From a virus: DNA of 64,000 bases. The translations under genes and the position numbers were made by a program. Numbering within the stretch: the stretch's first letter is position 1; the number at the start of each line of letters is the position of its first letter. Below, one piece after another: positions 1 to 64,000 of this stretch. The notes beneath the pieces were generated by a model. It worked only from the letters and a program-made list of their open reading frames with translations. It was not told the DNA's origin and ran no database searches. The stretch is from the IMG/VR virus record IMGVR_UViG_3300042731_005302, one strand, 5' to 3'.

Positions 1-203
1 CGCCCCCGGCGGCTGTCTCCGAGGCTGCGGCTCCTCCTCCGCCCCCGGCGGCTGTCTCCGAGGCTGCGGCTCCTCCTCAGCCCCCGGCGGCTGTCTCCGA
101 GGCTGCGGCCCCTCCTCCGCCCCCGGCGGCTGTCTCCGAGGCTGCGGCCCCTCCTCCGCCCCCGGCGGCTGTCTCCGAGGCTGCGGCTCCTCCTCCGCCC
201 CCG
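1..203 (+). repeat. 39-bp tandem repeat, ~5.2 copies, in-frame (13-aa unit PPAAVSEAAAPPP)
   Basis: Unit cgcccccggcggctgtctccgaggctgcggctcctcctc starts at 1, 40, 79, 118 and 157 with only a few point differences. Frame 3 stays open into ORF 204..815. Confidence 0.9.
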
Positions 204-815
204 GTGGAACAGCCCGGAACTGACATGGCAGTGGCAGCCCCCAATCAGGGCGCAGTGACTACCACGTCAGGCGGCGGGTCCATGGAACAGCAGGCTGCAG
301 ATGACGGGTTCGACGGCCTGGATATGACCGGCTATGGAACGTTCCCTATCGTCAAGCTGGACCAGGGTGAGTTTGTCGGAGACGGGATCACCGGAGGCCT
401 TGGGACCGAGTTCTATTGCAAGATCCAGGGCAGTAGGGAGAAGATCCTGCTCAGCAACGGCCTAAAGAACAACCAGCCTGGTTATGATTTCCGTTACACC
501 TATGACCGGATCACCACCCACAAGGGTGAGAACGTCGATCAGGTGTTGGCCGAGTGGAGGGCGGCGGGGCTCACTCCAGCAGAGAAGAAGTATCTGGAAG
601 TGCCCGCCCAAATCGTATACGGCCAGCATGACGGCACTTTGGTGCTGTTGTCGGTTCCTCCCACCTCTGTGCGCCGATTCTCTGCCTATTACATGAAGCT
701 TCGTGTGGCCGGGAAGAATGTTCGGGAGTGCATTACGAAGTGCTCCAAGGGAGAGCGGGTTACCAACGTGGACCACCCGTTCTTTCCCTGGGCATTCGAC
801 GAGTACACCGGCTGA
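1..815 (+). CDS. 5'-truncated protein: Pro/Ala-rich tandem repeats followed by a ~190-aa C-terminal domain of unknown function
   Basis: Frame 3 is open from the window edge. The repeats translate in frame. A hairpin terminator follows at 839..863. Confidence 0.6.
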   Translation, partial: PPAAVSEAAAPPPPPAAVSEAAAPPQPPAAVSEAAAPPPPPAAVSEAAAPPPPPAAVSEAAAPPPPPVEQPGTDMAVAAPNQGAVTTTSGGGSMEQQAADDGFDGLDMTGYGTFPIVKLDQGEFVGDGITGGLGTEFYCKIQGSREKILLSNGLKNNQPGYDFRYTYDRITTHKGENVDQVLAEWRAAGLTPAEKKYLEVPAQIVYGQHDGTLVLLSVPPTSVRRFSAYYMKLRVAGKNVRECITKCSKGERVTNVDHPFFPWAFDEYTG

Positions 816-838
816 CCCGTCAAGGGCAAGACCAAGTA

Positions 839-863
839 GGGCCGCCTTTGCGGCCCTGCTTTT
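839..863 (+). terminator. rho-independent terminator
   Basis: gggccgc-cttt-gcggccc stem-loop followed by tgctttt. Confidence 0.6.
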
Positions 864-879
864 GAATGAAGGAGATAAC

Positions 880-1041
880 GTGAACAAACAAGTTTACTGC
901 AGCCGCAAAGGGGCCGCCACCATAGGCAAAAAGACTTTCCCTCTGCCTACCGTATCTGAGTTTCTATCGGATCAGATCGAGCGCCAAGCAAAGAAAATGG
1001 AAGCCCGACGGCAGCGCCGTATTGCCAAGGCATTGGCATGA
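880..1041 (+). CDS. hypothetical small basic protein
   Basis: GTG start 5 nt after GGAG (871..874). ATGA overlap with the next ORF. Confidence 0.4.
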   Translation: MNKQVYCSRKGAATIGKKTFPLPTVSEFLSDQIERQAKKMEARRQRRIAKALA

Positions 1042-1247
1042 CCGCCCCAACAACAGAGGGAGAGGAGGTTGATACGGCCCTACTTGTAATGGCTCTGATC
1101 GATATGGCCTGTGAGGCTGAAAAGGTGGGAAATCTAGCTGAGCAAGCTAAACGGACAGACTTGGTGAAGTGGGCCAAAGAGTCCGCAGCTCACTGTGACG
1201 AACAGGCAAAGTTGCTGCAGAGGGTGCTGGAGAACTCTGCGCTGTAA
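1038..1247 (+). CDS. hypothetical protein
   Basis: 69-aa ORF translationally coupled to its upstream neighbour. Helical, acidic composition. Confidence 0.5.
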   Translation: MTAPTTEGEEVDTALLVMALIDMACEAEKVGNLAEQAKRTDLVKWAKESAAHCDEQAKLLQRVLENSAL

Positions 1248-1273
1248 CGTACTGAAGTCAGTGGACGCACCCT

Positions 1274-1468
1274 ATGACGAACTGGGTAAGCAAAATCGAC
1301 CACCACCACGCATGGGAAACCATGATGTGGTTTGCTTTCGGAAAAAGACCGTTCCGTACATCGACGCTTCGAGGGGCCTGCAATACCGAAGCAGAATTCA
1401 GAGCGTATGGATTTCTCGAAAAACTGAATGAACACAACCGGCAGGATGGGCCGATACCGTCCTGCTAA
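1274..1468 (+). CDS. hypothetical protein
   Basis: 64-aa ORF in operon context. Confidence 0.4.
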   Translation: MTNWVSKIDHHHAWETMMWFAFGKRPFRTSTLRGACNTEAEFRAYGFLEKLNEHNRQDGPIPSC

Positions 1469-1503
1469 CGACTTACATAAGCCGTCACACCTTGGGGCAT
1501 ATA

Positions 1504-1728
1504 ATGAAACACAGAATTATTTTGATCGGATTCATGGTGTTGTTAGTTGCTGGGTGCCAAATGGAAACCGGTTTCCAGTCCACAGAGGCCAACCAAGCTA
1601 AGACGACCGAATACGAGTGGATTGTGACTAAAGAAGGAGTGGAATGTGTAGCGCTTGGGTTTCTAGGTTTGTCAGGGCGCGGATTGTCCTGCAACTGGGA
1701 AAAGTACAATTCTGAGCGTGGCAACTAA
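1504..1728 (+). CDS. putative lipoprotein
   Basis: MKHRIILIGFMVLLVAGC has a basic n-region, a hydrophobic core and an LVAGC lipobox. Start chosen at ATG 1504. Confidence 0.55.
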   Translation: MKHRIILIGFMVLLVAGCQMETGFQSTEANQAKTTEYEWIVTKEGVECVALGFLGLSGRGLSCNWEKYNSERGN

Positions 1729-1870
1729 CAGCAGATGAAACCCATAACTGGGGATAACAATGAAAGACCAAGCATCTGAAAAGCTAATGCGTGAGATGTT
1801 GGTGCAATACAAAAAAAGGGCTGCTGCAGAGCGTACTTGAGAATTCTGTACCCATGGTTGAGGAGTAAAA

Positions 1871-2068
1871 ATGAAACTGTTTAAGAATGGTGCAGAACTG
1901 CGGTTAACTCAGGGTGACTTAGAGGCTCTACTTGAAGAGGTGATGAATAGTAAGTTTTTCATCCTCAGTTCTGGCATGCAGAAGATAGTCAGTTTAAGTC
2001 TGCACCCAGGCAATAAGTACGTTGTCAGGGTGACGTTTGAAGCAAAAAATCCTACTGATAGGACCTAG
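1871..2068 (+). CDS. hypothetical protein
   Basis: GAGGAG SD 7 nt upstream of the ATG. 65 aa. Confidence 0.5.
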   Translation: MKLFKNGAELRLTQGDLEALLEEVMNSKFFILSSGMQKIVSLSLHPGNKYVVRVTFEAKNPTDRT

Positions 2069-2097
2069 AAACTAAAAACAACCGTAGGGGAAACATA

Positions 2098-2358
2098 ATG
2101 CGCTGCCCAAGCTGCGGGTATTCCAACACTTCTGTTAGAGACTCACGCCCGACTTCGCAAGGTTTGATTGTCCATCGCCGCAGAGACTGTAACAATTGTG
2201 GCCATAGGTTTTCCACCTATGAAATCTCAAAAGACGCCTACGAGTCGATGCTTCGTCTAGAGGGCTATGCAGATGAAATCATAGCGGCATCAGCCCCCCT
2301 GCAGAACGCCCTTCGCAAGGTCAAGCAAGCTTACACCATTTCATCCAAAGGCCACTGA
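2098..2358 (+). CDS. NrdR-like zinc-ribbon protein lacking the ATP-cone
   Basis: MRCPSCGYSNTSVRDSRPTSQGLIVHRRRDCNNCGHRFSTYE fits the NrdR N-terminal signature CPxC..T.V.DSR...G..V.RRR.C..C..RF.T.E. The protein is only 86 aa. Confidence 0.65.
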   Translation: MRCPSCGYSNTSVRDSRPTSQGLIVHRRRDCNNCGHRFSTYEISKDAYESMLRLEGYADEIIAASAPLQNALRKVKQAYTISSKGH

Positions 2359-2359
2359 A

Positions 2360-5300
2360 ATGCCCCAGAACAACGTACACAACGAATCCCTCATCCTGCT
2401 TGATGCCCGTGGCCTGGTGACCCGCCGTTACAGTGTGGCCAGTACCACAGACGGAATCAGAGGTACCGATGGGAAGGTCTATGCCCAGTGGTATCGCGGA
2501 GTGCTGGACTTTTTGACAAAGGACCTGCAGCCTCTGCTGGATATGGTGCCCCCTCGTCGGATCATTTGTTGTTGGGACGGAGGGAATAACTATCGGTCGT
2601 CTCTGTATCCGGGGTACAAGAAAACCCGCAAGGAACGTGATTCCAAGGTCGATCCAATCCTGAAAGAGCAGCACAAAGAGCTGTATGACTATGTCAAGAA
2701 TCTGACGGCCTACCTCGGCATCAAGCATGTTCATGTTCCTGGGCAAGAGGCTGACGACCTGATTGCGTTGTTCTGCAAGCAGATGCCTGAGCGCAGGCTC
2801 TTGGTGAAGACAGTGGATGCAGATCTCCTGCAGCTTGCAGGAGACTACTCTCACGTGACGGTAGAGTTGTGCAACAAGTCTGGAGAGTACGGAGCCTACA
2901 GCCTGGATGAAGATGGATCAGGCATGGACAAAACATCCTATAAGGACTGCCCTCTAGGGATGATTCGCCTGCAGAAATCCATCCTTGGCGATACCTCAGA
3001 CTCCTACAACGGAGTCCAGGGCATGGGGCCGGCTGCCTGGGCTAAGCTCGTTGATTCCTATGGATGGGACGGCATGGCCCAGCTTGATGAGGCGGTAAGG
3101 ACCAAGGACTTTGCTCCCATAGATGCCGCCCTGACGGCCACGAACGACACTCTTCTGGGTAAACTTTTGTCCCACAAGCAGGATTGGATACGAGCCTATA
3201 TCTTGGCATCTTTGAACCCTGACGTGTGCTATCAGGTGTGGGGAAAGAAGATTGTCCTTCCGAAGTGGTACGTCAGGCTGCCGATCAAAGATGAGTTTGC
3301 GAGCCGGCTGAAAGCTATAGGGGCCGAGGACCTGTTGCCACACTTCGAAAAATGGCTTGTCAAGGAACGGCTGCTGGATGCCAACCACCATGACATCTTG
3401 CGCGAGCTGCAGAGTGAAATCCTCAAGTCTCCGGTTGCCGCTTATGACTTCGAGTCTGAAGATACACTACAGCATGAGCCTTTCCAGGAAGCGTACAACG
3501 GCAAGGGCAGTTTTGTGGACGTACTGTCACAAAAGGTAACAGGCGTCTCGTTCTGTATTGGAGAGAACTTGAACCAGGGATTCTATGTGCCGACGTGGCA
3601 TAAGGACACGTTCAACCTGTCCAGGGAGTGGATAAAGTATGTGATCGAGACCTGCTCTGTCAACAAAGCTCCTGTAGCCCATAATGCTTCGTTTGAGCTG
3701 ACCGTGGCCAGGGCCGACATGGGCTTAGAGTCGCCGGCCCCGTTCGACACGACCATTACTGCGTCCTACGTGGATGAAAATGAATCTGCAGGTTTGAAGG
3801 GCCTGGCCCTCAGCACCTTCAACTACCATCAAACCAGTTACGCAGAAGTGACCCAAGGCCGGGGCATGTCTGAACTGACGGGAGAGGAAGTACTCAGTTA
3901 TGGCTGCGATGACTCTATCGTCTCAGCACATTTGTTTGACCTACACCGCCTCATCATGCAGTTGGAAGGGTCCTGGAGCTTCTACCTGGAGCAGGAAGTT
4001 CTGCCGGCAGCCGACGATGCCGACACCTTCATTGCCGGAACGCGGATAGACTTTCCCTACTTGGAGCAGTTGCAGAGAGAAGACGCAGCCGCGAAAGCCG
4101 ATGCTGAAAAGACCGTTCGCTCTCATCTCGAACAGCACTGCATGAACAAAGATGTAGCTGCGCAGACAGCGCATGCTACCACCCTGTACAACGAAGGGTG
4201 GGAAGTCATGAAGCTGAAGGCTGCAAACCGTAAGCATCCGCCCACAGCAGAAGAGCTGGAGGAGAAACGCAAGGAGTTCTGGGCCAAATGCTGGTATGAC
4301 GCCACGTATAGGCCGTACATTGAAGAGACTCAACCCATTGAATTCTCTCCTACTCCTAAGCAGTTGACAGCGGTGGTCAAGCTCCTAGGGGCAGAGGCTC
4401 CTATCGAGAAGAACAACGCTACCTATATAAGCGATTGGCTGTATCAGAACGAGGAGTCACTTCAAGAGTCAGACCTGTCAGCAGAGTTTTTGAAGACGCT
4501 GGGACCGGCCTCTACCAGGCTGTCTGTCACGAAGAAGCGCACAGGTGAAGACTATCAAAAGTTCTACGATGTGTGTATTCGTATCTTGACCGAGCTTGGA
4601 GAACACCGGCAAAAAGTCACTACCTCGGGCGATGAGTTGAACTTTGACAGCCCAGTGCAGATGACATCCCTGCTGTATGGCAAGCTGGGCCTGCCGGTGC
4701 GCCGCCGCAGCAAGATTACCAAAGGGTCCTTCAGAGACATCCATGGGCTTTCAGGGTCGCCTGCCACAGGCAACAAGGCCATTGCCTCTGCCTTGGTATT
4801 CGATGAGGCGGAAACGCCGGATTCATGGCGTTCTGACGTGCTGAATAGCTATAAGACCATCACCTCTTGTTTGCAGAACAACAAGCTGTACTACACCCCT
4901 TATCCTTTGTGGCAGCACCCGCGTGACGGGCTTATTCATCCACAGATCAAAAACTGCGGGACCGTGACACGGAGGCCTTCTGGAACGTCTCCGAACAAGC
5001 TGCAAGTGTCGAAAAAGAACGACGCTAAGATCCGTAAAGCCTTCCCACCGTACAACGACGAGCACTGTTATGTGTGCCATGACTTCAACGGCCAAGAGCT
5101 ACGGTTGACGGCCTCTGAGTCTAAAGACCCGGTGATGATCGACGCCTACATCGGGGAGAAGAGAAAAGACCTACACTCACTAACAAGCGCTAGCATTGCA
5201 CAATATATTCTGCCAAGAAGAGGCCTGCCGGAGTACGCTGGAAAAGTTCTACCATATGAGGAATTCATAGCTGGCAGAAAAGATCCCAAACTGAGCGATC

Positions 5301-5920
5301 ACTTCAACCACGTCAGGGATATTTACGCAAAGCCTACGAATTTTCTTATTATCTTTCTTGGAAAACCTAGGACATTGGCAGAAAATCTGTTGATACCTCT
5401 GGATCTGTCAGAGAACGTTATCAACGGAACATATGGTCTTTATGCTAGGCTCAGCCCCTGGCAGCAGGAAGTCATAGAGTTCGGCAGAACTCATGGGTAT
5501 GTTCAGACTGCTTATGGTATTCGCCGTCATCTGTCTGCCGACATTACATCCGAAGATGGTTGGCTCAGGTCTCGCATGGAAAGGCAGGCAGTAAATTACA
5601 TCATCCAAGGATGCGCAGCCGGCATCCTGAAAATCGTCAAAACAGAAATGGCCAAGAGGAAAATGGCCCAGCGCTACCACCTCAAGTCGCAGACTCCAAT
5701 CTACGATGAGATGGCCGTCTCCTGTCCGATAGCTGCAGCTCCTGAATACTCTGAGGAAATGGCAGAGATCATGGCTATAACTCCTCCAGGGCACCAAGTT
5801 CCAATGGAGGCTGAAGTAGCTATAGGTCTGAAGTCTTGGGGCCACAAGGAGGAGCTTGACAGCACTTCAGCCGAGGCTGTTTCAGAGTTCTTGAGGAAGG
5901 CCAAAGACAGTGAGGCCTAA
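2360..5920 (+). CDS. polA: family A DNA polymerase with fused 5'-3' exonuclease (FEN) and 3'-5' exonuclease domains
   Basis: FEN motifs LILLDARG, YPGYKKTRKE, GQEADDLIA and TVDADLLQL. ExoI AAYDFESED. PolA motif A DFNGQELRL, motif B RDIYAKPTNF, motif C PIYDEMAV. Confidence 0.9.
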   Translation: MPQNNVHNESLILLDARGLVTRRYSVASTTDGIRGTDGKVYAQWYRGVLDFLTKDLQPLLDMVPPRRIICCWDGGNNYRSSLYPGYKKTRKERDSKVDPILKEQHKELYDYVKNLTAYLGIKHVHVPGQEADDLIALFCKQMPERRLLVKTVDADLLQLAGDYSHVTVELCNKSGEYGAYSLDEDGSGMDKTSYKDCPLGMIRLQKSILGDTSDSYNGVQGMGPAAWAKLVDSYGWDGMAQLDEAVRTKDFAPIDAALTATNDTLLGKLLSHKQDWIRAYILASLNPDVCYQVWGKKIVLPKWYVRLPIKDEFASRLKAIGAEDLLPHFEKWLVKERLLDANHHDILRELQSEILKSPVAAYDFESEDTLQHEPFQEAYNGKGSFVDVLSQKVTGVSFCIGENLNQGFYVPTWHKDTFNLSREWIKYVIETCSVNKAPVAHNASFELTVARADMGLESPAPFDTTITASYVDENESAGLKGLALSTFNYHQTSYAEVTQGRGMSELTGEEVLSYGCDDSIVSAHLFDLHRLIMQLEGSWSFYLEQEVLPAADDADTFIAGTRIDFPYLEQLQREDAAAKADAEKTVRSHLEQHCMNKDVAAQTAHATTLYNEGWEVMKLKAANRKHPPTAEELEEKRKEFWAKCWYDATYRPYIEETQPIEFSPTPKQLTAVVKLLGAEAPIEKNNATYISDWLYQNEESLQESDLSAEFLKTLGPASTRLSVTKKRTGEDYQKFYDVCIRILTELGEHRQKVTTSGDELNFDSPVQMTSLLYGKLGLPVRRRSKITKGSFRDIHGLSGSPATGNKAIASALVFDEAETPDSWRSDVLNSYKTITSCLQNNKLYYTPYPLWQHPRDGLIHPQIKNCGTVTRRPSGTSPNKLQVSKKNDAKIRKAFPPYNDEHCYVCHDFNGQELRLTASESKDPVMIDAYIGEKRKDLHSLTSASIAQYILPRRGLPEYAGKVLPYEEFIAGRKDPKLSDHFNHVRDIYAKPTNFLIIFLGKPRTLAENLLIPLDLSENVINGTYGLYARLSPWQQEVIEFGRTHGYVQTAYGIRRHLSADITSEDGWLRSRMERQAVNYIIQGCAAGILKIVKTEMAKRKMAQRYHLKSQTPIYDEMAVSCPIAAAPEYSEEMAEIMAITPPGHQVPMEAEVAIGLKSWGHKEELDSTSAEAVSEFLRKAKDSEA

Positions 5921-6284
5921 GTCAGAACACGATCTCCTGCGGGCCAGACTCTACGCCAAAGCAGGCCTAGCCGGCCCCGGCAGGCGGCTGACAGACACTC
6001 TGGCTAGCCTGCGAGAGACCGAATGGTCCCCTGAGTTCGAGCAGCATATGCGGCTCAGGCTTATCATGGGGGCCTTCAGGTACGGCAAGTTGCATGGGCA
6101 GGGCAAGCCGGCCTATGACAGAGTCGGCTCAGCCAAGGCCCGCCTGGATCTCTATCTGCGCACCCACAACCAAGAACATTTGGTAGATGCTGCAAATCTG
6201 TTGTTGCTTGAGTTCGAGGAACCAAGTTATCCTGACGCCTACTTTGAATCAGCAGATGACGGCATTCACACAGACATAGCTTGA
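5910..6284 (+). CDS. hypothetical protein, possibly an all-alpha dNTP diphosphohydrolase-related protein
   Basis: GTG start overlaps the polA stop by 11 nt. MGAFRYGK...EHLVDAANLLLLEF loosely resembles phage dATP/dGTP diphosphohydrolase-type proteins. This call is tentative. Confidence 0.4.
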   Translation: MRPKSEHDLLRARLYAKAGLAGPGRRLTDTLASLRETEWSPEFEQHMRLRLIMGAFRYGKLHGQGKPAYDRVGSAKARLDLYLRTHNQEHLVDAANLLLLEFEEPSYPDAYFESADDGIHTDIA

Positions 6285-6293
6285 GGAATAGGA

Positions 6294-6668
6294 ATGAAAG
6301 AAGGCCAAGTAAGCATCCGCGTTATGGCAAACCTGGTTCACGAGCTGGCCAGAGAAAAAGGCTGGTACGCTCACAACCCTGATGATGATCTATTCATCAA
6401 CACCGCATGTAATAACCTGCATGACGAAGTCAGTGAGCTACACGAAGCTTGGCGTAATAACGCCCTGCTGAAGCCTTGCGACAAGGCAGACGCTATGGCT
6501 GCTGCCGGAATCGTCCCTTTGAACTGCCTGGAAGAGGAGTTGGCGGACATCGTCATTCGAGTATTTGATGATGCTACCTACCTGGGGGTGGATATCGAAT
6601 CCGCCATTATCAGGAAACACGCTTTCAACAAGACCAGACCGCATCGTCACGGCGGAAAGAAGGGGTAA
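6294..6668 (+). CDS. MazG-like nucleoside triphosphate pyrophosphohydrolase
   Basis: Paired acidic helices EVSELHEA and EEELADIVIRVFD, then KHAFNKTRPHRHGGK. This pattern is typical of all-alpha NTP-PPases. Confidence 0.65.
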   Translation: MKEGQVSIRVMANLVHELAREKGWYAHNPDDDLFINTACNNLHDEVSELHEAWRNNALLKPCDKADAMAAAGIVPLNCLEEELADIVIRVFDDATYLGVDIESAIIRKHAFNKTRPHRHGGKKG

Positions 6669-6672
6669 CTCA

Positions 6673-6939
6673 ATGTCTGACAAACTTCAGGCCATAGTCA
6701 ATAAGGCCATATTCAAGAAGTTCGGGGTGCTCCCTGACCATATTTATGGGCCTGGAGACATAGGTGTTGGCACTAAATTTTCAGATCTGCGGGATGACTC
6801 TATCGATATGTTGGAATTAATCATGGAACTTGAGGAACTTATCCCTTCAGTCATGATAGATGATGATGCCATAGACGACTTTCAAACCGTGGGTGACATC
6901 TATCGATATTACGAGAGCAAGGGAGTATCCCTAAAATGA
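6673..6939 (+). CDS. acyl carrier protein-like protein
   Basis: FSDLRDDSIDMLELIMELEELI...FQTVGDIYRYY aligns with E. coli AcpP [23 protein letters not shown]...TTVQAAIDYI, including the DS(L/I)D phosphopantetheine-site Ser. 88 aa and acidic. Confidence 0.7.
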   Translation: MSDKLQAIVNKAIFKKFGVLPDHIYGPGDIGVGTKFSDLRDDSIDMLELIMELEELIPSVMIDDDAIDDFQTVGDIYRYYESKGVSLK

Positions 6940-7670
6940 GTGGACCCTATGGAGAGATCTTCTTCTACGACTTTGAGACCACTGGAAAAGACGCTAAAAA
7001 GGATCGTCCAGTACAGATAGGGCTTCTGCGTGGTTTGGAAAAGCGCAAAGTCCTTTTGAACTTGATTGTGGACCCAAAAATGGCCATTCATCCTGAAGCT
7101 ACAAAGGTCCATGGAATTTATCAAGAAGATGTCATTGGAGCACCCTCCTATGAAACAGGCCTGTACAGATTACATAATTTTCTGTACGACGCGATACTTT
7201 CCTGCGAAGGCCCTGAGTACGTCCTGCCCATAGTCTCAGGGTTCAACATTACCCAGTACGACACCCCAATGGCAGACGCCTGCTTCCCTGAAAAGAAGTT
7301 GAGCCTGTTTCCCCAACTGGACGTATTGGATGTGCTGTACAGGTACGCTCCCTTCCTGCCCAAGAGAACCCTGTCGGCTGCCTACAAACACTTTACAGGG
7401 GAAGAACTGACCGGAGCACATGGGGCGATTGAGGACTGCGAAGGCACGGCCATTGTGCTTGAACATATGTGCGGCCTACAGGCAAAGAGCCCTGACTCAT
7501 TCGTGGATGAGTTGAAAGTACCCTGTGTCTACGATATTATGCCCATAGGTAAACACTCAGGAAAACACATCGAGGATGTTCCGAAAGGCTGGGCCTATTG
7601 GATGAAGAAAAACGCCAAAGACATGCGCCCGGATTTGAAGGCCACTATTAACTGCATAATGTCGTTATGA
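6936..7670 (+). CDS. DnaQ-like DEDDh 3'-5' exonuclease with DUF3820-like C-terminus
   Basis: ExoI FYDFETTG, ExoII GFNITQYD, ExoIII HGAIEDCEG. C-terminal PIGKHSGKHIEDVPKGWAYWM. Confidence 0.8.
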   Translation: MSGPYGEIFFYDFETTGKDAKKDRPVQIGLLRGLEKRKVLLNLIVDPKMAIHPEATKVHGIYQEDVIGAPSYETGLYRLHNFLYDAILSCEGPEYVLPIVSGFNITQYDTPMADACFPEKKLSLFPQLDVLDVLYRYAPFLPKRTLSAAYKHFTGEELTGAHGAIEDCEGTAIVLEHMCGLQAKSPDSFVDELKVPCVYDIMPIGKHSGKHIEDVPKGWAYWMKKNAKDMRPDLKATINCIMSL

Positions 7671-7885
7671 CTTCCAAAGTAGATCAACTATCGGTAGGGG
7701 TGGCAGCGGCCTTTCTTCGGGTATCTGTCAGGACCTTACAGAGGTGGGACAAGGACGGTGCCCTGATAGCCAAAAGAACAGACAAGAATCGGCGCTACTA
7801 CACTAGAGAGCAATTGACTGAATTCGTGGAAAACCACGAAAAGGAATGGAAGCCAGACCGCACTTCTTACTACTCAAAGTCTTAG
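7667..7885 (+). CDS. MerR/excisionase-type helix-turn-helix DNA-binding protein
   Basis: LSVGVAAAFLRVSVRTLQRWDKDGAL is an HTH signature. 72 aa. Confidence 0.6.
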   Translation: MTSKVDQLSVGVAAAFLRVSVRTLQRWDKDGALIAKRTDKNRRYYTREQLTEFVENHEKEWKPDRTSYYSKS

Positions 7886-7894
7886 GAGACAGCA

Positions 7895-8086
7895 ATGGCA
7901 GAAAGCTGGGCCGGAGAATATCTTCAAATGGTGGAAGACTGCGAGAAACGCGAGTCTCGCATCAACGAATGGGAGCAAGGATTCATAGATTCTGTGCGGA
8001 GAAGTCTAGAGAACGAGTTCCCTCTGTCAAAGAAGCAGGTAGAGGCTCTGGAAAACATCTGGGAAAAGGCCACGGCTAAGGGATAG
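7895..8086 (+). CDS. hypothetical protein
   Basis: TAGGAGA SD upstream. 63 aa. Confidence 0.5.
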   Translation: MAESWAGEYLQMVEDCEKRESRINEWEQGFIDSVRRSLENEFPLSKKQVEALENIWEKATAKG

Positions 8087-8091
8087 TCATA

Positions 8092-8367
8092 ATGCCTGTA
8101 GATCAACTAATGTGGACCCAGCATGCCGCACAACGGGCGAAAGAAAGGTTTCCGACGGTTGATCTAGAAGCTGAGTTCTTTGATAGACGAACCCGCAGGC
8201 CAGGGAGAAACACTAGAAAGAAGATCTTTGCTAAATGTCTAAATAGCTCAAAAAAGTACGGTAACAGGATGTTTAATGGGAGATACGTGCTGCTATCCCC
8301 TGCTGGAGTAGTTTTTATAGTGGCCCAAAAGAACACAATAATCACAGTATTTCAATATGACAGTTAA
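8092..8367 (+). CDS. hypothetical protein
   Basis: 91-aa basic ORF in operon context. Confidence 0.5.
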   Translation: MPVDQLMWTQHAAQRAKERFPTVDLEAEFFDRRTRRPGRNTRKKIFAKCLNSSKKYGNRMFNGRYVLLSPAGVVFIVAQKNTIITVFQYDS

Positions 8368-8377
8368 GGCTACAATC

Positions 8378-8854
8378 ATGATTCCTTGGCGCAAATTCGA
8401 GCAGGACATCCAAAACTACCTCCAGAAGCGTGAGGCAGAAGAGCCTATGACCTACCATAGGTTCTACGACACGGCTTCTGCAGGGGACTTCCTGCCGGCC
8501 CAGCCGGGGGATTTCCTAATCCTATCAAGAGGGCATGCGATCCTGCTGGAGGCTAAACACTCTACTGTACATGCCTCACTGAAGTCGTGCTTTGCCTCTC
8601 ACGTCAAAGACAACCAGATCGGGTTTCACAGGATCTGGCAGAGGGCCGGCGCTACTACCTTTTTCATCTTCAAATCAGAGATCTCTGGGCATAACCCGGT
8701 TATAGAACTATGGGATGGTAAAGCTTTGGTTACAGCCAGGCACCAGGGCCGCAGGCTCGGCATGTCCTGGAGAGTGAAGATGGGAGACAATCTTGAAGAC
8801 GTGCTGACCGACATCTACCTGAATTTGCCGTCTGAGAGGACTCTGTTGCTGTAG
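8378..8854 (+). CDS. PD-(D/E)XK nuclease, Holliday-junction-resolvase-like
   Basis: PGDFLILSRGHAILLEAKHS carries D...E-x-K catalytic spacing as in RecU/Hjc-type resolvases. ATG 8378 is preferred over 8357 because an AAGG SD precedes it. Confidence 0.5.
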   Translation: MIPWRKFEQDIQNYLQKREAEEPMTYHRFYDTASAGDFLPAQPGDFLILSRGHAILLEAKHSTVHASLKSCFASHVKDNQIGFHRIWQRAGATTFFIFKSEISGHNPVIELWDGKALVTARHQGRRLGMSWRVKMGDNLEDVLTDIYLNLPSERTLLL

Positions 8855-8879
8855 TTAAACAACTTGTAGGGGAATAACT

Positions 8880-9128
8880 GTGGGAGTACTCAAAGTTCTA
8901 GATCGTCGAATAGTCACTAAAGCAAGCGATGACGGAACCTTCCAAGAGGGAGACCATATTCTTCTGTATGACGACGGCACCATAGGGTGTGTAGAAGCTG
9001 AAGGGTGGGTAGAAAAGGATGACGCAGAAGAAGCCGTTAAAGGGATGAAATCGGTCCAGGATACAGAATGGAAAGAACGCCGCAAGAAGGCATTACAGGC
9101 CGCACTAGACAAACTCAACTCAGAATAA
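8880..9128 (+). CDS. hypothetical protein
   Basis: GTG start 6 nt after TAGGGGA. The stop overlaps the sbcD start (TAATG). Confidence 0.45.
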   Translation: MGVLKVLDRRIVTKASDDGTFQEGDHILLYDDGTIGCVEAEGWVEKDDAEEAVKGMKSVQDTEWKERRKKALQAALDKLNSE

Positions 9129-10168
9129 TGAAAATACTTTTCTACTCCGACCCACACTTGTGGCTGTCCAGGGCCTCACACACCACATCAAGTTCAGCCT
9201 CCAGGCTGAGAGACGCCTTGTTCAACCAAGTTACCACCTTGTCGGGTATAGAGTCAGACCTACAAGTATGCCTAGGAGACCTATTCGACTCCTACAGCAA
9301 CTCGGAAGCCGGCATCCAGCAGGGAGCCCGGGCCATAGGGCAAACCCGGTTTGTTCTGGCCGGGAACCATGATGTGCGTAACAGCCGGGACTCTGTCAGC
9401 AGCCTACGGCTCCTGTCCGACATCATGCCTGGCCGGGTGATCCTCAATGACTGGGGAGACCGCGAACCCACCTTCGTAGATCTGGGAGGCTCCAGGCTGG
9501 TCTTCGTCCCACACATCAGGTCTCAAGAAGAGTTCGAGCAAGCCCTGGAAGACGCTACTGCGGCTGCTAGGGAGAGCAAGAAATGGAATGTGTTGTGCCT
9601 GCACTGCAATGTGGAAATGGAAGCCAGAGATTTATCAGACACTACACTCAACTTGTCCAAGGAGAAGGCCAAGCAGATGCTGACGGTGTTTCACTCTGTC
9701 TTCATCGGGCACGAACACAACCCACGGGACCTCTATGCGCAACGTCTGAGAGTGGTGGGAAACCTACACCCTACAGGCTTTGCCGACATCTCGGACAAGC
9801 GGGTACTACGGTACGACACTGAGACCGGCAAATCAGAATCCATCAGCGTCTGGAAGCAGGAGGGAACCTCTTGGCAGGGCATGGCCTCAGAGCTGCCTGA
9901 AAGCGCCTCTCTGAGGTTCCTGGATTTAGAGGATGACCTGCCCCCTGGTGAGTCCTTCAAGCGCGTGTCTGCAGAATTCAAGCGTCAGGATGGGCCTTAC
10001 TGCATTCGTCTTACCTCGAACACAAAAATCGAGCGCAGCGATCAGAAAGCCACGCTGGAAGAAGTGGAAAAGCTGCCGGATCTGATTACAAGCAGCATAG
10101 AAAAGAACCATAAAGACCTGTTACCTCTGTGGGAGGAGTTGAAGAATGCTGCGCTCGCTACGGCTTGA
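9128..10168 (+). CDS. sbcD: SbcD/Mre11-type metallophosphoesterase nuclease
   Basis: Calcineurin-like motifs FYSDPHL, CLGDLFD, LAGNHD and IGHEHN. Confidence 0.8.
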   Translation: MKILFYSDPHLWLSRASHTTSSSASRLRDALFNQVTTLSGIESDLQVCLGDLFDSYSNSEAGIQQGARAIGQTRFVLAGNHDVRNSRDSVSSLRLLSDIMPGRVILNDWGDREPTFVDLGGSRLVFVPHIRSQEEFEQALEDATAAARESKKWNVLCLHCNVEMEARDLSDTTLNLSKEKAKQMLTVFHSVFIGHEHNPRDLYAQRLRVVGNLHPTGFADISDKRVLRYDTETGKSESISVWKQEGTSWQGMASELPESASLRFLDLEDDLPPGESFKRVSAEFKRQDGPYCIRLTSNTKIERSDQKATLEEVEKLPDLITSSIEKNHKDLLPLWEELKNAALATA

Positions 10169-12299
10169 GAACTTTCAGAAGCACGCCTCCCTTGAGGTAG
10201 AGTTCGACTCCCGCACTACCATCATTACCGGGGCCAACTGGTCAGGCAAATCCACCATCATTCGTGGCATTGTCTACGCTTTATTCGGCCCGTCTGCCGT
10301 GCCCGGGGGAAACAAAATCCTTCAGCGCCGAGGAACCAAAAAGAAGCCCTTCGCAGAGCTGAAGTTCTCCCTGAATGGAAAAGACTATACGGCAGTACGG
10401 CGCGGAGCCTCTGCTACCTTGTTTCAGGGAGAGAGCAAGATAGCTACAGGAGCCTCGGTCGTTACAGAAGAGGTAGAACATCTGCTCGGATATCCAAGCA
10501 GATTGTTTGTTGCCTTGCGCACGGCTCCGCAGGAAGAGGCTGCCTCGATCCTTACCTTGGGATCTACCAAGCTGAGTGAAATCCTGAACAGCATTACTGA
10601 AGTAGATGTCATCGACAGGGTCAGAGATGAGATCGGTAGCCGGCTGTCAGAGTTGAAGTTTGCAGTGGGACGCCACCAAGACGTGGACCTGCCGGCCCTT
10701 AGGCAGGCCAGGGACGGGGCCATTACGGAACTGCATCAGCTCAACACTGGCATTGAAAAGAAAAGCCAGGCCGTAGCCTCCCTACTGTCAGAACTCACTG
10801 AACTGCAGGAGCAGGTAACAAACCTAGCAGAACAGAACAAGGAAGCAGAGAGCAGCAAGATCAGAATAGCTGTACTGATGAGAGACCTTGAGGCAGAAGA
10901 AAAAAGCCTATCAGAACTACGTGAAGACCTGCAAAATGCAGGAACGATGTCAGAAGAGCAAGTAGCGGCTCTCTGGGAAGCATACGAGAAAGAGAGAGAT
11001 CACTTACAGGAGATGGAAACCAAGGAGCAGAAAAGGACTTCCAGGCTGGCTGTGTTGAAGCATGAGGCAGCAACTGCAGAGCAGAGACTTGAACAAGCCC
11101 TAAGTGTGTTATCCAGTCTTCCTAAAAACTCTGAGCTGATGCCCGGAGTGGAACTTGAGCGGTTACGGACCAGTGCAAATAAGGCCACGTCTGCCGCATC
11201 AGAAGCCGCTGTCTTGCACCGCCAAGCAGCAACAGCCCTTGAGCAGTCTGTCTGCCCAGCATGCAAGCGCCCATATGAAGAGCACGATATGGAAAAGCTC
11301 CAGGCTGAGGTTGAAGCAGCTAAGGAAAAAGCAGAGGCTCTAGAAGTAGAGGTGGCACAAGCTAAGAAAGCCTTGTCAGATGCTGAGCAATATCAGGATG
11401 CCGCCCTACAACAGCAGCGCCAAAGAGCACAGGCTGAAGAAGACAGGCAGTCAGCGGCTGCATCTAAGAAAAATGCCGAGGAAGAGATAGCCGGCATGGG
11501 AGATGCTGCCGCCCCGGATCTACTGCAGTTAAAAGAATCAGTACTGAAGAAGCATGAGAAGCACACAGAGGCTCTGCAGAAGCTGTCGCGCATTGCATTG
11601 CTAAAGGATTCAATAACCTATTCAGAGAATACCGTTGCTGCAAAAACTGAAGAGCTGGACAACATCCCAGCATACCCTGCAGACCTCAAGGAGCAGTGGG
11701 AAATTGCGGACGCCCACTACAGAGCAAAGAAACAGGCTCACTATGAGCTGAATGCAGACCTAACCAGTCTGCGGCATCAGTATGCAGCCAGCTACCGTGA
11801 ATATGAGACCTACGATGCCAACGTAAAACAAGCCGAGGCCCTGTTACAGTCTCAGCAGAAAGAGCTGAAACAGCAGGATCAACTCAAGAGATTGGGTAAA
11901 TATCTCACCACCAATCGAGACTCCTTCACAGAGAAAGTCTGGCAGTCCCTGCTGACCTATGCCTCTCAGTTCATAGAACAAGCCACAGGAGGAGCCGTAA
12001 CGGCTGTCTCCAGGGATGCCGGAGGAAACTTCACCTATCAGGAGGCCGGAGAAGAGATGCCCATACAGGCCGCCTCAGGCCTCCAAAAGGCTATCATCGG
12101 GACTGCTGTTCGGTTAGCATTGGCAGAAGCAGTCCGGGCAAGCAGTAACTTCTTCCTCTTGGACGAGGTAACCGCCGGGGCCTCGGATGAGGCATCCATG
12201 GCTGTTACCAACGCTCTCAACCAGACCGGGCTGCAAATAGTGGCTGTCACGCACCGGCCCGCAGACGCAGCTGTTGCTGACAGAGTGGTTTCCCTCTAA
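10146..12299 (+). CDS. sbcC: SbcC/Rad50-type SMC-like ATPase
   Basis: Walker A GANWSGKST, a long coiled coil with a central CPAC zinc hook, and Walker B FFLLDEVTAGASDE. Confidence 0.85.
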   Translation: MLRSLRLENFQKHASLEVEFDSRTTIITGANWSGKSTIIRGIVYALFGPSAVPGGNKILQRRGTKKKPFAELKFSLNGKDYTAVRRGASATLFQGESKIATGASVVTEEVEHLLGYPSRLFVALRTAPQEEAASILTLGSTKLSEILNSITEVDVIDRVRDEIGSRLSELKFAVGRHQDVDLPALRQARDGAITELHQLNTGIEKKSQAVASLLSELTELQEQVTNLAEQNKEAESSKIRIAVLMRDLEAEEKSLSELREDLQNAGTMSEEQVAALWEAYEKERDHLQEMETKEQKRTSRLAVLKHEAATAEQRLEQALSVLSSLPKNSELMPGVELERLRTSANKATSAASEAAVLHRQAATALEQSVCPACKRPYEEHDMEKLQAEVEAAKEKAEALEVEVAQAKKALSDAEQYQDAALQQQRQRAQAEEDRQSAAASKKNAEEEIAGMGDAAAPDLLQLKESVLKKHEKHTEALQKLSRIALLKDSITYSENTVAAKTEELDNIPAYPADLKEQWEIADAHYRAKKQAHYELNADLTSLRHQYAASYREYETYDANVKQAEALLQSQQKELKQQDQLKRLGKYLTTNRDSFTEKVWQSLLTYASQFIEQATGGAVTAVSRDAGGNFTYQEAGEEMPIQAASGLQKAIIGTAVRLALAEAVRASSNFFLLDEVTAGASDEASMAVTNALNQTGLQIVAVTHRPADAAVADRVVSL

Positions 12300-12313
12300 G
12301 ACAGGACAAGGCT

Positions 12314-12733
12314 GTGAGCACATACGCTTGCTACAAGAAAGGCTACAAATACCAACTGGCAGAGAGCTACTCTGCCAATGTCGGAATCACCCCAGAACGG
12401 GACATTACGACTGCCTACATTCGCTTAACAAAGAAGGGCATTCTTCATATTCGGGACGGATATGCTTGGGATGGCCCGTCAGGTCCAACCATTGACACCT
12501 CAGACTTCATGCGCGGGTCCCTTGAGCATGATGCGTTATATCAGCTCATGCGAGAAGGGGAGCTGGACCCCAATATCTATCGGGTTCAGGCTGACGACAG
12601 ACTTAAGCAGGTTTGCCTGGAGGACGGTATGTGGCCCATCAGGGCCTGGTGGGTTCACAGAGCAGTGCGCCGGTTGGCTTTCTTTGCGGCGGACCCTAAA
12701 AACAAGAAGAAGATTTACATAGCACCCACCTAA
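12314..12733 (+). CDS. DUF1353-like protein
   Basis: DGYAWDGPSGP...GSLEHDALYQL matches the DUF1353 pattern (G..DG.S.P ... HD.LY). Confidence 0.5.
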   Translation: MSTYACYKKGYKYQLAESYSANVGITPERDITTAYIRLTKKGILHIRDGYAWDGPSGPTIDTSDFMRGSLEHDALYQLMREGELDPNIYRVQADDRLKQVCLEDGMWPIRAWWVHRAVRRLAFFAADPKNKKKIYIAPT

Positions 12734-12760
12734 AGTTTACATGACACGTAGGAGAGAAAA

Positions 12761-13039
12761 ATGAGAATACACGTTGAAGCTTTTGCTGCTGCTATGGAAG
12801 CAAAGCTCAAATCAAAAGATGTCGAGAAAGGAACAGAAGGGTGGCTAGGGACAGACTGCTCTGTACGATATCTTCTAGGAAGGCTGATCGAAGAGCAAAG
12901 GGAACTGCAGGCAGCCTTCGACGATTGCGACCCTAAAAACTTGGCTGAAGAGTGCGTTGATGTGGCCAACTTCGCCATGATGATTCGTAGCCGGCTGACG
13001 GCAGAACAAAGAAAATGCTCTGGCATGAGGGTTGGATAA
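12761..13039 (+). CDS. small MazG-like NTP pyrophosphohydrolase (tentative)
   Basis: GTAGGAGAG SD upstream. EEQRELQAA...AEECVDVANFAMMI acidic helix pair. Confidence 0.5.
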   Translation: MRIHVEAFAAAMEAKLKSKDVEKGTEGWLGTDCSVRYLLGRLIEEQRELQAAFDDCDPKNLAEECVDVANFAMMIRSRLTAEQRKCSGMRVG

Positions 13040-13515
13040 TGGGCAATCCACAGACCCGCCTAAGCAAGTGGGACCTCCGCTTTCTGGGCTTGGCCAAGCA
13101 CATTGGGTCCTGGTCCAAAGACCCTTCAACCAAGGTCGGATGCGTCATAGCGGACAGCCGAAACCGGTTGGTTGGGACAGGGTTCAACGGCTTCCCTCAC
13201 GGGGTAAAGGATCTGCCGGAGCGCCTTGAGGACAGGGACCTGAAGTATAAATTGGTGCAGCATGCAGAGCGGAACGCAGTTGCATTCTCTACCAACGATA
13301 TTTCAGGCTGCACGGCGTATGTGTGGCCTCAACCTCCCTGCGCTCAGTGCGCTGGAGCACTGATCCAGGCCGGCATAAAGCGCATCGTAGCACCAGACAT
13401 CCCCAGAGACCATGAGCGCTGGGGAAGAGATCACGAGCTGGCCTTTGAGATGTATGCTGAGGCTGGAGTCGTGGTTGACTTTGAGAGGCTTGAGGATATA
13501 GAGAATATGCTATAG
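13039..13515 (+). CDS. dCMP (deoxycytidylate) deaminase
   Basis: HAERNAV and PCAQCAGALIQAGIKRIV zinc-binding motifs of CMP/dCMP deaminases. TAATG coupling to the upstream gene. Confidence 0.85.
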   Translation: MGNPQTRLSKWDLRFLGLAKHIGSWSKDPSTKVGCVIADSRNRLVGTGFNGFPHGVKDLPERLEDRDLKYKLVQHAERNAVAFSTNDISGCTAYVWPQPPCAQCAGALIQAGIKRIVAPDIPRDHERWGRDHELAFEMYAEAGVVVDFERLEDIENML

Positions 13516-13516
13516 C

Positions 13517-13544
13517 AAAAAGCCCGCCAATTGGCGGGCTTTTT
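13517..13544. terminator. bidirectional rho-independent terminator between convergent operons
   Basis: aaaaagcccgcc-aatt-ggcgggcttttt. The 12-bp stem is flanked by A-run and T-run sequences. Confidence 0.8.
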
Positions 13545-13566
13545 GTGGTTGGCATTCCGCCTAGAA

Positions 13567-14592
13567 TTAAGCGTCGGTACGAGTGATAGTCACCGTACCC
13601 TTGGTAGCGTCCTCAAAGGCCCTGAAGGTCGGACTGATCAGCAGGTCCTGATCCGGGCCTCCAGCCAGAGGAGTCACACCACCCTGCGGCTTCAGTTTGT
13701 CGAAGTCGAAGTTGAACGTATTGCCGGAAGAGTCTGCCAGATCGAAGGCCAGCTTACACAGGTCGTCGTTGATCAACTGAGTGTACAGGGTGCCGTTCTG
13801 GAAGTAGATGGTGGAGGAGATCTCCGCCATGAAACGACCGGAAGAGATGCCGGCAGGATAAATGCCAGCAGAGTTGACCGCAGACTGAGCCCGCATCTGA
13901 TTGGAGAAGGTGAGGTTCAGACTCTGGAAAGTGGCCGTAATGGACGCATCGGTATGGTCGGTCAGCGAGAAGTTGGAAATGGAGTCCACAGCAGACATCA
14001 ACTGGGAACCGCCGTAGACCGCCGTATCGTAGGTCCAGGTATTGCCAGTAGGACCTGTTGCTGCCGTACCGCTATCAACAGCACCTCCAATACCCAGAAG
14101 GGTTACAGAACCAGTGACCAGGCTGCCAACTTCCATATTCAGGCTGAGGCTGTCGATCTGGCAGCCGCGATAGGTGTAGTACCAGTAGGTGGTGCCGACC
14201 AGCACGCGCTTCATGAACATCAAGCACTGCTTGGAGCTGCCGTTGGCCATCGTATCCGTGGTCGCCCACAGATTACCCGGAGCCGGGCTTATGCCCAGGT
14301 CCATATCATAAGCGCCCTGGAGAGCAGGGATCAGCAAGTCTCCAAGCTGCTTGTAGCTTGCCTCGAAGGTGAAACCTCCCACGATCTGGCCTTCCGACAG
14401 CTTGGAATCGGCAAACGACCGATTGGTGGTGATCTCATCGGAAATCGTGGAGGTGAGGTTCTGGTCCAACGTCTCACCTGTCATGCGGACAGCCGCCCAT
14501 TCCTGGGTAGTGGAAATTGCCGCAGAAGGATCGGCATCGAGTGCCATAAACAGAGCAACTTCAGAGGTGGAACTAAAAGCAGGACAAGTCAT
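13567..14592 (-). CDS. putative major tail tube protein
   Basis: 341 aa with a CAGGAG SD and a 150-bp upstream gap, followed by a strong terminator. It lies just downstream of a terminator-like gene. No other tube candidate sits near the chaperones. Sequence-level assignment is tentative. Confidence 0.45.
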   Translation of the reverse strand: MTCPAFSSTSEVALFMALDADPSAAISTTQEWAAVRMTGETLDQNLTSTISDEITTNRSFADSKLSEGQIVGGFTFEASYKQLGDLLIPALQGAYDMDLGISPAPGNLWATTDTMANGSSKQCLMFMKRVLVGTTYWYYTYRGCQIDSLSLNMEVGSLVTGSVTLLGIGGAVDSGTAATGPTGNTWTYDTAVYGGSQLMSAVDSISNFSLTDHTDASITATFQSLNLTFSNQMRAQSAVNSAGIYPAGISSGRFMAEISSTIYFQNGTLYTQLINDDLCKLAFDLADSSGNTFNFDFDKLKPQGGVTPLAGGPDQDLLISPTFRAFEDATKGTVTITRTDA

Positions 14593-14746
14593 TGTAGGCT
14601 CCTGAACTGTCGGTCTTAGTGGGTTAAAAGCAGGACTTGCAACCTGCCAATGTGGTTAGGATAGTACAAAGTTTAGTTCGTTTTCAATGGTTTACGTGCG
14701 TGCTACTGGGCTCTGCTTGTGCCTATACTTATATAGACACAAATAG

Positions 14747-14983
14747 TTACATAACACCGTAAACTTCGTCTGTACTGCCGACGATGACGACCAAGCCGTC
14801 CTCAAGCCCAGTGGAATCTCCGGGGTGAAGCTCACCAGCTCGTCTAGCAGTACGATAGGCCACAGAGGGATGAACCCGTTTAGGGTAGTATCCTCCCAGA
14901 AATGCTAACTCTTCGTAAAAGATTTTGTCCCCTAAACGGGCGGCCTGCAGGGAGTGCGTTCGGCCATTGATTGTTATGTTCAC
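14747..14983 (-). CDS. hypothetical small protein (possible beta-grasp fold)
   Basis: 78-aa ORF coupled to its upstream gene. MNITINGR...GDSTGLEDGLVVIVG resembles a ThiS/ubiquitin-like pattern. Confidence 0.45.
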   Translation of the reverse strand: MNITINGRTHSLQAARLGDKIFYEELAFLGGYYPKRVHPSVAYRTARRAGELHPGDSTGLEDGLVVIVGSTDEVYGVM

Positions 14984-15411
14984 AATTCAAACTCCGCTTC
15001 TATAGGCCACACAGCAGCATAGGTTGCCCAGCCTTGCCGCAGTTGGTACTCGTTACCGATTCTGTTGAAGTCCTGGATACGAATGTTGTTCGACAAGGTC
15101 GTGTCTTCCAAGAGGTCGTTCAGAGATCCAAGCAGGGATTTGGCAACGCGGGAACCCTTTCCTTCCGGAACATGCACGTCGATCATCACTTGCCCATAAT
15201 ACCGCTTACAGACATTTGGCATCTCGATCTGTCTGGAAGTATCGACAGAGACGGACACGAAGATATAGGGGTCTGTACTGTCATACAGGAAGGGAGCTGC
15301 CGGGTCGGTAAAGTCTCTCGGCTCTACGTTTTCCCAGGCAATTTTAGTGCTGGACCAGTTGGCGCTGATGTACTCTTCTACGACTTTAGGGATTAATTCA
15401 TTAGGGTCCAT
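14980..15411 (-). CDS. putative tail terminator (DUF4128/gpU-like)
   Basis: ATG 15411 lies 6 nt after GGAG. ISANW..IAWENV.F....PYIFVSV......G.V.IDVHVPEGKG resembles the tail-terminator family pattern. Confidence 0.45.
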   Translation of the reverse strand: MDPNELIPKVVEEYISANWSSTKIAWENVEPRDFTDPAAPFLYDSTDPYIFVSVSVDTSRQIEMPNVCKRYYGQVMIDVHVPEGKGSRVAKSLLGSLNDLLEDTTLSNNIRIQDFNRIGNEYQLRQGWATYAAVWPIEAEFEL

Positions 15412-15967
15412 GCCAGGCTCCTGATGCGATTCTCTTGCGAGCAATGACGACAGCAGAATCTACAGCTTTACGTATAGCCTCTACAGTGTGATGTCCTGGA
15501 TGGCCCTCAGTAGCGTACCACCAATAAGGTTGTGGGGTGCCGTGGGCGTTTGTGCTGCCCTGAGCGAACAAGGGATTGAAGATGGCGATCTCGGGAGACC
15601 TACCTTTCCTCGCCGTGATCTCAGCAAACAACTGAGTGCGCTCAGCACTGCCATAAGCTCCAGCCTTCTGCCAGGTGCTGGTGACTACAGGCCTGGCCAT
15701 GCCCCGCTCAGAGAACTGGGCATGCGACTCCCCGACAGGGGGCCTACCTCGATTGAAATCAGGCGGCTGGTTCTTCCAGTGCCCGGCACCTATAGAGATG
15801 CGCCAATTGGAAGCGAACTGACCGCTGCTCTGCCAAGTGTGCTTTACCGCAGCCTGGAACGCCATCACAGCCATTAGGGCCTGAGTGCGCCTGACCTGGG
15901 TGCGCAACTGAGAGACGATATGGCGCACGTACAGCTGATTGTTCCTTTTGGCTTGATTACGATCCAT
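15401..15967 (-). CDS. hypothetical structural protein (possible neck/tail-completion protein)
   Basis: 188 aa. Sits immediately upstream of the terminator-like gene and overlaps both neighbours. Confidence 0.4.
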   Translation of the reverse strand: MDRNQAKRNNQLYVRHIVSQLRTQVRRTQALMAVMAFQAAVKHTWQSSGQFASNWRISIGAGHWKNQPPDFNRGRPPVGESHAQFSERGMARPVVTSTWQKAGAYGSAERTQLFAEITARKGRSPEIAIFNPLFAQGSTNAHGTPQPYWWYATEGHPGHHTVEAIRKAVDSAVVIARKRIASGAWHGP

Positions 15968-16907
15968 CGTTCGGGGTCCGCAAGGCCTTGATGATCCACT
16001 GCTCTCCGTCGGCCCCTATCTTCGTGGAGTAGATCTTATACCTGAAGCCGTTGCGTCTGATTATCCCATCGATAAGAAAATCAAATCCGACATGCTCAAG
16101 GTACACATAAATGGTTATGTCTTTGCCAGCCAATGTCTGTCCGTCGCTGTCTGTTTCAGTATTGGTGACGGTGCCGGAGAAGGCGCGATCAGAGACAGTT
16201 TGAGGAATGACGGAGCCGGTCGTCGCGCTGTAGCCTCCGGCTGCAGTGATCAGCTCGTAAACCATATCTTCCACGTCTTTCTCCCTGGACTCTACCCGTG
16301 CCAGTTGAAACCCTGCCTCCGTGTAAGCTTCCCGGACCCTGAACTCTTTACCGGAGTAGAACCCGTCCTCAAACGAAAAGTAGTCTCCATCTTGAAGTAT
16401 GAGAGCTGAGTCATAAGGACAAGTCAGAAAGTAATCTCCGTACTGTTCTCTGTGGGCATCCGGCAAGCGCACCTCAGTGCGTAGCTCCAGGTCCCCATAG
16501 AGTACGCCCTCATCAGAGCGCACCAAAGCCCCAAGGTTGTCTCCGGTGCCTTGGGTAGCCTCACGGTACACCCGGCCCTGGGTGACACGGTGAAGGGCTC
16601 TGGCAGTATCGTAGACAGTGTCACTGGACGAATCCCACCGAGGAACCTCAGAGACAGCGAACACCTCGTTCATAGCCCTGTGCAGAACCAGGTGAGAGGT
16701 GTTTATTGCCTGAGTACTTGGGATGGAAAGCGTCTCCCGGCGGGTAGGCCGCTGGTAGATCGTCTTGAATCGATCCGCAGGGTAGACCCTTCCCTGAAAC
16801 TCGTTGGATACAGGGAATGAATCTGAGGCTCTATCCCAAAAGCAAAGCGTATCCAGCCGGGTTACGCTGGCCGGAACTTTGAGCTTTGCCAGGCTACCGG
16901 AGATCAT
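15957..16907 (-). CDS. hypothetical tail-associated protein
   Basis: 316-aa ORF coupled within the tail operon. Confidence 0.5.
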   Translation of the reverse strand: MISGSLAKLKVPASVTRLDTLCFWDRASDSFPVSNEFQGRVYPADRFKTIYQRPTRRETLSIPSTQAINTSHLVLHRAMNEVFAVSEVPRWDSSSDTVYDTARALHRVTQGRVYREATQGTGDNLGALVRSDEGVLYGDLELRTEVRLPDAHREQYGDYFLTCPYDSALILQDGDYFSFEDGFYSGKEFRVREAYTEAGFQLARVESREKDVEDMVYELITAAGGYSATTGSVIPQTVSDRAFSGTVTNTETDSDGQTLAGKDITIYVYLEHVGFDFLIDGIIRRNGFRYKIYSTKIGADGEQWIIKALRTPNDGS

Positions 16908-19027
16908 TGAGCGTACCTTTCTGCAAGGATACCTACGGTGCCGGCCCCAGGGGCAGAGTCGAATTTGATGCCTCTGCGGAATCCGTCATTGATGTAGGTG
17001 TAGTCGTCTTTTGCTACCAACGAGAGGTTGCCTGAGGCGCTCCAGTAGACAGCCACGGGCCGCCAGCCTGGGTCGAGCCACACGTCTGTGTCGCTGGCAC
17101 CTACAGTAGAGTCGAACTGTTCAGTGTCCCCAGGTGCGTGCGTCTTCTCACTGCGCCGCTGAAGATCGTCGCGCAAATCCTTGGCCGGGACAGATGCGCT
17201 GGCCCCAGTGGAGCCGGCCTGAACGAGAACACCATCGCTGGCAGCCAGGGCAACCGGGGTGCCGACCGCCGTGGCTTCGGTCTCCACCTGGGTCAGTCCC
17301 TGGAAGGTGGTCCGGCCATAGGAGGTGAATACATGCAACCGGTCTGTAACGGGATCTTTAGCCAGATGATTGATGGAATTGCTGGTCCCGGCCAACAAGT
17401 GTTGTGCACCTGCCGCAAACAGAGGCCGGTCAGCTGCCTCGATGGCATCAAGCTGATTATCGCTCGGAGTGGTGTTGGTGTACACCAGCCGGGTGAAAAC
17501 TGTCCCGTTGGCGATGGTTAGCGTTCCGGTCGCTTCGGATACGCCAGTCCAGTCGGCGATGGCGCGGCGGAAGTACCACACGCCTGACACCTGCTCCCAA
17601 CCGTAGCACTCGCCGCCGGTGGTGACGGTGGCCGTCAAGTCACTGGTGGCCGTGGTGGCTTGTAGACTGGCACCAGTGGCAACTACTGCGTGAGTCGCGG
17701 TGCCTGAGACGGAAGTGCTTGACCAGCTACGATCAGTTAGCGAGTCACCCGCCAGGCAAAGCTCCGTATCGCCCACCATGTAGGAAGTGGCATAATCTTT
17801 GGTGATGTAAGCCAAAGCGCTGTCAGAATTACTGCCCGATATCCCGTTTAACGAAAATAGAGCCTGCACTAGACCGGATGTAAAACCGTATGCGCCACAT
17901 CCACTGACCGTGTTCAGCACGGGACCAAATACTCTAGGATACCCAGCACCATAATGAAAATACTTATTCCACAGCCCGGTCAAATAACTGCCAGATCCTG
18001 AAAGTGCAGAGTCTGTGGATTTAAAGCAAGGGTATGTTCCTGCATCTTCTACGCATACCACGCCGTTTTCTATTCCTATAGCACCTACCGTCCGAGTCGT
18101 AGATGTAGAAGACACCGTACCATCCGCAGCAATACGGGATACTCCTCCATCGGTTGTTACGTAGATAGTGGGTTTAGGCAACCCAGTAGCCGGATCAATT
18201 GGGGCATCATCGAGTACCGTGATAGCTACGTCGTTACACTGCCCGCTCACCAGATCATATCCTGTTGGATCTAGCGAGTTACCTATCCCTGTCTCTCGTT
18301 CAGATATGAGCAGAGGCATCGGCCCTGTATGATCCTGCCCATAACGCACAAAACCATCCAAAATAAAATTTATGTCCGACGCGCCTCGCGTAGTATTACT
18401 GACAGCAGTGTTAGTAACTACGATTTGTCCGTTTTTCGCCGCCACCGCTGTCATACTTAGCGTGCCAGTGCCATACCACCCATAGGATTGTCCTGCTGCC
18501 GGCAAAACCATCCACATTGGAAAATCAACTTCAGTAAGGTCGTAGATAACGATTTGATCTTCTTCCACCACGATGGCGGCCACTGCCGGAAACTCCCGTT
18601 TGCTCCCCCTGGTGGACGTACTCAAAGTTTCGTTGTACCAGCTCGTATGCTGGCACCGTTGCCGCCAGGCTCCACCATCAGAGTCAAGCCGGGTGTCGTA
18701 GATACACACATCCACGATGTCGGTGGCAGTGGATAGCGCCGCCGAGAGGGCATTGAGGCCTAGGGCATCCAGGTCAACCGGGTTGTCCTGGTCGAATGAA
18801 CTGGCTCCCTCCAGGTAGGTCTGCATGGCTCCTATAGACGCCTGTAGCAGGTTAATCTGAGCCAAGAGAGAGGCCGCGCCATCCCTAGCCGCAATGACTT
18901 CAGATTCGGCATCATCAGCCTGCTGCCCGACAGACGCAGCCCCGGTAACCAAATCATTCAGCTTCTGGACATAGTCTGTCTGCTGAGCATAAAACTGAAT
19001 AGGATCAAAGCTGTAGGCCACGATCAA
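16904..19027 (-). CDS. putative tail fibre / receptor-binding protein
   Basis: 707 aa. The N-terminal helical segment (AESEVIAARDGAASLLAQINLLQ) is typical of fibre N-termini and is followed by a Gly/Thr/Ser-rich beta region. Position is downstream of the tape measure. Confidence 0.5.
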   Translation of the reverse strand: MIVAYSFDPIQFYAQQTDYVQKLNDLVTGAASVGQQADDAESEVIAARDGAASLLAQINLLQASIGAMQTYLEGASSFDQDNPVDLDALGLNALSAALSTATDIVDVCIYDTRLDSDGGAWRQRCQHTSWYNETLSTSTRGSKREFPAVAAIVVEEDQIVIYDLTEVDFPMWMVLPAAGQSYGWYGTGTLSMTAVAAKNGQIVVTNTAVSNTTRGASDINFILDGFVRYGQDHTGPMPLLISERETGIGNSLDPTGYDLVSGQCNDVAITVLDDAPIDPATGLPKPTIYVTTDGGVSRIAADGTVSSTSTTRTVGAIGIENGVVCVEDAGTYPCFKSTDSALSGSGSYLTGLWNKYFHYGAGYPRVFGPVLNTVSGCGAYGFTSGLVQALFSLNGISGSNSDSALAYITKDYATSYMVGDTELCLAGDSLTDRSWSSTSVSGTATHAVVATGASLQATTATSDLTATVTTGGECYGWEQVSGVWYFRRAIADWTGVSEATGTLTIANGTVFTRLVYTNTTPSDNQLDAIEAADRPLFAAGAQHLLAGTSNSINHLAKDPVTDRLHVFTSYGRTTFQGLTQVETEATAVGTPVALAASDGVLVQAGSTGASASVPAKDLRDDLQRRSEKTHAPGDTEQFDSTVGASDTDVWLDPGWRPVAVYWSASGNLSLVAKDDYTYINDGFRRGIKFDSAPGAGTVGILAERYAQ

Positions 19028-19860
19028 GTCTCCTGCATCTGAAAGGACTGAGAATAATGGGCATAGAAAGTATGAGTCTGCGGCGCATATTGAATCATCT
19101 TAGCCAGCATACTGTGATCCCGCTCTATTTCTCCGCCCAGCTCAGGATAGATTGATATAAAGAAATCTTTGGTCATCCCTACCACTCTGGTAAATTCTAA
19201 AAACTTTGGCCGGTCTACTTCAGACAGCATTTCTAAAGTAAATTGAAGCTGACGATAGGCAGCAGCAGGGTCGGAATAAAGAGTACCCCCAGCGGTTCTT
19301 TCTTGCTTTACCTTTTCATCCCATCCCAGTTGCATGCCGTAGGACGGGTTAAAAGATGCTCCTATGTAGGCCCCAAGATAGGCTCTGGAAACCTGCATAT
19401 AACCATCAGGGTTAGCTGAATCTTTTATCGTAAGTTTGAATGATGCGGCGGCTACTGCATCAAACCAGATTTCTGACCAGTACACCCCCCAAGAATCAAA
19501 TACGGAGGCTTCAAGCGGGTCGATACCCCACAACAGATCACCCAACGTCTTAGCGTCATAAGGAGATATCTCCCCAGAGTCATAAACCTTCGTTCCTGCC
19601 TGGTTCGCTAAAGGGTAAAGCTCAAGCTGAATAGTAGCGTTAGAAGTAAAGTTATGTCTCCAGAGAACTAGACTGGAGACCAACTTAGCTACAGATAGAT
19701 TCCCTAAGATAGTTTGAGTGGACAGCCCCGTGGTTCTAGCCACTTTAGAGCGGCTGATGTTCTGCAGGTTCTCTTCAGGCAGTGTAGTAACGAGCGCCGG
19801 AGACGCAGACAGGGTGGCCGTGTCTATGGCGTTGTCGTACACAATCCGCATTCTGCTCAT
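19024..19860 (-). CDS. minor tail protein
   Basis: 278 aa, second gene after the tape measure, coupled overlaps. Confidence 0.5.
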   Translation of the reverse strand: MSRMRIVYDNAIDTATLSASPALVTTLPEENLQNISRSKVARTTGLSTQTILGNLSVAKLVSSLVLWRHNFTSNATIQLELYPLANQAGTKVYDSGEISPYDAKTLGDLLWGIDPLEASVFDSWGVYWSEIWFDAVAAASFKLTIKDSANPDGYMQVSRAYLGAYIGASFNPSYGMQLGWDEKVKQERTAGGTLYSDPAAAYRQLQFTLEMLSEVDRPKFLEFTRVVGMTKDFFISIYPELGGEIERDHSMLAKMIQYAPQTHTFYAHYSQSFQMQET

Positions 19861-21263
19861 CGCCAGAGATCCAACGTAATTCGGTTACGGGTAGGCTGCT
19901 GGGAGATGCCAACAACCACGGCGGTCTGACCGGAAGAGAATCCGAACCTGGAATGAGTCAAAGTAATGGTTTGTCCTATCTGCACTTGGAACGGCGCTCC
20001 AAATCCTTCAAGCCTGTACTGAGTCCGCTTAGACCCGCGCAAGGTCTTACGGCGGTCAGCTTCTGTCTGAGCATTTGTAGATGATACTATTAAAGTCTCT
20101 ACGGTGTCAGGTGTCAGTGCCAATGGGTGGTTGGTCGTGATGCTGGAGTTATCAGAGGAGACGGTACTATAAGGGCTGCTGTACAGATCCCGGTTGGCAG
20201 CGGATACAACGCCTGCTATAGAGCCAGCATCCTGCACCCCCCAGTTCTTCTTGTAACCCAATGTCACTCGTTTGTAAGGTTCCTCCTGCTCCGAGACGGA
20301 TAGCCCCCTTTCTATCACATCGTCTTCTACCAGAGACAGGACAGATGTACCTGGAGCCTCCAGGCGTACAATCTGCAGTAATCCCAGCCTGGAGAATCGT
20401 GCCACGCCCCCGACAGAGGACATCACATCGTCTATACACTCGGCGATGGTCCGTTGATCCCTGATGTAGAGACCCAGTCCGTAGGTAGCAGGGAAAGCCG
20501 CCAGATTCGTACTGTCGATGTCAGAAGAAGAAATCTCAGGGGACCTCAAGGCCAGCCATTCAACCATCTCCTCTGCTGTGCCGTCAGTGTCTCCAGTAAT
20601 GTCACAGGTCAAAAATCCAGAAGGGCTTGCCGCTAGGGTAAAAGTTCCGTCACTATTGTCGGTATAAGCTACAGTATTGCCATTGACTCGAACATCAGTT
20701 ACTGACGCATTTCCGTCCTCATGGAATTGATAAATAAGATTAGCAGCATCGTTTACCCTAGGAACCGCGTTAAAAATAGTCCCCAAGCTGATAGGTACTA
20801 CCTCCTCGCTATCCAGCAACGTGGTCTGCACCACCTCCTGCAGCAACTCTCGCTTGTCCCTAATCTCAAATTCTAGTTTTGCGGGAGAAGATGACGAGAT
20901 GCCGGCATTCGTGCCTGAGACAATCAAGCGGAAATCATCCCTGTCCCAGTCTGGAGCCCCGAGGTAGTATTTTAGTGGCCAGCCAACCCAGTTCCTGGTC
21001 AACCAAGAATCCCTGACTCCGTCTGAATTGTCTATGTAAGCTTTGCCGAAGGTTACTTCCCCATCTATTGAAGAGTTTACTTCTGGGACATCCAACAGAA
21101 TATCGTCGTAGGCCGTATTTGCCGGGGTGTCAGATGGGGACGAAACAAAGGCGCTAGAACCAATGTATTCAGTGCCGGAGCTGTGAGTGGCTTCAATCAG
21201 AACACAGCGTTCCTTGCCTGTATCAGCCAGCCAATCTGCGTAAGCAGCATCTGAGATCGCCAT
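19857..21263 (-). CDS. minor tail protein (distal tail candidate)
   Basis: 468 aa. Starts 1 nt after the tape-measure stop. Confidence 0.5.
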   Translation of the reverse strand: MAISDAAYADWLADTGKERCVLIEATHSSGTEYIGSSAFVSSPSDTPANTAYDDILLDVPEVNSSIDGEVTFGKAYIDNSDGVRDSWLTRNWVGWPLKYYLGAPDWDRDDFRLIVSGTNAGISSSSPAKLEFEIRDKRELLQEVVQTTLLDSEEVVPISLGTIFNAVPRVNDAANLIYQFHEDGNASVTDVRVNGNTVAYTDNSDGTFTLAASPSGFLTCDITGDTDGTAEEMVEWLALRSPEISSSDIDSTNLAAFPATYGLGLYIRDQRTIAECIDDVMSSVGGVARFSRLGLLQIVRLEAPGTSVLSLVEDDVIERGLSVSEQEEPYKRVTLGYKKNWGVQDAGSIAGVVSAANRDLYSSPYSTVSSDNSSITTNHPLALTPDTVETLIVSSTNAQTEADRRKTLRGSKRTQYRLEGFGAPFQVQIGQTITLTHSRFGFSSGQTAVVVGISQQPTRNRITLDLWR

Positions 21264-24200
21264 TTACGCCACCTTCTTGGTCTTCACAGACCGTGTTGCC
21301 TGACGCCGCGTGGCCTCTTCAGTGGCGTCCACTTCACGATCACTGAGGGTCTGACGCTGCTGCACGGACTTATTGTGCTGATCAGCCAGCTCTTTTCGCA
21401 ACTGCACAACCTCAGCCTTCAAACTGCGGATCTCATCCGCTGTCTCAGACTCACCACGACTGTAGGAGTAATCCCGATATTCTGGGTCATTGCTGGCCTG
21501 GACCTTGATACCGTAACGCTCCAAGATATCAGAACTTACTGGGTCGATAATCTTCTCACCTCGGTGGACCATGGCCAACTGATCCTCAGGCACAGACTTC
21601 GTTCCTATATCGTAGGAGGGGAAACCCAGGCCAATGTTTAAGCTGCGAGCATTGTCCCATATCTTGCCCGTATTGAGGGCAATATTCCAAAGCTGTCCAA
21701 TGTAGGCAGAAATATTCTCTGCCGTAGCTCTCTGCCAGTTGTCTTGTCCGTCAACTGCCACAGTGGTGCCTGTCGTTGTGGCGATGATATTTTGCAGGTA
21801 CGGAGATAGCTTTAGCCGTTCGTTCTCAGGCAGCTGATTAAGGATCGTTCCAACAGCCTGTATAGCACTGTTCGCATCTGCTGCTGTCACAGCATCCCGC
21901 AAAGACATCAAAGCGGAGTCCATGCCTTCCAGCCCGGAAAGCCCCGTAAGGCTGGCTTCTATGGTTTGAGCCATAATGTCGCCAAGGAGCCCAATATTAA
22001 CGCCCATGCGGGTAGCTAAATCGAAGATATCGACATGAAGGCTCTCGGCAAACGCTGCCAAGTTCTTGGCAAACCCGGCATCAATCTTGTTGAGGTTGAA
22101 GCCTAGGTCCTTTGCCAGCTCATGGATGCTCACACCTTGCTGATGCATCAGCTCCCACACAGACACGTCCAGAGCCAAGCCCAGGTCTCCCAGGGTACGG
22201 GACAGGTCTACAGCCAGCAGAGCCCGCTCAGCGGCGCTCTCACGCTGCTCCAGGGTATTTCTCTGAGACTCAAGTGAAGATAGAGTAGATGAAGTCGAAT
22301 ACGAAGAAGTCACCGGAGCCGTTGGCTCTGTAGCTTTGCTCAACTGATCTGACAGGCCTTCCAAGTCCTGGTTAACCTTGTTGAAGCCCAGCACATAATC
22401 AGGACTGGAAGCATAATAATCCTGCAAGGCTTTCAGCAGTTCGTCAGCTCGCTTGGTGATGTTGGACAGATCGGCTTCATCGCCTGCCTTGGCTCCTGCC
22501 AGGGTCTCATTGTAAGCAGCTTGAGCAGCGTCCAACTTTTCTTTCGGGGTGAGCGGGCTCAGCGTACCCTGGGCTAGGGAATCAAGGTAATCGGCAATAC
22601 GCTCAGCAGCCGCTATGCTGGCCTGATAGCGGCGCATCTCAGTGTTGTAAAGGTCCTGAGCCGCGTCTTGACGCTTCTGCAGAAGCTCCATCTCTGCCTG
22701 CATCTGCCGGTCTATGCTTTCGATAGCTTTCTGATTGGGGGTTCCATACAACTGCCCAACCAGATCCTCTATCATCCTCTGTGCATTCCAGATAGCCCAC
22801 TCAACCTTTTCTGTGGCAACCTTTTGTATCTGAGCCAATTGAGCCTGAGAAGCCCCATACTGCCGGGCGGTTCTAATGGCATCCTCAGTCCATATAGCGA
22901 TACTACGCATCTCCTGACCGAACTCAGACAACATCAGGCCAGCCAACTGGTCGTCCACTTCTTCCATGAGGTCGGTTAACGGTTGCATCGCTTCATAGAA
23001 CTGATCCAAAGCGGGGACCATGGCTATTAACTGACCGTACAACCTCCTACCGGCTTCAGTGGATAGGTCAATTCCCCTGACCAAGTCAGAGAAAGCGTCT
23101 CTGGAATCCGGCAAAACCAGGTTAAGCTCTTGGAACTGCTGCTCAAGATCCTCTTTAGCAGCAACCACTTGAGCTGTCAGGCCCCCAAAATTCTGCTGAT
23201 ACACAGCGAAGCCTGCCAGGAACTCCTCAAACCCGCCGGCTGCTTCCTCAATCTGAGAGATAGCAGTCTCATCCAACTGATCTCCGAATTGAGCTGCCAG
23301 CTCCTGCATGATCTTCCAGCGGTAGATCAACTCGTTACCAGCTTGGATCAGCTCCTCATTATTCCAGCCTTCACTTCCAGCCTGTTGAATCAACTCCTGC
23401 AGCTCATCAGATAGGACTCTATCGATGTCGTAGAAGGCGTCGCGATACCTATCTACCACCAACTGGCCAGCCCACATAGGCCAAGTAAAGTCTACGTGGC
23501 CAGACCCCCTATCTTCTAGAGTAGTGTTTGCGGCCTCGATCTGAGCTTCAGTAAGAATGGTCATTAACTGCTGGTCGGCAGCATCGATAAATCTCTGTAT
23601 GTGGTCCTGGGCCTGCTGCTCAAGATCATCCGTATATCCAAAAGCGGCCCCTCCCAGCGGGCCTTGCATCTGGAACCCATACTCAGGATCGTCCTCAAAC
23701 AGGCTGCCTAGTGCTCCGCCTATTACGGCCCCTGCGACGGCCCCAACAGGGCCTGCGGCCCAGCCTAAACTTCCCAGTGCGGTTCCTATAGCGCCAGACC
23801 CGGTAGCTAGGCCGTACCCTAAAGTTGAGCCCACACTGCCCAGCATACCGCCTGATTGCCCACCTATGGCATTCCCCAGAAACCCGCCGGCCAGTCCTGA
23901 CAGTCCGTAACCAAAATTAGCCCCACCAAACAGGTTGTTTCCCAGGCCTAGGAAATCGGCAGCATTGTTCAGGCCTGTGGCCGTGCTGTTACCCCCAAAC
24001 CCAGACAGCAGAGAAGACCCACCGCCGGCAGAAGCCTGCCCGCTGAACATGCCGCTGATAGTGTTCTGAACCGGAGCTACGATGGCCTGAATAATAGGCC
24101 TCAGGACCAAAGTCTTGAATAGATTCTCCAGCGTGTCCTTGAAGGTTTCAGCAAAGTCCCCGCCAGACTCGAACGACCGCATGAGAGCATCAGTGAGACT

Positions 24201-27200
24201 CTTCTCTATGGTGTCAGCTACTTTCTTGAACTGAGCCTCTATCTCGTTGCTTTCAGCCTCTTGGGCTTTTATTTTCTCTCTACGCTTTTCCTCATCAGCC
24301 AACTTCTGCCGCACAGAAACAAGACGCTCCAATACTTCTACTTCCGCTACGGTAGCCGTGGCGAAGTCAATGGAAGCCAGCTTCTGCTTCGCAATGACAA
24401 GGGCTGCCTGCTCTCTTACTTTATTGGTCTCGCCATGAAGTTTAAGACTGATCTCTAGGAGGTCATTCTCTTCCTTCATTTTTTCGGCTTTTTCTTCCAG
24501 CTTCCTTACGTCTCCGTAGAGTTCCTTCTCTGTTTTGACTATAGCATCTGCCAGATCGTTACGCTCCTTAAAGAGACTCTGAACTTCGGCCCAAGCCTGC
24601 TTAACACGGCTAACATCAGTTTGTTCTTTCGTAAGTTTCTGCCACTTGGCTATAGCATCAGACAGGCTGCCATTTAATTCTTTCAGCCTCTTTTGGGCTG
24701 ATTTTATATCCTTATCTGGCAGAAGGCCGTCGTTCATATTCTTCTGCATGCTGGCAAATTCCATTCGTTGCTTGTGGATTACGCTAGTTAAGCTCTCCGT
24801 AGATTTTGTCGTATGAGATTGCTGCTTGGCCAAATCCTTTAAAGACAGCCCGAGCTGCTTGGCTTGGATATATGCACCCTGCTCAGCAGCAGACAAACGT
24901 TCAAATATCTCTTTCCCTCTGTATCCTTTATCGAATAACTCAGTAATATGCAGGGACAAAGATTCTATATTGTTGCGTAACTCCGTAGCTTGTTCTTTAG
25001 ACAACCCGGCTATAAACTCCCCCTTCTGCAGCTTCTGCATGTCTTGTAACCAAGCAAGAGCTAGAGTGTGAATCTCATCGAAAACACTTTTCTGCCCTTC
25101 TACAATAGCCGTAGCCGCTGCCACCCCAGCCTGCCCAACCTTATGCAAGGTAGCTTCAACTGCATGTAATGCAGAGTCTACTGCCTCAAGTTCAGCGCGA
25201 GCTTGTTCTAGCGCCGGATCAAGCTGGGTTATGGCTTCCGGGGCTGCCCCCATATCCCTATAGGTAGCCTGTAACTGTTCTAGGCGATCTATGGTATCTT
25301 CAAGCCCGGCCTTCTTACTCAACAGCTCGTCCAAAGACCTGCCAAGCTCTATCTTATTGGCAGCTTCAGACAACCGAATCGCTTCTTGGGTCAGTTCCGC
25401 ATGACGGCCTGTAGCAACCTCCAGCTTATGGGTTAAGCTATTTACTTTTTTCTGAGCCTCTTCAACCTCTTTAGCGTAAGCTCCAGTAGCTCCATTCATA
25501 CGAGCATACGTGCCCAGCAATTGCGAAGCTAAATTCAACTGCTGCTGTAAATCTTCGACCTTATCGCCAGAAGTCTCAGCGGATCTCCAAGCTTCATTAG
25601 AGCGTTCCATAGCCTGTGTTAACGCCTCGTACTCGGCCTTAACTTGTTGCATGGAAAGAACCTGTTGATCTGTAGCCTCCCTTAAAGCCTTAGTGGCTTC
25701 CTCAGAATTCCACAGCTCTTCTGTCCATTGCTCAAACTCGGGAGACAGAGCTTTAGCCAGTTCATACAGGGCAGTACCGGCAATCAAAGCCAAGCCGATT
25801 CCTCCGCCTCCCTTCATAACCTTGCCTAGCGAACCAAACTTAGAACCGAGCTTACCCGCCTCAGCTGTCGCCTTGGACATCCCAGCAGCAGCCCCTTCGG
25901 CTGCTGCTTTAGTTCCTTGCAAGCCTTTAACCCCATCAACAAGCCCTTTTCCTAGGCTGAGCAGGCCGCCGGCAGCTAAGCGAGCTGTCAGAAGTCCAAT
26001 AAGGATGGCCAATGACTTACCCAGCAACTCAATAGCGCTTGCTAGGGATCTGACCCTGTCCTCATTCTCCGTCAATTCAACAATGTATTGAGTAAAGTAT
26101 TGAATATTGCTGCGAATGTCGTCCCCAAACACCTCCAGAATTTGGATGCCCAATTCCGTTAAAGCAGAAATAAGCTTCTTCCAGTCCGCCCCTATCGTGT
26201 CCTCGATAGTCTCCTGCATTTTCTTAGCGGAGCCGGCTGCATCTAGGTTGGCCTCATACAGCTCTCGGAGATCGCTTACCGCTAACCCAGTGGTTGCAGA
26301 TAACTCCTTTATGGTCCCATCAACTTCCTCTATCGATTGAGCCCCGGTCTTAGCAGAATCCACCAAGGCAACAAACGCCGTAGATGCCCTAACCCCTACG
26401 ATGTCAGCCAGTTCTCTAATACCCCCACGCCCTGCATCTATGGCTTTAGCCATATCCTCTAGGATGTCGATAAGGGGCCTGGTCTTACCAGCGCTGTCCA
26501 GAGCCGACACTCCCAAGCGTTCAAACGCTTTGGCACCCGCTGCCGTGGGATTGTACAGTCGCATGAGCGTCCTGCGTAGGCCCGTGCCGGCGCGTGAGGC
26601 CTTGATACCGGAGTTATGCAGGACCTCCGCAGAAGCCGCTATGGCCTCAAGAGAGACGCCGTAAGCCTGTGCCACTGGGGCAGCATAAGAAAGAGTGTTG
26701 CCGATCTGCTCAAGGGTGGCATTGGACGAGGTGATGGCTTGAGCCATGACATCAACGATACGCTGAGTGTCGCTGGCCTGCAGGCCGAATCCGTGCATGA
26801 TGTTGGTAACAATATCGGCAGCCCGGCCAAAGTCCGTCATGCCGATGGATGCTACTTGCAGGGTGGGCTCCAGGGCTTGGATGGCTTGGTCTGAAGACAA
26901 TCCGGCCATGCCTAACTGGACCAGGGCTTCGCCGGTTTCAGTAGCAGTAAAAATCGTCCTCTTCGCCACGTCCCTGGCATACTTGCCCATCTTTTCCGTC
27001 TCTTTGTTGGTGGCAGACATTACTGCCTGAGCGCGAGCGAGCTTATCGGAGAATTCGGTGTAAGCAGTGATGGCTGCCCTGGTAGCAGCGGTAAGGGCAA
27101 AGATGGCAGCCGAGGCCCCTAACAGGCCCTGGGAATAGACAGAGATGTGCCTGCCCATTCCATCGAAGACGTTACGGGCAAGGCCTGTGACAGCGTTGAG

Positions 27201-27857
27201 GCTCTTTGTGGCGGCAGTGGTCCTGACTTGAGCTGCGCCAAGCCCCTTCATCTGAGCCGTAAGCCGCTTAAGCTGCGCCAGCTCAGCAGCTCCGCCTACT
27301 CCCGTCTTGAGGGCATTCTGTAGCTTGCGGGCCTTGACCACCGTAGCGGACATTTCCTTACCCAGGCCCTTGGCATGCTTTTCCAGGTCAAGGAAAACTT
27401 TGTTCTGCTCGTTGAGCCTAGCAGCATCGGCCCGAAGCTTTATGACCTTGGCCGAGGACTCGGCCAGAGCCTTGTTGTATTCTTTCTGAGCTTTTAACTG
27501 AGCGTCTAAAGCAGCATCACGCCTAGCTGAAGGCTTACGCATTGCCTCAAGCTTCGCCGTTTTTGCCAGAATGTCATATATTTGTTTAGACTGCTGAAGG
27601 ATAACTGCATTCTTGCGAGAAAATTCTGTAACCTGAGCAGTTAATTTTGCTTGCTTATTTGTTTGGTCGATAACTCCCTTAGCGAAGTTATTTATCGGGG
27701 CTTCAGAGTATGCTTTTGCTATAGAGGCCCGCAGTCCGTCTGCTGCGTCAGATCCCTTCTCCAAACCTAAGATAAAATTCTTTAGAGACGTATCCAGCTT
27801 AGCGAATACCTTCTCAGGTTGCGCGTCCCCTAAAGTAAGCTCAAACATATTAGCCAT
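21264..27857 (-). CDS. tail tape measure protein (2197 aa)
   Basis: TP901-type core (TETGEALVQLGMAGLSSDQAIQAL...SNATLEQIGNTLSYAAPVAQAYG), extended coiled coils and a Gly-rich hydrophobic block. The chaperone pair lies immediately upstream. Confidence 0.85.
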   Translation of the reverse strand: MANMFELTLGDAQPEKVFAKLDTSLKNFILGLEKGSDAADGLRASIAKAYSEAPINNFAKGVIDQTNKQAKLTAQVTEFSRKNAVILQQSKQIYDILAKTAKLEAMRKPSARRDAALDAQLKAQKEYNKALAESSAKVIKLRADAARLNEQNKVFLDLEKHAKGLGKEMSATVVKARKLQNALKTGVGGAAELAQLKRLTAQMKGLGAAQVRTTAATKSLNAVTGLARNVFDGMGRHISVYSQGLLGASAAIFALTAATRAAITAYTEFSDKLARAQAVMSATNKETEKMGKYARDVAKRTIFTATETGEALVQLGMAGLSSDQAIQALEPTLQVASIGMTDFGRAADIVTNIMHGFGLQASDTQRIVDVMAQAITSSNATLEQIGNTLSYAAPVAQAYGVSLEAIAASAEVLHNSGIKASRAGTGLRRTLMRLYNPTAAGAKAFERLGVSALDSAGKTRPLIDILEDMAKAIDAGRGGIRELADIVGVRASTAFVALVDSAKTGAQSIEEVDGTIKELSATTGLAVSDLRELYEANLDAAGSAKKMQETIEDTIGADWKKLISALTELGIQILEVFGDDIRSNIQYFTQYIVELTENEDRVRSLASAIELLGKSLAILIGLLTARLAAGGLLSLGKGLVDGVKGLQGTKAAAEGAAAGMSKATAEAGKLGSKFGSLGKVMKGGGGIGLALIAGTALYELAKALSPEFEQWTEELWNSEEATKALREATDQQVLSMQQVKAEYEALTQAMERSNEAWRSAETSGDKVEDLQQQLNLASQLLGTYARMNGATGAYAKEVEEAQKKVNSLTHKLEVATGRHAELTQEAIRLSEAANKIELGRSLDELLSKKAGLEDTIDRLEQLQATYRDMGAAPEAITQLDPALEQARAELEAVDSALHAVEATLHKVGQAGVAAATAIVEGQKSVFDEIHTLALAWLQDMQKLQKGEFIAGLSKEQATELRNNIESLSLHITELFDKGYRGKEIFERLSAAEQGAYIQAKQLGLSLKDLAKQQSHTTKSTESLTSVIHKQRMEFASMQKNMNDGLLPDKDIKSAQKRLKELNGSLSDAIAKWQKLTKEQTDVSRVKQAWAEVQSLFKERNDLADAIVKTEKELYGDVRKLEEKAEKMKEENDLLEISLKLHGETNKVREQAALVIAKQKLASIDFATATVAEVEVLERLVSVRQKLADEEKRREKIKAQEAESNEIEAQFKKVADTIEKSLTDALMRSFESGGDFAETFKDTLENLFKTLVLRPIIQAIVAPVQNTISGMFSGQASAGGGSSLLSGFGGNSTATGLNNAADFLGLGNNLFGGANFGYGLSGLAGGFLGNAIGGQSGGMLGSVGSTLGYGLATGSGAIGTALGSLGWAAGPVGAVAGAVIGGALGSLFEDDPEYGFQMQGPLGGAAFGYTDDLEQQAQDHIQRFIDAADQQLMTILTEAQIEAANTTLEDRGSGHVDFTWPMWAGQLVVDRYRDAFYDIDRVLSDELQELIQQAGSEGWNNEELIQAGNELIYRWKIMQELAAQFGDQLDETAISQIEEAAGGFEEFLAGFAVYQQNFGGLTAQVVAAKEDLEQQFQELNLVLPDSRDAFSDLVRGIDLSTEAGRRLYGQLIAMVPALDQFYEAMQPLTDLMEEVDDQLAGLMLSEFGQEMRSIAIWTEDAIRTARQYGASQAQLAQIQKVATEKVEWAIWNAQRMIEDLVGQLYGTPNQKAIESIDRQMQAEMELLQKRQDAAQDLYNTEMRRYQASIAAAERIADYLDSLAQGTLSPLTPKEKLDAAQAAYNETLAGAKAGDEADLSNITKRADELLKALQDYYASSPDYVLGFNKVNQDLEGLSDQLSKATEPTAPVTSSYSTSSTLSSLESQRNTLEQRESAAERALLAVDLSRTLGDLGLALDVSVWELMHQQGVSIHELAKDLGFNLNKIDAGFAKNLAAFAESLHVDIFDLATRMGVNIGLLGDIMAQTIEASLTGLSGLEGMDSALMSLRDAVTAADANSAIQAVGTILNQLPENERLKLSPYLQNIIATTTGTTVAVDGQDNWQRATAENISAYIGQLWNIALNTGKIWDNARSLNIGLGFPSYDIGTKSVPEDQLAMVHRGEKIIDPVSSDILERYGIKVQASNDPEYRDYSYSRGESETADEIRSLKAEVVQLRKELADQHNKSVQQRQTLSDREVDATEEATRRQATRSVKTKKVA

Positions 27858-27895
27858 CGTAGGCCACCTTGTCTACAGATATGCAGTCAAAACAG

Positions 27896-28225
27896 TCACT
27901 TACGCTTCTGTTTTTGCCTTTGCTTTATTCTATCCGACTCTAGCTCTAAGTACACTCCATCAATAGCCTGAATTGCCTTAATGAAGGCATATTCCTCGTC
28001 TGGGGAGGTATAGCCAAACATCCCAGCTACAGAGGAGATGTGTGTCACTACAAGGGGATTGGGTCCGTTGAACCCAGGCATGCGGGAAGCTTGCAGAAAG
28101 AAGAAAGCTTCTACAAGGAGGGAAGAAACTAATCCGGTATCAGGCCTGTTCCGTAAAGCCGGCGGCATCGTCCCTGTCTGTCGGTAAGACCTCATGAGGG
28201 TCTTCATGGAAGACCCCCATTGCAT
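27896..28225 (-). CDS. tail assembly chaperone, frameshift-extension (T-like) ORF
   Basis: Lies in the -1 frame relative to 28234..28665, with no stop codon between the slippery site and its ATG. Confidence 0.65.
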   Translation of the reverse strand: MQWGSSMKTLMRSYRQTGTMPPALRNRPDTGLVSSLLVEAFFFLQASRMPGFNGPNPLVVTHISSVAGMFGYTSPDEEYAFIKAIQAIDGVYLELESDRIKQRQKQKRK

Positions 28226-28233
28226 GCCCCAGC

Positions 28234-28665
28234 TTACTGCTTTTTTGCCTCTTCTATCTCAGACTGGCTGAAATGAGAGATGTCTCCGGCCTTGGCGGTG
28301 ACAAACTCGTACAGCTTAGGAGATTCCTTCAAAGCTACTGCTCCCAGCTCCTGGGAATACGGCGTCTCTTTATTCCCGACAGAGATGTTCTTCCAGTCCA
28401 ACAGGACGAACCGTGCCAAGGCCTGGCAGGTGATAGAAGTGATGGTGTCGTACTGATCTGGGTTGGCGTCGTCCAGTTCAACTCGATGCTCACGGGCCAG
28501 TTTGGCTAGAGCACCCTTGTACGCCGGGTTGTCCGAAGATGCCAGTTTAAGCTTAGCGTCTCCGAAAAAATTGAACCATTTGCCGTTCGACCCAGAATTG
28601 GGGTCCAAGGAAATAGAGGAAAGATCAAGCATGATAGTATCCTTTGTGATTGACGTAGGTTGCAA
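28234..28665 (-). CDS. tail assembly chaperone (G-like)
   Basis: 143 aa directly upstream of the tape measure. Ends ...GAA GAG GCA AAA AAG CAG TAA, which contains a dnaX-type slippery heptamer. Confidence 0.7.
   Translation of the reverse strand: MQPTSITKDTIMLDLSSISLDPNSGSNGKWFNFFGDAKLKLASSDNPAYKGALAKLAREHRVELDDANPDQYDTITSITCQALARFVLLDWKNISVGNKETPYSQELGAVALKESPKLYEFVTAKAGDISHFSQSEIEEAKKQ
28240..28246 (-). promoter_or_regulatory. programmed -1 ribosomal frameshift site A_AAA_AAG
   Basis: The zero frame reads GCA AAA AAG. A -1 slip reads GCA GTA AGC TGG GGC ATG CAA... straight into ORF 27896..28225. Confidence 0.65.
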
Positions 28666-28704
28666 GTCACAAAGGATTGTAGCTGACGGCTATTTTATAC
28701 GCAA

Positions 28705-29175
28705 CTAAGTTGTTTCATCAGTTACAGGGTCGTATGTGGGAGATGCTGACCCAAAGAAGCTGGTAATGTCCGTATCACTCGCATCGTAGGCTGCCAATAG
28801 CAAGTCCTTATACTTCTCGGCCCTGGACGTAGCCTCAGTGGTAGCTTTCTCCAAAGCTTCCTTGTGCCGCTTGAAGGCATTCTGCCCGTCCGTGAATTCA
28901 GCCGCAGACCCTAGCTGAAGATGCGGATAAATGACGAGAGCGCCATAGTACTGTCCACAAAGCTTCAATAGTTCAAGCTTACTGTCATAGCCCTCTGTAG
29001 CAGCCGCAGCTTTACTGATGACAAGAGCAATGGTCTCTGGTAGCCAGCCCTCAATCTCAATGCGTAGCTCTATATCAAAGAAAGTGGAGGTAAAAATAGA
29101 GTCTTGGAGTTCCTCTTCCTCAACTCCCAGAACACCTCTGATAGAGTCTGAGCATGTAATTCCAAGGAACTCCAT
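28705..29175 (-). CDS. hypothetical protein (possible head-tail connector)
   Basis: 156 aa, acidic and helical, located between the capsid gene and the chaperones. Confidence 0.4.
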   Translation of the reverse strand: MEFLGITCSDSIRGVLGVEEEELQDSIFTSTFFDIELRIEIEGWLPETIALVISKAAAATEGYDSKLELLKLCGQYYGALVIYPHLQLGSAAEFTDGQNAFKRHKEALEKATTEATSRAEKYKDLLLAAYDASDTDITSFFGSASPTYDPVTDETT

Positions 29176-29178
29176 CGT

Positions 29179-29442
29179 TTAATCCTCCAGCTTCAGGACA
29201 CCGGCTTTGAGCTGAGCCCGAACAAAACTGTCCAGTTCCACCTTTGGGGATTCATGAAGCCGCACAGTGATGTTCTGTACTGGGATATGCACCTTATAGG
29301 GCGTGGCCAAAGAAACACGGGCCATCTCAGGAGAGCGTGTAGCCGCCTTTCGTGGGCCTCGGTTCTTCTTTGGGGCCGGCGCAGGTGGAGTAGGGGCCTG
29401 ATTCTCCGCAGCCTCTGGCACGTTTGGGGTTTCGTCAGTCAT
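29179..29442 (-). CDS. hypothetical protein
   Basis: 87 aa with a Pro/Ala-rich basic N-terminus. First ORF after the capsid terminator. Confidence 0.5.
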   Translation of the reverse strand: MTDETPNVPEAAENQAPTPPAPAPKKNRGPRKAATRSPEMARVSLATPYKVHIPVQNITVRLHESPKVELDSFVRAQLKAGVLKLED

Positions 29443-29528
29443 ATGTGGTTCTCCGTGTGTATAAAAATATGCTCGAACGTCTGAATTTAATAGTACCGCA
29501 ATCCACGGGCCTTAGCTATATGCCATGT

Positions 29529-29553
29529 AAAAAGCCGGCCCGAAGGCCGGCTT
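29529..29553 (-). terminator. rho-independent terminator after the capsid gene
   Basis: The minus strand reads aagccggcc-ttcg-ggccggctt followed by ttt. Confidence 0.65.
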
Positions 29554-29579
29554 AACCCTACAACTCCAGCAAGTCCCTA

Positions 29580-30812
29580 TTAGGAGAAGTCAAGCAGCTT
29601 GAACGCTTCATCCATCAGGCGATAGGTCAGTTCGCCGGCATCGAAGCGCATAGCGGTGGACCGCTGCAGAACCAGGTCCTGGATGGCCGAATACTGGGCC
29701 GAAGCGTTCACCACCCGGCGCAGAGCATAGCGGCTATCGAACAGCAGGATCTGATCAGCCGGGATAGTACCGGTCGGAACCACCATGGCATTCGGCACTC
29801 CGACGGCCCAATTCAGGACGTTCGGCTCCACGTTCAGGCCGTAGTTGCCCAGATCGCCAGCGTTTCCGCCAGTGGTCCGAGGATCGAAGATTACGGGCCG
29901 ATCGGTACGCTTCTGAACCGCCAGGAAGGCGTCCAGATCGCACAGCATGGAGTCGTAAGACACCTTGCGGGTCGGATCGTACAGAGCCTTCAGCCACGCC
30001 GTCTGAGTCATGACCCCGCCAGTAGCCGCTGCATCGTAGGTAGACGCATTGACCGCCGTCAGAGCCGCCTGACCGGCGTCGGTGTTACCTGCTACGACAT
30101 CATTGATGTCTTCCCACAGCTTGGCGTAACGCTCGCCCTGAGCCTGCTGCAGGAGAATCGTGGAAACCAGGTTCAGAGCAGTGTTGCGCTGGGCCTGTTC
30201 ACTGATCTGCAGACCGATGCTGGTGGTGATGATGCTCTTCGAGTACTGGCTGGCAGTGATGGATACCAACTGGCGCGGCATGGTGTTCTGAGCGATAGGC
30301 TGAGAACGCTCATCACGCGGAGCAGTCACATCGATCTGAGGCTGGGTGAACATCTCAGTCTGGATGACATCAGTCTCCGAGATCATTCTAGCCCAAACCG
30401 CAGCCTCTACGCCGTAGTCCTCGACCAGAGCCTCATTCATGAGACGCATAACTGTCTCAGGGAAGAACAAGCGAGTGGCAGGGGTGGTGCCCTGAGTGCT
30501 GGGAGCCACCACGGTGGAGCCGGAAGCCAGCTGCAGGCCAGACGGCCGCTGTACGCCGGACATCACATCATAGACGGTGGAGGCCAGGATGCCGCGCTTG
30601 GCGTTTGGCTTGGCATGTACGCCCAAGTTCAAACAGGCTTGGGTGAACACATCACCGTAGTACGGATCAGCGTCCGGGTATTTGTGTGCAAGATAGGACG
30701 ACAGACTCATGCCGGTGTTGGAGGCGTTCTCATAGTCATGGAGAGTGATCTCACCCTCTTTCTTGACATCGCCGCCAGCAGAGCTGACGTAAAAGAATTT
30801 AACTTCGTTCAT
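29580..30812 (-). CDS. major capsid protein
   Basis: 410 aa with a GGAGAA SD. Follows the protease/scaffold and decoration genes and is followed by a terminator. Confidence 0.7.
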   Translation of the reverse strand: MNEVKFFYVSSAGGDVKKEGEITLHDYENASNTGMSLSSYLAHKYPDADPYYGDVFTQACLNLGVHAKPNAKRGILASTVYDVMSGVQRPSGLQLASGSTVVAPSTQGTTPATRLFFPETVMRLMNEALVEDYGVEAAVWARMISETDVIQTEMFTQPQIDVTAPRDERSQPIAQNTMPRQLVSITASQYSKSIITTSIGLQISEQAQRNTALNLVSTILLQQAQGERYAKLWEDINDVVAGNTDAGQAALTAVNASTYDAAATGGVMTQTAWLKALYDPTRKVSYDSMLCDLDAFLAVQKRTDRPVIFDPRTTGGNAGDLGNYGLNVEPNVLNWAVGVPNAMVVPTGTIPADQILLFDSRYALRRVVNASAQYSAIQDLVLQRSTAMRFDAGELTYRLMDEAFKLLDFS

Positions 30813-30845
30813 CGATATTCTCCGATAGGGTCTTGAGTAAGCCGA

Positions 30846-31289
30846 TTAGATCTTGCGAATCAAGACCTTACTACCGGCACCAGTGGCGTAAACGGCCATT
30901 ACCTTCCACCGCTCGACGAGGTTGGGATCAGTGGTAGTGTCATGCACCACGACGTTCTGTAACGCCCCGGAGGCGAAAGCAGTACCAACCGCCGTCGGTG
31001 TGCCGGCCACCACCAGGTCGCCAACAGCCAGGGTGCCGTCTTCGTCAGTCGCGTAGGTCTCCCGGTTGGTATCGCAGGCTACCGCCGCCACCCGATCACC
31101 GTCTTTGGTATACGGCTCAACAGCGGAGATAAACCCGTAGATCTCGTCTTGGTCGGCACACAGGGTGACGTTGTCGCCATCCAGCTTGACGGCCTTACCG
31201 ATATCGTTGGAAGACCAAGTACCGGCAGCAGCCTTCAAGGTCTCCACGCGATCCGGTACGTTAGGATCGATTCGCAGCATACGTTTCAT
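30846..31289 (-). CDS. head decoration protein candidate (DUF2190-like)
   Basis: GKAVKLDGDNVTL...IYGFISAV...GDLVVAGT pattern. Lies between the protease and the capsid gene. Confidence 0.5.
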   Translation of the reverse strand: MKRMLRIDPNVPDRVETLKAAAGTWSSNDIGKAVKLDGDNVTLCADQDEIYGFISAVEPYTKDGDRVAAVACDTNRETYATDEDGTLAVGDLVVAGTPTAVGTAFASGALQNVVVHDTTTDPNLVERWKVMAVYATGAGSKVLIRKI

Positions 31290-31346
31290 GTGTCTAGCCT
31301 CTTAGTTTAGATAGTGCTGCATATTTGGAGCAGCTGCTTTACCGGC

Positions 31347-32831
31347 TTACGCCGACTCTTCTACAGGATGCAGGCCCAGGCTGGCCGCCACCACTTCAGG
31401 AGGAATCTCTTCGGCCCCGCCTTCAGAAATAGACTTCTGGCCGCTGGTGAATCTCTCCTCGAACTGGGCTTTGGTAGCGGTATAAAACTTAACTACTTGG
31501 GCCGGCTCGGAAGCGCTCAGATCACTGGGAGTCTGGCCGATCCGGACCTGCATATCACGAGCCGCGTCTCTGGCCACAGCCAACAGACTCCCGATAGTAC
31601 CTGCCTGAGCCTCAGCCGTAGCAGTTGCTGTAGCCAGGTTGGCCTCAGCAGCGGCCAGATCACGCTGAGCGGTGCGAAGCTCCTCACGGAGAAATGCTAC
31701 CATCTCGGAAGGCTGTTCTGTCTCGGCTGCCGGAGTATTGTCGTTGGCCTGGGTTTCAGGCGTCTCTTCCTCAGAAGCCTCGGTTTCAGGGGTTTCAGAC
31801 TCATGACCAGCCGTACCCTCAGAGTCTGTGTTCTCAGAAGGAGCTTGCCCCAGGGCGGCCAACTGCTCTTCGCTCATCTCGATTTTCTTAGCCATGAGGC
31901 CTCCACGCAGTAGAATTGAGTTTGCAATGTGACTATATTGAACCTGTGATTGATTGCCTAGATTACTCTGATCCAAGCGACCAAGCAAAGATTCCAAATC
32001 TGTGACGCTGTCAGCCAGCCCTAGCTGTACTGCTTCTTCCATGAAGAACGTCTTACCTTGGCCCCACTCAGACTCATCTTCAAGAGAGACGGGCCGGCGG
32101 GCTGCGACATGCTGGGTAAAGAACCCACCAATTGTGGAGACCTTTTCCTGCAGCATGTCTAATGCTTTCTGAGAGATCGGCTCAGACGGATGGCCGAGGG
32201 CCTTATACTCTCCGGAGCGAACGACTCGGCGGTCGATGCCTCGGTCCTTCAACATCCCGGCAATCGAGGTATATTCGATCACTGCGCCGATAGATCCAGC
32301 TTCAGCCATGCGTCCGCCGTAAATCTTCTGGGTTTCAGCAGCCAGCCAGTATCCAGCAGAAGCAGCCTGACGCTTGATAAAAGAGTATGAAGGAGTATCC
32401 TTGCCAATCTCTCGTATGGCAGAGCCTGCCGTCTCAACCCCGGAGGCACTACCACCTGGAGTGGACCAAAGATACAGCAAAGAAGTTACGTCTGGATCTT
32501 CAGAGAGCCGGCGGGCGGCATAGGTTATAGAATCATACGAAACCAAGCCGAACCATGCGTTAAAGTAACTGGAATCATCAACCAGAGGGCCGTCTACTTC
32601 CACCACGCCGACAGACCCAACCTTGAAACTAATGGAATCCGCTAGGAACTCCATCAGCCTGACAACCGGGTCCTCGTCATCATCTTCGTCTCCATCAGAA
32701 GCAAACAATGCCACTGACTGGGGAGAGATATTAGGATGCTCTAGCAGGTAGGCGTTGGCATCAGCCAACTGCAGGTAGGAGCGCTCATCTCCAAGCCAAA
32801 TATCCGGGACTCTGTATAGAAACTTGTGCAT
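31347..32831 (-). CDS. S49 (SppA/ClpP-like) prohead protease fused to an acidic scaffold-like C-terminus
   Basis: LWSTPGGSASG and QAASAGYWLAA (catalytic Ser context). C-terminal Glu/Thr/Ala-rich coiled region. Confidence 0.8.
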   Translation of the reverse strand: MHKFLYRVPDIWLGDERSYLQLADANAYLLEHPNISPQSVALFASDGDEDDDEDPVVRLMEFLADSISFKVGSVGVVEVDGPLVDDSSYFNAWFGLVSYDSITYAARRLSEDPDVTSLLYLWSTPGGSASGVETAGSAIREIGKDTPSYSFIKRQAASAGYWLAAETQKIYGGRMAEAGSIGAVIEYTSIAGMLKDRGIDRRVVRSGEYKALGHPSEPISQKALDMLQEKVSTIGGFFTQHVAARRPVSLEDESEWGQGKTFFMEEAVQLGLADSVTDLESLLGRLDQSNLGNQSQVQYSHIANSILLRGGLMAKKIEMSEEQLAALGQAPSENTDSEGTAGHESETPETEASEEETPETQANDNTPAAETEQPSEMVAFLREELRTAQRDLAAAEANLATATATAEAQAGTIGSLLAVARDAARDMQVRIGQTPSDLSASEPAQVVKFYTATKAQFEERFTSGQKSISEGGAEEIPPEVVAASLGLHPVEESA

Positions 32832-32907
32832 CAGATTAAAGCGCCTTGACGTTGCCCATAAGGTAGCTCATTGTTCTTGTAAAATCAACCAGTTGTATGT
32901 GTAGTTC

Positions 32908-33252
32908 CTACCACCTACAACTATCCCCGGTGAACTGCACATGCCCAATAAGCGTCTGTGCAGGGGAAGCATCAGTTACAACCAAGAACTTGAGGGTGTA
33001 CAAAACACCTGCCTGCATGCCTGAAACGGTAGCCAAAGCAACTTGACCCGTCGGGATCGTGCTGCCCAAAATATCCATGGGCCGATCACTTATCTGCTGG
33101 CCAGTGATAGTCAGATCCGAGGACCCCTCCTCCGTTACCGTAGGAGAGCCAGTAAGCAATTCCCCAGGATACAGATCCTCAGCAAAAGAGGCTCTGATGG
33201 TCCTGGTAGACCCCGGAGGAACTCCGGGGCGTTGTGGAGCTAACGATCCCAT
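32908..33252 (-). CDS. hypothetical protein (beta-rich)
   Basis: 114-aa ORF in the structural operon. Confidence 0.5.
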   Translation of the reverse strand: MGSLAPQRPGVPPGSTRTIRASFAEDLYPGELLTGSPTVTEEGSSDLTITGQQISDRPMDILGSTIPTGQVALATVSGMQAGVLYTLKFLVVTDASPAQTLIGHVQFTGDSCRW

Positions 33253-33261
33253 CTAAGGACA

Positions 33262-33633
33262 TTACACTGGAGCAAAGCCGCGAAGCTGGCGATAGATCTC
33301 ACGGGCATCCTTGGCTCCGGCCACCGCACCCTTGCCTTCAGGGAACCGAGCCCGAGCCCAGAGGGACACTCCACCGTTATCGGCCTTGGTGCCGTCTTTA
33401 ATGTGGATACGTAGAGCCCCTTTTGGGGGCGCTGCTACATCTGTACCGGCCACGCCAATCAGAACCTCAAACTTGGCAATACACTTAGCGACGGTGAGCC
33501 AGTACTGATCGTAGTCCTTCTCATCGACTCCAATCTCACCCAAAATCTCCGGGTAGAACTCGTCAGCCTGAGTTTCAATAAATCCAGGACCACGCACTGT
33601 GGCCCAATCTGGCAGCTGTACTTTACGGGGCAT
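33262..33633 (-). CDS. hypothetical protein
   Basis: 123-aa ORF. Confidence 0.5.
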   Translation of the reverse strand: MPRKVQLPDWATVRGPGFIETQADEFYPEILGEIGVDEKDYDQYWLTVAKCIAKFEVLIGVAGTDVAAPPKGALRIHIKDGTKADNGGVSLWARARFPEGKGAVAGAKDAREIYRQLRGFAPV

Positions 33634-33662
33634 GTCAATAACCTCTGGAATAAGACTAAAAC

Positions 33663-34103
33663 TTAAGAAGCTCGGACAAATCCCTCAGAATTTATCTGAG
33701 CGGTGATGTCGCTTCCGTCCGTAGTCACCGCGAAGTCGTGGTGAGTCAAGGGAATGCGCCCGGTGTCGGCAGCAGACTCTTCATACGCTACTACGAGCTT
33801 GGTCAACGTATTATTTGTCGCCCCGCCGGCAGGAGACCAAGTCTGGTCTCCTAGGTCAACATCAACCCAGTTGTTCGTGTCATCTACTTCGATAACTCCA
33901 GTAAGTCCTGTCTTCCTAGCATACGAGGTAAAGTCAGCCTCGGTATTACCGGCGGGAGTTAGCAGAGCGTCGATAGTGTCGTAGTCTACCAGTGTGGCTT
34001 CAGCCTCGTTTGCCTTCAGCAGAAGGACAAGGACCACTGTGTCACTGTCACGGATCTTCTCCGCGAAAGCACCCTTTGCAATATTGAAAACACCGTCGGC
34101 CAT
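33663..34103 (-). CDS. hypothetical protein
   Basis: 146-aa ORF directly downstream of the repeat protein. Confidence 0.5.
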   Translation of the reverse strand: MADGVFNIAKGAFAEKIRDSDTVVLVLLLKANEAEATLVDYDTIDALLTPAGNTEADFTSYARKTGLTGVIEVDDTNNWVDVDLGDQTWSPAGGATNNTLTKLVVAYEESAADTGRIPLTHHDFAVTTDGSDITAQINSEGFVRAS

Positions 34104-34117
34104 GATCCTTACCTCTA

Positions 34118-36589
34118 CTATGGTTTTGGGATTGAGAACTCTAAACGCTCTTGTGGCGTAATAAACTGTAGTTTATTACCTGGGATAACATACTGCAATC
34201 CCTCAGGAATAATTACTACTGCGCCGTGGATGGAAATGTGCAGGGCACTATCGATCTCTTGAGCTTGGTCCATGCTCACAGAGCGATAATAAGTAACATT
34301 TTGGCCGTAATCTGTTTCTGAGGCCTGACCCGTACCAAATACTCGGATGGCCGAAGCAGGTAAGGCAGAATCAGCTTCTTCAGCATAAACTATAGGTTTG
34401 ACCTTGCTGGACCCTACTGCAAACGCCGTGTCAGTCTCTACCGCTTGACCTACTACGCTGGCCGCACTCCAAGACACGGAAAAAGCTGAATCAGCTTCTT
34501 GAGATTGGCCTAAGTTAACAGCATAGGCCGGTACCACAGGAAGCGCAACATCTGTCTCTAGGGCTAGGCCAATGGCCAACTCTCTGAACCAATCAACTGA
34601 GAAGGCAGAATCGGTTTCTAGGGCCTGGCTTATCGACTTAGCCAAACTCCAAGAGATAGAGAATGCCGAGTCGGTTTCCTGGGCCTGTCCTACCACTGTA
34701 GCTACAGCAGGAGACACATCAAAAGCAGAATCAACTTCAGAAGCCTGGCCTACTGCCAATTCCCTGAACCAATCAACCGAGAAGGCCGAATCAACCTCTT
34801 GTGCCTGATTAACTAGAATTGCGCCACTGGATACGACCTCAAAAGCTGAATCAGTTTCCAGAGCTTGAGACAGGTGGGACGTTTTAAGGCTACCTAACGA
34901 GAACGCCGAGTCCGCCTCAAGCGCCAAGGACAGGGAGATCGATTTAAAGAGGTCTGTAGTAAGCGCAGAATCTGTCTCCAGGGCCTGTCCTAGCTCTAAT
35001 GCCTTAGTCCAAGACAATAAGAAGGCAGAGTCCGCCTCTTGAGCCTGCTGCAAAGCCCAAGCCTTACTAGCGTCAAGACCAAATGCTGCATCCGTCTCTG
35101 TACTCAGTCCCACGGAATATCCACGCAAGATAGTAGGTGCAAGGCCTGAGTCAGTTTCATTGGCCAGCCCAACTACGGTGGAAGACGAGGTGCTGACAGC
35201 AAATGCCGTATCTGACTCCGCAGCTTCCCCTAGTTCATAGGCTCTAAGGATAGCGACAGAGAAGGCAGAGTCAGCTTCTGAGGCTTGGCTAATCGCATAG
35301 CTTCTAACCAAGGCCATTGCAAAAGCAGTGTCTGCTTCCGTAGCTAATCCAGCCGGAATAATCCGCACCGCCGCTATATCGAACGAAGAATCTGCCTCTG
35401 AAGCCAGCCCCAAAGTGTAACTTCTTACAGGCGTGATAGCGAAAGCACTATCCGTCTCAACCGCTTGAGAGACAGAGACGAAGGCTCCAGCATCCTCGTA
35501 CTCTGCATCCCACCAGTTATGAGAAAGTGGATGCCCGCTAAGCCAGCCAGGATATACGTACTCAACTGTAGCCAGCGAGAAACTGGTATCCGTCTCAACT
35601 GCTTGCAGAACCAGCACAGATCTTGAGTACGAAATAGAAAAAGCAGAATCTGCTTCTAAAGCCTGACCTACAGCAGAAACCTTCAGGATTGACGCTGGCT
35701 GAGCGCTGTCAGATTCCTGAGCTTGGCCGGCTGAAAGATTTTTACTGGCTGAGGCTTGGAGAGCAGAGTTCGTCTCACTCGATATCCCTACCGCATAGCT
35801 TCTTTCTATCCCTGTAGAAAATGCGCTATCAGTCTCAGAGCTTTGCCCGACCGCTATAGTGGAACCCAGTTCCAAAGCAAACGCAGAGTCAGCTTCAGCA
35901 GCCTGACCAGCAGCGACTGACTTTACTTCAACAGCTGGTTGCGCACTATCCGCTTCAGAGGCCAACCCAACAGACACGGTCTTGATCGCCGTGACGGAGA
36001 ATGCACTATCTGTGCTGCTGGACTGACCTACACTCTTGGTCTTAGCGCCAGTAACCGGCTGCGCAGAGTCCGTCTCAGATGCCTGGTTTACAGGCTCCGT
36101 GATTGTGGCCGAATACTCCCCTTCTATACGTACATCGTAAATAGACGCAGTAGCACCATCAGGCCCGGCAGCCTTAACCCCATTACAGCGAACTCTAATA
36201 TTGCTGTAGTTGGGAAATCCTGACCCACCCCAATCAGCACTATTCAGAGTGGCAGAAAATTCCTGCTTGGTTACCGCTGCGCTGATACTGGCCTGAAGAG
36301 TATGTTTCGTAACACCGTTCTGGTCGGTAACAAGCAGCTCTACGGTGTCATTAGTACCGGCTGTTTTACTGAACCAAACATATATGACAGCACTGGTCCA
36401 TGTCTGCGCTTTGGTGGCCCAGGCCGCAGTACCCTCACTAGCAGATGAGCCTCCTACGGATATTCCTGGGGTAGCATTTAGATTTAGGCCGTCGGCAGAT
36501 GTAGTTGTGTTACCGTCATAGCTATTACCCGGATTACTGAATGAAGCCGGATTATAAGCATCTGTCGGTCTTAAGGTTTCAGTGGCCAC
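34118..36589 (-). CDS. 823-aa repeat protein: ~170-aa N-terminal domain plus ~30 tandem 20-aa E-[TA]-D-S-A-F repeats
   Basis: The translation shows the recurring ...GQAxExDSAFxxxxxxxxxx unit from about residue 175 to 790. The DNA shows a higher-order 180-bp periodicity (34581..34620 vs 34761..34800). Confidence 0.75.
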   Translation of the reverse strand: MATETLRPTDAYNPASFSNPGNSYDGNTTTSADGLNLNATPGISVGGSSASEGTAAWATKAQTWTSAVIYVWFSKTAGTNDTVELLVTDQNGVTKHTLQASISAAVTKQEFSATLNSADWGGSGFPNYSNIRVRCNGVKAAGPDGATASIYDVRIEGEYSATITEPVNQASETDSAQPVTGAKTKSVGQSSSTDSAFSVTAIKTVSVGLASEADSAQPAVEVKSVAAGQAAEADSAFALELGSTIAVGQSSETDSAFSTGIERSYAVGISSETNSALQASASKNLSAGQAQESDSAQPASILKVSAVGQALEADSAFSISYSRSVLVLQAVETDTSFSLATVEYVYPGWLSGHPLSHNWWDAEYEDAGAFVSVSQAVETDSAFAITPVRSYTLGLASEADSSFDIAAVRIIPAGLATEADTAFAMALVRSYAISQASEADSAFSVAILRAYELGEAAESDTAFAVSTSSSTVVGLANETDSGLAPTILRGYSVGLSTETDAAFGLDASKAWALQQAQEADSAFLLSWTKALELGQALETDSALTTDLFKSISLSLALEADSAFSLGSLKTSHLSQALETDSAFEVVSSGAILVNQAQEVDSAFSVDWFRELAVGQASEVDSAFDVSPAVATVVGQAQETDSAFSISWSLAKSISQALETDSAFSVDWFRELAIGLALETDVALPVVPAYAVNLGQSQEADSAFSVSWSAASVVGQAVETDTAFAVGSSKVKPIVYAEEADSALPASAIRVFGTGQASETDYGQNVTYYRSVSMDQAQEIDSALHISIHGAVVIIPEGLQYVIPGNKLQFITPQERLEFSIPKP

Positions 36590-36779
36590 TTAGTGCTAAC
36601 TCTCGGGCGAAAGCCCAGCCCTGGCCGACGACCGGGACTACCAGCCAATCCGGCAAGTGATGGCGCAGGGGATTGCGCGGCGAGAGCAGGACCAGTGTTG
36701 TGGCGTAATACAGCGAGCCCAGCCAGCGGGGGACGGTTGGCGGTGTGTGTCGCATGTCGAGGAGGTTGATAGGGTGCAT
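36579..36779 (-). CDS. possible small hydrophobic protein
   Basis: 66-aa ORF bridging the two flanking genes and overlapping the downstream start. Sits in a locally GC-rich segment. Coding status is uncertain. Confidence 0.3.
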   Translation of the reverse strand: MHPINLLDMRHTPPTVPRWLGSLYYATTLVLLSPRNPLRHHLPDWLVVPVVGQGWAFARELALSGH

Positions 36780-36784
36780 AAATG

Positions 36785-37576
36785 TCAATCCCCGCTACAG
36801 ACTGATGCTCTTTCGCTTGCGTTGAGCGCCCTGTTGTAGAGCCTAATGTTATCTATTACTCCGTCAAATGCTCTACCAGTGTCAGGTGTTCCCACTCTGA
36901 ACGCGATACCTACATAAACGTCCCTGCTCCCTGTATTGGGAGATCCTGGAACAGATACTGCCGTGCCGGTCTCCACGCAATCGACATATAGTCGTAGGTA
37001 CGATCCATCATGGACGGCAAAGAGATAATAAGAAACTCCTGTAGAAAGTGCTTGTGTCGAGATAACGCTATAAGGCGTGCTACTGACATAAAAAGATGCC
37101 TCTATCTTCCCGCTTGCGTGTTCCCGTATAGAATAATTGTATCCAGTAACGGAGGACGCATCTGATTTAGTAACTATTCCCGCGTAATCGGTACTGGATG
37201 TCTTTTTTATCCGTACCCCTATAGTAAATTCATCCAGATCTAAAGATGTTGAATCCGTGGCGAGTCCGTACTCATTGGTTTGATCAAAATCTAACGCGTA
37301 CCCAGACCCATTTAGCCCGGCGACCCAATCCTCAGGATCCGTGTTGTACAGAGTCAGATTGTTGCTGTTGCCACTGGCATCGGTTGCAGTAGACCCGCTT
37401 CCCTCGTCGAATTTCCACCACCCAACCAATCCATCCGTAATCTCAAACGGCGTAAACGCATCCACCACCATCGACCCATAGACGGTGGATGGCCATTGTG
37501 GGCGCTGATTGATGTCGCCGGCAAAGGCGAAGACTGCCGTCGCCGCGAGAAGAAAGGAGAGGATTTTATTGCGCAT
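36785..37576 (-). CDS. LamG/concanavalin-A-like lectin domain protein with Sec signal peptide
   Basis: N-terminus MRNKILSFLLAATAVFAFA/GD. GLVGWWKFDEGSGSTATDASGNSNN...FDGVIDNIRLYNRAL is the classic Laminin_G_3 signature. Confidence 0.7.
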   Translation of the reverse strand: MRNKILSFLLAATAVFAFAGDINQRPQWPSTVYGSMVVDAFTPFEITDGLVGWWKFDEGSGSTATDASGNSNNLTLYNTDPEDWVAGLNGSGYALDFDQTNEYGLATDSTSLDLDEFTIGVRIKKTSSTDYAGIVTKSDASSVTGYNYSIREHASGKIEASFYVSSTPYSVISTQALSTGVSYYLFAVHDGSYLRLYVDCVETGTAVSVPGSPNTGSRDVYVGIAFRVGTPDTGRAFDGVIDNIRLYNRALNASERASVCSGD

Positions 37577-37587
37577 GGTTTTGGCTC

Positions 37588-38295
37588 TTAGGGCAGGGTC
37601 CAGCCTGTACCAATCTCGCCGTCCTGAATAGTGCCGGCGTTGATGCGATCCAGCAGGTTGAAGTAGCGGATTATGTTGGGATCGGCCGCTGACTGGAACC
37701 TTGTACTGGTATTGTCGTATACGGTTTGCATGTTGATGCCCTGCACATCGGTGGGCAGTGTTTGCCCGTCCACGATGCGGGACAGCAGGGACATCATAAT
37801 GGCCAGGTCACGAGTGAACTCATCCGTGGCGAAATGGGCACTGATCGATTCGGAGGCGACGTTGCGCAGGTTGATCTTGCGCTGATCGTTATTCAGGTCT
37901 ACCACCCGATGAACCTGCTGGAACGTATCCGTAGTTGTACACTCAGGGTCATAGCAGGTACTGACGTTCTGGCCACAAACCAAATAAGGCGACTCCACAC
38001 GGGAGAGATTGGAGTCGTAATCCGGGAAAGCCCCGGCACCTTGAACCTGGAGCATGGCGAAATTCGCCGGATACCCGGGGTCAATACCGCAAGGCTCCGT
38101 GTCACAATCGTAGGTATCTGGGTCCAGCGCTGGCCAAGAACGCAGACCGCCCACGGTGGAGCAGTCTGTGGTGTCGATCAGTTGCCACTGGGCTGTGTGA
38201 TCAACAGGGTAAGTCAAATCGGCACGCACCGAATAAGCAACAGACATCAAACCGACGCCCCAAAACAATGCCGCAACAATCATTTTCACGTTCAT
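37588..38295 (-). CDS. Cys-rich protein with Sec signal peptide
   Basis: MNVKMIVAALFWGVGLMSVAYSVRA/D. The predicted mature part contains 7 Cys. Confidence 0.55.
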   Translation of the reverse strand: MNVKMIVAALFWGVGLMSVAYSVRADLTYPVDHTAQWQLIDTTDCSTVGGLRSWPALDPDTYDCDTEPCGIDPGYPANFAMLQVQGAGAFPDYDSNLSRVESPYLVCGQNVSTCYDPECTTTDTFQQVHRVVDLNNDQRKINLRNVASESISAHFATDEFTRDLAIMMSLLSRIVDGQTLPTDVQGINMQTVYDNTSTRFQSAADPNIIRYFNLLDRINAGTIQDGEIGTGWTLP

Positions 38296-39026
38296 TAGTA
38301 ATGCCCCTGTAGAGTAATGACCAGACCTTTCTCTGTGCCCCCAGTAGAAACTTGATCAACTTGAGCACACAACTTAGAATCATTTGCAATTGAACCAGCG
38401 CTTACACTAGCTGTTCCGTCATCGACATTGGCGTTATACGCAATATCCAGCTTATTGGTCCCCATGATTGTAGTGCCATCATCATGTATATCGACAACCA
38501 GGGTTCCGCTTGTTCCTCCTTGCGTATTAACTGAGGCCGAAACGCTGGTTATAGTGAAGGCACCACTGGTCCAATAGAAACAAGCAAGATCATCAGTACC
38601 TGAAGAAATCTGGCTGACATCGTTGGTAATACGCCAGATGATTTCCTTGCCGATGTATTTCTTCAGTCTTGAAGCCGCCGACTTCCGGTTGGTCCCAGCG
38701 CCACCATCATCAACCAGAATCAGGTCCGCATCCGCCAGGTCTGCGCCGATATCGGTCCCGCCATCTAGGTTAATGTCGGCAATATCTCCGTCCCAACCGC
38801 CTCCAGGAAGGTCGCCGACATCGCACTTTCTCAGTTCGCCGGTAGAGGCCCAACAGACCAAGTAATCTCCTGCTGCAGGAGAAACTATCTCAGTCAAGTC
38901 TGTAACAGCAATCGACTCTGCAGGGCCTGTGCCCGCAGTGAGACGCCCCACAATGTCCCATTGGTCTACTGCAACCGCAGGAGCCGCTATAAGCAGGCTT
39001 AGAAGTACGGCGAATAGCCTCTTCAT
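38295..39026 (-). CDS. fibre-like protein with Sec-type signal peptide
   Basis: MKRLFAVLLSLLIAAPAVA/VD. ADADLILVDDGGAGTNRKSAASRLKKYI resembles motifs seen in phage fibre/structural proteins. Confidence 0.55.
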   Translation of the reverse strand: MKRLFAVLLSLLIAAPAVAVDQWDIVGRLTAGTGPAESIAVTDLTEIVSPAAGDYLVCWASTGELRKCDVGDLPGGGWDGDIADINLDGGTDIGADLADADLILVDDGGAGTNRKSAASRLKKYIGKEIIWRITNDVSQISSGTDDLACFYWTSGAFTITSVSASVNTQGGTSGTLVVDIHDDGTTIMGTNKLDIAYNANVDDGTASVSAGSIANDSKLCAQVDQVSTGGTEKGLVITLQGHY

Positions 39027-39028
39027 CG

Positions 39029-39427
39029 TTACACGTCCACTAGATTGTTGGTTATACTAACCCAATCGCCGTCTTTAAAGGCATAGTAATTGCCATCAGA
39101 TGCCGGAGGACTTATCAGGTCGTCCACTTTAACCGCATAGACGGTCAAGCCACTGGTGCCCAAGGTGCCGTGAGCAGCTTGTATAGAGACCCTGGTTAGT
39201 GTCCCGCCACTGGAAGACCAAGTCGCGTTCCACACCTCGAAATTACCTGAAGCATCAAGAGCAGCAATTACAACAGAATCGGTATCGTCAAAGTCAGTGT
39301 TAGCGTCCGCCGCAGCTTCAGCAAAGGTGCGCCCACGGGTCAGGGCAGTTCCGCTCAGGGTGATGACAGTGCCAGAGCGAGAACACGCTGATTCGCCAGC
39401 TAAATCTGGAGATTTAATGGTAGCCAT
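39029..39427 (-). CDS. small fibre protein with foldon-like C-terminus
   Basis: C-terminal PPASDGNYYAFKDGDWVSI compares with the T4 fibritin foldon [20 protein letters not shown]. Confidence 0.5.
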   Translation of the reverse strand: MATIKSPDLAGESACSRSGTVITLSGTALTRGRTFAEAAADANTDFDDTDSVVIAALDASGNFEVWNATWSSSGGTLTRVSIQAAHGTLGTSGLTVYAVKVDDLISPPASDGNYYAFKDGDWVSITNNLVDV

Positions 39428-39469
39428 GGGCCTATACTACTGTTTGTTGCTATCGATTAGTAGTTATCT

Positions 39470-40021
39470 TTATGGGATAACCAAGCCTGTAGCCGCCCCT
39501 AGCACGACCTTTCCCAGCAGGATGCCGGTGGTGGCCAACGCCTGGTAGGTAGCAGCATCAGGATTATCCACGTAGCTCTGAGAGGCCTTACCAAGTACTT
39601 TGAGGCGGGCATCAAGAATGGCCCAGGCCGTGCGGGATTGAATAGACAGGTCAGGCAGACGGCCTTGAATCAATGTGGCAGCCTCCTGGTAGACTTCTTT
39701 CCCGGTCAAGTCCCATTCTTGTACGTCGTCTATCTCAGGCATCACCCCCAAAGACAAAGCCACCTCGACCTGCGCAGCCAAAGACATGGCCTGTTCCTGC
39801 AACTGCTGAGCCATTTCCCATTCTCTGGTTGTGAACGCTGCCCGGTCCTCTTGCAGGGCCTCCCACAGCGTCATGCGGGCCTCATTGGCCCGTTCTACCT
39901 TGGCTTGGGCGGATGTAAGGGTCTCGACCGGGGGCATGGTCTTACAGCCCTGCAAAGATGCGACCACTAGGATCGTCAGGGAAGCGAGTATGGAGACTAA
40001 AATGTGTTTGTAATGAATCAT
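39470..40021 (-). CDS. lipoprotein with hydrophobic C-terminal tail (u-spanin-like architecture)
   Basis: MIHYKHILVSILASLTILVVASLQGC lipobox, a helical middle section, and C-terminal ALATTGILLGKVVLGAATGLVIP. Confidence 0.55.
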   Translation of the reverse strand: MIHYKHILVSILASLTILVVASLQGCKTMPPVETLTSAQAKVERANEARMTLWEALQEDRAAFTTREWEMAQQLQEQAMSLAAQVEVALSLGVMPEIDDVQEWDLTGKEVYQEAATLIQGRLPDLSIQSRTAWAILDARLKVLGKASQSYVDNPDAATYQALATTGILLGKVVLGAATGLVIP

Positions 40022-40176
40022 GATGGTTTCTCTTTATCCGTGTAAGTGTTTAATATCCGCTACGACGGCATCAAACTTATGCAATGCCGACGTGACTAAG
40101 AATTCTGAGCGCTTTCTCTGCTTGTCGGCCTTATTTGTACGCCTCTTAAAGGCCAACCAACATGACTTGAAGCAGC

Positions 40177-40383
40177 TTATTCTTTCCCGGTCCTCCCCAT
40201 CCGGTCCTTTATGATAAGCAAAACATCGGATACAGCGGAAAACCGCTCTAAAAAAGAGTTGAGCAGTGTTTCGTGGTGCTTTTTGTCGGCCAGCCGCTCC
40301 TGCCTGCAGAGAAGGAACATGCCGAGGCACACTGCCGCAAGAAGGTATCCTTTCGATACCAGGTACTCCAGTAATGCTTCCAT
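40177..40383 (-). CDS. possible small single-pass membrane protein
   Basis: 68 aa with YLLAAVCLGMFLLC and then a charged tail. The SD is weak. Confidence 0.35.
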   Translation of the reverse strand: MEALLEYLVSKGYLLAAVCLGMFLLCRQERLADKKHHETLLNSFLERFSAVSDVLLIIKDRMGRTGKE

Positions 40384-40470
40384 CGTGAGTAGATCTCATA
40401 CCAAGCCTCTGAAAATTTTACCTTAAGATTTCAAAGTTTTACATAAAAGAAGTTTGACTGATACAAATTG

Positions 40471-41934
40471 TCACACCCTCTTGCTTTGATCTCTTCCTCC
40501 AGAGGAAGTAGGCGTCTGACTAGACACCTGCCTCCCGTTCGGGTCGCCATTCGGACTCGGCAATTCGCTCATCCCTTTGCCCTGATAGAACATTGTGCCT
40601 GACAGTGGCGGAGCCCCTGCGGGCCTAGCTCCTGTTCCAAGTATAGAAGCGGCCTCATCATCGGTATAGAACCCAAGGCTCAGTAGCTCAAGCACTCGGT
40701 TCTGCTTGATGCTTTTATGGGCCTCAAGCTCGTTCTCCGGGCGCAAATCGATAGGATTGAACTTGAACTTTACATAGACATCAATTCCCAGCAGACGCAC
40801 CGCCAACGTCAGGGCTCGGCTGAGGACTTTCTCTACCGGCCCATGCAAGGCCGCTGCCACTTTGGAAAACAGCATGGATTCCGTAGACGCTACGTTTTGA
40901 GATCCGCCAAGCCGCAGCCCCAAAATAGAAGGATTTGCCTTCAAGGCGGAAGCTGTCAGACCAGACATGGCATCCAGCAGGTTCTTGTAGTCCGCCTTCT
41001 CTCCAACGGTCTCGATGGAATCCACTTGAGCCAGGTCATAAACCACCAGCGCATCTTCAGGCTGAAGGTTTTTCAGGACAGTCTCGATATCGCTGCGGAC
41101 AGATTCTAAGTATGTGGATAATTGGTCCGGGTTTTTATGAACCTTCGGGGGCGCAGACTGCACCACCTTCTGATAGTCCAGCTTGACGACGATGCGCGGC
41201 CCGCCTGTCTGCCGGACCACTCGGCGCATGTCTTCAATGAACTCGTCGTAGTGGAACAGCCGATGAAACCCGGAGATCAGAAAGGAAAGATTGTAGTTGA
41301 CATTGGCACTGCGCATGACCTCCCCTACCCATACGTTAGGCAGGTCCAGATCTACTTCTGCAGATTGCCCTGGCTCAGGCTTGAGTTTCTTCTGCGAAGG
41401 CCATCGCCGGCCCTTGCCGTCTGTCTTCCAGTTGATGGTGTCATAAGGAAACAACTGCAGCCTGTCAGGCATCTTATACTTATTCAGCACCAGCTCGCTT
41501 GAAACTCCACCTGTAAGGGCAGCCTCAAGCAAAGCCCGTTCTTTCAGTGTGCTGACATCCTCTTTGTCTGAAAACCCTTTGGTGTAGTCATATACCGTGT
41601 CCCACGAGGCCAAAATAGTTTCAGCCGCCCTCTGCCCTGCTACGCTGAACTGCTTAGTCCCAGTGTCGTAAGCCATGATGTAGTGGCCGGACATGGCCGT
41701 CTGCACCAACGACAATATAACAGAGCTGACCAGCCCGTCAGTATGGTACAACGTCCGTAGAGTGGCCGAGGGGTCAGTAATCTGGCGAACATCAGTGACT
41801 TGCCAGTTCGGATCGTATTGGTAGTCTTTCGGAAGCTGCTGATCTTTGATTCCTACTGCAGAAGGAACCTGGGACTGAACCTTATTGACCACTCTGCGCG
41901 GAAGGGTGACTACTGCATTTGCTGGGGCAGCCAT
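40471..41934 (-). CDS. portal protein
   Basis: 487 aa. Overlaps the terL stop. Assigned mainly from its canonical position after the large terminase. Confidence 0.65.
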   Translation of the reverse strand: MAAPANAVVTLPRRVVNKVQSQVPSAVGIKDQQLPKDYQYDPNWQVTDVRQITDPSATLRTLYHTDGLVSSVILSLVQTAMSGHYIMAYDTGTKQFSVAGQRAAETILASWDTVYDYTKGFSDKEDVSTLKERALLEAALTGGVSSELVLNKYKMPDRLQLFPYDTINWKTDGKGRRWPSQKKLKPEPGQSAEVDLDLPNVWVGEVMRSANVNYNLSFLISGFHRLFHYDEFIEDMRRVVRQTGGPRIVVKLDYQKVVQSAPPKVHKNPDQLSTYLESVRSDIETVLKNLQPEDALVVYDLAQVDSIETVGEKADYKNLLDAMSGLTASALKANPSILGLRLGGSQNVASTESMLFSKVAAALHGPVEKVLSRALTLAVRLLGIDVYVKFKFNPIDLRPENELEAHKSIKQNRVLELLSLGFYTDDEAASILGTGARPAGAPPLSGTMFYQGKGMSELPSPNGDPNGRQVSSQTPTSSGGRDQSKRV

Positions 41935-43712
41935 ATTTGACTCTCTTTATTGGGAGCAAACCCAGGCATTTTAGCCTTTGAAACGAAGGTGCCGTGCGGC
42001 AAAGCAGGCATGGCAGCGAACTGTCCTTCCATCATTTTAATCGCTGTGTACGCATATAACAAACTGAAGGCATAGTGGTCTTCTGTGTCAGACGAAACCC
42101 AGGCCTGTGTGGTCTCCCCTGTTGTCTCCGAAACTCTGTTTACACGCCTGAGTTTTTTCAGGTGAGTAATTAGAAGCTCAACCTCAGGATTGTCCTTCGG
42201 GAAAATAAACCTACCGGCATTAATGTCCTTAACCATGTCGGTAATCATCGCCGTCCGTGCAATGGTGATAATTTGCTCTACCTCGTTGAGTGAGTAATTT
42301 TCCAACCCCTTGATAGTTCTAGCAAAGTAAGCCGCCCACATCGTGTGATACCGGCTGCCCTGTATGAGCCTCCCCGGCACCGTCACGTCCGGCCCCCCGT
42401 CCACTATACCTTTATATACGCCGAACTGGTCTATTCGCTCCAGCGTCTCCTCCGACACCTTGTCTGTTCCGTCTCCGTTGATCTGCTGCCGTATCCGCTC
42501 CAGCCAATGGACCACGTACCTACCACCATGCTCGGACAGCACCGTCAAATGGCAGGTCTTGCCAACGTCCAGCCCCAACGCCGTACCAAGCATCCTCGAA
42601 GCGTCCGGCAGAGTCTGCAGACCTGACTTGGCCTTGTCCAGTGCGGCCTGCGCTACCGCCGCATCAGCCGGCAAGTGCGCATGGCCAAGCCCGAAGTTGA
42701 TCCAGTCGTCCGCCCGCTCATAGTTTTGAACCGCAGTGATAATCTTTTCGGTCGTATTGTATTTAGGAACGCAAAGTGGACTCACATAGAAGGTTTGAGT
42801 GGCCTTTTCCGGATATTTGGGCACCCAAGCCCTCAGAACAGGGTTCATCAAGTTCTCTCGCGTGACCTCGTTGCCGCAACAACGACATTTCACATACGAT
42901 TTGTCAGGCCGTACCCTGGGATCGTCCAATTCTGCCTTGGTCAGAGTGATCAGATCTCCGTCAAAACCAGGCAACACGATATCGACAATCGGGTCAACCT
43001 CCACCCACTGCCCACATTTCTCGTGGTAAACCATGTACACATTTTGACTTCCAGACTTATGCACCTTGTCTATCCCGTAATCAGGCAGAGTCGGAGTCGA
43101 AAAGTCCTGCAGAATCTCGGTCCCAGGCTCATTATGCGTCAATCGAGAAAGAAATGAGGTCAAAGCAGTTTGATTACAGAAATCTATTTCGTCCCGTATC
43201 ACCCCCCGACAAGGAACAGAAATCGCCTGCCCCGTCCGCTGCGCCCCGGTCAAGTACAGGAACGAATTCCCTATCCTTTTGAGCTTCGTACTGTCAACTT
43301 CCTTATGTTTCATTCGCTGCAACTGCGGTGAAGCCTCAATAGCCGGGTTGATTCTCGCGGTTGCAAACTGCCCCGCGTAAGTTGTTGTTTGTAAAGAATA
43401 AATCCAATGACTCCCGTCCAATAAAGTCATCAAGCCCAATATCTCCCGTGCCGACAACTCCGACACCCCGACCTGGGATGACTTTTTCACCCCAATATAG
43501 GGTGCCTCACAGATTAAAATTCCTAATTGATATTCGTGATCCTTGAAAGACCAGGGCAAACTCGGATCATGCGGACTCCTTAAATTCGCACACATCCATT
43601 CCGGCAGAGCCGCCCGCCCCGAGGTCCGATTCAAAGCCAGCCTCAGCCGCTCCAACCTCACCCGATAAGCCGGGTCCAGCTTCGGCGTGGTGTGAACCGC
43701 AGGGGCCGTCAT
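41910..43712 (-). CDS. terL: terminase large subunit (GpA-like)
   Basis: Walker A-like GVKKSSQVGVSE, Walker B-like VIRDEIDF, and CRCCGNEV Zn-finger as in lambda GpA-type terminases. 600 aa. Confidence 0.8.
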   Translation of the reverse strand: MTAPAVHTTPKLDPAYRVRLERLRLALNRTSGRAALPEWMCANLRSPHDPSLPWSFKDHEYQLGILICEAPYIGVKKSSQVGVSELSAREILGLMTLLDGSHWIYSLQTTTYAGQFATARINPAIEASPQLQRMKHKEVDSTKLKRIGNSFLYLTGAQRTGQAISVPCRGVIRDEIDFCNQTALTSFLSRLTHNEPGTEILQDFSTPTLPDYGIDKVHKSGSQNVYMVYHEKCGQWVEVDPIVDIVLPGFDGDLITLTKAELDDPRVRPDKSYVKCRCCGNEVTRENLMNPVLRAWVPKYPEKATQTFYVSPLCVPKYNTTEKIITAVQNYERADDWINFGLGHAHLPADAAVAQAALDKAKSGLQTLPDASRMLGTALGLDVGKTCHLTVLSEHGGRYVVHWLERIRQQINGDGTDKVSEETLERIDQFGVYKGIVDGGPDVTVPGRLIQGSRYHTMWAAYFARTIKGLENYSLNEVEQIITIARTAMITDMVKDINAGRFIFPKDNPEVELLITHLKKLRRVNRVSETTGETTQAWVSSDTEDHYAFSLLYAYTAIKMMEGQFAAMPALPHGTFVSKAKMPGFAPNKESQIWLPQQMQ

Positions 43713-43900
43713 GTGGCAGAGCCTGTGGCCACAATGTTGTAAATGCCATTTCGCCCCTGCTCCAGCTTAAACTTGTCCCCTGGCGAGGCCCCGGCCCTAA
43801 AAGCCAGCACCTCAGCCACCGCGTCGTCGGGCCAGCCCTCAGGCACTACAGCAAACCGTAATATCCCGTCTCCCCTGAACGTGTATTGAATGTACCTCAT
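43709..43900 (-). CDS. hypothetical protein
   Basis: 63-aa ORF coupled between flanking genes. Confidence 0.45.
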   Translation of the reverse strand: MRYIQYTFRGDGILRFAVVPEGWPDDAVAEVLAFRAGASPGDKFKLEQGRNGIYNIVATGSAT

Positions 43901-44307
43901 GACTGGTAACTCCGGGCTTGAGCCAGATGCAGCTCCAATGCCTGTAGAAACTGCTGCTGGTACTCTTCCGGCAGAGCCTGTGCCGCAGAGATAACCGCCA
44001 GCTCGAACTGCTTGTCTTCGTGCTCTTTGTGCATGCTGTTTCGAGCCTTGCGGATGGACTCGATAACCTGACGCGCCGCAGAGAGCGCCTTCTCCACCCG
44101 GATGGCGTCAATGCCGTACTTGATCTTGCCGTCCTTGGTGGACACCTCTGAGAGCAGGGCCTGGGCTACCAGTTGAGAGCGCTTGTGAAACTCTCCTTCC
44201 GTGTACAGGGTTCCGGCAGAGCCCGGCTTAGAGCCGCCGGCAGGGCCGTGATGGGCAGAGTAGCTCTCTTCTTCGGCTGCTGCTTGCATAGGGTCGTAGG
44301 GGGTCAT
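43897..44307 (-). CDS. hypothetical protein (small terminase candidate by position)
   Basis: First gene of the leftward operon. 136 aa and helical, located downstream of the 35-bp repeats. Confidence 0.35.
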   Translation of the reverse strand: MTPYDPMQAAAEEESYSAHHGPAGGSKPGSAGTLYTEGEFHKRSQLVAQALLSEVSTKDGKIKYGIDAIRVEKALSAARQVIESIRKARNSMHKEHEDKQFELAVISAAQALPEEYQQQFLQALELHLAQARSYQS

Positions 44308-44339
44308 GGCTGGTTCCTGCAGAGGAAAGGATTCCTTAT

Positions 44340-44368
44340 ATTAGAGATTTTATGGGGTTAGGAGTCAA
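44340..44368 (-). promoter_or_regulatory. candidate sigma70-type promoter for the leftward structural operon
   Basis: Minus strand reads TTGACT-N17-TCTAAT about 30 nt upstream of ATG 44307. Confidence 0.3.
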
Positions 44369-44415
44369 GTGGTGGTTTGTGGGAGTGGGTTTAAGGGCCG
44401 GGGAGTGGGAGGTAC

Positions 44416-44550
44416 TACTTAAGATGTCAGAAAAGGGGTTTGGTCTGTGTTACTTAAGATACTATAAGTGAAATTTGAGCTATACTACTTAAAGTACTAG
44501 AAGTGAAATTGGGGGCGTACTACTTAAAATACTAGAAGTGAAATTTGAGG
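44416..44550. repeat. four direct repeats with exact 35-bp period (tacttaaRatactaKaagtgaaattt)
   Basis: Copies start at 44416 (partial), 44451, 44486 and 44521. Confidence 0.85.
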
Positions 44551-45009
44551 ACGTGTTGAAGGGGGGCCTAGGGCGCACGCATTTATTTTCCCAGGAAAAA
44601 CAGGTGTAGGGGGTTAGCTATTGGGAATCGAGTGCCACCTACCGGCACTCAACTAATTTAATGACTAACCAGTAGTTAAACTAACGAAAATAAATTAGTT
44701 AATTTAATTACTAAATTAAGAGTGTAAAGAAACCTGACACCTGGACGGGAACTAAACGGGTAGTTTTGGCGTAAGTCATTGATAAATAAGGAAAAATTAA
44801 GTGTAAAATTTCCAACTGGATTTTAGGAATAAAGGGTTATATCTGTAAAGAATATTTTACACTTACAAGTTTAATTCATAGCTGAAATAGTAATTAGATT
44901 TGTGTAGTGTGTGTAAGTTATTGATTTTATTAAAGTTTTCAAACTTGGCCCATGGATTGCAACATAGGTTGCTCTTTTCGTTCTTTTACAGTGCCGCCGC
45001 TACTGTTGA

Positions 45010-45025
45010 GTGTGACATGTTACAC
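45010..45025 (+). promoter_or_regulatory. dyad motif M1 (degenerate GTGTGA-CATG-TTACAC)
   Basis: 88 nt upstream of ATG 45113. The change in the left arm is G:T-compatible. Confidence 0.5.
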
Positions 45026-45112
45026 CCAACAGCATACCTGAACAGGTAGGCAAACAACCGGTGGAACATAGCGGCATGTTCCACGTGAAACAAGTTGTAG
45101 GAGATTACTTTC

Positions 45113-45736
45113 ATGACTAAGAAACAGCGCACCTTCGAGCAAGCCATTTCCGATTTGAATAGCGCCATCAATGGCCATCGCAGGGGAGCGAAAATCCCGG
45201 AGCGTATCCGGGAATGCTTTTCCCTGTCTGCCGATAACGCTTCCTTTGTGGAAGCGTTTGGAGCGCTCATTGAGAAACAGTTCCGGGGCACAAAGGGAAC
45301 CGATCCGACGCGGGCCGCCTTACGTATGGCGCTCAAACGTGAGCGGGATGGAAACGGATATCAGCGAGATGGAGACCCGCAGCGCTGGAATATCAGCGTA
45401 GAATTCGATAAGAAAGGTAGTCCCAGCGTAGGGGTTACCATGCACAAAACCGCAGAGCCGGAACCGGAACAGGACGAAAACACGATCGAACCAGCCGCCT
45501 CCAATCCTGCCACTGCTGGAGCGGAAAGGGCCAGCGTGACGGAACTGGAGAAGGGAATCAAAAGCATGTCTGCCCCAGAGCTTTTGCAAGTGAGCCGAGA
45601 TCTGATTCACGCTATCGAGTCCATGGACGATTCAACCGAAGCGTTGAAGCTCATCCATGCCATCCGCAACAGTCTGACAGCTGCCGCTAAGACTGTTCGG
45701 GAACGTGCTTCCATGGTCGAAGCCAAAGCGGCGTAG
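45113..45736 (+). CDS. hypothetical early protein
   Basis: GTAGGAGA SD upstream. 207 aa. First rightward gene after the divergent control region. Confidence 0.6.
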   Translation: MTKKQRTFEQAISDLNSAINGHRRGAKIPERIRECFSLSADNASFVEAFGALIEKQFRGTKGTDPTRAALRMALKRERDGNGYQRDGDPQRWNISVEFDKKGSPSVGVTMHKTAEPEPEQDENTIEPAASNPATAGAERASVTELEKGIKSMSAPELLQVSRDLIHAIESMDDSTEALKLIHAIRNSLTAAAKTVRERASMVEAKAA

Positions 45737-45742
45737 CCCAAT

Positions 45743-45772
45743 GGGGCAGTACATCCTAGGATGTACTGCCCC
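45743..45772 (+). terminator. 30-bp perfect palindrome / strong hairpin after the first early gene
   Basis: ggggcagtacatcc-ta-ggatgtactgcccc. The T-tract is weak (aatctgtttg). Confidence 0.5.
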
Positions 45773-46012
45773 AATCTGTTTGCGATTAATCGTAAGCTGA
45801 TTAATCGTTTTGAGTGTACGCCTATGCGCGCACGCCTTGTGTGCGCTCACGTCAGCGTTTTGCGTACACTCCCTGGGGTTTTCGTAATCCCCAAACTGCT
45901 GGAGTCCGCCAGGGAAAACCGCCCATGGATTCCGATAGATTTAATTTATAGGGACTCTCACAAGTCTCTATAAATTAGATTTATAGCTGACCATTGTTGT
46001 GTCAGCGAGTAC

Positions 46013-46028
46013 GTGTAATAAGTTACAC
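46013..46028 (+). promoter_or_regulatory. dyad motif M2 (GTGTAA-TAAG-TTACAC)
   Basis: Flanked by complementary C...G. No ORF with an SD lies within the next 350 nt. Confidence 0.7.
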
Positions 46029-46384
46029 GTGCAGCTCTTTTACAATTCAGACAGCCAATGTCACGGGGACATGCCGCGCCGGCTGCTACCAAGCAGAATC
46101 CGGTACTGGGCACAGTACCCGTGAAACGCTACAGGAATCGAGTGAGAAGCGCGGCAGCATAGAAGCGTACCGACACTATACGGGACAGAACCCCGTAGAG
46201 ACTGGGCAGACAAGGGGCAATAACAACCTCAATCTGGACTGTTCACCCTGCGGTACGATGGGATCTAAGATCCGCAGCCACTTACCTGGAATGTACTTCC
46301 CTCCTCCCGTCGATGCTTATGGGAGTGCAAAGCTACAGACCAGATCGGCTTGACAGCTGCAACCGTCCACGGTTCCTGGCTCAT

Positions 46385-46400
46385 GTGTAAGAAGTTACAC
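46385..46400 (+). promoter_or_regulatory. dyad motif M3 (GTGTAA-GAAG-TTACAC)
   Basis: Lies inside the ORF-poor stretch. Confidence 0.7.
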
Positions 46401-46521
46401 CTTCTTACCCTGGACGAGCGAACTTGAGCGAATACGTCAAACACCTCAGACGTGCAATGTAGCTATCAGCGCACAGACGAGAGTCTACAACCCCAGATAC
46501 TCCCACGTAGGAGATCAACCA

Positions 46522-46569
46522 AGACCGTCTCGCAAGCTTGCGACGTTATGCTGTGGTCTGATTTGTTTG
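46522..46569 (+). terminator. terminator-like hairpin
   Basis: Outer stem agacc...ggtct encloses the perfect palindrome tcgcaagcttgcga. Followed by gatttgtttg. Confidence 0.45.
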
Positions 46570-46581
46570 ACACAATCTTTC

Positions 46582-46612
46582 TGCTCTTACCTATTCTATA
46601 TAGGTGAGAGCA
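46582..46612 (+). other. 12-bp stem hairpin
   Basis: tgctcttaccta-ttctata-taggtgagagca, with one G:T pair. Confidence 0.45.
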
Positions 46613-46628
46613 CTTTCTTGAGTTAGAG

Positions 46629-46644
46629 GTGTAATTTGTTACAC
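46629..46644 (+). promoter_or_regulatory. dyad motif M4 (GTGTAA-TTTG-TTACAC)
   Basis: 61 nt upstream of ATG 46705. Bracketed by the inverted repeat agcactttct / agaaagtgct. Confidence 0.7.
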
Positions 46645-46704
46645 GTTATGCCGTTAATTCAGAGAAAGTGCTTTCTTAACGTCAAACTAATGGGAGTTAA
46701 TGAT

Positions 46705-46944
46705 ATGTTTTCTTACGCTTATTTCGTTGAAGCCTGCCAGAAACTAGTAGAGAAAACCACAGTACGTAATTTTTGGGCATTGCTGCACGCCTACCGGAAA
46801 CTGCTGGAAGCTGGCCTGCACGCCAGTGAGAGTTTCGACAGAGCCGTCATGGCGGCCTACCACCGAGAGGGATGGGATTCTTACCATACCCGGGTCATGG
46901 CAGAGGAAGCGGAGCGCTGGCTTCGCGTCAACGGCTACAACTAG
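46705..46944 (+). CDS. hypothetical protein
   Basis: GGGAG SD 8 nt upstream. 79 aa. Followed by a terminator. Confidence 0.5.
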   Translation: MFSYAYFVEACQKLVEKTTVRNFWALLHAYRKLLEAGLHASESFDRAVMAAYHREGWDSYHTRVMAEEAERWLRVNGYN

Positions 46945-46967
46945 CCGTTGCCATAATTTCACCTATA

Positions 46968-46997
46968 CAAAGGCCGCGAAAATCGGCCTTTGTTTTT
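46968..46997 (+). terminator. rho-independent terminator
   Basis: caaaggccg-cgaaaat-cggcctttg followed by ttttt. Confidence 0.75.
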
Positions 46998-47111
46998 CTA
47001 AACACCTAGTAGTCAAAGCTCAGCCGGCCCGCGCCGGTACTGAGCCGGATTGAAACCAACTGCCGACGCGCGGGATCGGCTGGAGCGCCTGGTTAGGCGC
47101 GGGAGGAAAGA

Positions 47112-47321
47112 ATGAAGGTTGTACATAAAAGCAAGTCTTGCAGAATAATAGTGAAGAAAAACGGAAGATTTTATCTTCAGTGGAGACCCTTTTGGTGGGT
47201 CTTCTGGTGGGAGACATACTCTGACCCTTGGGGGAAATATGTGTATGAAAAAGAAGAAGACGCGCTTATTGATTATGAGCGCCTCAGGGACGAAGGACCG
47301 GCCGGACTGGCAATGCTGTAG
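47112..47321 (+). CDS. hypothetical Trp-rich protein
   Basis: GGGAGGAAAG SD upstream. 69 aa. Confidence 0.5.
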   Translation: MKVVHKSKSCRIIVKKNGRFYLQWRPFWWVFWWETYSDPWGKYVYEKEEDALIDYERLRDEGPAGLAML

Positions 47322-47397
47322 GAGCGCCTAACGATTGCGCTCAGCCGGCCCGCGCCGGCACCGAGCCAGAGATCAAAACCAAACGCCAATTAGTTAG

Positions 47398-47413
47398 GTG
47401 TAATTTGTTACAC
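47398..47413 (+). promoter_or_regulatory. dyad motif M5 (GTGTAA-TTTG-TTACAC; arms extend to TTAGGTGTAA)
   Basis: 32 nt upstream of ATG 47445. Confidence 0.7.
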
Positions 47414-47444
47414 CTAATTACAACAACCCGTAGGAGATCAAAAG

Positions 47445-47645
47445 ATGAACTTATTAGCCTATGCAAAACAACACAATATTTCAGAAGAAATCCTGGATGA
47501 TTTCGTCCACGATGTAGCCAGCGATATGGCCACTGCCACCAACAACGGTGGCCTGTCTGAGCAGATCCAATTTCTTACCACTACGGTAGGAGAAGAGCAA
47601 ACAAAAAGCATCCTCCAGGCTATTGTCAAGGCCGAAGCATCTTAA
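47445..47645 (+). CDS. hypothetical acidic protein
   Basis: GTAGGAGA SD upstream. 66 aa. Confidence 0.55.
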   Translation: MNLLAYAKQHNISEEILDDFVHDVASDMATATNNGGLSEQIQFLTTTVGEEQTKSILQAIVKAEAS

Positions 47646-47649
47646 TAGG

Positions 47650-47665
47650 GTGTAATTTGTTACAC
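47650..47665 (+). promoter_or_regulatory. dyad motif M6 (GTGTAA-TTTG-TTACAC)
   Basis: Starts 5 nt after stop 47645. 151 nt upstream of ATG 47816. Confidence 0.7.
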
Positions 47666-47815
47666 CTAGCCAAATCGCAGCGTCATGTTGGCGCTCATAG
47701 AGCGCTCCAGCCTCAGGGCCTTAGTCACCGGCAACGAGGCGGTTATAGAGGCTGCAGCGCAGCAGTTGCCAGCCTCTGAGTACAACAAACTCGTAAGACA
47801 CATGAGGAGATTCCA

Positions 47816-48139
47816 ATGATCACGGGCACCGTTATCCACGGCACGATGAGGCCGCAGGATCTGATTCCTGCGTTCCTAGTGGTGCTTCACGAGATGGCAA
47901 AGGAAGATCCCACCGCCTCTGCGGTTGAAGAGCAGTGCGCTGGGTATCCCCTCGGCTTTGTACCCTCCTACGCCATGGAGGACGAGGACTCGGAATGGTG
48001 GTATTCCGAAGAGGCAAACAGCAGACTGGAGGAGTTGTTCTATATTCTCCACAATCTGGCCCCGGAGGGTTACTACTTCGGCTCCCATCCAGGCGACGGG
48101 TCAGACTATGGTTTCTGGGAAATCGAGGAGGAATTATGA
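47816..48139 (+). CDS. hypothetical acidic protein
   Basis: GAGGAGA SD upstream. 107 aa. Confidence 0.6.
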   Translation: MITGTVIHGTMRPQDLIPAFLVVLHEMAKEDPTASAVEEQCAGYPLGFVPSYAMEDEDSEWWYSEEANSRLEELFYILHNLAPEGYYFGSHPGDGSDYGFWEIEEEL

Positions 48140-48357
48140 CCCTGACTCTCTACATGAAGTCCGGCAACAAAATAGTCCTGAAAGGAATAAAGGACTACAA
48201 ATACGGATACAAGGGAAACGAGATTATCAGCCTGACAATCGAGAGGCAAAAGTGGGCGCAAATCGCCAGCAAGTTCTTTGGGACAGAAGTACTTCCCGTA
48301 GGCTCTACGGACTTGTCACAGATTGAGGCCCTAACAGTTAGGAGGATATTCTCATGA
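48136..48357 (+). CDS. hypothetical protein
   Basis: ATGA overlap with the upstream gene. GAGGAGGA SD upstream. 73 aa. Confidence 0.5.
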   Translation: MTLTLYMKSGNKIVLKGIKDYKYGYKGNEIISLTIERQKWAQIASKFFGTEVLPVGSTDLSQIEALTVRRIFS

Positions 48358-48596
48358 AACTCCCTAGCGTGAAAGACCTGGCTCCGCTCACCACAAAGGC
48401 GGGACTCGCAGAGAAGCTTTATCCGAGCGTAATCTATGATACGGCGCTCCCGCAGGGTTGGGTTGATATCTGTATGGCCAATGGCTTCGACCCACGACCC
48501 TGTGTCATTTGGGGCTACCTAGCAGGGAACGTCTTTGGCAAGCCCCTGCCCCTTACAGCAGAGGCAGAAGAGTTCCTACGTATAATGTATCCGTGA
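48354..48596 (+). CDS. hypothetical protein
   Basis: ATGA overlap with the upstream gene. AGGAGGA SD upstream. 80 aa. Confidence 0.5.
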   Translation: MKLPSVKDLAPLTTKAGLAEKLYPSVIYDTALPQGWVDICMANGFDPRPCVIWGYLAGNVFGKPLPLTAEAEEFLRIMYP

Positions 48597-48613
48597 TTAT
48601 ACGTTTGTTTGTT

Positions 48614-48660
48614 AAAAGCTGTTAGTCGAAACAAACCTTTGGCTAACAGCTTTTGTTGTT
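48614..48660 (+). terminator. rho-independent terminator ending the early operon
   Basis: aaaagctgttag...ctaacagctttt forms a 12-bp stem, followed by gttgtttgtt. Confidence 0.65.
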
Positions 48661-49420
48661 TGTTCGTACTCTTCCACAAAGGCCGCAACTTTACCACAGA
48701 AGCCAGCTTCCCGCAGGGTTGGGCAATTTTTACTTGTTTTTATATTTTAGAATAAGTAACTATATTATATCTTGTCTATATATTTGGGTATAGGGCAAGA
48801 CAGGGGTCAAATTTTTTTTCGACAAAATGTTATTAAAAAAAAATGAACTTTTTTTGATTTCTAAGGAAAGCTTAAACTGCGTATCGCAAAGTTAATATTA
48901 AATTACAAAACTATACCGATAATCAAAAAAAATTCTTTATTTTTTAATTTTCAAGTTGACACCTAAACGTTCCTAAAATCCATATCGTTTCCACGCAAAG
49001 CACTTTTTCAGTCATCTCATTCCTTTTTGGCCGAAATTCCTTACGGGTTTCAGTAACTTGGGTAATCAGCAAAAAAACCTGAAGGACGGATTCGTGATAA
49101 ATTATGACGTACCTCGCCGGGATTAACCTTCACAAATCCTGAATAGAGGGGTCTACTCCGAAAAAACTTTGACTACGACTTAAATTACATTAAAGACGAT
49201 CTATGTTATGGATCTTTTTAAACGAATTATGTCTTTTTTTGATTTAAATCCTAAGTTGCAGGAAAACACTTTTTTTCTAAGTCATTATTGCGAAACTAAC
49301 CTCCAGATAAGTTTTCAACTTCTATAATCTTACTTACACTACCGAGCAGCGATTTACTTGCACTTGTACGCCACTTGCATTACTCTGTAATCTCTCATTT
49401 TCTCCTTAGGAGTTCGTAAG

Positions 49421-50653
49421 ATGCCGTATAAGTCAGAGGTCTTCACGCATGTAACTCGCATGGCCGATACTTTGATGGTCGGCAGGTCCACCTTCCATCC
49501 CATTCCTGCTAAGGTTCGCAATCCCGGCGAAGTCTTAACCATGTTGCGCTACGACTCCCACCCCGATGACTCCCGCCTAGGCGACCTGATGGGTTCTGGC
49601 CTGCTGGAACAGCTTCAAAGAAAAAACTTAGGGGACGGTACAGCCAAGGTGGATTTTCTCTGCTGCTGCGGCTCTAGGCATTCCCTGACCCTACAGACAT
49701 TAAGGCGGCGTCTCATCAGTGGCCGTAGTTTCTACCTGCCCCCTCTGTCAAGCCACGAAGGCGGAGACAAGGATAAAATGCCCTACAACGAGGAGGAGGC
49801 CAGGGTAACAGACCTACAGCCCTTTTTCAGCCTGCAGTCAAAGAATGAGTCTTATCCTTTCGTCTGCCCTCACATACAGAACATCTTAAAGGAGGCGTAC
49901 CCTGCCGCCTTCAGTGTCTGGAGCAATCTAAGGGGCAGTGTTGTGAAGGCAGTACAGGCCGCTCAGAACCCTGTAGTTCAGTGGCGTTGGTTTCGCAGGG
50001 ACCTAGGCTTCTTTTTCTTCCTGCAAGATGTCGGACTCCCCGACCACGAACATCAAATACTAAGCAGAAAAGTACAGCGGGGAATCTTCGTAAAAGAGCA
50101 GTTCACTTGGGTGGAGCCCGGACAAGCCCCCCTAAAGCGGGCATATAACCTGCATACAGGTCTCCCTGCCAGGGCACAGGCCAATCTCATGCAACGGTTT
50201 AGATCCCTCCACCATCGAGCCCGGACTAACAACTACGACCTTCATTTCACAGATGTGGAACAATTCATACAGGCCTTGCAGCCTCTGCCGAAAGGCTTCA
50301 ACGACGACCCTAGGAAGTGGAGAATTCACTTCTCAGAGCCCACCCGAAGGGGGTATGGGCCTGACAACTTCGAGTGGAGGCAAAATGAAGCCTATACCCA
50401 AGAGTACGGCACCTCGATAGCCCCGGAGCGGGTAAAGCCGGTCACCAACTGCACCCAACTGCACGACATGTTGAGGCCGGAGTCCCCTGAGGACTTTCTG
50501 AATAAGTTAGCTCTGCTATTCCGGCAACTGGACACCCTGAACTCTAGTGATCTTCTCTGCCCTGAGCCGGCATGGGTGAGCACTGAGGTGGGAATAAGAC
50601 CGGACGTGATGGAGACTATCATAAAGAAGGTGCAGGAGGCGGAACCAGAATAG
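49421..50653 (+). CDS. hypothetical 410-aa protein, first gene after the AT-rich gap
   Basis: TTAGGAG SD upstream. I recognise no motifs by eye. Confidence 0.7.
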   Translation: MPYKSEVFTHVTRMADTLMVGRSTFHPIPAKVRNPGEVLTMLRYDSHPDDSRLGDLMGSGLLEQLQRKNLGDGTAKVDFLCCCGSRHSLTLQTLRRRLISGRSFYLPPLSSHEGGDKDKMPYNEEEARVTDLQPFFSLQSKNESYPFVCPHIQNILKEAYPAAFSVWSNLRGSVVKAVQAAQNPVVQWRWFRRDLGFFFFLQDVGLPDHEHQILSRKVQRGIFVKEQFTWVEPGQAPLKRAYNLHTGLPARAQANLMQRFRSLHHRARTNNYDLHFTDVEQFIQALQPLPKGFNDDPRKWRIHFSEPTRRGYGPDNFEWRQNEAYTQEYGTSIAPERVKPVTNCTQLHDMLRPESPEDFLNKLALLFRQLDTLNSSDLLCPEPAWVSTEVGIRPDVMETIIKKVQEAEPE

Positions 50654-50669
50654 GTGTAACAAGTTACAC
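50654..50669 (+). promoter_or_regulatory. dyad motif M7 (GTGTAA-CAAG-TTACAC; arms extend to TAGGTGTAAC)
   Basis: The upstream stop codon TAG abuts the motif. 41 nt upstream of ATG 50710. Confidence 0.7.
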
Positions 50670-50709
50670 CTACAATCAATCACCCAACCAAGCACAATAG
50701 GAGACCACA

Positions 50710-51348
50710 ATGTCCACCAAACTTACGAAAATCATGCGCAAAGAGGCCCTTAACAACGTCTTAGCGGCCACCATCAACAAGCGGCATAAAGCTCTCTTAC
50801 AGCAGGCGTCTGCCTTTGTAAGGAAGGCCCTACTCAACACAATCTCAAAGGAAGTCCAGGAATGGCTGGACTCGGCCCCGGAAGGCTGCCGCGTGGATAT
50901 GGTAGGGAGTCTGAGCATCTACATGAAGCCGGACCCAAGCCGTAACGAACATAGGTGGGATGACCCAGTAGCCAAGCAGAGGGCAGAGCTGGTTACAGAT
51001 CGGTACTATAGTAGTGTCACGCAGATATCTATCATCCCTGTCAAGATCCCACCGAACTACAGTCACGGCTACAGCGTTACCCTTGAGAGCAAAGAGGAAT
51101 TGCAGGCCTGGGCGGCCCTTGCCAAGAAATTCGACAAATTGGCCGAGGATACAAAGAAGGTCTGGACCACGGTCAAGGCAGCTCTGGAGGCCTGCACCAC
51201 CGTCAAGCAGGTGGAGGAGAGGTATCCCGACCTGGTGCAGTATCTTCCTGAGACGGCCCCACGGACTAAGGCACTGGCCGTCACCAATGTCGCGGTAGTG
51301 AGGGTCCTTGCCTGCGGTAAGACCGGCGACAAGAAGGATTGCAAATAG
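50710..51348 (+). CDS. hypothetical protein (possibly Nmad5-like nucleotide-modification-associated family; from recollection only)
   Basis: ATAGGAGA SD upstream. 212 aa. N-terminal KLTKIMRKEALNNV and C-terminal ALEACTTVKQVEERYPDLVQYLPE recall that family. Unverified. Confidence 0.35.
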   Translation: MSTKLTKIMRKEALNNVLAATINKRHKALLQQASAFVRKALLNTISKEVQEWLDSAPEGCRVDMVGSLSIYMKPDPSRNEHRWDDPVAKQRAELVTDRYYSSVTQISIIPVKIPPNYSHGYSVTLESKEELQAWAALAKKFDKLAEDTKKVWTTVKAALEACTTVKQVEERYPDLVQYLPETAPRTKALAVTNVAVVRVLACGKTGDKKDCK

Positions 51349-51359
51349 GAGCCAATCCA

Positions 51360-51854
51360 ATGGCAACAGAACACTACCTTCCACCAACATACTTGGAACT
51401 GGAATGGTCCAGCCCACGGTTCCAAGTTAATGGCGGAATTATCAGCCTACTCACTACCTGCACAATCCTCAATCAACTGCCGGCCTGGCTGGAAGAGGAC
51501 ATGCGCACCGTCAATAGGACAGCTTGCCTGTCCTGGGACAGAGGGCTGGGGGAGTACAACCACGTCAGCTTGGAAGAATCTCATGAGTTGCTGCAGAAGA
51601 GAAAGGAAGAAGTCGGGAACGACATGATGAAGCTGTTCAAGCTATTCGTAGAGGCTCACAACGGAACAGTCCTACAGAACTTCGGTGACGGCAGCGATCC
51701 TAAGCTCTGCCAAAGGTTGGACGGGGTGTTTCCACTTCAAGCCGAGGACCTGCGGCAACGAATCAAGGTGGCTGAAGACAACCTGCAATGGCTTCTGGAT
51801 AAACAGAAACAACTGAGGCGGGAGGCGGCTGAGAAGCTGGCTGATGGTCAATAG
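51360..51854 (+). CDS. hypothetical protein
   Basis: ATAGGAG SD upstream. 164 aa. Confidence 0.6.
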   Translation: MATEHYLPPTYLELEWSSPRFQVNGGIISLLTTCTILNQLPAWLEEDMRTVNRTACLSWDRGLGEYNHVSLEESHELLQKRKEEVGNDMMKLFKLFVEAHNGTVLQNFGDGSDPKLCQRLDGVFPLQAEDLRQRIKVAEDNLQWLLDKQKQLRREAAEKLADGQ

Positions 51855-51870
51855 GTGTAACAAGTTACAC
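51855..51870 (+). promoter_or_regulatory. dyad motif M8 (GTGTAA-CAAG-TTACAC)
   Basis: Abuts stop 51852..51854. 22 nt upstream of ATG 51892. The 32-nt block aggtgtaacaagttacaccacaacgtaggagc is identical to the one at 57321. Confidence 0.7.
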
Positions 51871-51891
51871 CACAACGTAGGAGCCCCAACA

Positions 51892-52158
51892 ATGAAACCA
51901 AGATTCTACGGCAGACAACAAGGCTGGAATTACGAGAAGGCAGTGAAGTACAACGACAGAGTAGACGGCATCCTCTACCTGTCGGAGCTGGCCGGCCCCA
52001 ACGGTGCCCACTACCACCTGTTCGTAGACCGGAACACAACCATACATTACCTGACGACGGTGCTTCTGCCGAAGTTCCAAGCTCATGGCGACGTGGTGTC
52101 ATGGAGCTACAACTTTATTCCTGAAGTTCCTAAAAAAGATGAAAGGGAGGAGGTATAA
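51892..52158 (+). CDS. hypothetical protein
   Basis: GTAGGAGC SD upstream. 88 aa. Confidence 0.55.
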   Translation: MKPRFYGRQQGWNYEKAVKYNDRVDGILYLSELAGPNGAHYHLFVDRNTTIHYLTTVLLPKFQAHGDVVSWSYNFIPEVPKKDEREEV

Positions 52159-52440
52159 ATGAAACACACGCCAGGACCCTGGAAAGTAAAGCCGTGTCCC
52201 TACTGTCGAAAAGACTGCAAAGGTTTAATGGCACTCCCTATTACAAAAATGCCGGGGGCCGTAGTTAGCAAAGCTGACGCACGCCCGATAGCAGCAGCCC
52301 CTGAGCTACTGGCAGCTGCTGAAATCGCGCAAGATGCTTTGAAATACTATCTGGAGTACGGGGAGTTCCCTTTATTTCCTGACGCATCACTCGTGGTTGA
52401 GGAGCTAACCGCAGCCATTAAGAAAGCCACTGGCAAGTAA
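52159..52440 (+). CDS. hypothetical protein
   Basis: GGGAGGAGG SD upstream. 93 aa. The HTPGPW N-terminus is common in phage orphan proteins. Confidence 0.6.
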   Translation: MKHTPGPWKVKPCPYCRKDCKGLMALPITKMPGAVVSKADARPIAAAPELLAAAEIAQDALKYYLEYGEFPLFPDASLVVEELTAAIKKATGK

Positions 52441-52454
52441 TAGGAGGAAGACGG

Positions 52455-52670
52455 GTGAAACTCTTAGTCGTAAACCTACAGAATCCTGAGCTGACGCACT
52501 ACCACGACCCAAAGACTATAGGTTCATGGCTGCTATGGGGCCGTCGCCTGTCCAACTATCCCATGTTCCTAGTCTACCCTGATGGTTCTACCATACCTTT
52601 TGAATACCCCAGTGCGGAGGTAGGAGAAATACAGAAGGCTGTAGACAGCATATTCAGCTTATTCCCATAA
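52455..52670 (+). CDS. hypothetical protein
   Basis: GTG start after TAGGAGGAAG. 71 aa. Confidence 0.45.
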   Translation: MKLLVVNLQNPELTHYHDPKTIGSWLLWGRRLSNYPMFLVYPDGSTIPFEYPSAEVGEIQKAVDSIFSLFP

Positions 52671-52680
52671 GGCCCCAGCC

Positions 52681-52911
52681 ATGCCCTACATCTGCGACAA
52701 CCCGGCCTGCCCAAACCACATAGAGCTGGCCACTAGAGAAGCCAACGTGCCCTACATCGACACGGTCAGAGACGGGTTCGTATACCGCATAGAGCGCTAC
52801 CTGTATGGGCGGCATGACAGCCCTGACAGAATATACTTCTGCCATGCCTGCCATACTGCGGTCCAACTGACTAGGCGTTCTAATAACGGCAATAACCGGG
52901 CTCACGGCTGA
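52681..52911 (+). CDS. hypothetical Cys/His-rich protein
   Basis: 76 aa with CDNPAC...CHACH. Confidence 0.5.
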   Translation: MPYICDNPACPNHIELATREANVPYIDTVRDGFVYRIERYLYGRHDSPDRIYFCHACHTAVQLTRRSNNGNNRAHG

Positions 52912-52976
52912 GCTAGGAATGAAACAGCGGAGTCTAATCGCTCCGGTTCATTAACTGAGTAAGAACGGCGGATCCT

Positions 52977-53153
52977 ATGACAAAACGGGACCATAAGAAG
53001 CAACTGGTGGGAGCACTCGTAACCATGTTGCGGGCTGGTAAGGTCCTTCAGGGCGACAAAGACCTTGCAGAGGACAACGAAGTAAAGAAACGCATCGACG
53101 TAGAACTGGCGCTTGCCGACGAACTAGAGAGGCGCTATCGCGTGGGCGCTTAA
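52977..53153 (+). CDS. possible small protein (58 aa, below the ORF-track cutoff)
   Basis: ATG 52977 to TAA 53151..53153. It fills an otherwise empty 270-nt gap. The antisense ORF 52975..53178 is less plausible. Confidence 0.4.
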   Translation: MTKRDHKKQLVGALVTMLRAGKVLQGDKDLAEDNEVKKRIDVELALADELERRYRVGA

Positions 53154-53182
53154 ATCCTTCTAAACACATAGGAGCCAAACAA

Positions 53183-53587
53183 ATGAGCTACGACATTTAC
53201 CTGACAAACCCCGTCACACAAGAGCCCCTACACCTGGACGAGCCCCACCACATGCGAGGAGGCACCTACGCACTCGGCGGGACCACAGAGGCCCGCCTGA
53301 ATGTTACCTACAACTACGGTAAACATTTCCGCCGGGTGTTCAGTGACGAGAACGTAGAGCTAACTCAATTCGAGCGACTCTTCGGCGGAGGAGAGACCGG
53401 CATCCGACGCCTGTATGGAACGACAGGCGCAGAGAGCATTCCTGTCCTGGAGGCCGCGATCAAGCAGCTCAAGGACGATGTCAGTGAAAACTACTGGGAG
53501 GCTACGGAAGGCAACGCAAAGCAGGCCTTGTTACAACTGCTGGCGCTGGCGAGAATGAGGCCTGACGGAGTGTGGGCCGGGGACTAG
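53183..53587 (+). CDS. hypothetical protein
   Basis: ATAGGAGC SD upstream. 134 aa. Confidence 0.6.
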   Translation: MSYDIYLTNPVTQEPLHLDEPHHMRGGTYALGGTTEARLNVTYNYGKHFRRVFSDENVELTQFERLFGGGETGIRRLYGTTGAESIPVLEAAIKQLKDDVSENYWEATEGNAKQALLQLLALARMRPDGVWAGD

Positions 53588-53717
53588 CCACTTAATCAAA
53601 CCCCTCAGGCTGTGGCCCCGTGACCTGAGGACTCCATCCACAACCTAATAGAGGAGGTACAGGCCAAGCAGAGAAAACCGGACACTACGGGGCACTAACG
53701 TCAATATTGGAGCTACC

Positions 53718-53900
53718 ATGAAAAATACTTATAACAACCGGACCCATAAAGTAAATAAATACAGATGCCCTGTCTGCGGCTGGCAGGGCACTGCTGAGGA
53801 CATGAAACTATCAGAGCCTCAGGTTATAAAGGACGTGGCCGCAGTACTGTATACAAGGGTCTGCCCACGATGTGGGCATGACGAACTTACTAAGGTGTAA
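53718..53900 (+). CDS. small zinc-ribbon protein
   Basis: CPVCG...CPRCG. 60 aa. The stop TAA lies inside motif M9. Confidence 0.5.
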   Translation: MKNTYNNRTHKVNKYRCPVCGWQGTAEDMKLSEPQVIKDVAAVLYTRVCPRCGHDELTKV

Positions 53901-53910
53901 CAAGTTACAC
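53895..53910 (+). promoter_or_regulatory. dyad motif M9 (GTGTAA-CAAG-TTACAC)
   Basis: 26 nt upstream of ATG 53936. Confidence 0.7.
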
Positions 53911-53935
53911 CTACAAACACATAGGAGCAATAACA

Positions 53936-54229
53936 ATGAGCATGCAAAAATTTGCAGCCAGAGAGCGATATGAGTTCGCAAACGGTGCTGTTGGCTGGGG
54001 ACCCGGAGGCCCCTTCGACTGCTTGGGGCCATTTGCAAAAGTGCAGAACTGTCCTGTCGAGGGGACGGACAAACGATATACCTGCTATGCCACAGGCATA
54101 GCTGACACATTCTTCTCCATTCCGGCCTGCACCAAAATCAAGGGGAAATATATCGTCGGGTATTTTACCCGTGAGGACGATGCTTGCGTATTCCGGCCCC
54201 ATAACGACTACAAGGCCTTCGTCAAGTGA
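53936..54229 (+). CDS. hypothetical protein
   Basis: ATAGGAGC SD upstream. 97 aa. Confidence 0.55.
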   Translation: MSMQKFAARERYEFANGAVGWGPGGPFDCLGPFAKVQNCPVEGTDKRYTCYATGIADTFFSIPACTKIKGKYIVGYFTREDDACVFRPHNDYKAFVK

Positions 54230-54552
54230 GACCCCTATCCCAGCCCTACAGCCCAAAGACCAAGCTTGGCAACCGCACCATCGTCAAGGTCCTTGTCCTG
54301 GCCAAGCCAACGTCCAAGACCAAGTACCTGGTCATGAACCCCTGCGGTCATACCTCTGTGGTGACTCACAAGTCACTTTACGACCCGGCAGTTAGGGCCA
54401 CTGTCAACTGTCCTGAATGTAAGGCCAAGGCCCTGGCAGCCGGCAACAGAGAGAACAAATGGGCTCTGAAAGACAAGAGCCGGCTGATCAAGAAAGGCTC
54501 TCACGACTGGGCTAGAAGGCTAATGGCCGGCAGCTTACAACAGAACACATAG
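54226..54552 (+). CDS. hypothetical protein with CxxC pair
   Basis: GTGA overlap start. NPCGH...CPECK. 108 aa. Confidence 0.45.
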   Translation: MRPLSQPYSPKTKLGNRTIVKVLVLAKPTSKTKYLVMNPCGHTSVVTHKSLYDPAVRATVNCPECKAKALAAGNRENKWALKDKSRLIKKGSHDWARRLMAGSLQQNT

Positions 54553-54564
54553 GAGCAAAACGCA

Positions 54565-54840
54565 ATGAAACTAAACCCCTATACAGTAGTTCTTGCTTTT
54601 CCTGACTACTTGTATTTTCCTCGTAATGCCTGCTATGCCCGGCACGTAGCGTCCTCTGACCCGGACAAGGCACTGAAACTGGTAAGGATGCTTGCACTTG
54701 AAAACACCAAGGAGTTTCTTGCTACTGAAGGCCCGGACAACAGCCACTTTATCGGCGCTCTAGGCAGTCCCGATGAATTCAAACTGATTGCCGTCTTTGA
54801 AGGCTACTGCACAGTAGTCGAAGACAGCTGCCCCTTCTGA
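54565..54840 (+). CDS. hypothetical protein
   Basis: ATAGGAGC SD upstream. 91 aa. Confidence 0.55.
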   Translation: MKLNPYTVVLAFPDYLYFPRNACYARHVASSDPDKALKLVRMLALENTKEFLATEGPDNSHFIGALGSPDEFKLIAVFEGYCTVVEDSCPF

Positions 54841-54886
54841 TTCCACTGGCCTTAGGCCAAACAGCTACAAGTAGGAGAACCAACAA

Positions 54887-55588
54887 ATGTGTAATCCCCG
54901 CCATGAAGAACACGAATACGAAGGCTACACCATCAAGGTCATCCAAGACATCGACCCGCAGAATCCGAGAAAAGACTTCGACAACCTGGGAGTTATGGTC
55001 TGCGAGCACTCGTGCTATGACTTGGGAGACGGCGGCATGTACCTGCTGCGGGATGCCGTCAGAGCACATCCGTTATGGCATGACTGCTGGGAAGATGATC
55101 TGGAGGAAGACGACAACCAGTGGTGGCTTGCCAAGGCCGAACGGTTCGGCTTCATAATCCTGCCACTGTATCTGTACGACCACAGCGGCATCACCATGAA
55201 CACTACTGGATTTTCCTGTCCATGGGACAGCGGCCGAGTAGGCGTGATCTTCGCTTCTCCTGCCAAGATCAGAGAATGCCACCTCTTGAAGCCCAAGCAA
55301 CGCATCTCAAATAAAATCAAAAAGCTTGTCATTAAAGTTCTCAAGGCAGAGGTGGAAGAGTACGACCAATACCTGACCGGCGATGTCTGGGGCTTTATCA
55401 TCGAAGACTCGGACGGCGAAGAGATCCAGGACGGCTCCTGCTGGGGCTTCTTCGGGCAGGACTACTGCCTGCAAGATGCAAAGGGGGTAGTAGATGCGGA
55501 GATCGAGCGCCGCAAAGAGCAGGCCCTGCTGGATGCTGCCAAGGAACAGGCATCTCAGTTTGTAGAGGCAGAAGACTGTTACGCTTAG
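54887..55588 (+). CDS. conserved phage/plasmid-type hypothetical protein
   Basis: GTAGGAGA SD upstream. 233 aa. Motifs LYLYDHSGI, CPWDSGRVG and YLTGDVWGF. Confidence 0.6.
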   Translation: MCNPRHEEHEYEGYTIKVIQDIDPQNPRKDFDNLGVMVCEHSCYDLGDGGMYLLRDAVRAHPLWHDCWEDDLEEDDNQWWLAKAERFGFIILPLYLYDHSGITMNTTGFSCPWDSGRVGVIFASPAKIRECHLLKPKQRISNKIKKLVIKVLKAEVEEYDQYLTGDVWGFIIEDSDGEEIQDGSCWGFFGQDYCLQDAKGVVDAEIERRKEQALLDAAKEQASQFVEAEDCYA

Positions 55589-55590
55589 AC

Positions 55591-55606
55591 GTGTAACTTG
55601 TTACAC
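55591..55606 (+). promoter_or_regulatory. dyad motif M10 (flipped centre: GTGTAA-CTTG-TTACAC)
   Basis: 26 nt upstream of ATG 55632. The centre is the reverse complement of CAAG. Confidence 0.7.
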
Positions 55607-55631
55607 CTGAAAGAAAGTAGGAGCACCAACA

Positions 55632-57311
55632 ATGATCGACAATCAGTTCTATCCCACCCCTGTAGGCTTAGCACAAAGGGCTTACCATAAATTCACAAGT
55701 CGGGACATCACCCGCCTCCTGGAGCCTGAGGCCGGTAGAGGAGACTTTCTGGACGCTATCGGATGCCGTGACACTTATTATCACGGCAGAACCACTCAAG
55801 CCGACTGCATCGAGCTGGACCTGCAAAATCAGGCCATCCTCAGAGATAAGGGTTACCGAGTGATCGACGGGGATTTCCTGCAGTTCAGCGGCAGCGGAGC
55901 TATGTACTCCCACGTCCTCATGAATCCCCCATTCAATCAGGGAGTGGCTCACGTACTCAAGGCCTGGGACATTTTGTTTGACGGGGAGATCGTAGCCATC
56001 ATCAATGCTGCATCTCTACGAAACCCAGACTCGGGGGCAGCTCGTCGCCTGTTCAGGCTCATTGCTGATCACGGCGAAGTAGAATTCTTGCAGCAACAGT
56101 TTCAGACCGAAGACACCCAGCGCAAGACCAACGTCGAGATTGCCCTTGTACACCTCACGAAGAAGGCCTCTGTAGCTTATAGCAACCCCGCTGAAGGGTT
56201 GAAGGAAGATGCTGGACCTGGGATAGCAGACGAGGTCAACAAACAACAGCTGGCCCTGCCGGAGCCTACTATCCACAGTACCGTTAGAGCCTTCGACTTG
56301 GCAGTCGGGAAGATGAAAGTGGCTGTCATGGCGGAGGACGAAGCCTCTTACTACGAGCGGCTGATCTCCTCTGCCCTGGACCCGTCTACCCAGCCTGTTG
56401 AAGTCAAGCTGAAAAAGGTCCAAGAGGAAATCAACGGCAGGTATGACAAGTTGAAGGGCATGGCCTGGAGCCTTATCCTGCAATCCACAGAGTTCACCCA
56501 GAGACTGTCCTCCAAGGTGCAGAAAAAGTTGGAGTCTGACTTTGAACAGGTACAGAAACTGGAGTTTACTTTCTCCAATATCTACGGCCTGTTGTCTGGG
56601 CTTGTGAACCAAAAAGGTCAGATGGACATGGAGATGGTAGCCGAGGTGTTTGACCTGTTCACACGCTACCACTCCGATAATCGGGCCTACTACAGAGGGT
56701 GGAAGAGCAACGACAAGCACAAGACCTGCGCCTACCGCCTGAAGATGACCAGGTTCATCCTGCCTCTTGGGGGCTATGACTCGTTCCTTGACTACACCAA
56801 GAAACAGGAACTATTCGACATCGACAAGGCGTTTGCCATGCTGGACGGCAAGCCAATTCCTGCTAGAACGGACGACCCTGAGGACGCTGGGTATGAAGCA
56901 TACCGTAATACCTTGTTCTACCTGGCTGATCAGCGGTTCGGAGATCTTAAAACCTCAGAGCGATTCCAGACCACCTACTTCGATGTCAGATACTATCCAG
57001 GGACCGGGACCATGCACTTCTTTCCGAAGCGGAAAGACCTCGTCGATAAGATGAACCGGATTGTCGGCAGGATGCGGGCTTGGCTGCCTCCTGAGGATGA
57101 GCGGGTAGACAAGAAGTTCTGGGTGCAGTATGACAAGGCCGAAAAGGTGACGGCTCAGATGAACAAGACGCCCAAGTACAATTCAACGTGGTTTCGGGTG
57201 AATGAAGAGGAGGCCCTGGCTGTGCTGCATGAGGCGGCCTGTGCCAAGCTCAACATCGATTTGTCAGACGGCCTGTTTCATGAGGCGCACAAGGCGCTGG
57301 GTGTAGATTGA
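55632..57311 (+). CDS. N6-adenine DNA methyltransferase with DUF4942-like C-terminal region
   Basis: FYPTP, LEPEAGRGDF (SAM binding) and NPPF catalytic motif. 559 aa with a long C-terminal extension. Confidence 0.75.
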   Translation: MIDNQFYPTPVGLAQRAYHKFTSRDITRLLEPEAGRGDFLDAIGCRDTYYHGRTTQADCIELDLQNQAILRDKGYRVIDGDFLQFSGSGAMYSHVLMNPPFNQGVAHVLKAWDILFDGEIVAIINAASLRNPDSGAARRLFRLIADHGEVEFLQQQFQTEDTQRKTNVEIALVHLTKKASVAYSNPAEGLKEDAGPGIADEVNKQQLALPEPTIHSTVRAFDLAVGKMKVAVMAEDEASYYERLISSALDPSTQPVEVKLKKVQEEINGRYDKLKGMAWSLILQSTEFTQRLSSKVQKKLESDFEQVQKLEFTFSNIYGLLSGLVNQKGQMDMEMVAEVFDLFTRYHSDNRAYYRGWKSNDKHKTCAYRLKMTRFILPLGGYDSFLDYTKKQELFDIDKAFAMLDGKPIPARTDDPEDAGYEAYRNTLFYLADQRFGDLKTSERFQTTYFDVRYYPGTGTMHFFPKRKDLVDKMNRIVGRMRAWLPPEDERVDKKFWVQYDKAEKVTAQMNKTPKYNSTWFRVNEEEALAVLHEAACAKLNIDLSDGLFHEAHKALGVD

Positions 57312-57322
57312 CTTTTAATTAG

Positions 57323-57338
57323 GTGTAACAAGTTACAC
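57323..57338 (+). promoter_or_regulatory. dyad motif M11 (GTGTAA-CAAG-TTACAC)
   Basis: 22 nt upstream of ATG 57360. Confidence 0.7.
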
Positions 57339-57359
57339 CACAACGTAGGAGCAACGACA

Positions 57360-57902
57360 ATGCCAGAATACAGAATCAAATGGGAGATCGACCTCGATGC
57401 TGACACCCCGAGGAAGGCCGCAGAACTTGCCATGAACTACCTACAGACTGGCAAGGAGTGCCATGTCTTCATTGTCAGGGACAACGCAGAGCCAGACCTG
57501 GGGCAGTATTTTCAGGTAGACCTGGATGCCCCTGTTCCTGGCAGCAACGAATACCTGGAAGAGTTCTTTAAGGCCTATGTAGTCTGCGCCCTGCGGAGTT
57601 CTACAGACGAAGAAGGAACTCCTCTTGATGAGGACTACAGCCAGGCGGACATAGATGCCGGCACTCTGAAGGAAATGAAGTTGGACTGCGATGACTTCAT
57701 TATGTTGGCTAAAGATCCGCTGAGTCGCGCAGATTTACCTGCTTCCACTGCTGGTTACAACTTTTGGCTGACTAGGAACCGGCATGGGGCAGGATTCTGG
57801 GACCTGGGCTTAGGCAAGGTCGGGGAAGAGCTGACCACGTTGGCCCACACCTACGGTTCCGTAGACCTGTACGTTGGAGACGACGACAAGCTTTACAGTT
57901 GA
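57360..57902 (+). CDS. hypothetical protein
   Basis: GTAGGAGC SD upstream. 180 aa. C-terminal motif GYNFWLTRNRHGAGFWD. Confidence 0.6.
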   Translation: MPEYRIKWEIDLDADTPRKAAELAMNYLQTGKECHVFIVRDNAEPDLGQYFQVDLDAPVPGSNEYLEEFFKAYVVCALRSSTDEEGTPLDEDYSQADIDAGTLKEMKLDCDDFIMLAKDPLSRADLPASTAGYNFWLTRNRHGAGFWDLGLGKVGEELTTLAHTYGSVDLYVGDDDKLYS

Positions 57903-57914
57903 CAGGCCCCCACC

Positions 57915-58112
57915 ATGCACAACCGACAAACCCTAAGCCTTAAGAAGCCTTCAACCCGGCCCCACAAACCAAGGGACCAGCAGCCAAGGGACCACAAGAT
58001 AGCCCGTCATACCCTTGTTTGCCTTTACGGTCCGCTGGCCCCTGGCCGGCATGACCGCATGCAGCGGGAGATGAACAACCTAGCCAAGAGGAGGCCCAAA
58101 CACCAGAAATAA
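57915..58112 (+). CDS. doubtful ORF (very basic, no SD)
   Basis: 65 aa, Arg/Lys/Pro-rich. Confidence 0.25.
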   Translation: MHNRQTLSLKKPSTRPHKPRDQQPRDHKIARHTLVCLYGPLAPGRHDRMQREMNNLAKRRPKHQK

Positions 58113-58118
58113 AATAAC

Positions 58119-58147
58119 TTGACCCTGAATATAGAGAAGTCTATACT
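58119..58147 (+). promoter_or_regulatory. sigma70-type promoter TTGACC-N17-TATACT
   Basis: -35 at 58119..58124 and -10 at 58142..58147 with a 17-nt spacer. Confidence 0.5.
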
Positions 58148-58153
58148 ACAACT

Positions 58154-58173
58154 TGTCTACAGTTATGTAGACA
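58154..58173 (+). promoter_or_regulatory. dyad TGTCTACA-GTTA-TGTAGACA at the predicted transcription start
   Basis: 8-bp perfect arms beginning about 7 nt after the -10 element. Confidence 0.45.
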
Positions 58174-58196
58174 CAACTACAAGTAGGAGAGTAATT

Positions 58197-58406
58197 ATGC
58201 GAAATTCAAGTTCTAACAGCTCAGGACCGGGAGTGCTCGGCCTTTTGGGAGTGGCCTTCGTAGTGCTTAAATTAACAGGACACATAGATTGGTCCTGGTG
58301 GTGGGTGACAGCGCCGTTTTGGGGCGGGTTAGTACTGGTGCTGGCAGCATTGGTGGGGTTCTTCCTAATAACCTATGGTAAAAAGGCGTTTAAATCTAGA
58401 AAGTAG
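58197..58406 (+). CDS. small two-TMD membrane protein (holin-like architecture)
   Basis: GTAGGAGAG SD upstream. GVLGLLGVAFVVL and GGLVLVLAALVGFFLI segments with a basic C-terminus. Confidence 0.55.
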   Translation: MRNSSSNSSGPGVLGLLGVAFVVLKLTGHIDWSWWWVTAPFWGGLVLVLAALVGFFLITYGKKAFKSRK

Positions 58407-58473
58407 CCTCACAGGCGCTATGTAGGCGGCTGAAGCACTTCGCCTGCTGTAACAATCAATAGGAGATCAAACA

Positions 58474-58881
58474 ATGTGTAAGACCACTATCGAGTCTTCC
58501 CCCGCAATCCTTGCCCTGCAGAAAAAATGGGCGGAAGCCAAAGCCAACGAGGCCGGCTGGAAAGATATCAAATGGGAATGTGAGAAGAAGATCCTCGAAG
58601 CTCTGAAGGCCGGCGGCATAGAACTGCCTGAGACTGGCAGCCTTTGCCTGGAGAAACTGAACATCACCTTCGGCAACACCCGGAGCTGGGACCAGCCCTC
58701 TCTTACTGAGGTGGCTATCGCCAATCCTCATATGATCGGCTCGGTCCTCATCACCGAATACAAGGTAGCTCTGACCAAGCCCAAGGTGGACAAGCTTGTG
58801 GCGGGCGGCACCGAGGCCGGGCAGGCTATTGCCGAGTGCTTTGAAGACAAGCCGAAGAAGCCTTCCTTCTCGGAGAAATAA
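58474..58881 (+). CDS. hypothetical protein
   Basis: ATAGGAGA SD upstream. 135 aa. Confidence 0.6.
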   Translation: MCKTTIESSPAILALQKKWAEAKANEAGWKDIKWECEKKILEALKAGGIELPETGSLCLEKLNITFGNTRSWDQPSLTEVAIANPHMIGSVLITEYKVALTKPKVDKLVAGGTEAGQAIAECFEDKPKKPSFSEK

Positions 58882-58884
58882 CTT

Positions 58885-59148
58885 ATGAACCCACTAATCG
58901 GCGCAACTCTGCCTGCGTTTGGTAGCTACAAACTGGAGCCTATTTACCTAGCTCCTAAGCTGCAATTGAGCCCCAAAGTTCAGGTGAGCGATGCCTTCAG
59001 AGAGCAGTTCAATACCTACTTGCTTGATAGGTTCGGGTACGTGGAGTCCCCGGTAGAACCTGGAGAATTCCTGGTTTCTGAAGCATTTAGAACCATCATG
59101 GGCAGGCCGGAAGATTTGTCTGTTCTGAAGGCAGTTATTGACAGTTAG
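58885..59148 (+). CDS. hypothetical protein
   Basis: 87-aa ORF in operon context. Confidence 0.5.
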   Translation: MNPLIGATLPAFGSYKLEPIYLAPKLQLSPKVQVSDAFREQFNTYLLDRFGYVESPVEPGEFLVSEAFRTIMGRPEDLSVLKAVIDS

Positions 59149-59158
59149 GAGGTAAGTC

Positions 59159-59536
59159 ATGGGCTACGAAACAAAGCTTCTGATTGGCATAAGTTCTCCC
59201 TTCTCAAAGCAAGCAAGCGACCGCAAAGAAACTTATTTCCAAATCTTTGCTACTTTAGACCTGTGTAAGTGCGGATATCCCTCGAAGCTGCACGAACTTC
59301 CCCGTGTCAATACCGATGAAAACCATTGCTGGTTTTGGTACGGCGGAGACGAGGAACAGCGTGAGAACCTATATGGAGAGCAGCTTAAGCCGGTTCCTGT
59401 GAGGGACGTTTTAGAAGCCTTGAAGGCTGACATGGTGCAGGAGCCAAACTACCGTAGGTTTAAATGGGCTAGGGCTTTACTAGAGTCTATGGTTGACGAC
59501 CAGGAGAACTTGGAAGTTCTGCTGTACGGCCACTGA
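59159..59536 (+). CDS. hypothetical protein
   Basis: TTAGGAGG SD upstream. 125 aa. Confidence 0.6.
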   Translation: MGYETKLLIGISSPFSKQASDRKETYFQIFATLDLCKCGYPSKLHELPRVNTDENHCWFWYGGDEEQRENLYGEQLKPVPVRDVLEALKADMVQEPNYRRFKWARALLESMVDDQENLEVLLYGH

Positions 59537-59689
59537 ATAGCAAGCAAAAAGAAGCCGGCCCATGGGGGTAGGCCGGCTAATAATGTTACACGTAGGAGAT
59601 CGAAGTCCAGCCGTCGAAGAAGGGATAGGAAGAACTTCGAGCGGAACTATATCTCCTGTACGGTTAGAAAGCAATAGGAGAAACCACAA

Positions 59690-60679
59690 GTGAACATCAA
59701 CGAAGCACGAGATGTAATCAATCATATCCTGTCTATCAACCCGGAGCAGAGCATCATGCTTTGGGGTCCTCCAGGGGTGGGCAAGTCGGATCTGATCCGG
59801 CAAATCGCGGCAGAGCAAGGCCTGGAGGTATTGGACCTGAGGCTTAGTCAGATGGACCCCCCTGACCTGCGAGGAATGCCGTTCCCGAAGGACGGAGCGA
59901 CTACCTTCTATCCCCCGGCAGAGTTGCCCACTGCTCCGGGCAAGCTCATCTTCCTTGACGAGATGAACGCAGCCCCTCGGGCAGTTATGGCTGCAGCGAT
60001 GCAGTTAACTCTGGACCGGCAACTGGGCCAGTACAGAGTGCCGGACGGTACTCCCATCATAGCAGCCGGTAATCGGGTGCAGGATAAGGCCGTAGCCAAT
60101 CGGATGCCGTCTGCGCTCAACAATCGGTTCATCCACATCCAGGTCGAAGTGGATCTCACCTGCATGGTCAAGTACATGCTGGAGAACGCCTGGCCGATGG
60201 AGGTTATACAGTTTCTGCGGTTCAGGCCAAACCTGCTGCACAGCATGCCTGACAACCTGCGGGACGGCGAAAGCTTCCCGAGTCCGAGAAGCTGGGAATT
60301 CGTCATCAGGTCCAAGGCTTTGGAAGTAGCGAACAAAGATCTTAGGCGACACCTGCTGGTAGGCGCAGTAGGGGAGGCGGCCATGGTCGAGCTGGAGGGC
60401 TTTATCCGCACGGTCAAGAATCTGCCCAACCTGGACCATGTGCTGACTGATCCGCACAATGCGCCTCTGCCACAACAGACAGACGCCAAGTACGCGGTGG
60501 CCGGGGCCTTGGCTGCTAAGGCAAGCGCAGTCAACCTGGCTTCGATCATGGCCTACCTGGAACGGTTCCAGGAGAAAGAATACATGGCGATGGCTATGCA
60601 CAACATCGTAAAGACCAAGGGCGAGCTTCGCAGTGCTTCCCAGGTCGTCAACTGGATGGCCCAGAATCGGGCTGCTTAG
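59690..60679 (+). CDS. MoxR-type AAA+ ATPase (AAA_5)
   Basis: GTG start after ATAGGAGA. Walker A GPPGVGKS, Walker B LIFLDEMNAA, sensor IIAAGNR. Confidence 0.85.
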   Translation: MNINEARDVINHILSINPEQSIMLWGPPGVGKSDLIRQIAAEQGLEVLDLRLSQMDPPDLRGMPFPKDGATTFYPPAELPTAPGKLIFLDEMNAAPRAVMAAAMQLTLDRQLGQYRVPDGTPIIAAGNRVQDKAVANRMPSALNNRFIHIQVEVDLTCMVKYMLENAWPMEVIQFLRFRPNLLHSMPDNLRDGESFPSPRSWEFVIRSKALEVANKDLRRHLLVGAVGEAAMVELEGFIRTVKNLPNLDHVLTDPHNAPLPQQTDAKYAVAGALAAKASAVNLASIMAYLERFQEKEYMAMAMHNIVKTKGELRSASQVVNWMAQNRAA

Positions 60680-60689
60680 GGGGACAGAG

Positions 60690-61133
60690 ATGAGTAAGAG
60701 AGGTTACGCTTGCATTGGGCTCCATAACCCAAAGACTCCTGCTAATGTCGGAAGTGCCATGCGGGCCTGCGGAGTGTATGGAGCAACACAACTGTTGTTT
60801 ACAGGCTCTAGGTACAAAAAATCACAGAAGTTTGTTACCGATCCGCAAAAACATTATCGACATATTCCTCTTATTCACGTAGAGGACTTACATGTTGCCA
60901 TTCCATTTGATTGCGTGCCTGTGGCTGTAGACCTGATAGAGGGAGCCACTCCTCTGCCGGAGTACAATCACCCTGAGCGGGCCTTCTACATCTTTGGGCC
61001 TGAAGACGGCACCCTGGGGGCAAGAATTACTTCTTGGTGCAGAGATATCGTGTACGTACCTACGGATGGCTGCATGAATTTGGCAGCTACCGTCAATGTA
61101 GTGTTATACGACAGGCTGGCTAAAGGCATGTAA
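60690..61133 (+). CDS. SPOUT (SpoU/TrmH/TrmL-like) RNA 2'-O-methyltransferase
   Basis: IGLHNPKTPANVGSAMRACGVYGA, YIFGPEDGTL and CMNLAATVNVVLYDR match SPOUT motifs 1-3. 147 aa. Confidence 0.7.
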   Translation: MSKRGYACIGLHNPKTPANVGSAMRACGVYGATQLLFTGSRYKKSQKFVTDPQKHYRHIPLIHVEDLHVAIPFDCVPVAVDLIEGATPLPEYNHPERAFYIFGPEDGTLGARITSWCRDIVYVPTDGCMNLAATVNVVLYDRLAKGM

Positions 61134-61143
61134 CAAGTTACAT
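61128..61143 (+). promoter_or_regulatory. dyad motif M12 (compensated variant ATGTAA-CAAG-TTACAT)
   Basis: Overlaps stop TAA 61131..61133. 24 nt upstream of ATG 61167. Confidence 0.65.
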
Positions 61144-61166
61144 CCAACTACAAGTAGGAGAGAAAG

Positions 61167-62084
61167 ATGAACAATCCCAACCCTGTGATGAATCCCGAGT
61201 CCTTGACTGAACGCGCCATGCTGGTGTCTATCACCATCAAGGTGCCGAGCAACTCCAAGCAGGATAAAGACTCCACCTCTGAAGTCACTGCCAGCCACCA
61301 TGCGGCGGACGGTGCGGCCCGTGTGAACAAAACCCTGATGCCTAAGGATGTGGTCCAGACCTTCACCAAGCCGGCCTCTGCGGCGCGCCAGGCCGTCTAT
61401 GACGCTACTCTGCCTTGGGGACAGCAAGGCATACGCATTCTTTTGGCCGCCAACTACTTCAAGCTGATGAAGGCCGTTGAAGTTCAAGAGAAGGTGTTCT
61501 GGGCAGCGGTCGAGAAGTTCAAGGAGCGGCTGGACGACCATATCGCCTCTGCTCGGCAACAACTGGGCACCCTGTTCCGTGAGGACGACTACCCGACCCG
61601 TGAAGAGCTGGAATCCGCCTTCTCCTTCGAGCTGAAGTTCATGCCTCTGACGGACGCTTCCGACTGGCGAGTCAAGCTGGGAGCAGACGAGGAAGCCCGC
61701 ATCCAGCAGCGCATCCAGGACCGGATGGAGAGGTCCATCGCGGAAGCCGCCAAGGAGCCCTGGAGGCGTGTCAAGGAAGCGGCAGCTGCCCTTGCCGAGC
61801 GGCTGGAGACCAGGGCCAAGCAGGAGCTTGATCCGAACCACAAGGGCCGGGCCACGCCTCTGAAGTCGTCTCTGCTGGACAATTTGTCCGAGCTGGCCTC
61901 CTCCATAGAGGGCCTAAACATCACCAATGACCCCAACCTGTCGGCCATCGGTAAGGAGATCGAGAAGGCGCTGATGGGGCAGGAGATGTCCAACCTCAAG
62001 GGCTCGCCGGAAGCGCAGAACAAGCTGGCTGGCGACATGCGCTCGCTTGAGGAGCGCGTCAACGAATATGCGGGGTTGATATGA
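61167..62084 (+). CDS. DUF3150-like protein
   Basis: GTAGGAGAG SD upstream. 305 aa. FSFELKFMPLTDASDWRV resembles the DUF3150 signature. Tentative. Confidence 0.5.
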   Translation: MNNPNPVMNPESLTERAMLVSITIKVPSNSKQDKDSTSEVTASHHAADGAARVNKTLMPKDVVQTFTKPASAARQAVYDATLPWGQQGIRILLAANYFKLMKAVEVQEKVFWAAVEKFKERLDDHIASARQQLGTLFREDDYPTREELESAFSFELKFMPLTDASDWRVKLGADEEARIQQRIQDRMERSIAEAAKEPWRRVKEAAAALAERLETRAKQELDPNHKGRATPLKSSLLDNLSELASSIEGLNITNDPNLSAIGKEIEKALMGQEMSNLKGSPEAQNKLAGDMRSLEERVNEYAGLI

Positions 62085-62383
62085 TGAACCTAAGTAGTTT
62101 CACTGTCCTCACTACGGTGCCAAGCGCGTACAGTAATAATGACTATGAAGTTATAGCAACCGTGGATATTACGACAGGCATCTTCCCTTTTAAGAAAAAG
62201 AAAAGACTAATTATTAGGTCAGAGTTTAGGCTTAATTGGTACAGCCTTACTGGGGAAGCACTTCCGCAGCTGCAAATGTACGATCTGTGGCTAAAGTGGG
62301 TAGCAGAAAATGATTTAGAGTATGCCCAGACTGGGCGGCTGAAACTAGGTGATGGAGATAACTATGTACTTAAGAACTGTTGA
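62081..62383 (+). CDS. hypothetical protein
   Basis: ATGA overlap with the upstream gene. 100 aa. Confidence 0.45.
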   Translation: MMNLSSFTVLTTVPSAYSNNDYEVIATVDITTGIFPFKKKKRLIIRSEFRLNWYSLTGEALPQLQMYDLWLKWVAENDLEYAQTGRLKLGDGDNYVLKNC

Positions 62384-62564
62384 CGGTAAGTGGTATGTTT
62401 ACAGGCTGCACGGGGCCGTGTTTGTCTCGTGGGTAACTGCTAAGGATAGGCACCAAGCAACCTTATTTCAGTTGCCAAACGTGAACCAATGGAAAACTCT
62501 GCTAGAAGCGCAAACAGGGCTTTCCTTGGAGGCGATCTCACCGGCTGCTGTATTACGGGAGTAG
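62364..62564 (+). CDS. hypothetical protein
   Basis: ATG 62364 lies 5 nt after GGAGA. 66 aa. Confidence 0.4.
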   Translation: MYLRTVDGKWYVYRLHGAVFVSWVTAKDRHQATLFQLPNVNQWKTLLEAQTGLSLEAISPAAVLRE

Positions 62565-62569
62565 GAACC

Positions 62570-62878
62570 ATGACAGACGATTTCTATAGTAAATATCCGG
62601 CAGTTTACCGGATAGCGGAAGCGGTAGTTCAGGCACGCCAACTTTACGAGGGGGGTATACGGATGGCCACTGACGGAGAGCGGTGGTTCCGGCCAAAACT
62701 TATAGTTTACGTAGGGTACAACGAGCTTTTCGCGCTGCGTTCCTTACCTTTCGGCCATCGATATTCTCTGCAAGGACCCGCGACACGGGATGCTCAGCAT
62801 ATGCAGTTTATGGGCCTACCTGTTATTCGGGTGTGTGCTGACGATTACCTGCATGTGGCGGCAGAGTGGGGGAAATAA
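62570..62878 (+). CDS. hypothetical protein
   Basis: GTAGGAAC SD upstream. 102 aa. Confidence 0.5.
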   Translation: MTDDFYSKYPAVYRIAEAVVQARQLYEGGIRMATDGERWFRPKLIVYVGYNELFALRSLPFGHRYSLQGPATRDAQHMQFMGLPVIRVCADDYLHVAAEWGK

Positions 62879-62880
62879 CC

Positions 62881-63063
62881 ATGAAACTTATCAGCTGCCG
62901 CAGCTGCGGCGTTGTTCTAGACGCATACATCCTCAGGTGGCCGTACATATGGAATGATGACGGCACAATTAACACAGACGTGGCATTGTGGGATGGAGAT
63001 AGATACGTTCCAATCACTCCTTGCCCTGTTTGCGGTAAAGATATCCCACAAGAAGTGGAGTAA
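62881..63063 (+). CDS. small zinc-ribbon protein
   Basis: CRSCG...CPVCG. 60 aa. Confidence 0.5.
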   Translation: MKLISCRSCGVVLDAYILRWPYIWNDDGTINTDVALWDGDRYVPITPCPVCGKDIPQEVE

Positions 63064-63121
63064 TTATGGCAAGCACGAGGCCTAACCTATTCCGCCAACT
63101 GATAGAAGCCGGAGAATAGCC

Positions 63122-63403
63122 ATGAAAAAATACACAAAAATAGAAGTACCAGCGCGTATAACCTCTAAGCATACAAGTACAGTCTGTGACCTGTGCGGGG
63201 ATGAGACTGCGGACAGCTGGAGAAAAGGGGCGTTTGATGCTGGAGAAACCACGGTAGAAGTTGTGGCTGGCACCCGTTATCCAGAGGGAGGATCAGGCAC
63301 CAAGATAGAGTATGACATCTGCCCTAAATGTTTTATGGACAAACTGATTCCCTGGCTAGAAAGCCAAGGCGCGAAAACAGACATCCAAGAGTGGGGCTGG
63401 TGA
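63122..63403 (+). CDS. small zinc-ribbon protein
   Basis: CDLCG...CPKC. 93 aa. Confidence 0.55.
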   Translation: MKKYTKIEVPARITSKHTSTVCDLCGDETADSWRKGAFDAGETTVEVVAGTRYPEGGSGTKIEYDICPKCFMDKLIPWLESQGAKTDIQEWGW

Positions 63404-63404
63404 C

Positions 63405-63713
63405 ATGAGCAAGAAAACCTTCGTCAGAGAGATCATCCCCTATGTAGAACTGCATAGGGACATGCGCACCGGCATCGCATGGATAGAAAACGGCAGGACA
63501 GGAAACGGACATTCCTGCCATGCCAACATCGATGCGACCGGCAGCATCAGGGGTATGAAGAAGAGAGGCTACTGGGGCAGAGACGACCGCTGCGTCAAGA
63601 GCCATGGCTACATCTACAACATAGACACGTTCGTCGTGACGGATGCCTGGGATGAAGTGGCGGCAGCTGAGTGCCGGTGTGCGGCCTGCATCGAGCGGCG
63701 TTCTGGTGTGTAG
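63405..63713 (+). CDS. hypothetical Cys/His-rich protein
   Basis: 102-aa ORF starting 2 nt after the upstream stop. Confidence 0.5.
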   Translation: MSKKTFVREIIPYVELHRDMRTGIAWIENGRTGNGHSCHANIDATGSIRGMKKRGYWGRDDRCVKSHGYIYNIDTFVVTDAWDEVAAAECRCAACIERRSGV

Positions 63714-63722
63714 GAGGTTCCA

Positions 63723-63872
63723 ATGGAAAACCACCTTGATGAAATCTTTTCTCTGCTGCTGTTCATAGCCGGCTTCTTGTTTCTACTGTCCATAGGCGCA
63801 GTCCTGGGAGAAGCTGTCAAAGAATTTTCACGACTAAGAGGATTGAGGAAAAGGAGAAACCGCAATGTTTAA
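63723..63872 (+). CDS. possible 49-aa single-TMD protein
   Basis: GTAGGAGG SD upstream. IFSLLLFIAGFLFLLSIGAVL followed by a basic tail. Confidence 0.35.
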   Translation: MENHLDEIFSLLLFIAGFLFLLSIGAVLGEAVKEFSRLRGLRKRRNRNV

Positions 63873-64000
63873 TCAAGAAAGTCTCACCGCACAAGCTGCC
63901 GCCAAGATGGTGACGGATGCACTAATAAACTTATTGTCACACAAGCCGTTCTATGGAACTCTGGCAATGCGTCTTACCGTGCAGCCCATGCCCAAGTTGC
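63865..64000 (+). CDS. 3'-truncated DUF2201/vWA-type (putative metallopeptidase N-domain) protein, usual partner of MoxR ATPases
   Basis: AAGGAG SD upstream. LLSHKPFYGTLAMRL matches the PF(Y/F)G..L..L start of DUF2201_N proteins. Confidence 0.5.
   Translation, partial: MFNQESLTAQAAAKMVTDALINLLSHKPFYGTLAMRLTVQPMPKL

Follow-up and report, generated by a model that had tools for sequence, protein, structure and literature searches.

A family of twelve GTGTAA dyads as a putative control signal in the rightward gene block of an uncultured siphovirus-type phage

What reads a short inverted repeat that recurs twelve times, in one orientation, along one gene block of a phage genome? The phage in question is an uncultured, siphovirus-type tailed phage represented by an 82.7-kb metagenomic contig and lacking a close relative; its terminase is at most about 31% identical to that of any isolated phage. 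We analysed a stretch of 64,000 nucleotides (hereafter, the window) and the 9.7 kb past its right end. A first-pass annotation had assigned the repeats to a rightward “early/middle” block. The timing label is an assumption, but the confinement is real: the rightward, non-structural block runs for at least 28.6 kb and has dyads in its first 16 kb only.

The exact motif, GTGTAANNNNTTACAC (GTGTAA-N4-TTACAC), occurs ten times in the window, against 0.00 expected from 100 shuffles. When up to two mismatches are allowed, 13 sites are found (1.59 expected), namely the ten exact copies, copy 45010 with a G:T-compatible change, copy 61128 with a symmetric A...T change, and a site at 35415. This last site falls inside an 823-aa ORF on the minus strand. 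A covariance model gives it only 13.6 bits (E = 0.1), and all 12 genuine copies at least 29 bits; we therefore treat it as a chance occurrence. The model recovers exactly those 12, which span 45.0-61.1 kb and are all non-coding and + strand; this bears out the positions listed in the first-pass annotation. The model detects no dyad in the left block (the annotation had noted the lack of copies in 1-13.5 kb), the leftward virion operon, the 9.7 kb past the window or distant relatives. GTGTAA is the sole recurrent hairpin family across about 74 kb. Further, the motif was not found in 50,697 phage records, in agreement with the earlier statement that it matches no described promoter class. The copies and their immediate surroundings are as follows.

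44913..44996, + strand: putative control block upstream of the leader dyad; nucleotide-level conservation with relative L267
45001..45034, + strand: leader copy 45010; core 45010-45025, GTGTGACATGTTACAC; covariance model 32.9 bits; control block on its left, first rightward gene (45113-45736) on its right
45737..46704, + strand: ORF-poor, extremely structured stretch; three dyads among other near-perfect hairpins
46009..46032, + strand: copy 46013; loop TAAG; within the ORF-poor structured region; 10-bp stem, one pair of which is T:G
46385..46400, + strand: copy 46385; loop GAAG; overlaps an alternative 8-bp hairpin, 46387-46408
46629..46644, + strand: copy 46629; loop TTTG; enclosed by an outer 10-bp stem; 16 nt past a terminator-like hairpin, 46582-46612
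47391..47420, + strand: copy 47398; loop TTTG; 13-bp stem with one G:T; 40.2 bits; its end 31 nt before the ATG at 47445
47649..47666, + strand: copy 47650; loop TTTG; starts 4 nt past the stop of gene 47445-47645
50651..50672, + strand: copy 50654; loop CAAG; 9-bp stem that includes the TAG stop of ORFan gene 49421-50653; ATG (50710) 40 nt beyond
51854..51871, + strand: copy 51855; loop CAAG; adjoins a stop codon; ATG (51892) 21 nt beyond
53893..53912, + strand: copy 53895; loop CAAG; left arm contains the TAA stop of gene 53718-53900; ATG (53936) 25 nt beyond its end
55591..55606, + strand: copy 55591; loop CTTG, the CAAG form in exact reverse complement; 2 nt past a stop; ATG of the DUF4942 methyltransferase gene (55632-57311) 25 nt beyond
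57322..57339, + strand: copy 57323; loop CAAG; 11 nt past the methyltransferase stop; ATG (57360) 21 nt beyond
61128..61143, + strand: copy 61128; ATGTAACAAGTTACAT; 33.1 bits; left arm contains the TAA stop of a SpoU-like gene; ATG (61167) 23 nt beyond its end

The invariant core is 6 bp, and the arms of most copies reach 7-13 bp; longer arms had been noted earlier. The loops fall into the regional classes described earlier (TTTG three times, CAAG five times, a single flipped CTTG), with TAAG, GAAG and CATG once each. Between 49.4 and 61.2 kb, non-coding sequence makes up 7.9% of the bases and holds all six of that block's copies. Four copies (50654, 51855, 53895 and 61128) have a stop codon abutting or inside the left arm, and two more (55591 and 47650) follow one by 2-4 nt. 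Seven (47398, 50654, 51855, 53895, 55591, 57323 and 61128) end 21-40 nt before an ATG; both associations had been anticipated. Downstream of the hairpin, these seven have a spacer poor in G and rich in CA, then a strong ribosome-binding site (RTAGGAG), 6-9 nt and the ATG. The TAGGAG ribosome-binding site is itself class-specific: it precedes about 26 genes of the right block, two of 20 in the left block and none of 29 virion genes. Copies 51855 and 57323 share an identical 33-nt cassette. Other long spacers of the dyad-bearing block carry unrelated hairpins at the equivalent relative position.

The description of the dyads as gene-junction elements holds for most copies, but not for 46013, 46385 and 46629. 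These lie in the roughly 970 nt of 45737-46704, where there is no convincing ORF and codon scores are about 0. The RNA folding (MFE) z-score at 45.7-46.7 kb is -12.1 on the + strand versus -9.4 on the - strand, and the + strand stems of 45737-46704 contain six G:T and no A:C positions. Similarly, the reported lack of a U-tract is correct for 11 of 12 copies; copy 46013 is followed by CTCTTTT and scored as terminator-like.

Three explanations had been offered without ranking, of which an RNA hairpin and an operator for a dimeric regulator are still viable. We tentatively prefer the first, giving it somewhat less than an even chance: each dyad would be an RNA stem-loop, transcribed from the + strand and recognised by a sequence-specific factor at cistron boundaries of the rightward mRNA. 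We infer that the region is transcribed as a unit, so that the dyads would be cis-acting elements within a polycistronic message. There, each would fold in vivo into a short stem-loop with the 6-bp core, often 7-13 bp in all, and a 4-nt loop. A phage- or host-encoded factor would read the invariant stem, above all the 3' half, G-UUACAC-C. In this way, the hairpins could punctuate the mRNA, marking segment boundaries for processing or stabilisation, or setting expression of the next cistron. At the seven ATG-proximal copies, hairpin, spacer and class-specific ribosome-binding site may constitute a compact, portable expression cassette. Because five of the 12 copies are not beside any ribosome-binding site, we prefer processing or stability to pure translational control.

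The case for an RNA stem-loop begins with pairing. Every departure from the core preserves it, as the first-pass annotation had recognised: copy 45010 has a G:T at pair 5-12, and copy 61128 has its outer pair, 1-16, changed from G-C to A-T on both sides (the left-arm half of this change also affects the final sense codon of the preceding gene). The flanking pairs vary in the same manner, with pair +1 being G-C in six copies and C-G in one, and pair +2 being A-T in seven, G-C in two (61128 among the latter) and G:T in one. Pairs changed on both sides number five on the + strand, a value matched by 4 of 500 shuffles, and four on the - strand, matched by 103 of 500; these are small counts, from copies related by descent. 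In the hairpins at 45.7-47.8 kb, the non-Watson-Crick stem positions on the + strand are seven G:T and no A:C. The dyad's 3' half is better conserved than its 5' half: of the bases flanking the arms, the C on the right is better retained than the G on the left, loop position 4 is G in 12 of 12 copies whereas its partner is C in seven (T in four), and GTTACAC occurs 15 times on the + strand versus six on the - strand. The location of the copies in sense-strand non-coding spacers after stop codons, and the class specificity of TAGGAG, also support the RNA reading.

A relative strengthens this argument. The product of gene 45113-45736 has a homolog in L267 (46% identical overall by phmmer; 48% over 171 aa aligned by BLASTP), and the leader of the homologous gene carries CTGTGACATGTCACAG, the counterpart of copy 45010 with an identical centre. 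Compared to the window consensus, the L267 dyad has two symmetric double changes, G-C to C-G at pair 1-16 and A-T to G-C at pair 5-12; at the latter, copy 45010 is the G:T intermediate. Thus, pairing-preserving changes within the genome, G:T-only mismatches, the better-kept 3' half and these double changes all favour an RNA stem-loop. The leader copy of the first gene appears to be ancestral, and the remaining eleven look like a lineage-specific expansion.

Other features argue against an RNA hairpin. Most proteins that bind RNA hairpins read the loop; here, within a single genome, the loop varies and the arms do not, the usual signature of a dimer site on dsDNA. The central dinucleotide is always A/T (AA in seven copies, TT in four, AT in one), in both orientations, and this fact, together with the reverse-complement centre of copy 55591, fits two-fold DNA symmetry. 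The half-site centres are 10 bp apart, and the symmetry reaches into the “loop” (C..G), where pairing would leave only 2 nt. The middle-block hairpins are mostly weak (-5 to -9 kcal/mol). For copy 45010, the - strand gives the better fold (-18.8 versus -13.5 kcal/mol); the extended stem of this copy spans 13-15 bp, with two A:C positions and one G:T. The small covariation counts and shared descent also weigh against RNA, as do two other possible origins of symmetric double changes, template switching at a quasi-palindrome and co-evolution between a dimeric protein and the site it binds. We identified no candidate RNA-binding protein or nuclease.

The main competitor, which we regard as possible but less probable, is that the 16-20-bp palindrome is a dsDNA operator, bound at 12 sites by a dimeric, phage-encoded protein with global control over the initial 16 kb of the rightward block. 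Such a protein could act as a roadblock to elongating RNA polymerase, as at stoperators, or in another DNA transaction, and at the leader copy it would autoregulate the first gene. Invariant arms around a variable centre, the constant WW dinucleotide, conservation over about 20 bp with half-sites one helical turn apart, and weak hairpins are all expected of such a site. Further, the leader copies of the window and L267 are perfect or near-perfect 16-bp palindromes with a CATG centre. Candidate binders are the 45113-45736 product, whose family stands alongside a leader dyad in two phages (its homolog next to a co-varying dyad fits a cognate protein-site pair), and the small MerR/BldC-like protein gp7667. 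The Cluster O 17-bp dyads, the nearest precedent, were predicted by their authors to bind a dimeric protein (PMC4351075). Unrelated replicons use GTGTAACATGTTACAC with direct half-sites, and thus proteins that read this half-site on dsDNA exist; none of the phage's proteins has a homolog among those of the iteron-bearing contigs. No binder was identified; the 45113-45736 product is an ORFan whose model is unusable. A better-kept right half, G:T-only mismatches and an excess of covariation on the + strand are unexpected for a symmetric dimer site, and perfect palindromes are rare in natural operator sets. The symmetric change in copy 61128, at a conserved contact, would weaken both half-sites rather than compensate, and no dyad overlaps a recognisable promoter. 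On balance, the evidence leans modestly to the RNA hairpin over the operator.

It is improbable that the dyad, or its right half GTTACACC, is a phage-specific promoter read by a phage RNA polymerase or by a factor-redirected host polymerase. As had been pointed out, any transcript start would fall at the dyad's 3' edge, giving leaders of 10-35 nt that carry the ribosome-binding site; this geometry rules out an activator site paired with a sigma70 promoter. The region has 10 sigma70-like sites versus 14.8 in shuffles, none of them associated with a dyad. The element is oriented, and after the strong terminator-like hairpin at 46582-46612 only dyad 46629 precedes the next gene. In number, spacing and class restriction the dyads resemble the 9-11 mapped non-sigma70 promoters of phages 14-1 and YuA, which need phage factors (PMC10914365). 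Palindromy, however, is not normal for promoters, most copies lack -10 hallmarks downstream, and those 21-25 nt from the ATG leave no room for a host -10 and start site upstream of the ribosome-binding site. A sigma54-like -24/-12 element, TGGCCCATGGATTGC, lies at 44946-44960 inside the conserved control block; sigma54 spacing does not fit the dyads. No protein in the 73.7 kb examined matches an RNA polymerase family, a sigma factor or a known appropriator, although a polymerase gene could reside in the remaining 9 kb or so of the contig.

Less probable still is that the dyads are cassette boundaries for modular shuffling, akin to PeSLs, whose main evolutionary role, irrespective of molecular function, would be to supply short homologies for module exchange, duplication and deletion. 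Relative L136 lacks both the methyltransferase gene that stands between two dyads and the SpoU gene preceding 61128; gp57360 and gp51892 each follow the 33-nt cassette and have homologs that are neighbours in L137. The dyad-bearing block is also rich in ORFans, and a short-read assembly breaks exactly at the dyads. This comparison rests on very few shared genes of 37-62% identity, the homologies are only 16-33 nt long, and PeSLs are defined by a sigma70 promoter, absent here. Shuffling would, moreover, be a consequence rather than a function, and it leaves invariant arms with variable centres unexplained.

Two further readings, as RNA anti-CRISPRs of the Racr type that mimic a solitary CRISPR repeat or as simple intrinsic terminators, we consider quite unlikely. 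Hairpins that are short, transcribed and specific in stem sequence recall the former, as Cas6-type proteins read stems (PMC10651486), but the Rfam CRISPR-DR families gave no match with a threshold as loose as E <= 10, no CRISPR array on the dyad sequence occurs in 185,579 species genomes, and the conserved part, about 20 nt in 12 copies rather than one, is below repeat size. The T-rich tail of copy 46013 suits a terminator; the other 11 copies have no U-tract, and their stems are weak. The third of the original explanations, an N4-type promoter hairpin extruded from supercoiled DNA for a virion-borne RNA polymerase, is very improbable despite a superficially similar 6-7-bp stem just upstream of genes, given a 4-nt rather than 3-nt loop, 12 dispersed sites instead of a few at a single end of the genome, a phage of siphovirus type with a terminase that is not N4-like, a largest ORF (2197 aa) that encodes a tape-measure protein, and 823-aa and 707-aa virion-block proteins that by sequence match no polymerase family or solved structure.

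The dyads are a genuine, phage-specific putative control signal, of a kind previously seen in other phages. The closest analogues are the ESAS/SAS elements of Cluster K mycobacteriophages and the 17-bp dyads of Cluster O, both of them unexplained. The Cluster O dyads combine invariant arms with a TTT/AAA centre (PMC4351075).

The window derives from an 82,741-bp JGI contig and belongs to a tailed phage, in which a large terminase, a portal, an S49 protease and a major capsid protein were identified. This terminase-to-capsid set lies, with a tail tube protein and a 2197-aa tape-measure protein, among the minus-strand genes of 13.5-44.3 kb; the 2197-aa ORF matches PF10145 and many tape-measure PHROGs. 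DNA polymerase A and SbcCD are encoded on the + strand at 2-12 kb. The + strand block from 45 kb is rich in ORFans and has Nmad5, a DUF4942 methyltransferase, a MoxR-like ATPase and a SpoU methylase. A search of the window for tRNAs and Rfam families returned nothing, and no close relative turned up among 50,697 phage records when 17 kb was compared by megablast; the terminase is at most 31% identical to those of isolated phages and at most 38% to those on IMG/VR contigs. At 1-900, GC-rich tandem repeats (GCCCCCGGCGGCTGTCTCCGAGGCTGCGGC, 5-6 copies) lie within and upstream of ORF 204-815, and the short-read assembly of the same phage breaks there. Contigs identical to the window in run SRR11712615 break exactly at the dyads that are the subject of this report, and one of them reaches 9.7 kb past the window's right end.

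In this phage, we found a highly non-random, lineage-specific family of dyads that is confined to 45.0-61.1 kb. Ten exact matches to GTGTAA-N4-TTACAC occur in the window, all reported on the + strand and all where the first-pass annotation had placed them (46013, 46385, 46629, 47398, 47650, 50654, 51855, 53895, 55591 and 57323); the chance expectation from 100 dinucleotide-preserving shuffles is 0.00. A search allowing two mismatches added three sites: 45010, 61128 and 35415. The first two had been described as copies with pairing-compatible changes, and so they proved: copy 45010 reads GTGTGA...TTACAC, with a G:T-compatible substitution, and copy 61128 reads ATGTAA...TTACAT, with a symmetric change. 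A covariance model made from these 12 copies and run unfiltered on both strands recovered exactly the 12 dyads, at 29-40 bits. The next match was 35415 (13.6 bits, E = 0.1), which falls within a minus-strand 823-aa ORF and is taken as chance. Further, when every hairpin with 6-bp arms in ~74 kb was counted without bias, no recurrent family but this dyad emerged. Isolated half-sites occur at about chance frequency, the 9.7 kb read past the right end from the identical contig hold no further copy, and IMG/VR, the JGI metagenomes and the GTDB genomes hold the motif only as chance singletons. The copies are placed as follows.

45010 (+): leader of the first rightward gene, 45113-45736
46013, 46385 and 46629 (+): inside the 970-nt stretch 45737-46704, which is without a convincing ORF
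47398 (+): right arm ends 31 nt short of the ATG at 47445
47650 (+): 150 nt upstream of the next gene
50654 and 51855 (+): stop codon abuts the left arm
53895 and 61128 (+): stop codon inside the left arm
55591 and 57323 (+): stop codon 2-11 nt upstream of the left arm

All twelve copies are in non-coding sequence. Between 49.4 and 61.2 kb, where 7.9% of bases are non-coding, all six copies sit in spacers of 33-56 nt, and the right arm ends 21-40 nt short of the next ATG. The interval from dyad to start holds a G-poor, CA-rich spacer, a strong RBS (RTAGGAG), 6-9 nt and the ATG. This RBS is class-specific: TAGGAG stands 6-9 nt before the start of ~26 right-block genes (45 to ~74 kb, out to contig L250), of 2 of 20 left-block genes and of none of the 29 virion genes. 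It is found at dyad-free junctions too, and its class-specific use recalls the early-gene GGAG targets of T4 RegB. Five of the twelve copies do not adjoin a start codon. Nearly all of the long dyad-free spacers of the block hold an unrelated hairpin at the same relative place. Some copies share more than the core: 51855 and 57323 have 33 identical nt in common, 50654 and 53895 have 24, and the three copies with a TTTG centre have ~20. The arms are constant while centres and flanks differ between these sub-families, which argues for selection on arm sequence and not for recent duplication alone.

What, then, is the dyad? The first-pass annotation had left the choice open among an RNA hairpin, an operator and an N4-type promoter; we keep the first two and set the third aside. 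Our tentative preference, which falls short of calling it probable, is that the dyad is a transcribed + strand stem-loop, read by a sequence-specific factor and punctuating the rightward polycistronic mRNA. The right-block + strand mRNA would carry each dyad as a stem-loop, the factor would read these stem-loops, and its effect there could be on mRNA processing, stability or downstream expression. The copies themselves bear on this. Three substitutions occur in 144 core positions, and all preserve pairing (the G:T in 45010 and the double change in 61128, the left half of which also alters the last sense codon of the upstream gene). The flanking pairs covary: pair +1 is G-C in six copies and C-G in one, and pair +2 is A-T in seven, G-C in two and G:T in one. 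On the + strand, five pairs are doubly changed, a number reached by 4 of 500 shuffles, and 82.5% of cells pair; on the - strand, four pairs are doubly changed (reached by 103 of 500 shuffles) and 80.0% of cells pair. In the strong hairpins of 45.7-47.8 kb, the non-Watson-Crick stem positions on the + strand are seven G:T and no A:C. The element is also oriented: of the GTTACAC occurrences, 15 are on the + strand and 6 on the - strand. Every copy keeps the G that closes the loop, whereas its partner is C in 7 of 12 copies and T in 4. The pairing-preserving changes, the wobble bias of the + strand and the better-kept 3' half speak for a strand-specific role, probably at the RNA level. Because the numbers are small and the copies share ancestry, we regard this evidence as a lean toward the hairpin and not as proof of it.

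A double-stranded DNA operator for a dimeric regulator is somewhat unlikely, and several features of the dyad fit it well. Invariant arms around a variable centre befit such a site. The central dinucleotide is A/T in all twelve copies and in both orientations (AA in seven, TT in four, AT in one), the CAAG form, reverse-complemented, gives copy 55591 exactly, and the symmetry extends into the centre (C..G). Ten bp separate the half-site centres, and the hairpins of the middle block are mostly weak (-5 to -9 kcal/mol). The strand-specific signals in the preceding paragraph point instead to RNA. None of the candidate proteins was identified as a binder of the dyad. The two proteins that head dyad sub-blocks, gp45113 and gp49421 (products of the genes starting at 45113 and 49421), belong to no family and have no relative in the PDB; in a set of 5.8 billion proteins homologs are all but lacking, so that both are essentially ORFans. 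The single-sequence AlphaFold model of gp45113 has a pLDDT of 52.7. Two other window genes encode candidate nucleic-acid binders, namely an 86-aa NrdR-type Zn ribbon without ATP-cone (2098-2358; TIGR00244 N-terminus, E = 1e-13, below cut-off) and a 72-aa MerR/BldC/excisionase-like HTH protein (7667-7885).

Comparison with relatives speaks mainly to the leader dyad, copy 45010. A full HMMER search found one gp45113 homolog, 46% identical, on the 1-kb contig L267, and a search of IMG/VR for more relatives found none. L267 has a control block conserved at the nucleotide level with window 44913-44996, and between this block and its RBS sits a perfect palindrome, CTGTGACATGTCACAG, whose centre, CATG, is that of copy 45010. 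Its arms differ from the window consensus by two symmetric double changes, G-C to C-G at pair 1-16 and A-T to G-C at pair 5-12; at the latter pair, copy 45010 is a G:T intermediate. The leader dyad, being kept in L267, is the conserved member of the family and probably the ancestral one, and the eleven other copies look like an expansion in this lineage. Hairpin covariation would account for the change in the L267 leader, and so, no less well, would the co-evolution of a dimeric protein (perhaps gp45113 itself) and its site. The conserved control block also contains a well-fitting sigma54-type -24/-12 element, TGGCCCATGGATTGC, at 44946-44960 (+), with the counterpart TGGCATACCGATTGC at 214-228 (+) of L267; the adjacent proteins are only 46% identical. 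From the element to the leader dyad downstream is ~50 nt, and no other element of this type in the window is placed like a promoter.

Three contigs with homologs of middle-block genes (L136, L137 and L138) hold no copy of this or another recurrent dyad, the orthologous junctions included, but at 47-62% identity they are too distant for this absence to refute a function. L136 offers only a lone GTTACACC, located after a stop codon and before an RBS. It lacks the DUF4942 methyltransferase gene, which stands between dyads 55591 and 57323, and also the SpoU gene upstream of dyad 61128; and the genes for gp57360 and gp51892 (starting at 57360 and 51892) each follow the same 33-nt cassette, while their homologs are adjacent in L137. 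For these few genes, dyad-bounded shuffling of modules, by analogy with the PeSL elements of T4-type phages, is possible, as a consequence of the repeats and not as their function.

The preferred stem-loop reading can be made more specific. The dyads might be RNA targets of a new phage-specific, stem-reading hairpin-binding protein or endoribonuclease that cuts or coats the mRNA at cistron boundaries. We consider this version quite unlikely as it stands. Such a factor might be a gp45113-family protein; in two phages that family co-occurs and co-varies with a leader dyad. Operon punctuation of this kind would be functionally comparable to Cas6 processing of CRISPR transcripts and to the action of SLBP on histone mRNA stem-loops.

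Very unlikely, in our view, is a phage-specific promoter read by an unseen polymerase. In its favor, ~9 kb of the 82.7-kb contig lies outside the sequence examined, and phages 14-1 and YuA have 9-11 non-sigma70 promoters (PMC10914365). The remaining probability is shared by all readings other than hairpin, operator and phage-specific promoter. The likeness to promoters of the N4 virion RNA polymerase, drawn in the first-pass annotation, did not hold: the giant ORF encodes the tape measure, no virion polymerase was found, and no polymerase family appears in the other large proteins or the precomputed Pfam hits (L135, L250 and L251). Further, the loop is 4 nt in all twelve copies, which are dispersed over 16 kb, against a 3-nt loop and a few sites at the genome end for the N4 type.

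Host-type promoters fare no better. A sigma70 promoter, alone or with an activator, is unlikely at the dyads because the 21-25 nt to the ATG leave no room for a -10 element, a start and an RBS; a promoter-like site is present at no dyad, and the dyad region holds 10 sigma70-like sites against 14.8 in shuffles. By eye, no copy fits sigma70, sigma54, MotA-like, MerR-type (-35/-10) or class II activator geometries. Against the sigma54 promoter in particular (TGGCAC-N5-TTGC, with GG and GC 12 nt apart), GG..TTAC of the dyad exceeds the spacing by one nt and carries A where G is expected. The earlier view that the dyads are not classic terminators was borne out except at 46013, which is followed by a T-rich run, the only such tail in the family; with two G-C pairs of six in the core and mostly -5 to -9 kcal/mol, the dyads do not suit an intrinsic terminator.

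Known operator and repeat types can be treated more briefly. GalR/LacI-type operators have the GTGTAA-N4-TTACAC geometry with a required central CG; the dyad centre is always A/T. The half-sites are everted relative to NrdR boxes, which the window lacks though it encodes an NrdR-type Zn ribbon. The dyads read GTGT-N8-ACAC against the Gamma/Beta-proteobacterial LexA consensus CTGT-N8-ACAG, and the two canonical LexA boxes in the window, a chance-level number (1.28 expected), are both within genes; only the leader dyad of L267 fits the consensus, formally. A mimic of a CRISPR repeat (a solitary repeat unit or Racr, at least 90% in identity and coverage to a known repeat) is without support, as neither an Rfam CRISPR-DR match at E <= 10 nor an array with the dyad sequence in 185,579 GTDB species genomes was found. 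Kinship with iterons is rejected: GTGTAACATGTTACAC palindrome arrays with half-sites occur in unrelated contigs, whose proteins have no homology to this phage. These arrays, spaced ~78-88 nt or 246 nt, are on AT-rich (L142, L143, L216, L218, L014 and L209) and GC-rich (L152, L163, L208 and L247) contigs, and in those read in detail (L142/L218 and L208) they are interleaved with direct ATGTTACACC half-sites, iteron- or origin-like.

The L267 palindrome CTGTGACATGTCACAG is itself over-represented in IMG/VR (72 hits, including L269 4620-4943, L300 2131-2454 and ~70 other prophage contigs). In L269 and L300, where the ORFs were read, it lies inside a conserved 107-aa ORF, where it encodes TCDMSQ, and a CI-like repressor gene is ~0.5-0.6 kb away; in several further contig groups the palindrome has different flanks. 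Judging from these ORFs, the excess is explained by conserved coding sequence.

Other elements neighbor the dyads. The stretch 45737-46704 (~970 nt), in which three mechanical ORFs score ~0 in codons, is a chain of near-perfect hairpins with stems of up to 22 bp, having six G:T and no A:C positions on the + strand. Its predicted structure is extreme (RNA MFE z-score -12.1 for the + strand, -9.4 for the - strand), and Rfam gave no match (best Yfr20, E = 0.08). Possible identities are a large structured non-coding RNA and a multi-terminator leader. The divergent control region that separates the leftward virion operon from the rightward block holds four ~35-bp direct repeats, TACTACTTAAGATACTAGAAGTGAAATT (44410-44545), which may serve as iterons or as binding sites. 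A second repeat, the GC-rich hairpin CTCAGCCGGCCCGCGCCGG(T/C)AC(T/C)GAGCC, has two copies (47030-47060 and 47340-47370) that flank gene 47112-47321. After a strong terminator (48613-48655), an 824-nt AT-rich gap (48597-49420) without an ORF of at least 50 aa on either strand ends in a perfect TATAAT at ~49322. There follow a half-site of the dyad, CTTACTTACAC, and the gene 49421-50653, an ORFan without a homolog among 5.8 billion proteins. The sole good sigma70-like promoter of the middle block (TTGACC-17-TATACT, 58119-58167) has directly after it GTCTACAGTTATGTAGAC, a perfect dyad of another kind (7-4-7), which the shared ACAACTACAAGTAGGAG RBS context follows.

The phage is uncultured and its ORFan-rich block otherwise resists annotation; within that block, the dyad motif defines a regulon. 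Near-invariant dispersed intergenic dyads are known in several phage groups (Cluster O, Cluster K ESAS, stoperators), and most remain unexplained over a decade on. The present example is unusually clean: twelve of twelve copies non-coding, a fixed geometry and a closed family. If the stem-loop reading is true, similar phage repeats might need to be read as mRNA punctuation signals and not as operators, and the hairpin plus RBS would make a compact cassette for engineering.

Among familiar systems, T7 early-region RNase III sites and enterobacterial REP elements are hairpins between cistrons that set processed ends and the stability of mRNA segments. RNase III substrates are ~20 bp or longer, and REPs are ~35 nt and spread via RAYT transposases; the window dyads fall short of both lengths, and the sequence examined codes for no enzyme of this sort. 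N4 promoters are hairpin-forming inverted repeats with a 3-nt loop, few in number at one genome end and used by a giant virion RNA polymerase; the likeness extends to short hairpin-forming inverted repeats upstream of genes.

Two further phage elements resemble the dyads in placement. Cluster A stoperators, the sites of L5 gp71, are copies of one short site in many intergenic spacers, where they block elongation; they are asymmetric, 13-14 bp, orientation-dependent and bound by the monomeric immunity repressor of temperate phages (PMC9283540, PMC6550527). They share with the window sites dispersal in short spacers of co-directional gene arrays. The window site is a dyad, no repressor or integrase family occurs among the proteins scanned or in precomputed Pfam hits, and no lysogeny module was seen in the window proteins. 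The PeSLs of T4-type phages are intergenic stem-loop repeats that lie stop-to-start in ORFan-rich early regions and flank single-gene cassettes; each is a ~100-bp composite of a consensus sigma70 early promoter and a G/C-rich terminator stem (PMC2839356, PMC4122927), whereas the window dyads have no sigma70 promoter and an A/T-rich, weak stem. Stoperators thus fail on asymmetry and repressor and PeSLs on the sigma70 promoter, so we group the dyads with the dispersed intergenic dyads of phage non-structural blocks.

By analogy, the closest counterparts of the dyads are the SAS/ESAS of Cluster K mycobacteriophages and the 17-bp dyads of Cluster O. The Cluster K SAS is an extended RBS motif, GGGATAGGAGCCC, restricted to non-structural genes; about half its copies directly follow an inverted repeat, and there are 11-19 copies per genome in one orientation (PMC3203893); its function was still unverified in 2025 (PMC12699233). 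Like the SAS, RTAGGAG(C/A) of the window is confined to non-structural genes: it is a conserved asymmetric motif that includes the SD near the start (TAGGAG 6-9 nt from the start codon; 3-8 nt for the SAS), analogous and not homologous. The 13-mer GGGATAGGAGCCC itself is absent from the window, and likeness in sequence ends at the SD core; the phage and presumably the host are unrelated, and five window copies are tied to no start codon. ESAS arms are imperfect, 17 bp long and separated by a variable spacer of 4-13 bp, a geometry that the window dyads, with invariant 6-10-bp arms and a fixed 4-nt centre, do not have.

The Cluster O dyad, TGTTCGG-N3-CCGAACA, occurs in ~34 copies with invariant arms and an A/T-rich centre in both orientations; the copies are clustered in the non-structural genes of an apparently lytic siphovirus, with no promoter association and a function that is unknown (PMC4351075). 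Both phages thus have many short palindromes with invariant arms, a variable A/T centre and no link to promoters. About a third of the Cluster O sites are inside genes, whereas none of ours is, and the geometries (7-3-7 and 6-4-6) and sequences differ. No strand asymmetry or wobble pattern is reported in the Cluster O description, so the internal pairing evidence of the window dyads is of a kind not found there (PMC4351075). We conclude that the two are the same phenomenon, though not a homologous family.

Follow-up and report, generated by a model that had tools for sequence, protein, structure and literature searches.

What a phage keeps in a kilobase without genes directly behind its first early gene is the question raised by positions 45737–46704 of the window, the 64,000-nucleotide stretch of viral DNA analyzed here (IMG/VR record IMGVR_UViG_3300042731_005302). 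An earlier note, made from the letters alone, had seen no credible gene in this gap and had proposed a structured non-coding RNA (ncRNA) locus bounded by three dyads; we found that the gap is indeed non-coding and in parts highly structured, but the dyads as RNA bounds and the fold drawn for the first unit did not hold up, and no Rfam family matched. The window belongs to a novel siphovirus-like phage: the nearest large terminase is 66% identical, and by TerL, Vibrio and Pseudomonas siphoviruses come closest, at 31% identity. The 207-aa first early protein has no homologue among 5.8 billion proteins and an AF2 model of low confidence (pLDDT 52.7), and neither it nor most of the early proteins contain a recognizable domain. 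Homologue searches with this protein, the 79-aa protein flanking the gap on its other side and a 410-aa early protein gave a single matching phage, which we call L057; the N terminus of the first early protein is basic in the window phage (MTKKQR), a feature that the L057 counterpart lacks. The exact-protein look-ups matched Logan contigs of this phage alone, at 100% identity, which left no variation for analysis, and no relative close enough for alignment of the gap was found. No phage RNA polymerase or sigma factor was found in the ~72 kb examined of the 82.7-kb contig, and no LacI-family protein, repressor or integrase was seen. The neighboring 69-aa gene has 32-nt direct repeats on both sides.

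The gap is non-coding by every test run. It extends from the upstream stop codon at 45736 to the downstream ATG behind GGGAG, and within it no Shine-Dalgarno (SD) sequence with a start codon precedes an ORF of at least 12 aa on either strand, in agreement with the earlier note; an independent gene caller, applied to one of this phage's Logan contigs, placed no gene between 45744 and 46635. The 119-aa ORF at 45994–46353 exists as described, with a TTG start and no SD, and is spurious; it has no match among 1.84 billion protein representatives, and its conceptual translation has none in phage genomes by tblastn. The hexamer score is about zero and then negative along the gap, and codon-position composition is flat in the gaps of both the window phage and L057, neither of which is gene-like. 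The statement that no minus-strand ORF of at least 60 aa overlaps the region was slightly off, since a 72-aa ORF (45632–45850, minus strand) covers the first 114 nt. One frame across 45991–46704 contains only two stops, as do 0.15% of shuffles of this segment, which was picked post hoc; over the whole gap the corresponding P is 0.32, and in the L057 gap it is 0.13. We rejected this frame as a sign of hidden coding, its significance being confined to the post-hoc segment and absent from either whole gap.

The suggested Rfam search gave no family match, with nothing reaching gathering thresholds in the whole window; at E-values up to 5, the interval 45500–47000 gave three sub-threshold, chance-level matches, two of them to miRNA models and one to Yfr20 (27 bits, where the threshold is 44). 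ARAGORN found no tRNA or tmRNA in the window. We set aside CRISPR-like, retron, intron and tRNA-like readings of the gap, for which partner genes are absent and Rfam and ARAGORN gave no matches, as well as a Rho-type C-rich, G-poor tract, the C/G ratios being unremarkable. The gap had no blastn match in phage genomes, plasmids or any of the fetched loci, and no tblastx match in the fetched loci or the window. The features that it does contain are listed in Table 1.

Table 1. Features in and around the gene-free gap and copies of the repeated palindrome (window coordinates)
Feature	Position	Strand	Remarks
Palindrome copy GTGTGACATGTTACAC	45010..45025	+	One mismatch, G·U in RNA; 87 nt 5' of first early gene
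First early gene	45113..45736	+	207 aa; orphan; directly 5' of gap
Perfect 16+16 nt palindrome	45742..45773	+	14-bp RNA stem, then ATCTGTTTGC; terminator-like end of first early gene
Six further back-to-back hairpins	45782-45808, 45812-45871, 45874-45893, 45900-45934, 45935-45984, 45986-46007	+	
Palindrome copy 1	46009..46032	+	Core 46013-46028 GTGTAATAAGTTACAC; 10-bp extended stem, then AGCTCTTTTA; no SD or start downstream
ORF-less unit 1	46029..46384	+	356 nt; not significantly structured
Palindrome copy 2, GTGTAAGAAGTTACAC	46385..46400	+	No gene downstream
ORF-less unit 2	46401..46628	+	228 nt; holds orphan ribosome-binding site
Structured leader of next gene	46585..46671	+	Hairpin 46585-46609 and ~25-bp hairpin 46610-46671
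Palindrome copy 3	46629-46644	+	Enclosed in ~25-bp hairpin 46610-46671
Gap-ending gene	46692..46944	+	79 aa; SD GGGAG, ATG 46705
Other palindrome copies (47398..61143)	47398, 47650, 50654, 51855, 53895, 55591, 57323, 61128	+	Intergenic or overlapping stop codon

The first part of the gap is packed with hairpins. No other plus-strand structure in the window is as extreme as the fold of 45737–46012 (z −11.7), and the hairpin block as a whole (45742–46032) comprises eight consecutive back-to-back hairpins; the repeats previously pointed out in 45785–45990 are present, with positions correct to within 1 nt. A break of a public assembly falls at 45742–45773. Folding energy over 45737–46012 is −128.5 kcal/mol on the plus strand against −112.2 kcal/mol on the minus strand (16 better on the plus strand), and the mismatches in strong stems, read on the plus strand, are eight G·U against one A·C (p ~0.04, for stems chosen after inspection). 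Hairpins at work in a rightward transcript would be expected to show such a plus-strand G·U bias and energy advantage, and the G·U mismatches appear to point to RNA. The stem of the hairpin at 45935–45984 is AU-rich, 22 bp long and includes three G·U pairs. Together with the ~25-bp stem at 46610–46671, this predicted stem would offer the ~20 bp or more of near-perfect intercistronic double-stranded RNA that marks an RNase III site. The hairpins at 45742–45773, 46009–46032 and 46582–46612 were picked up by a simple terminator scan, with weak T tracts (ATCTGTTTGC, AGCTCTTTTA and CTTTCTTGAG, respectively).

The three dyads claimed at 46013, 46385 and 46629 are present, as exact 16-bp palindromes 372 and 244 nt apart; rather than marking off this locus or its RNA units, however, they are members of a 12-copy, phage-wide family associated with gene starts. 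GTGTAA-N4-TTACAC occurs in ten exact and two near copies, against 1.6 expected by chance (13 matches were reached in 0 of 100 shuffles); all of them lie at 45.0–61.1 kb on the early-gene side, with no copy in the 11 kb past 61.1 kb. An SD and an ATG follow within 21–87 nt in 9 of the 12 copies, the SD being (G)TAGGAG in eight of these nine. From 47398 onward, seven of the eight copies are followed by an A/C-rich leader, then TAGGAG, then an ATG at +21 to +40, the copy at 47650 having only an ATG at +19 without an SD; the leader between palindrome and SD varies in length from 8 to 73 nt. The two gap copies at 46013 and 46385 are the only ones with no gene behind them.

The palindrome has perfect arms of 6–9 nt around a fixed 4-nt center, for which six tetranucleotides were observed (CAAG, CTTG, TTTG, TAAG, GAAG and CATG). 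Invariant arms around a variable center imply sequence-specific recognition. In the copy at 61128, whose left arm overlaps a stop codon, both outer positions have changed together (A...T). In the gap, all three copies are core-only: the flanks TAG...CCTACAA that gene-associated copies have in common are missing from them, and they may therefore be degenerate. In RNA, the hairpin of copy 2 loses out to an overlapping 8-bp one (46387–46408). A sigma-70 promoter beside the palindromes was sought and rejected: the 44–63 kb scan found 10 sigma-70-like sites against 13.7 expected, none adjoining a palindrome and none in the gap. Elsewhere, GTGTAA-N4-TTACAC gave 15 single matches each in viral contigs and in species-representative genomes, which is about the chance rate, many of them being ordinary terminator hairpins. 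TerL relatives at 29–47% identity carry neither this palindrome nor that of L057, and Pseudomonas phage Lana has no palindrome family.

The layout, though not the sequence, is conserved in one distant relative. L057, whose TerL is 44% identical and which has an early protein of 365 aa that is a homologue of the 410-aa one in the window phage (E 1e-14), has a gene-free 0.93 kb at the matching position and a palindrome of its own, TTTGGGA-N4-TCCCAAA, with eight copies in the same kind of position. There, a palindrome is followed by the first early gene (230 aa), a hairpin block (z −11.2), another palindrome, ~445 nt without genes (z +0.3), a further palindrome, ~320 nt without genes, a leader hairpin (25 bp, z −6.2) and the second gene. 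Four or five of the L057 palindromes lie directly 3' of an intrinsic-terminator hairpin, the place expected of an element needed for expression of the next gene. No sequence similarity was detected between the gaps of the two phages, their alignment scoring below the shuffle mean; homology between their conceptual translations was also looked for and not found, and the L057 palindrome had no match in viral contigs. That a relative with a 44% identical TerL keeps a gene-free stretch at the matching position argues against junk.

The reading that we prefer, with a probability of about one half, is that the gap is a transcribed but untranslated control region made up of a hairpin block for stopping or processing, palindromes recognized by a factor and a structured leader, placed where the first early gene gives way to the remaining rightward early and replication genes. 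We infer transcription across the gap, a phage factor as the reader of the palindrome and a role of the region in setting when, or at what level, the downstream early genes are expressed. The hairpin block, as RNA, would stop, pause or protect the first transcript, and its 22-bp stem could double as a substrate for a double-strand-specific RNase. The palindrome would most likely be the site at which a sequence-specific, phage-encoded factor gates downstream expression, and the next gene would be preceded by a long structured leader, whose surroundings (46575–46704) fold beyond chance (z −5.5). The 356-nt and 228-nt stretches between the palindromes would then be untranslated spacer or leader RNA rather than protein genes. 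The retention of ~580 nt of unstructured spacer is left unexplained by a purely regulatory role. Also weighing against this reading are the missing sigma-70-like promoter at the palindromes and the lack of a phage RNA polymerase in the ~72 kb examined, which give no account of how genes beyond the hairpin block would be transcribed, and the early proteins yielded no candidate for the factor.

In an alternative reading, unit 1, unit 2 or both would be discrete ncRNA genes, giving stable trans-acting RNAs of a few hundred nucleotides, with targets in the host or the phage, that start at, or are cut beside, the palindromes and long hairpins. Such genes are not the best reading, and on balance we think them unlikely. 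A gene-free stretch kept at the matching position in two distant phages, hairpins that behave like plus-strand RNA structures and the moderate structure of unit 2 plus leader in both phages (z −4.4 here, −4.8 in L057) would all suit them. So would the hairpin at 46582–46612, correctly noticed before and found to have 13 pairs, which puts a 13-bp stem and a T-rich tail at the end of unit 2, and the 22-bp and ~25-bp stems, which bracket the two units and are long enough for cutting by a double-strand-specific RNase. Unit 1, however, folds like chance (z −1.8, against a mean of −0.9 and sd of 1.5 for 300-nt background windows), and its counterpart in L057 does no better. The four helices proposed for unit 1 all exist as complementary sequence, but only tacggg/cccgta is populated in the ensemble (p 0.77–0.88); the nested tgccgcgc/gcgcggca, the ggtactg/cagtacc that it encloses and ctgcgg/ccgcag have probabilities of ~0. 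The supposed terminator-like hairpin at 46522–46569 is as stable as its shuffles (z 0.03). Also against ncRNA genes are the lack of an Rfam match even at permissive E-values, the lack of shared sequence between the two gaps and the lack of a recognizable promoter. A combined reading, to which we likewise give little credence, is that of a new siphovirus lineage in which a lineage-specific perfect palindrome serves as a factor handle for early genes, bound either as RNA hairpin or as DNA operator, and also drives or processes two gene-less cassettes as ncRNAs of ~360 and 230 nt, conserved in position but not in sequence; these would amount to a new kind of fast-evolving regulatory RNA in phages.

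Unit 2 also holds an orphan ribosome-binding site (RBS), CGTAGGAGATCAA (46506–46518), a 13-mer identical to the RBS of the gene at 47445 but without a start codon. A CUCC upstream pairs with it, and 8 nt past it, at the place expected for ATG, stands AGA; the next 34 codons are open, up to a TAG two nucleotides before palindrome 3. On a reading as decayed cassettes, the gap would be a hyperplastic spot where small early cassettes, each consisting of palindrome, leader, RBS and ORF, are gained and lost, and the units would be remnants that have lost their ORFs or starts. Each unit does open with the palindrome that heads real genes, the two-stop frame across 45991–46704 would be a trace of former coding, the direct repeats around the 69-aa gene suggest local cassette mobility, and T4-like phages offer a documented case of the shuffling of PeSL-type cassettes (PMC2839356). 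We nonetheless regard decay as doubtful: the stop-poor frame is a post-hoc choice that vanishes over either whole gap, codon-position composition is flat in both phages, searches at the protein and translated levels turned up nothing similar, and ~0.9–1 kb of dead DNA would not be expected to persist in two distant phages of limited genome size.

Least probable, and in our view a poor candidate, is a DNA-level element near the genome end, such as an origin of replication, a site for partition or packaging or a control of injection, read by phage proteins as double-stranded or extruded DNA: the dense perfect and near-perfect palindromes and short direct repeats, the invariant 6-nt arms and variable 4-nt center with half-sites about one helical turn apart (the geometry of dimeric helix-turn-helix operators) and the location 1–2 kb from the terminase genes and from a divergent control region with 35-bp tandem repeats would be in keeping with it. 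Against it, the strand asymmetry of the G·U mismatches and the better folding energy of the plus strand point to RNA, a better origin-like sequence is found in the AT-rich, A/T-tract region at 48.7–49.3 kb, and palindromes that sit directly before RBSs over 16 kb fit gene expression rather than replication or packaging.

Repeated inverted repeats associated with gene starts are known in few phage groups, among them the ESAS of Cluster K and the PeSLs of T4-like phages, and their mechanism is unsettled. In the uncultured lineage studied here, two distant members each have a perfect palindrome of their own at the same positions, together with a shared gene-free kilobase that is partly packed with hairpins. 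This natural "swap" of motifs is what would be expected if the site and a phage-encoded reader evolve together, and the system is suited to finding the reader of the palindrome and to studying early-to-middle timing in the absence of a recognizable promoter. Should the gene-less cassettes be expressed as RNAs, they would represent a new class of phage ncRNA; otherwise, the gap would be an ordinary, if unusually large, regulatory spacer.

Several known systems share parts of this arrangement. As in the N/nut system of lambda, a termination region follows the first early gene, with RNA hairpins before and after it. Lambda N, an arginine-rich protein, acts at boxB, which has a conserved purine-rich pentaloop and a boxA partner and occurs in only two copies per genome, whereas the palindrome here has a 4-nt loop, six loop variants and 12 copies. 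Long intercistronic hairpins in a proposed polycistronic early RNA recall T7, but the RNase III sites of T7 early mRNA are irregular hairpins of ~60 nt, unlike the repeated 16-bp palindrome. The half-sites and their spacing resemble operators of the LacI/GalR type (TGTAA and TTACA-like half-sites around a central CpG), although the center here never contains CG.

The stoperators of Cluster A mycobacteriophages are likewise many copies of one short site in short intergenic gaps, where reading by a phage protein controls elongation; they are asymmetric 13–14 bp sites bound by the monomeric immunity repressor of a temperate phage (PMC9283540). By contrast, the site described here is symmetric, no repressor or integrase was seen, and no copy lies outside the first 16 kb of the early block. 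T4-like PeSLs combine a strong sigma-70 consensus promoter and an AT-rich upstream element with G/C-tract stems of variable sequence (PMC2839356, PMC4122927); no sigma-70 promoter accompanies the palindromes, and their arms are invariant. The 12 stem-loop copies at 45–61 kb nevertheless resemble PeSLs in being repeated between small orphan early genes, in being fused to terminator hairpins in L057 and in possibly mediating the gain and loss of cassettes.

Inverted repeats with short spacers, directly 5' of a conserved ribosome-binding sequence, also define the SAS/ESAS of Cluster K mycobacteriophages, in which the 13-bp SAS is GGGATAGGAGCCC and the ESAS consists of imperfect 17-nt repeats with 4–13 nt spacers; the ESAS is found in 11–19 copies per genome, in the non-structural half only and with an occasional orphan copy, and its function is unsettled (PMC3203893). 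The two systems have no sequence in common and belong to unrelated phages of different host groups. The palindrome described here is perfect, with 6–9 nt arms and a fixed 4-nt center; unlike the fixed 13-bp SAS, its leader ranges from 8 to 73 nt, and it also populates a 1-kb gene-free region. The resemblance to SAS/ESAS lies in an inverted repeat followed by SD and ATG (9/12), in copies restricted to the early-gene side and in the presence of orphan copies.

The gene-free stretch at 45737–46704 (the gap) lies in a tailed phage without a close cultured relative, 1.4 kb into its rightward gene block and immediately 3′ of the block's first gene. The large terminase (41910–43712, minus strand) shares 31% identity with its counterparts in Vibrio phage SHOU24 and Pseudomonas phage Lana, with best matches of 66% (short contigs), 49%, and 44% identity among 5.8 billion proteins. 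Virion genes, including that of a 2197-aa tape-measure protein, run leftward from ~44.3 kb, and a rightward set of early and replication genes begins at 45.1 kb, this set including a family-A DNA polymerase located at the window start. The rightward block contains Nmad5, DUF4942, and a MoxR-type ATPase; Nmad5, DUF4942, a SpoU-type methylase, and a dCMP deaminase together suggest that the phage modifies its own nucleotides or DNA. Among the phage proteins examined, none was recognized as a phage RNA polymerase, sigma factor, or repressor.

Several repeats mark this genome. A 39-nt tandem repeat (window 1–204; 5.2 copies, 97% match), within which one public assembly of the same phage starts, lies in the first kilobase, which is rich in GC (0.62). 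A 35-bp unit (TACTACTTAA.ATACTA.AAGTGAAATT...) in three to four tandem copies at 44413–44549, in the 805-nt divergent region that separates the terminase side from the first early gene, may represent early promoters in tandem, iterons, or sites bound by terminase. A GC-rich hairpin sequence of 32 nt, GCTCAGCCGGCCCGCGCCGGTACTGAGCCGGA, is directly repeated at 47018–47049 and 47339–47370 (91% identity) on both sides of a 69-aa gene (47112–47321), which looks like a flanked mobile cassette.

The earlier note had found no credible gene in the gap, and our scan agrees: the 207-aa first early gene stops at 45736, no credible start follows until the ATG at 46705 behind GGGAG, and on neither strand of the gap does an SD-like motif 4–11 nt before ATG, GTG, or TTG introduce an ORF of 12 or more codons. 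A third-party gene caller, run on a Logan contig from this phage (window 45744–51881), made no call before 46636. The long ORF at 45994–46353 starts at a TTG located 19 nt 5′ of a palindrome whose other copies are all intergenic, lacks homologues both in 1.84 billion representative proteins and in phage genomes, and is not gene-like in composition (in-frame hexamer score ~0 in the first half, then negative; G1 0.27 and A2 0.28 vs 0.35 and 0.35 in the phage's genes). A scan found no tRNAs.

The three dyads proposed as bounds of the locus (46013, 46385, and 46629) are indeed exact 16-bp palindromes, GTGTAA-N4-TTACAC, but they are not peculiar to it, as further copies lie elsewhere in the phage. 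Chance predicts 1.6 copies, and no shuffle attained the observed count. Copies are confined to 45.0–61.1 kb, with none in the 11 kb that follow. Gene-associated copies often start at, or a few nt from, the stop codon of the previous gene, and are mostly extended to TAGGTGTAAC..GTTACACCTA. Behind them come an A/C-rich leader, (G)TAGGAG, and an ATG, which lies at +21 to +40 from the palindrome in seven cases, at +60 for 46629, and at +87 for 45010; at 47650 the ATG is at +19, without an SD. Only the copies at 46013 and 46385 have no gene behind them, and the shared flanks are missing from both as well. Sigma-70-like promoters show no enrichment, and no palindrome has one close by.

Coordinates of palindrome copies and of genes that may be linked to nucleotide or DNA modification
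Feature	Genome	Position
GTGTAA-N4-TTACAC, further exact copies	window	47398, 47650, 50654, 51855, 53895, 55591, 57323
GTGTAA-N4-TTACAC, near copies (one or two changes)	window	45010, 61128
TTTGGGA-N4-TCCCAAA	L057	984, 2416, 4840, 5709, 7051, 7618, 8063, 8955
Nmad5 protein	window	50710–51348
DUF4942 protein	window	55632–57311
SpoU-type methylase	window	60690–61133
dCMP deaminase	window	13015–13515

A 31-nt segment of a Perlucidibaca sp. MAG contig (2918–2948) is 93.5% identical to window 57312–57342 (palindrome plus flanks); it lies in a convergent intergenic region, past a chromosomal terminator, as a single copy with no other similarity, and may be a chance match. Logan contigs from this phage (SRR11712615) terminate at a 32-nt perfect palindrome (45742–45773) and at or within ~10 nt of two 16-bp copies (~51855–51881 and 57323); both kinds of palindrome break short-read assemblies, so these ends are no evidence of genome ends.

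The most extreme plus-strand structure in the window is the hairpin block at 45737–46012 (z −11.7). Together with the extended stem of the first gap palindrome (46009–46032), it comprises eight hairpins end to end; the first is the perfect 32-nt palindrome, immediately behind the stop codon, and the run contains a 22-bp AU-rich stem. The leader of the next gene is a second strong structure (z −5.5), in which a ~25-bp hairpin (46610–46671) encloses the palindrome at 46629. In the strongest intergenic stems of 45.0–47.5 kb, internal transition-type mismatches on the plus strand number eight G·U vs one A·C (p only ~0.04, for stems chosen after inspection), and folding of the hairpin block is 16 kcal/mol more favourable for the plus strand than for its complement; this bias and energy advantage would be expected from selection on a rightward transcript and point to RNA. 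For the palindrome family the evidence is mixed: invariant arms with six versions of the central tetranucleotide indicate a dimeric DNA-binding protein, or at minimum recognition of sequence and not of structure alone, and on the other side stand variants that retain pairing (61128, both outer bases changed together where the left arm overlaps a TAA stop; 45010 and 47398, via G·U), so that the palindrome may be either a DNA operator or an RNA hairpin. C/G ratios gave no sign of a Rho-loading tract.

Nothing alignable was found in the collections searched. A distant relative phage, L057 (76-kb ENA scaffold, ERZ23491057 scaffold_113; TerL identity 44%), encodes a protein homologous to the 410-aa early protein (E 1e-14), which makes the two early regions syntenic. 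L057 carries its own perfect palindrome, TTTGGGA-N4-TCCCAAA, in eight copies between early genes, with an A/C-rich leader, SD, and ATG behind them; four or five of the eight directly follow an intrinsic-terminator hairpin, and the centres (CAAG, CTTG, CATT, AATG) occur in both orientations. Its order is palindrome, first early gene (230 aa), hairpin block (z −11.2), palindrome, ~445 nt without a credible gene (z +0.3), palindrome, ~320 nt without a credible gene, 25-bp hairpin (z −6.2), SD, and next gene, matching the layout of the window's gap region. The two gaps share no sequence (local alignment score below the shuffle mean) and their conceptual translations are unrelated; thus position, size, and architecture are conserved and sequence is not. 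The palindrome has been replaced as a whole between the two phages, and a conserved layout with a swapped palindrome argues for a function tied to a putative phage-encoded reader, and against chance and simple junk.

Other gene-free gaps were seen. Window 48597–49420 (~820 nt; AT-rich, GC 0.43, with 28-nt inverted repeats and extended tracts of A/T) comes after an 18-bp terminator hairpin (48613–48655) and lies just upstream of the 410-aa early gene, with a similar gap ahead of its homologue in L057 (4223–4895), and is a candidate origin or promoter region. The record of the distantly related phage Lana has a ~640-nt gap (81201–81843) a few genes into its early block; Lana lacks both a palindrome family and counterparts of the window's early proteins.

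Most economically, 45737–46704 would be a control region of the early operon that is transcribed but not translated, a reading to which we assign a probability of about 0.5. The hairpin block would end or process the first early transcript, the gap palindromes would be degenerate copies of a factor-recognition palindrome, and the last part of the gap would be a structured leader for the next gene.

That the gap holds decayed cassettes is an unlikely alternative, drawing on the second inter-palindrome unit (46401–46628), where the 13-mer CGTAGGAGATCAA is identical to the RBS of gene 47445, AGA stands at the expected place of ATG, and 34 open codons run to a TAG 2 nt before the palindrome at 46629. 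An orphan RBS without ATG favours a cassette-decay history; in the predicted fold its SD pairs with an upstream CUCC. Across 45991–46704, the frame at position mod 3 = 1, which is also that of the downstream gene, is interrupted by only two stops (TGA 46351, TAG 46624), each just upstream of a palindrome, a scarcity seen in 0.15% of shuffles and significant for this post hoc segment only. As coding sequence this frame was rejected: with dinucleotide-preserving shuffles, whole-gap P is 0.32 for the window and 0.13 for L057, where one frame has three stops, and composition is not periodic.

Discrete ncRNAs, the proposal of the earlier note, are an equally unlikely explanation. All four helices described in the first unit (46029–46384) are complementary, but in the Boltzmann ensemble only tacggg/cccgta is populated (0.77–0.88), the nested pair and ctgcgg/ccgcag having probability ~0. 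Folded alone, the units reach z −1.8 and −2.7, against 300-nt windows with mean −0.9 and sd 1.5; the supposed terminator at 46522–46569 is no more stable than shuffles, and Rfam returned no match at gathering thresholds and only chance-level ones below. A DNA-level element is less likely still. These three alternatives are not mutually exclusive.

Among described phenomena, the window's palindrome element comes closest to the inverted repeats termed ESAS in Cluster K mycobacteriophages (PMC3203893) and to the PeSL cassettes found in T4-like phages (PMC2839356, PMC4122927); it resembles both in position, but lacks the defining sequence features of ESAS and the defining sequence/promoter features of PeSL cassettes.
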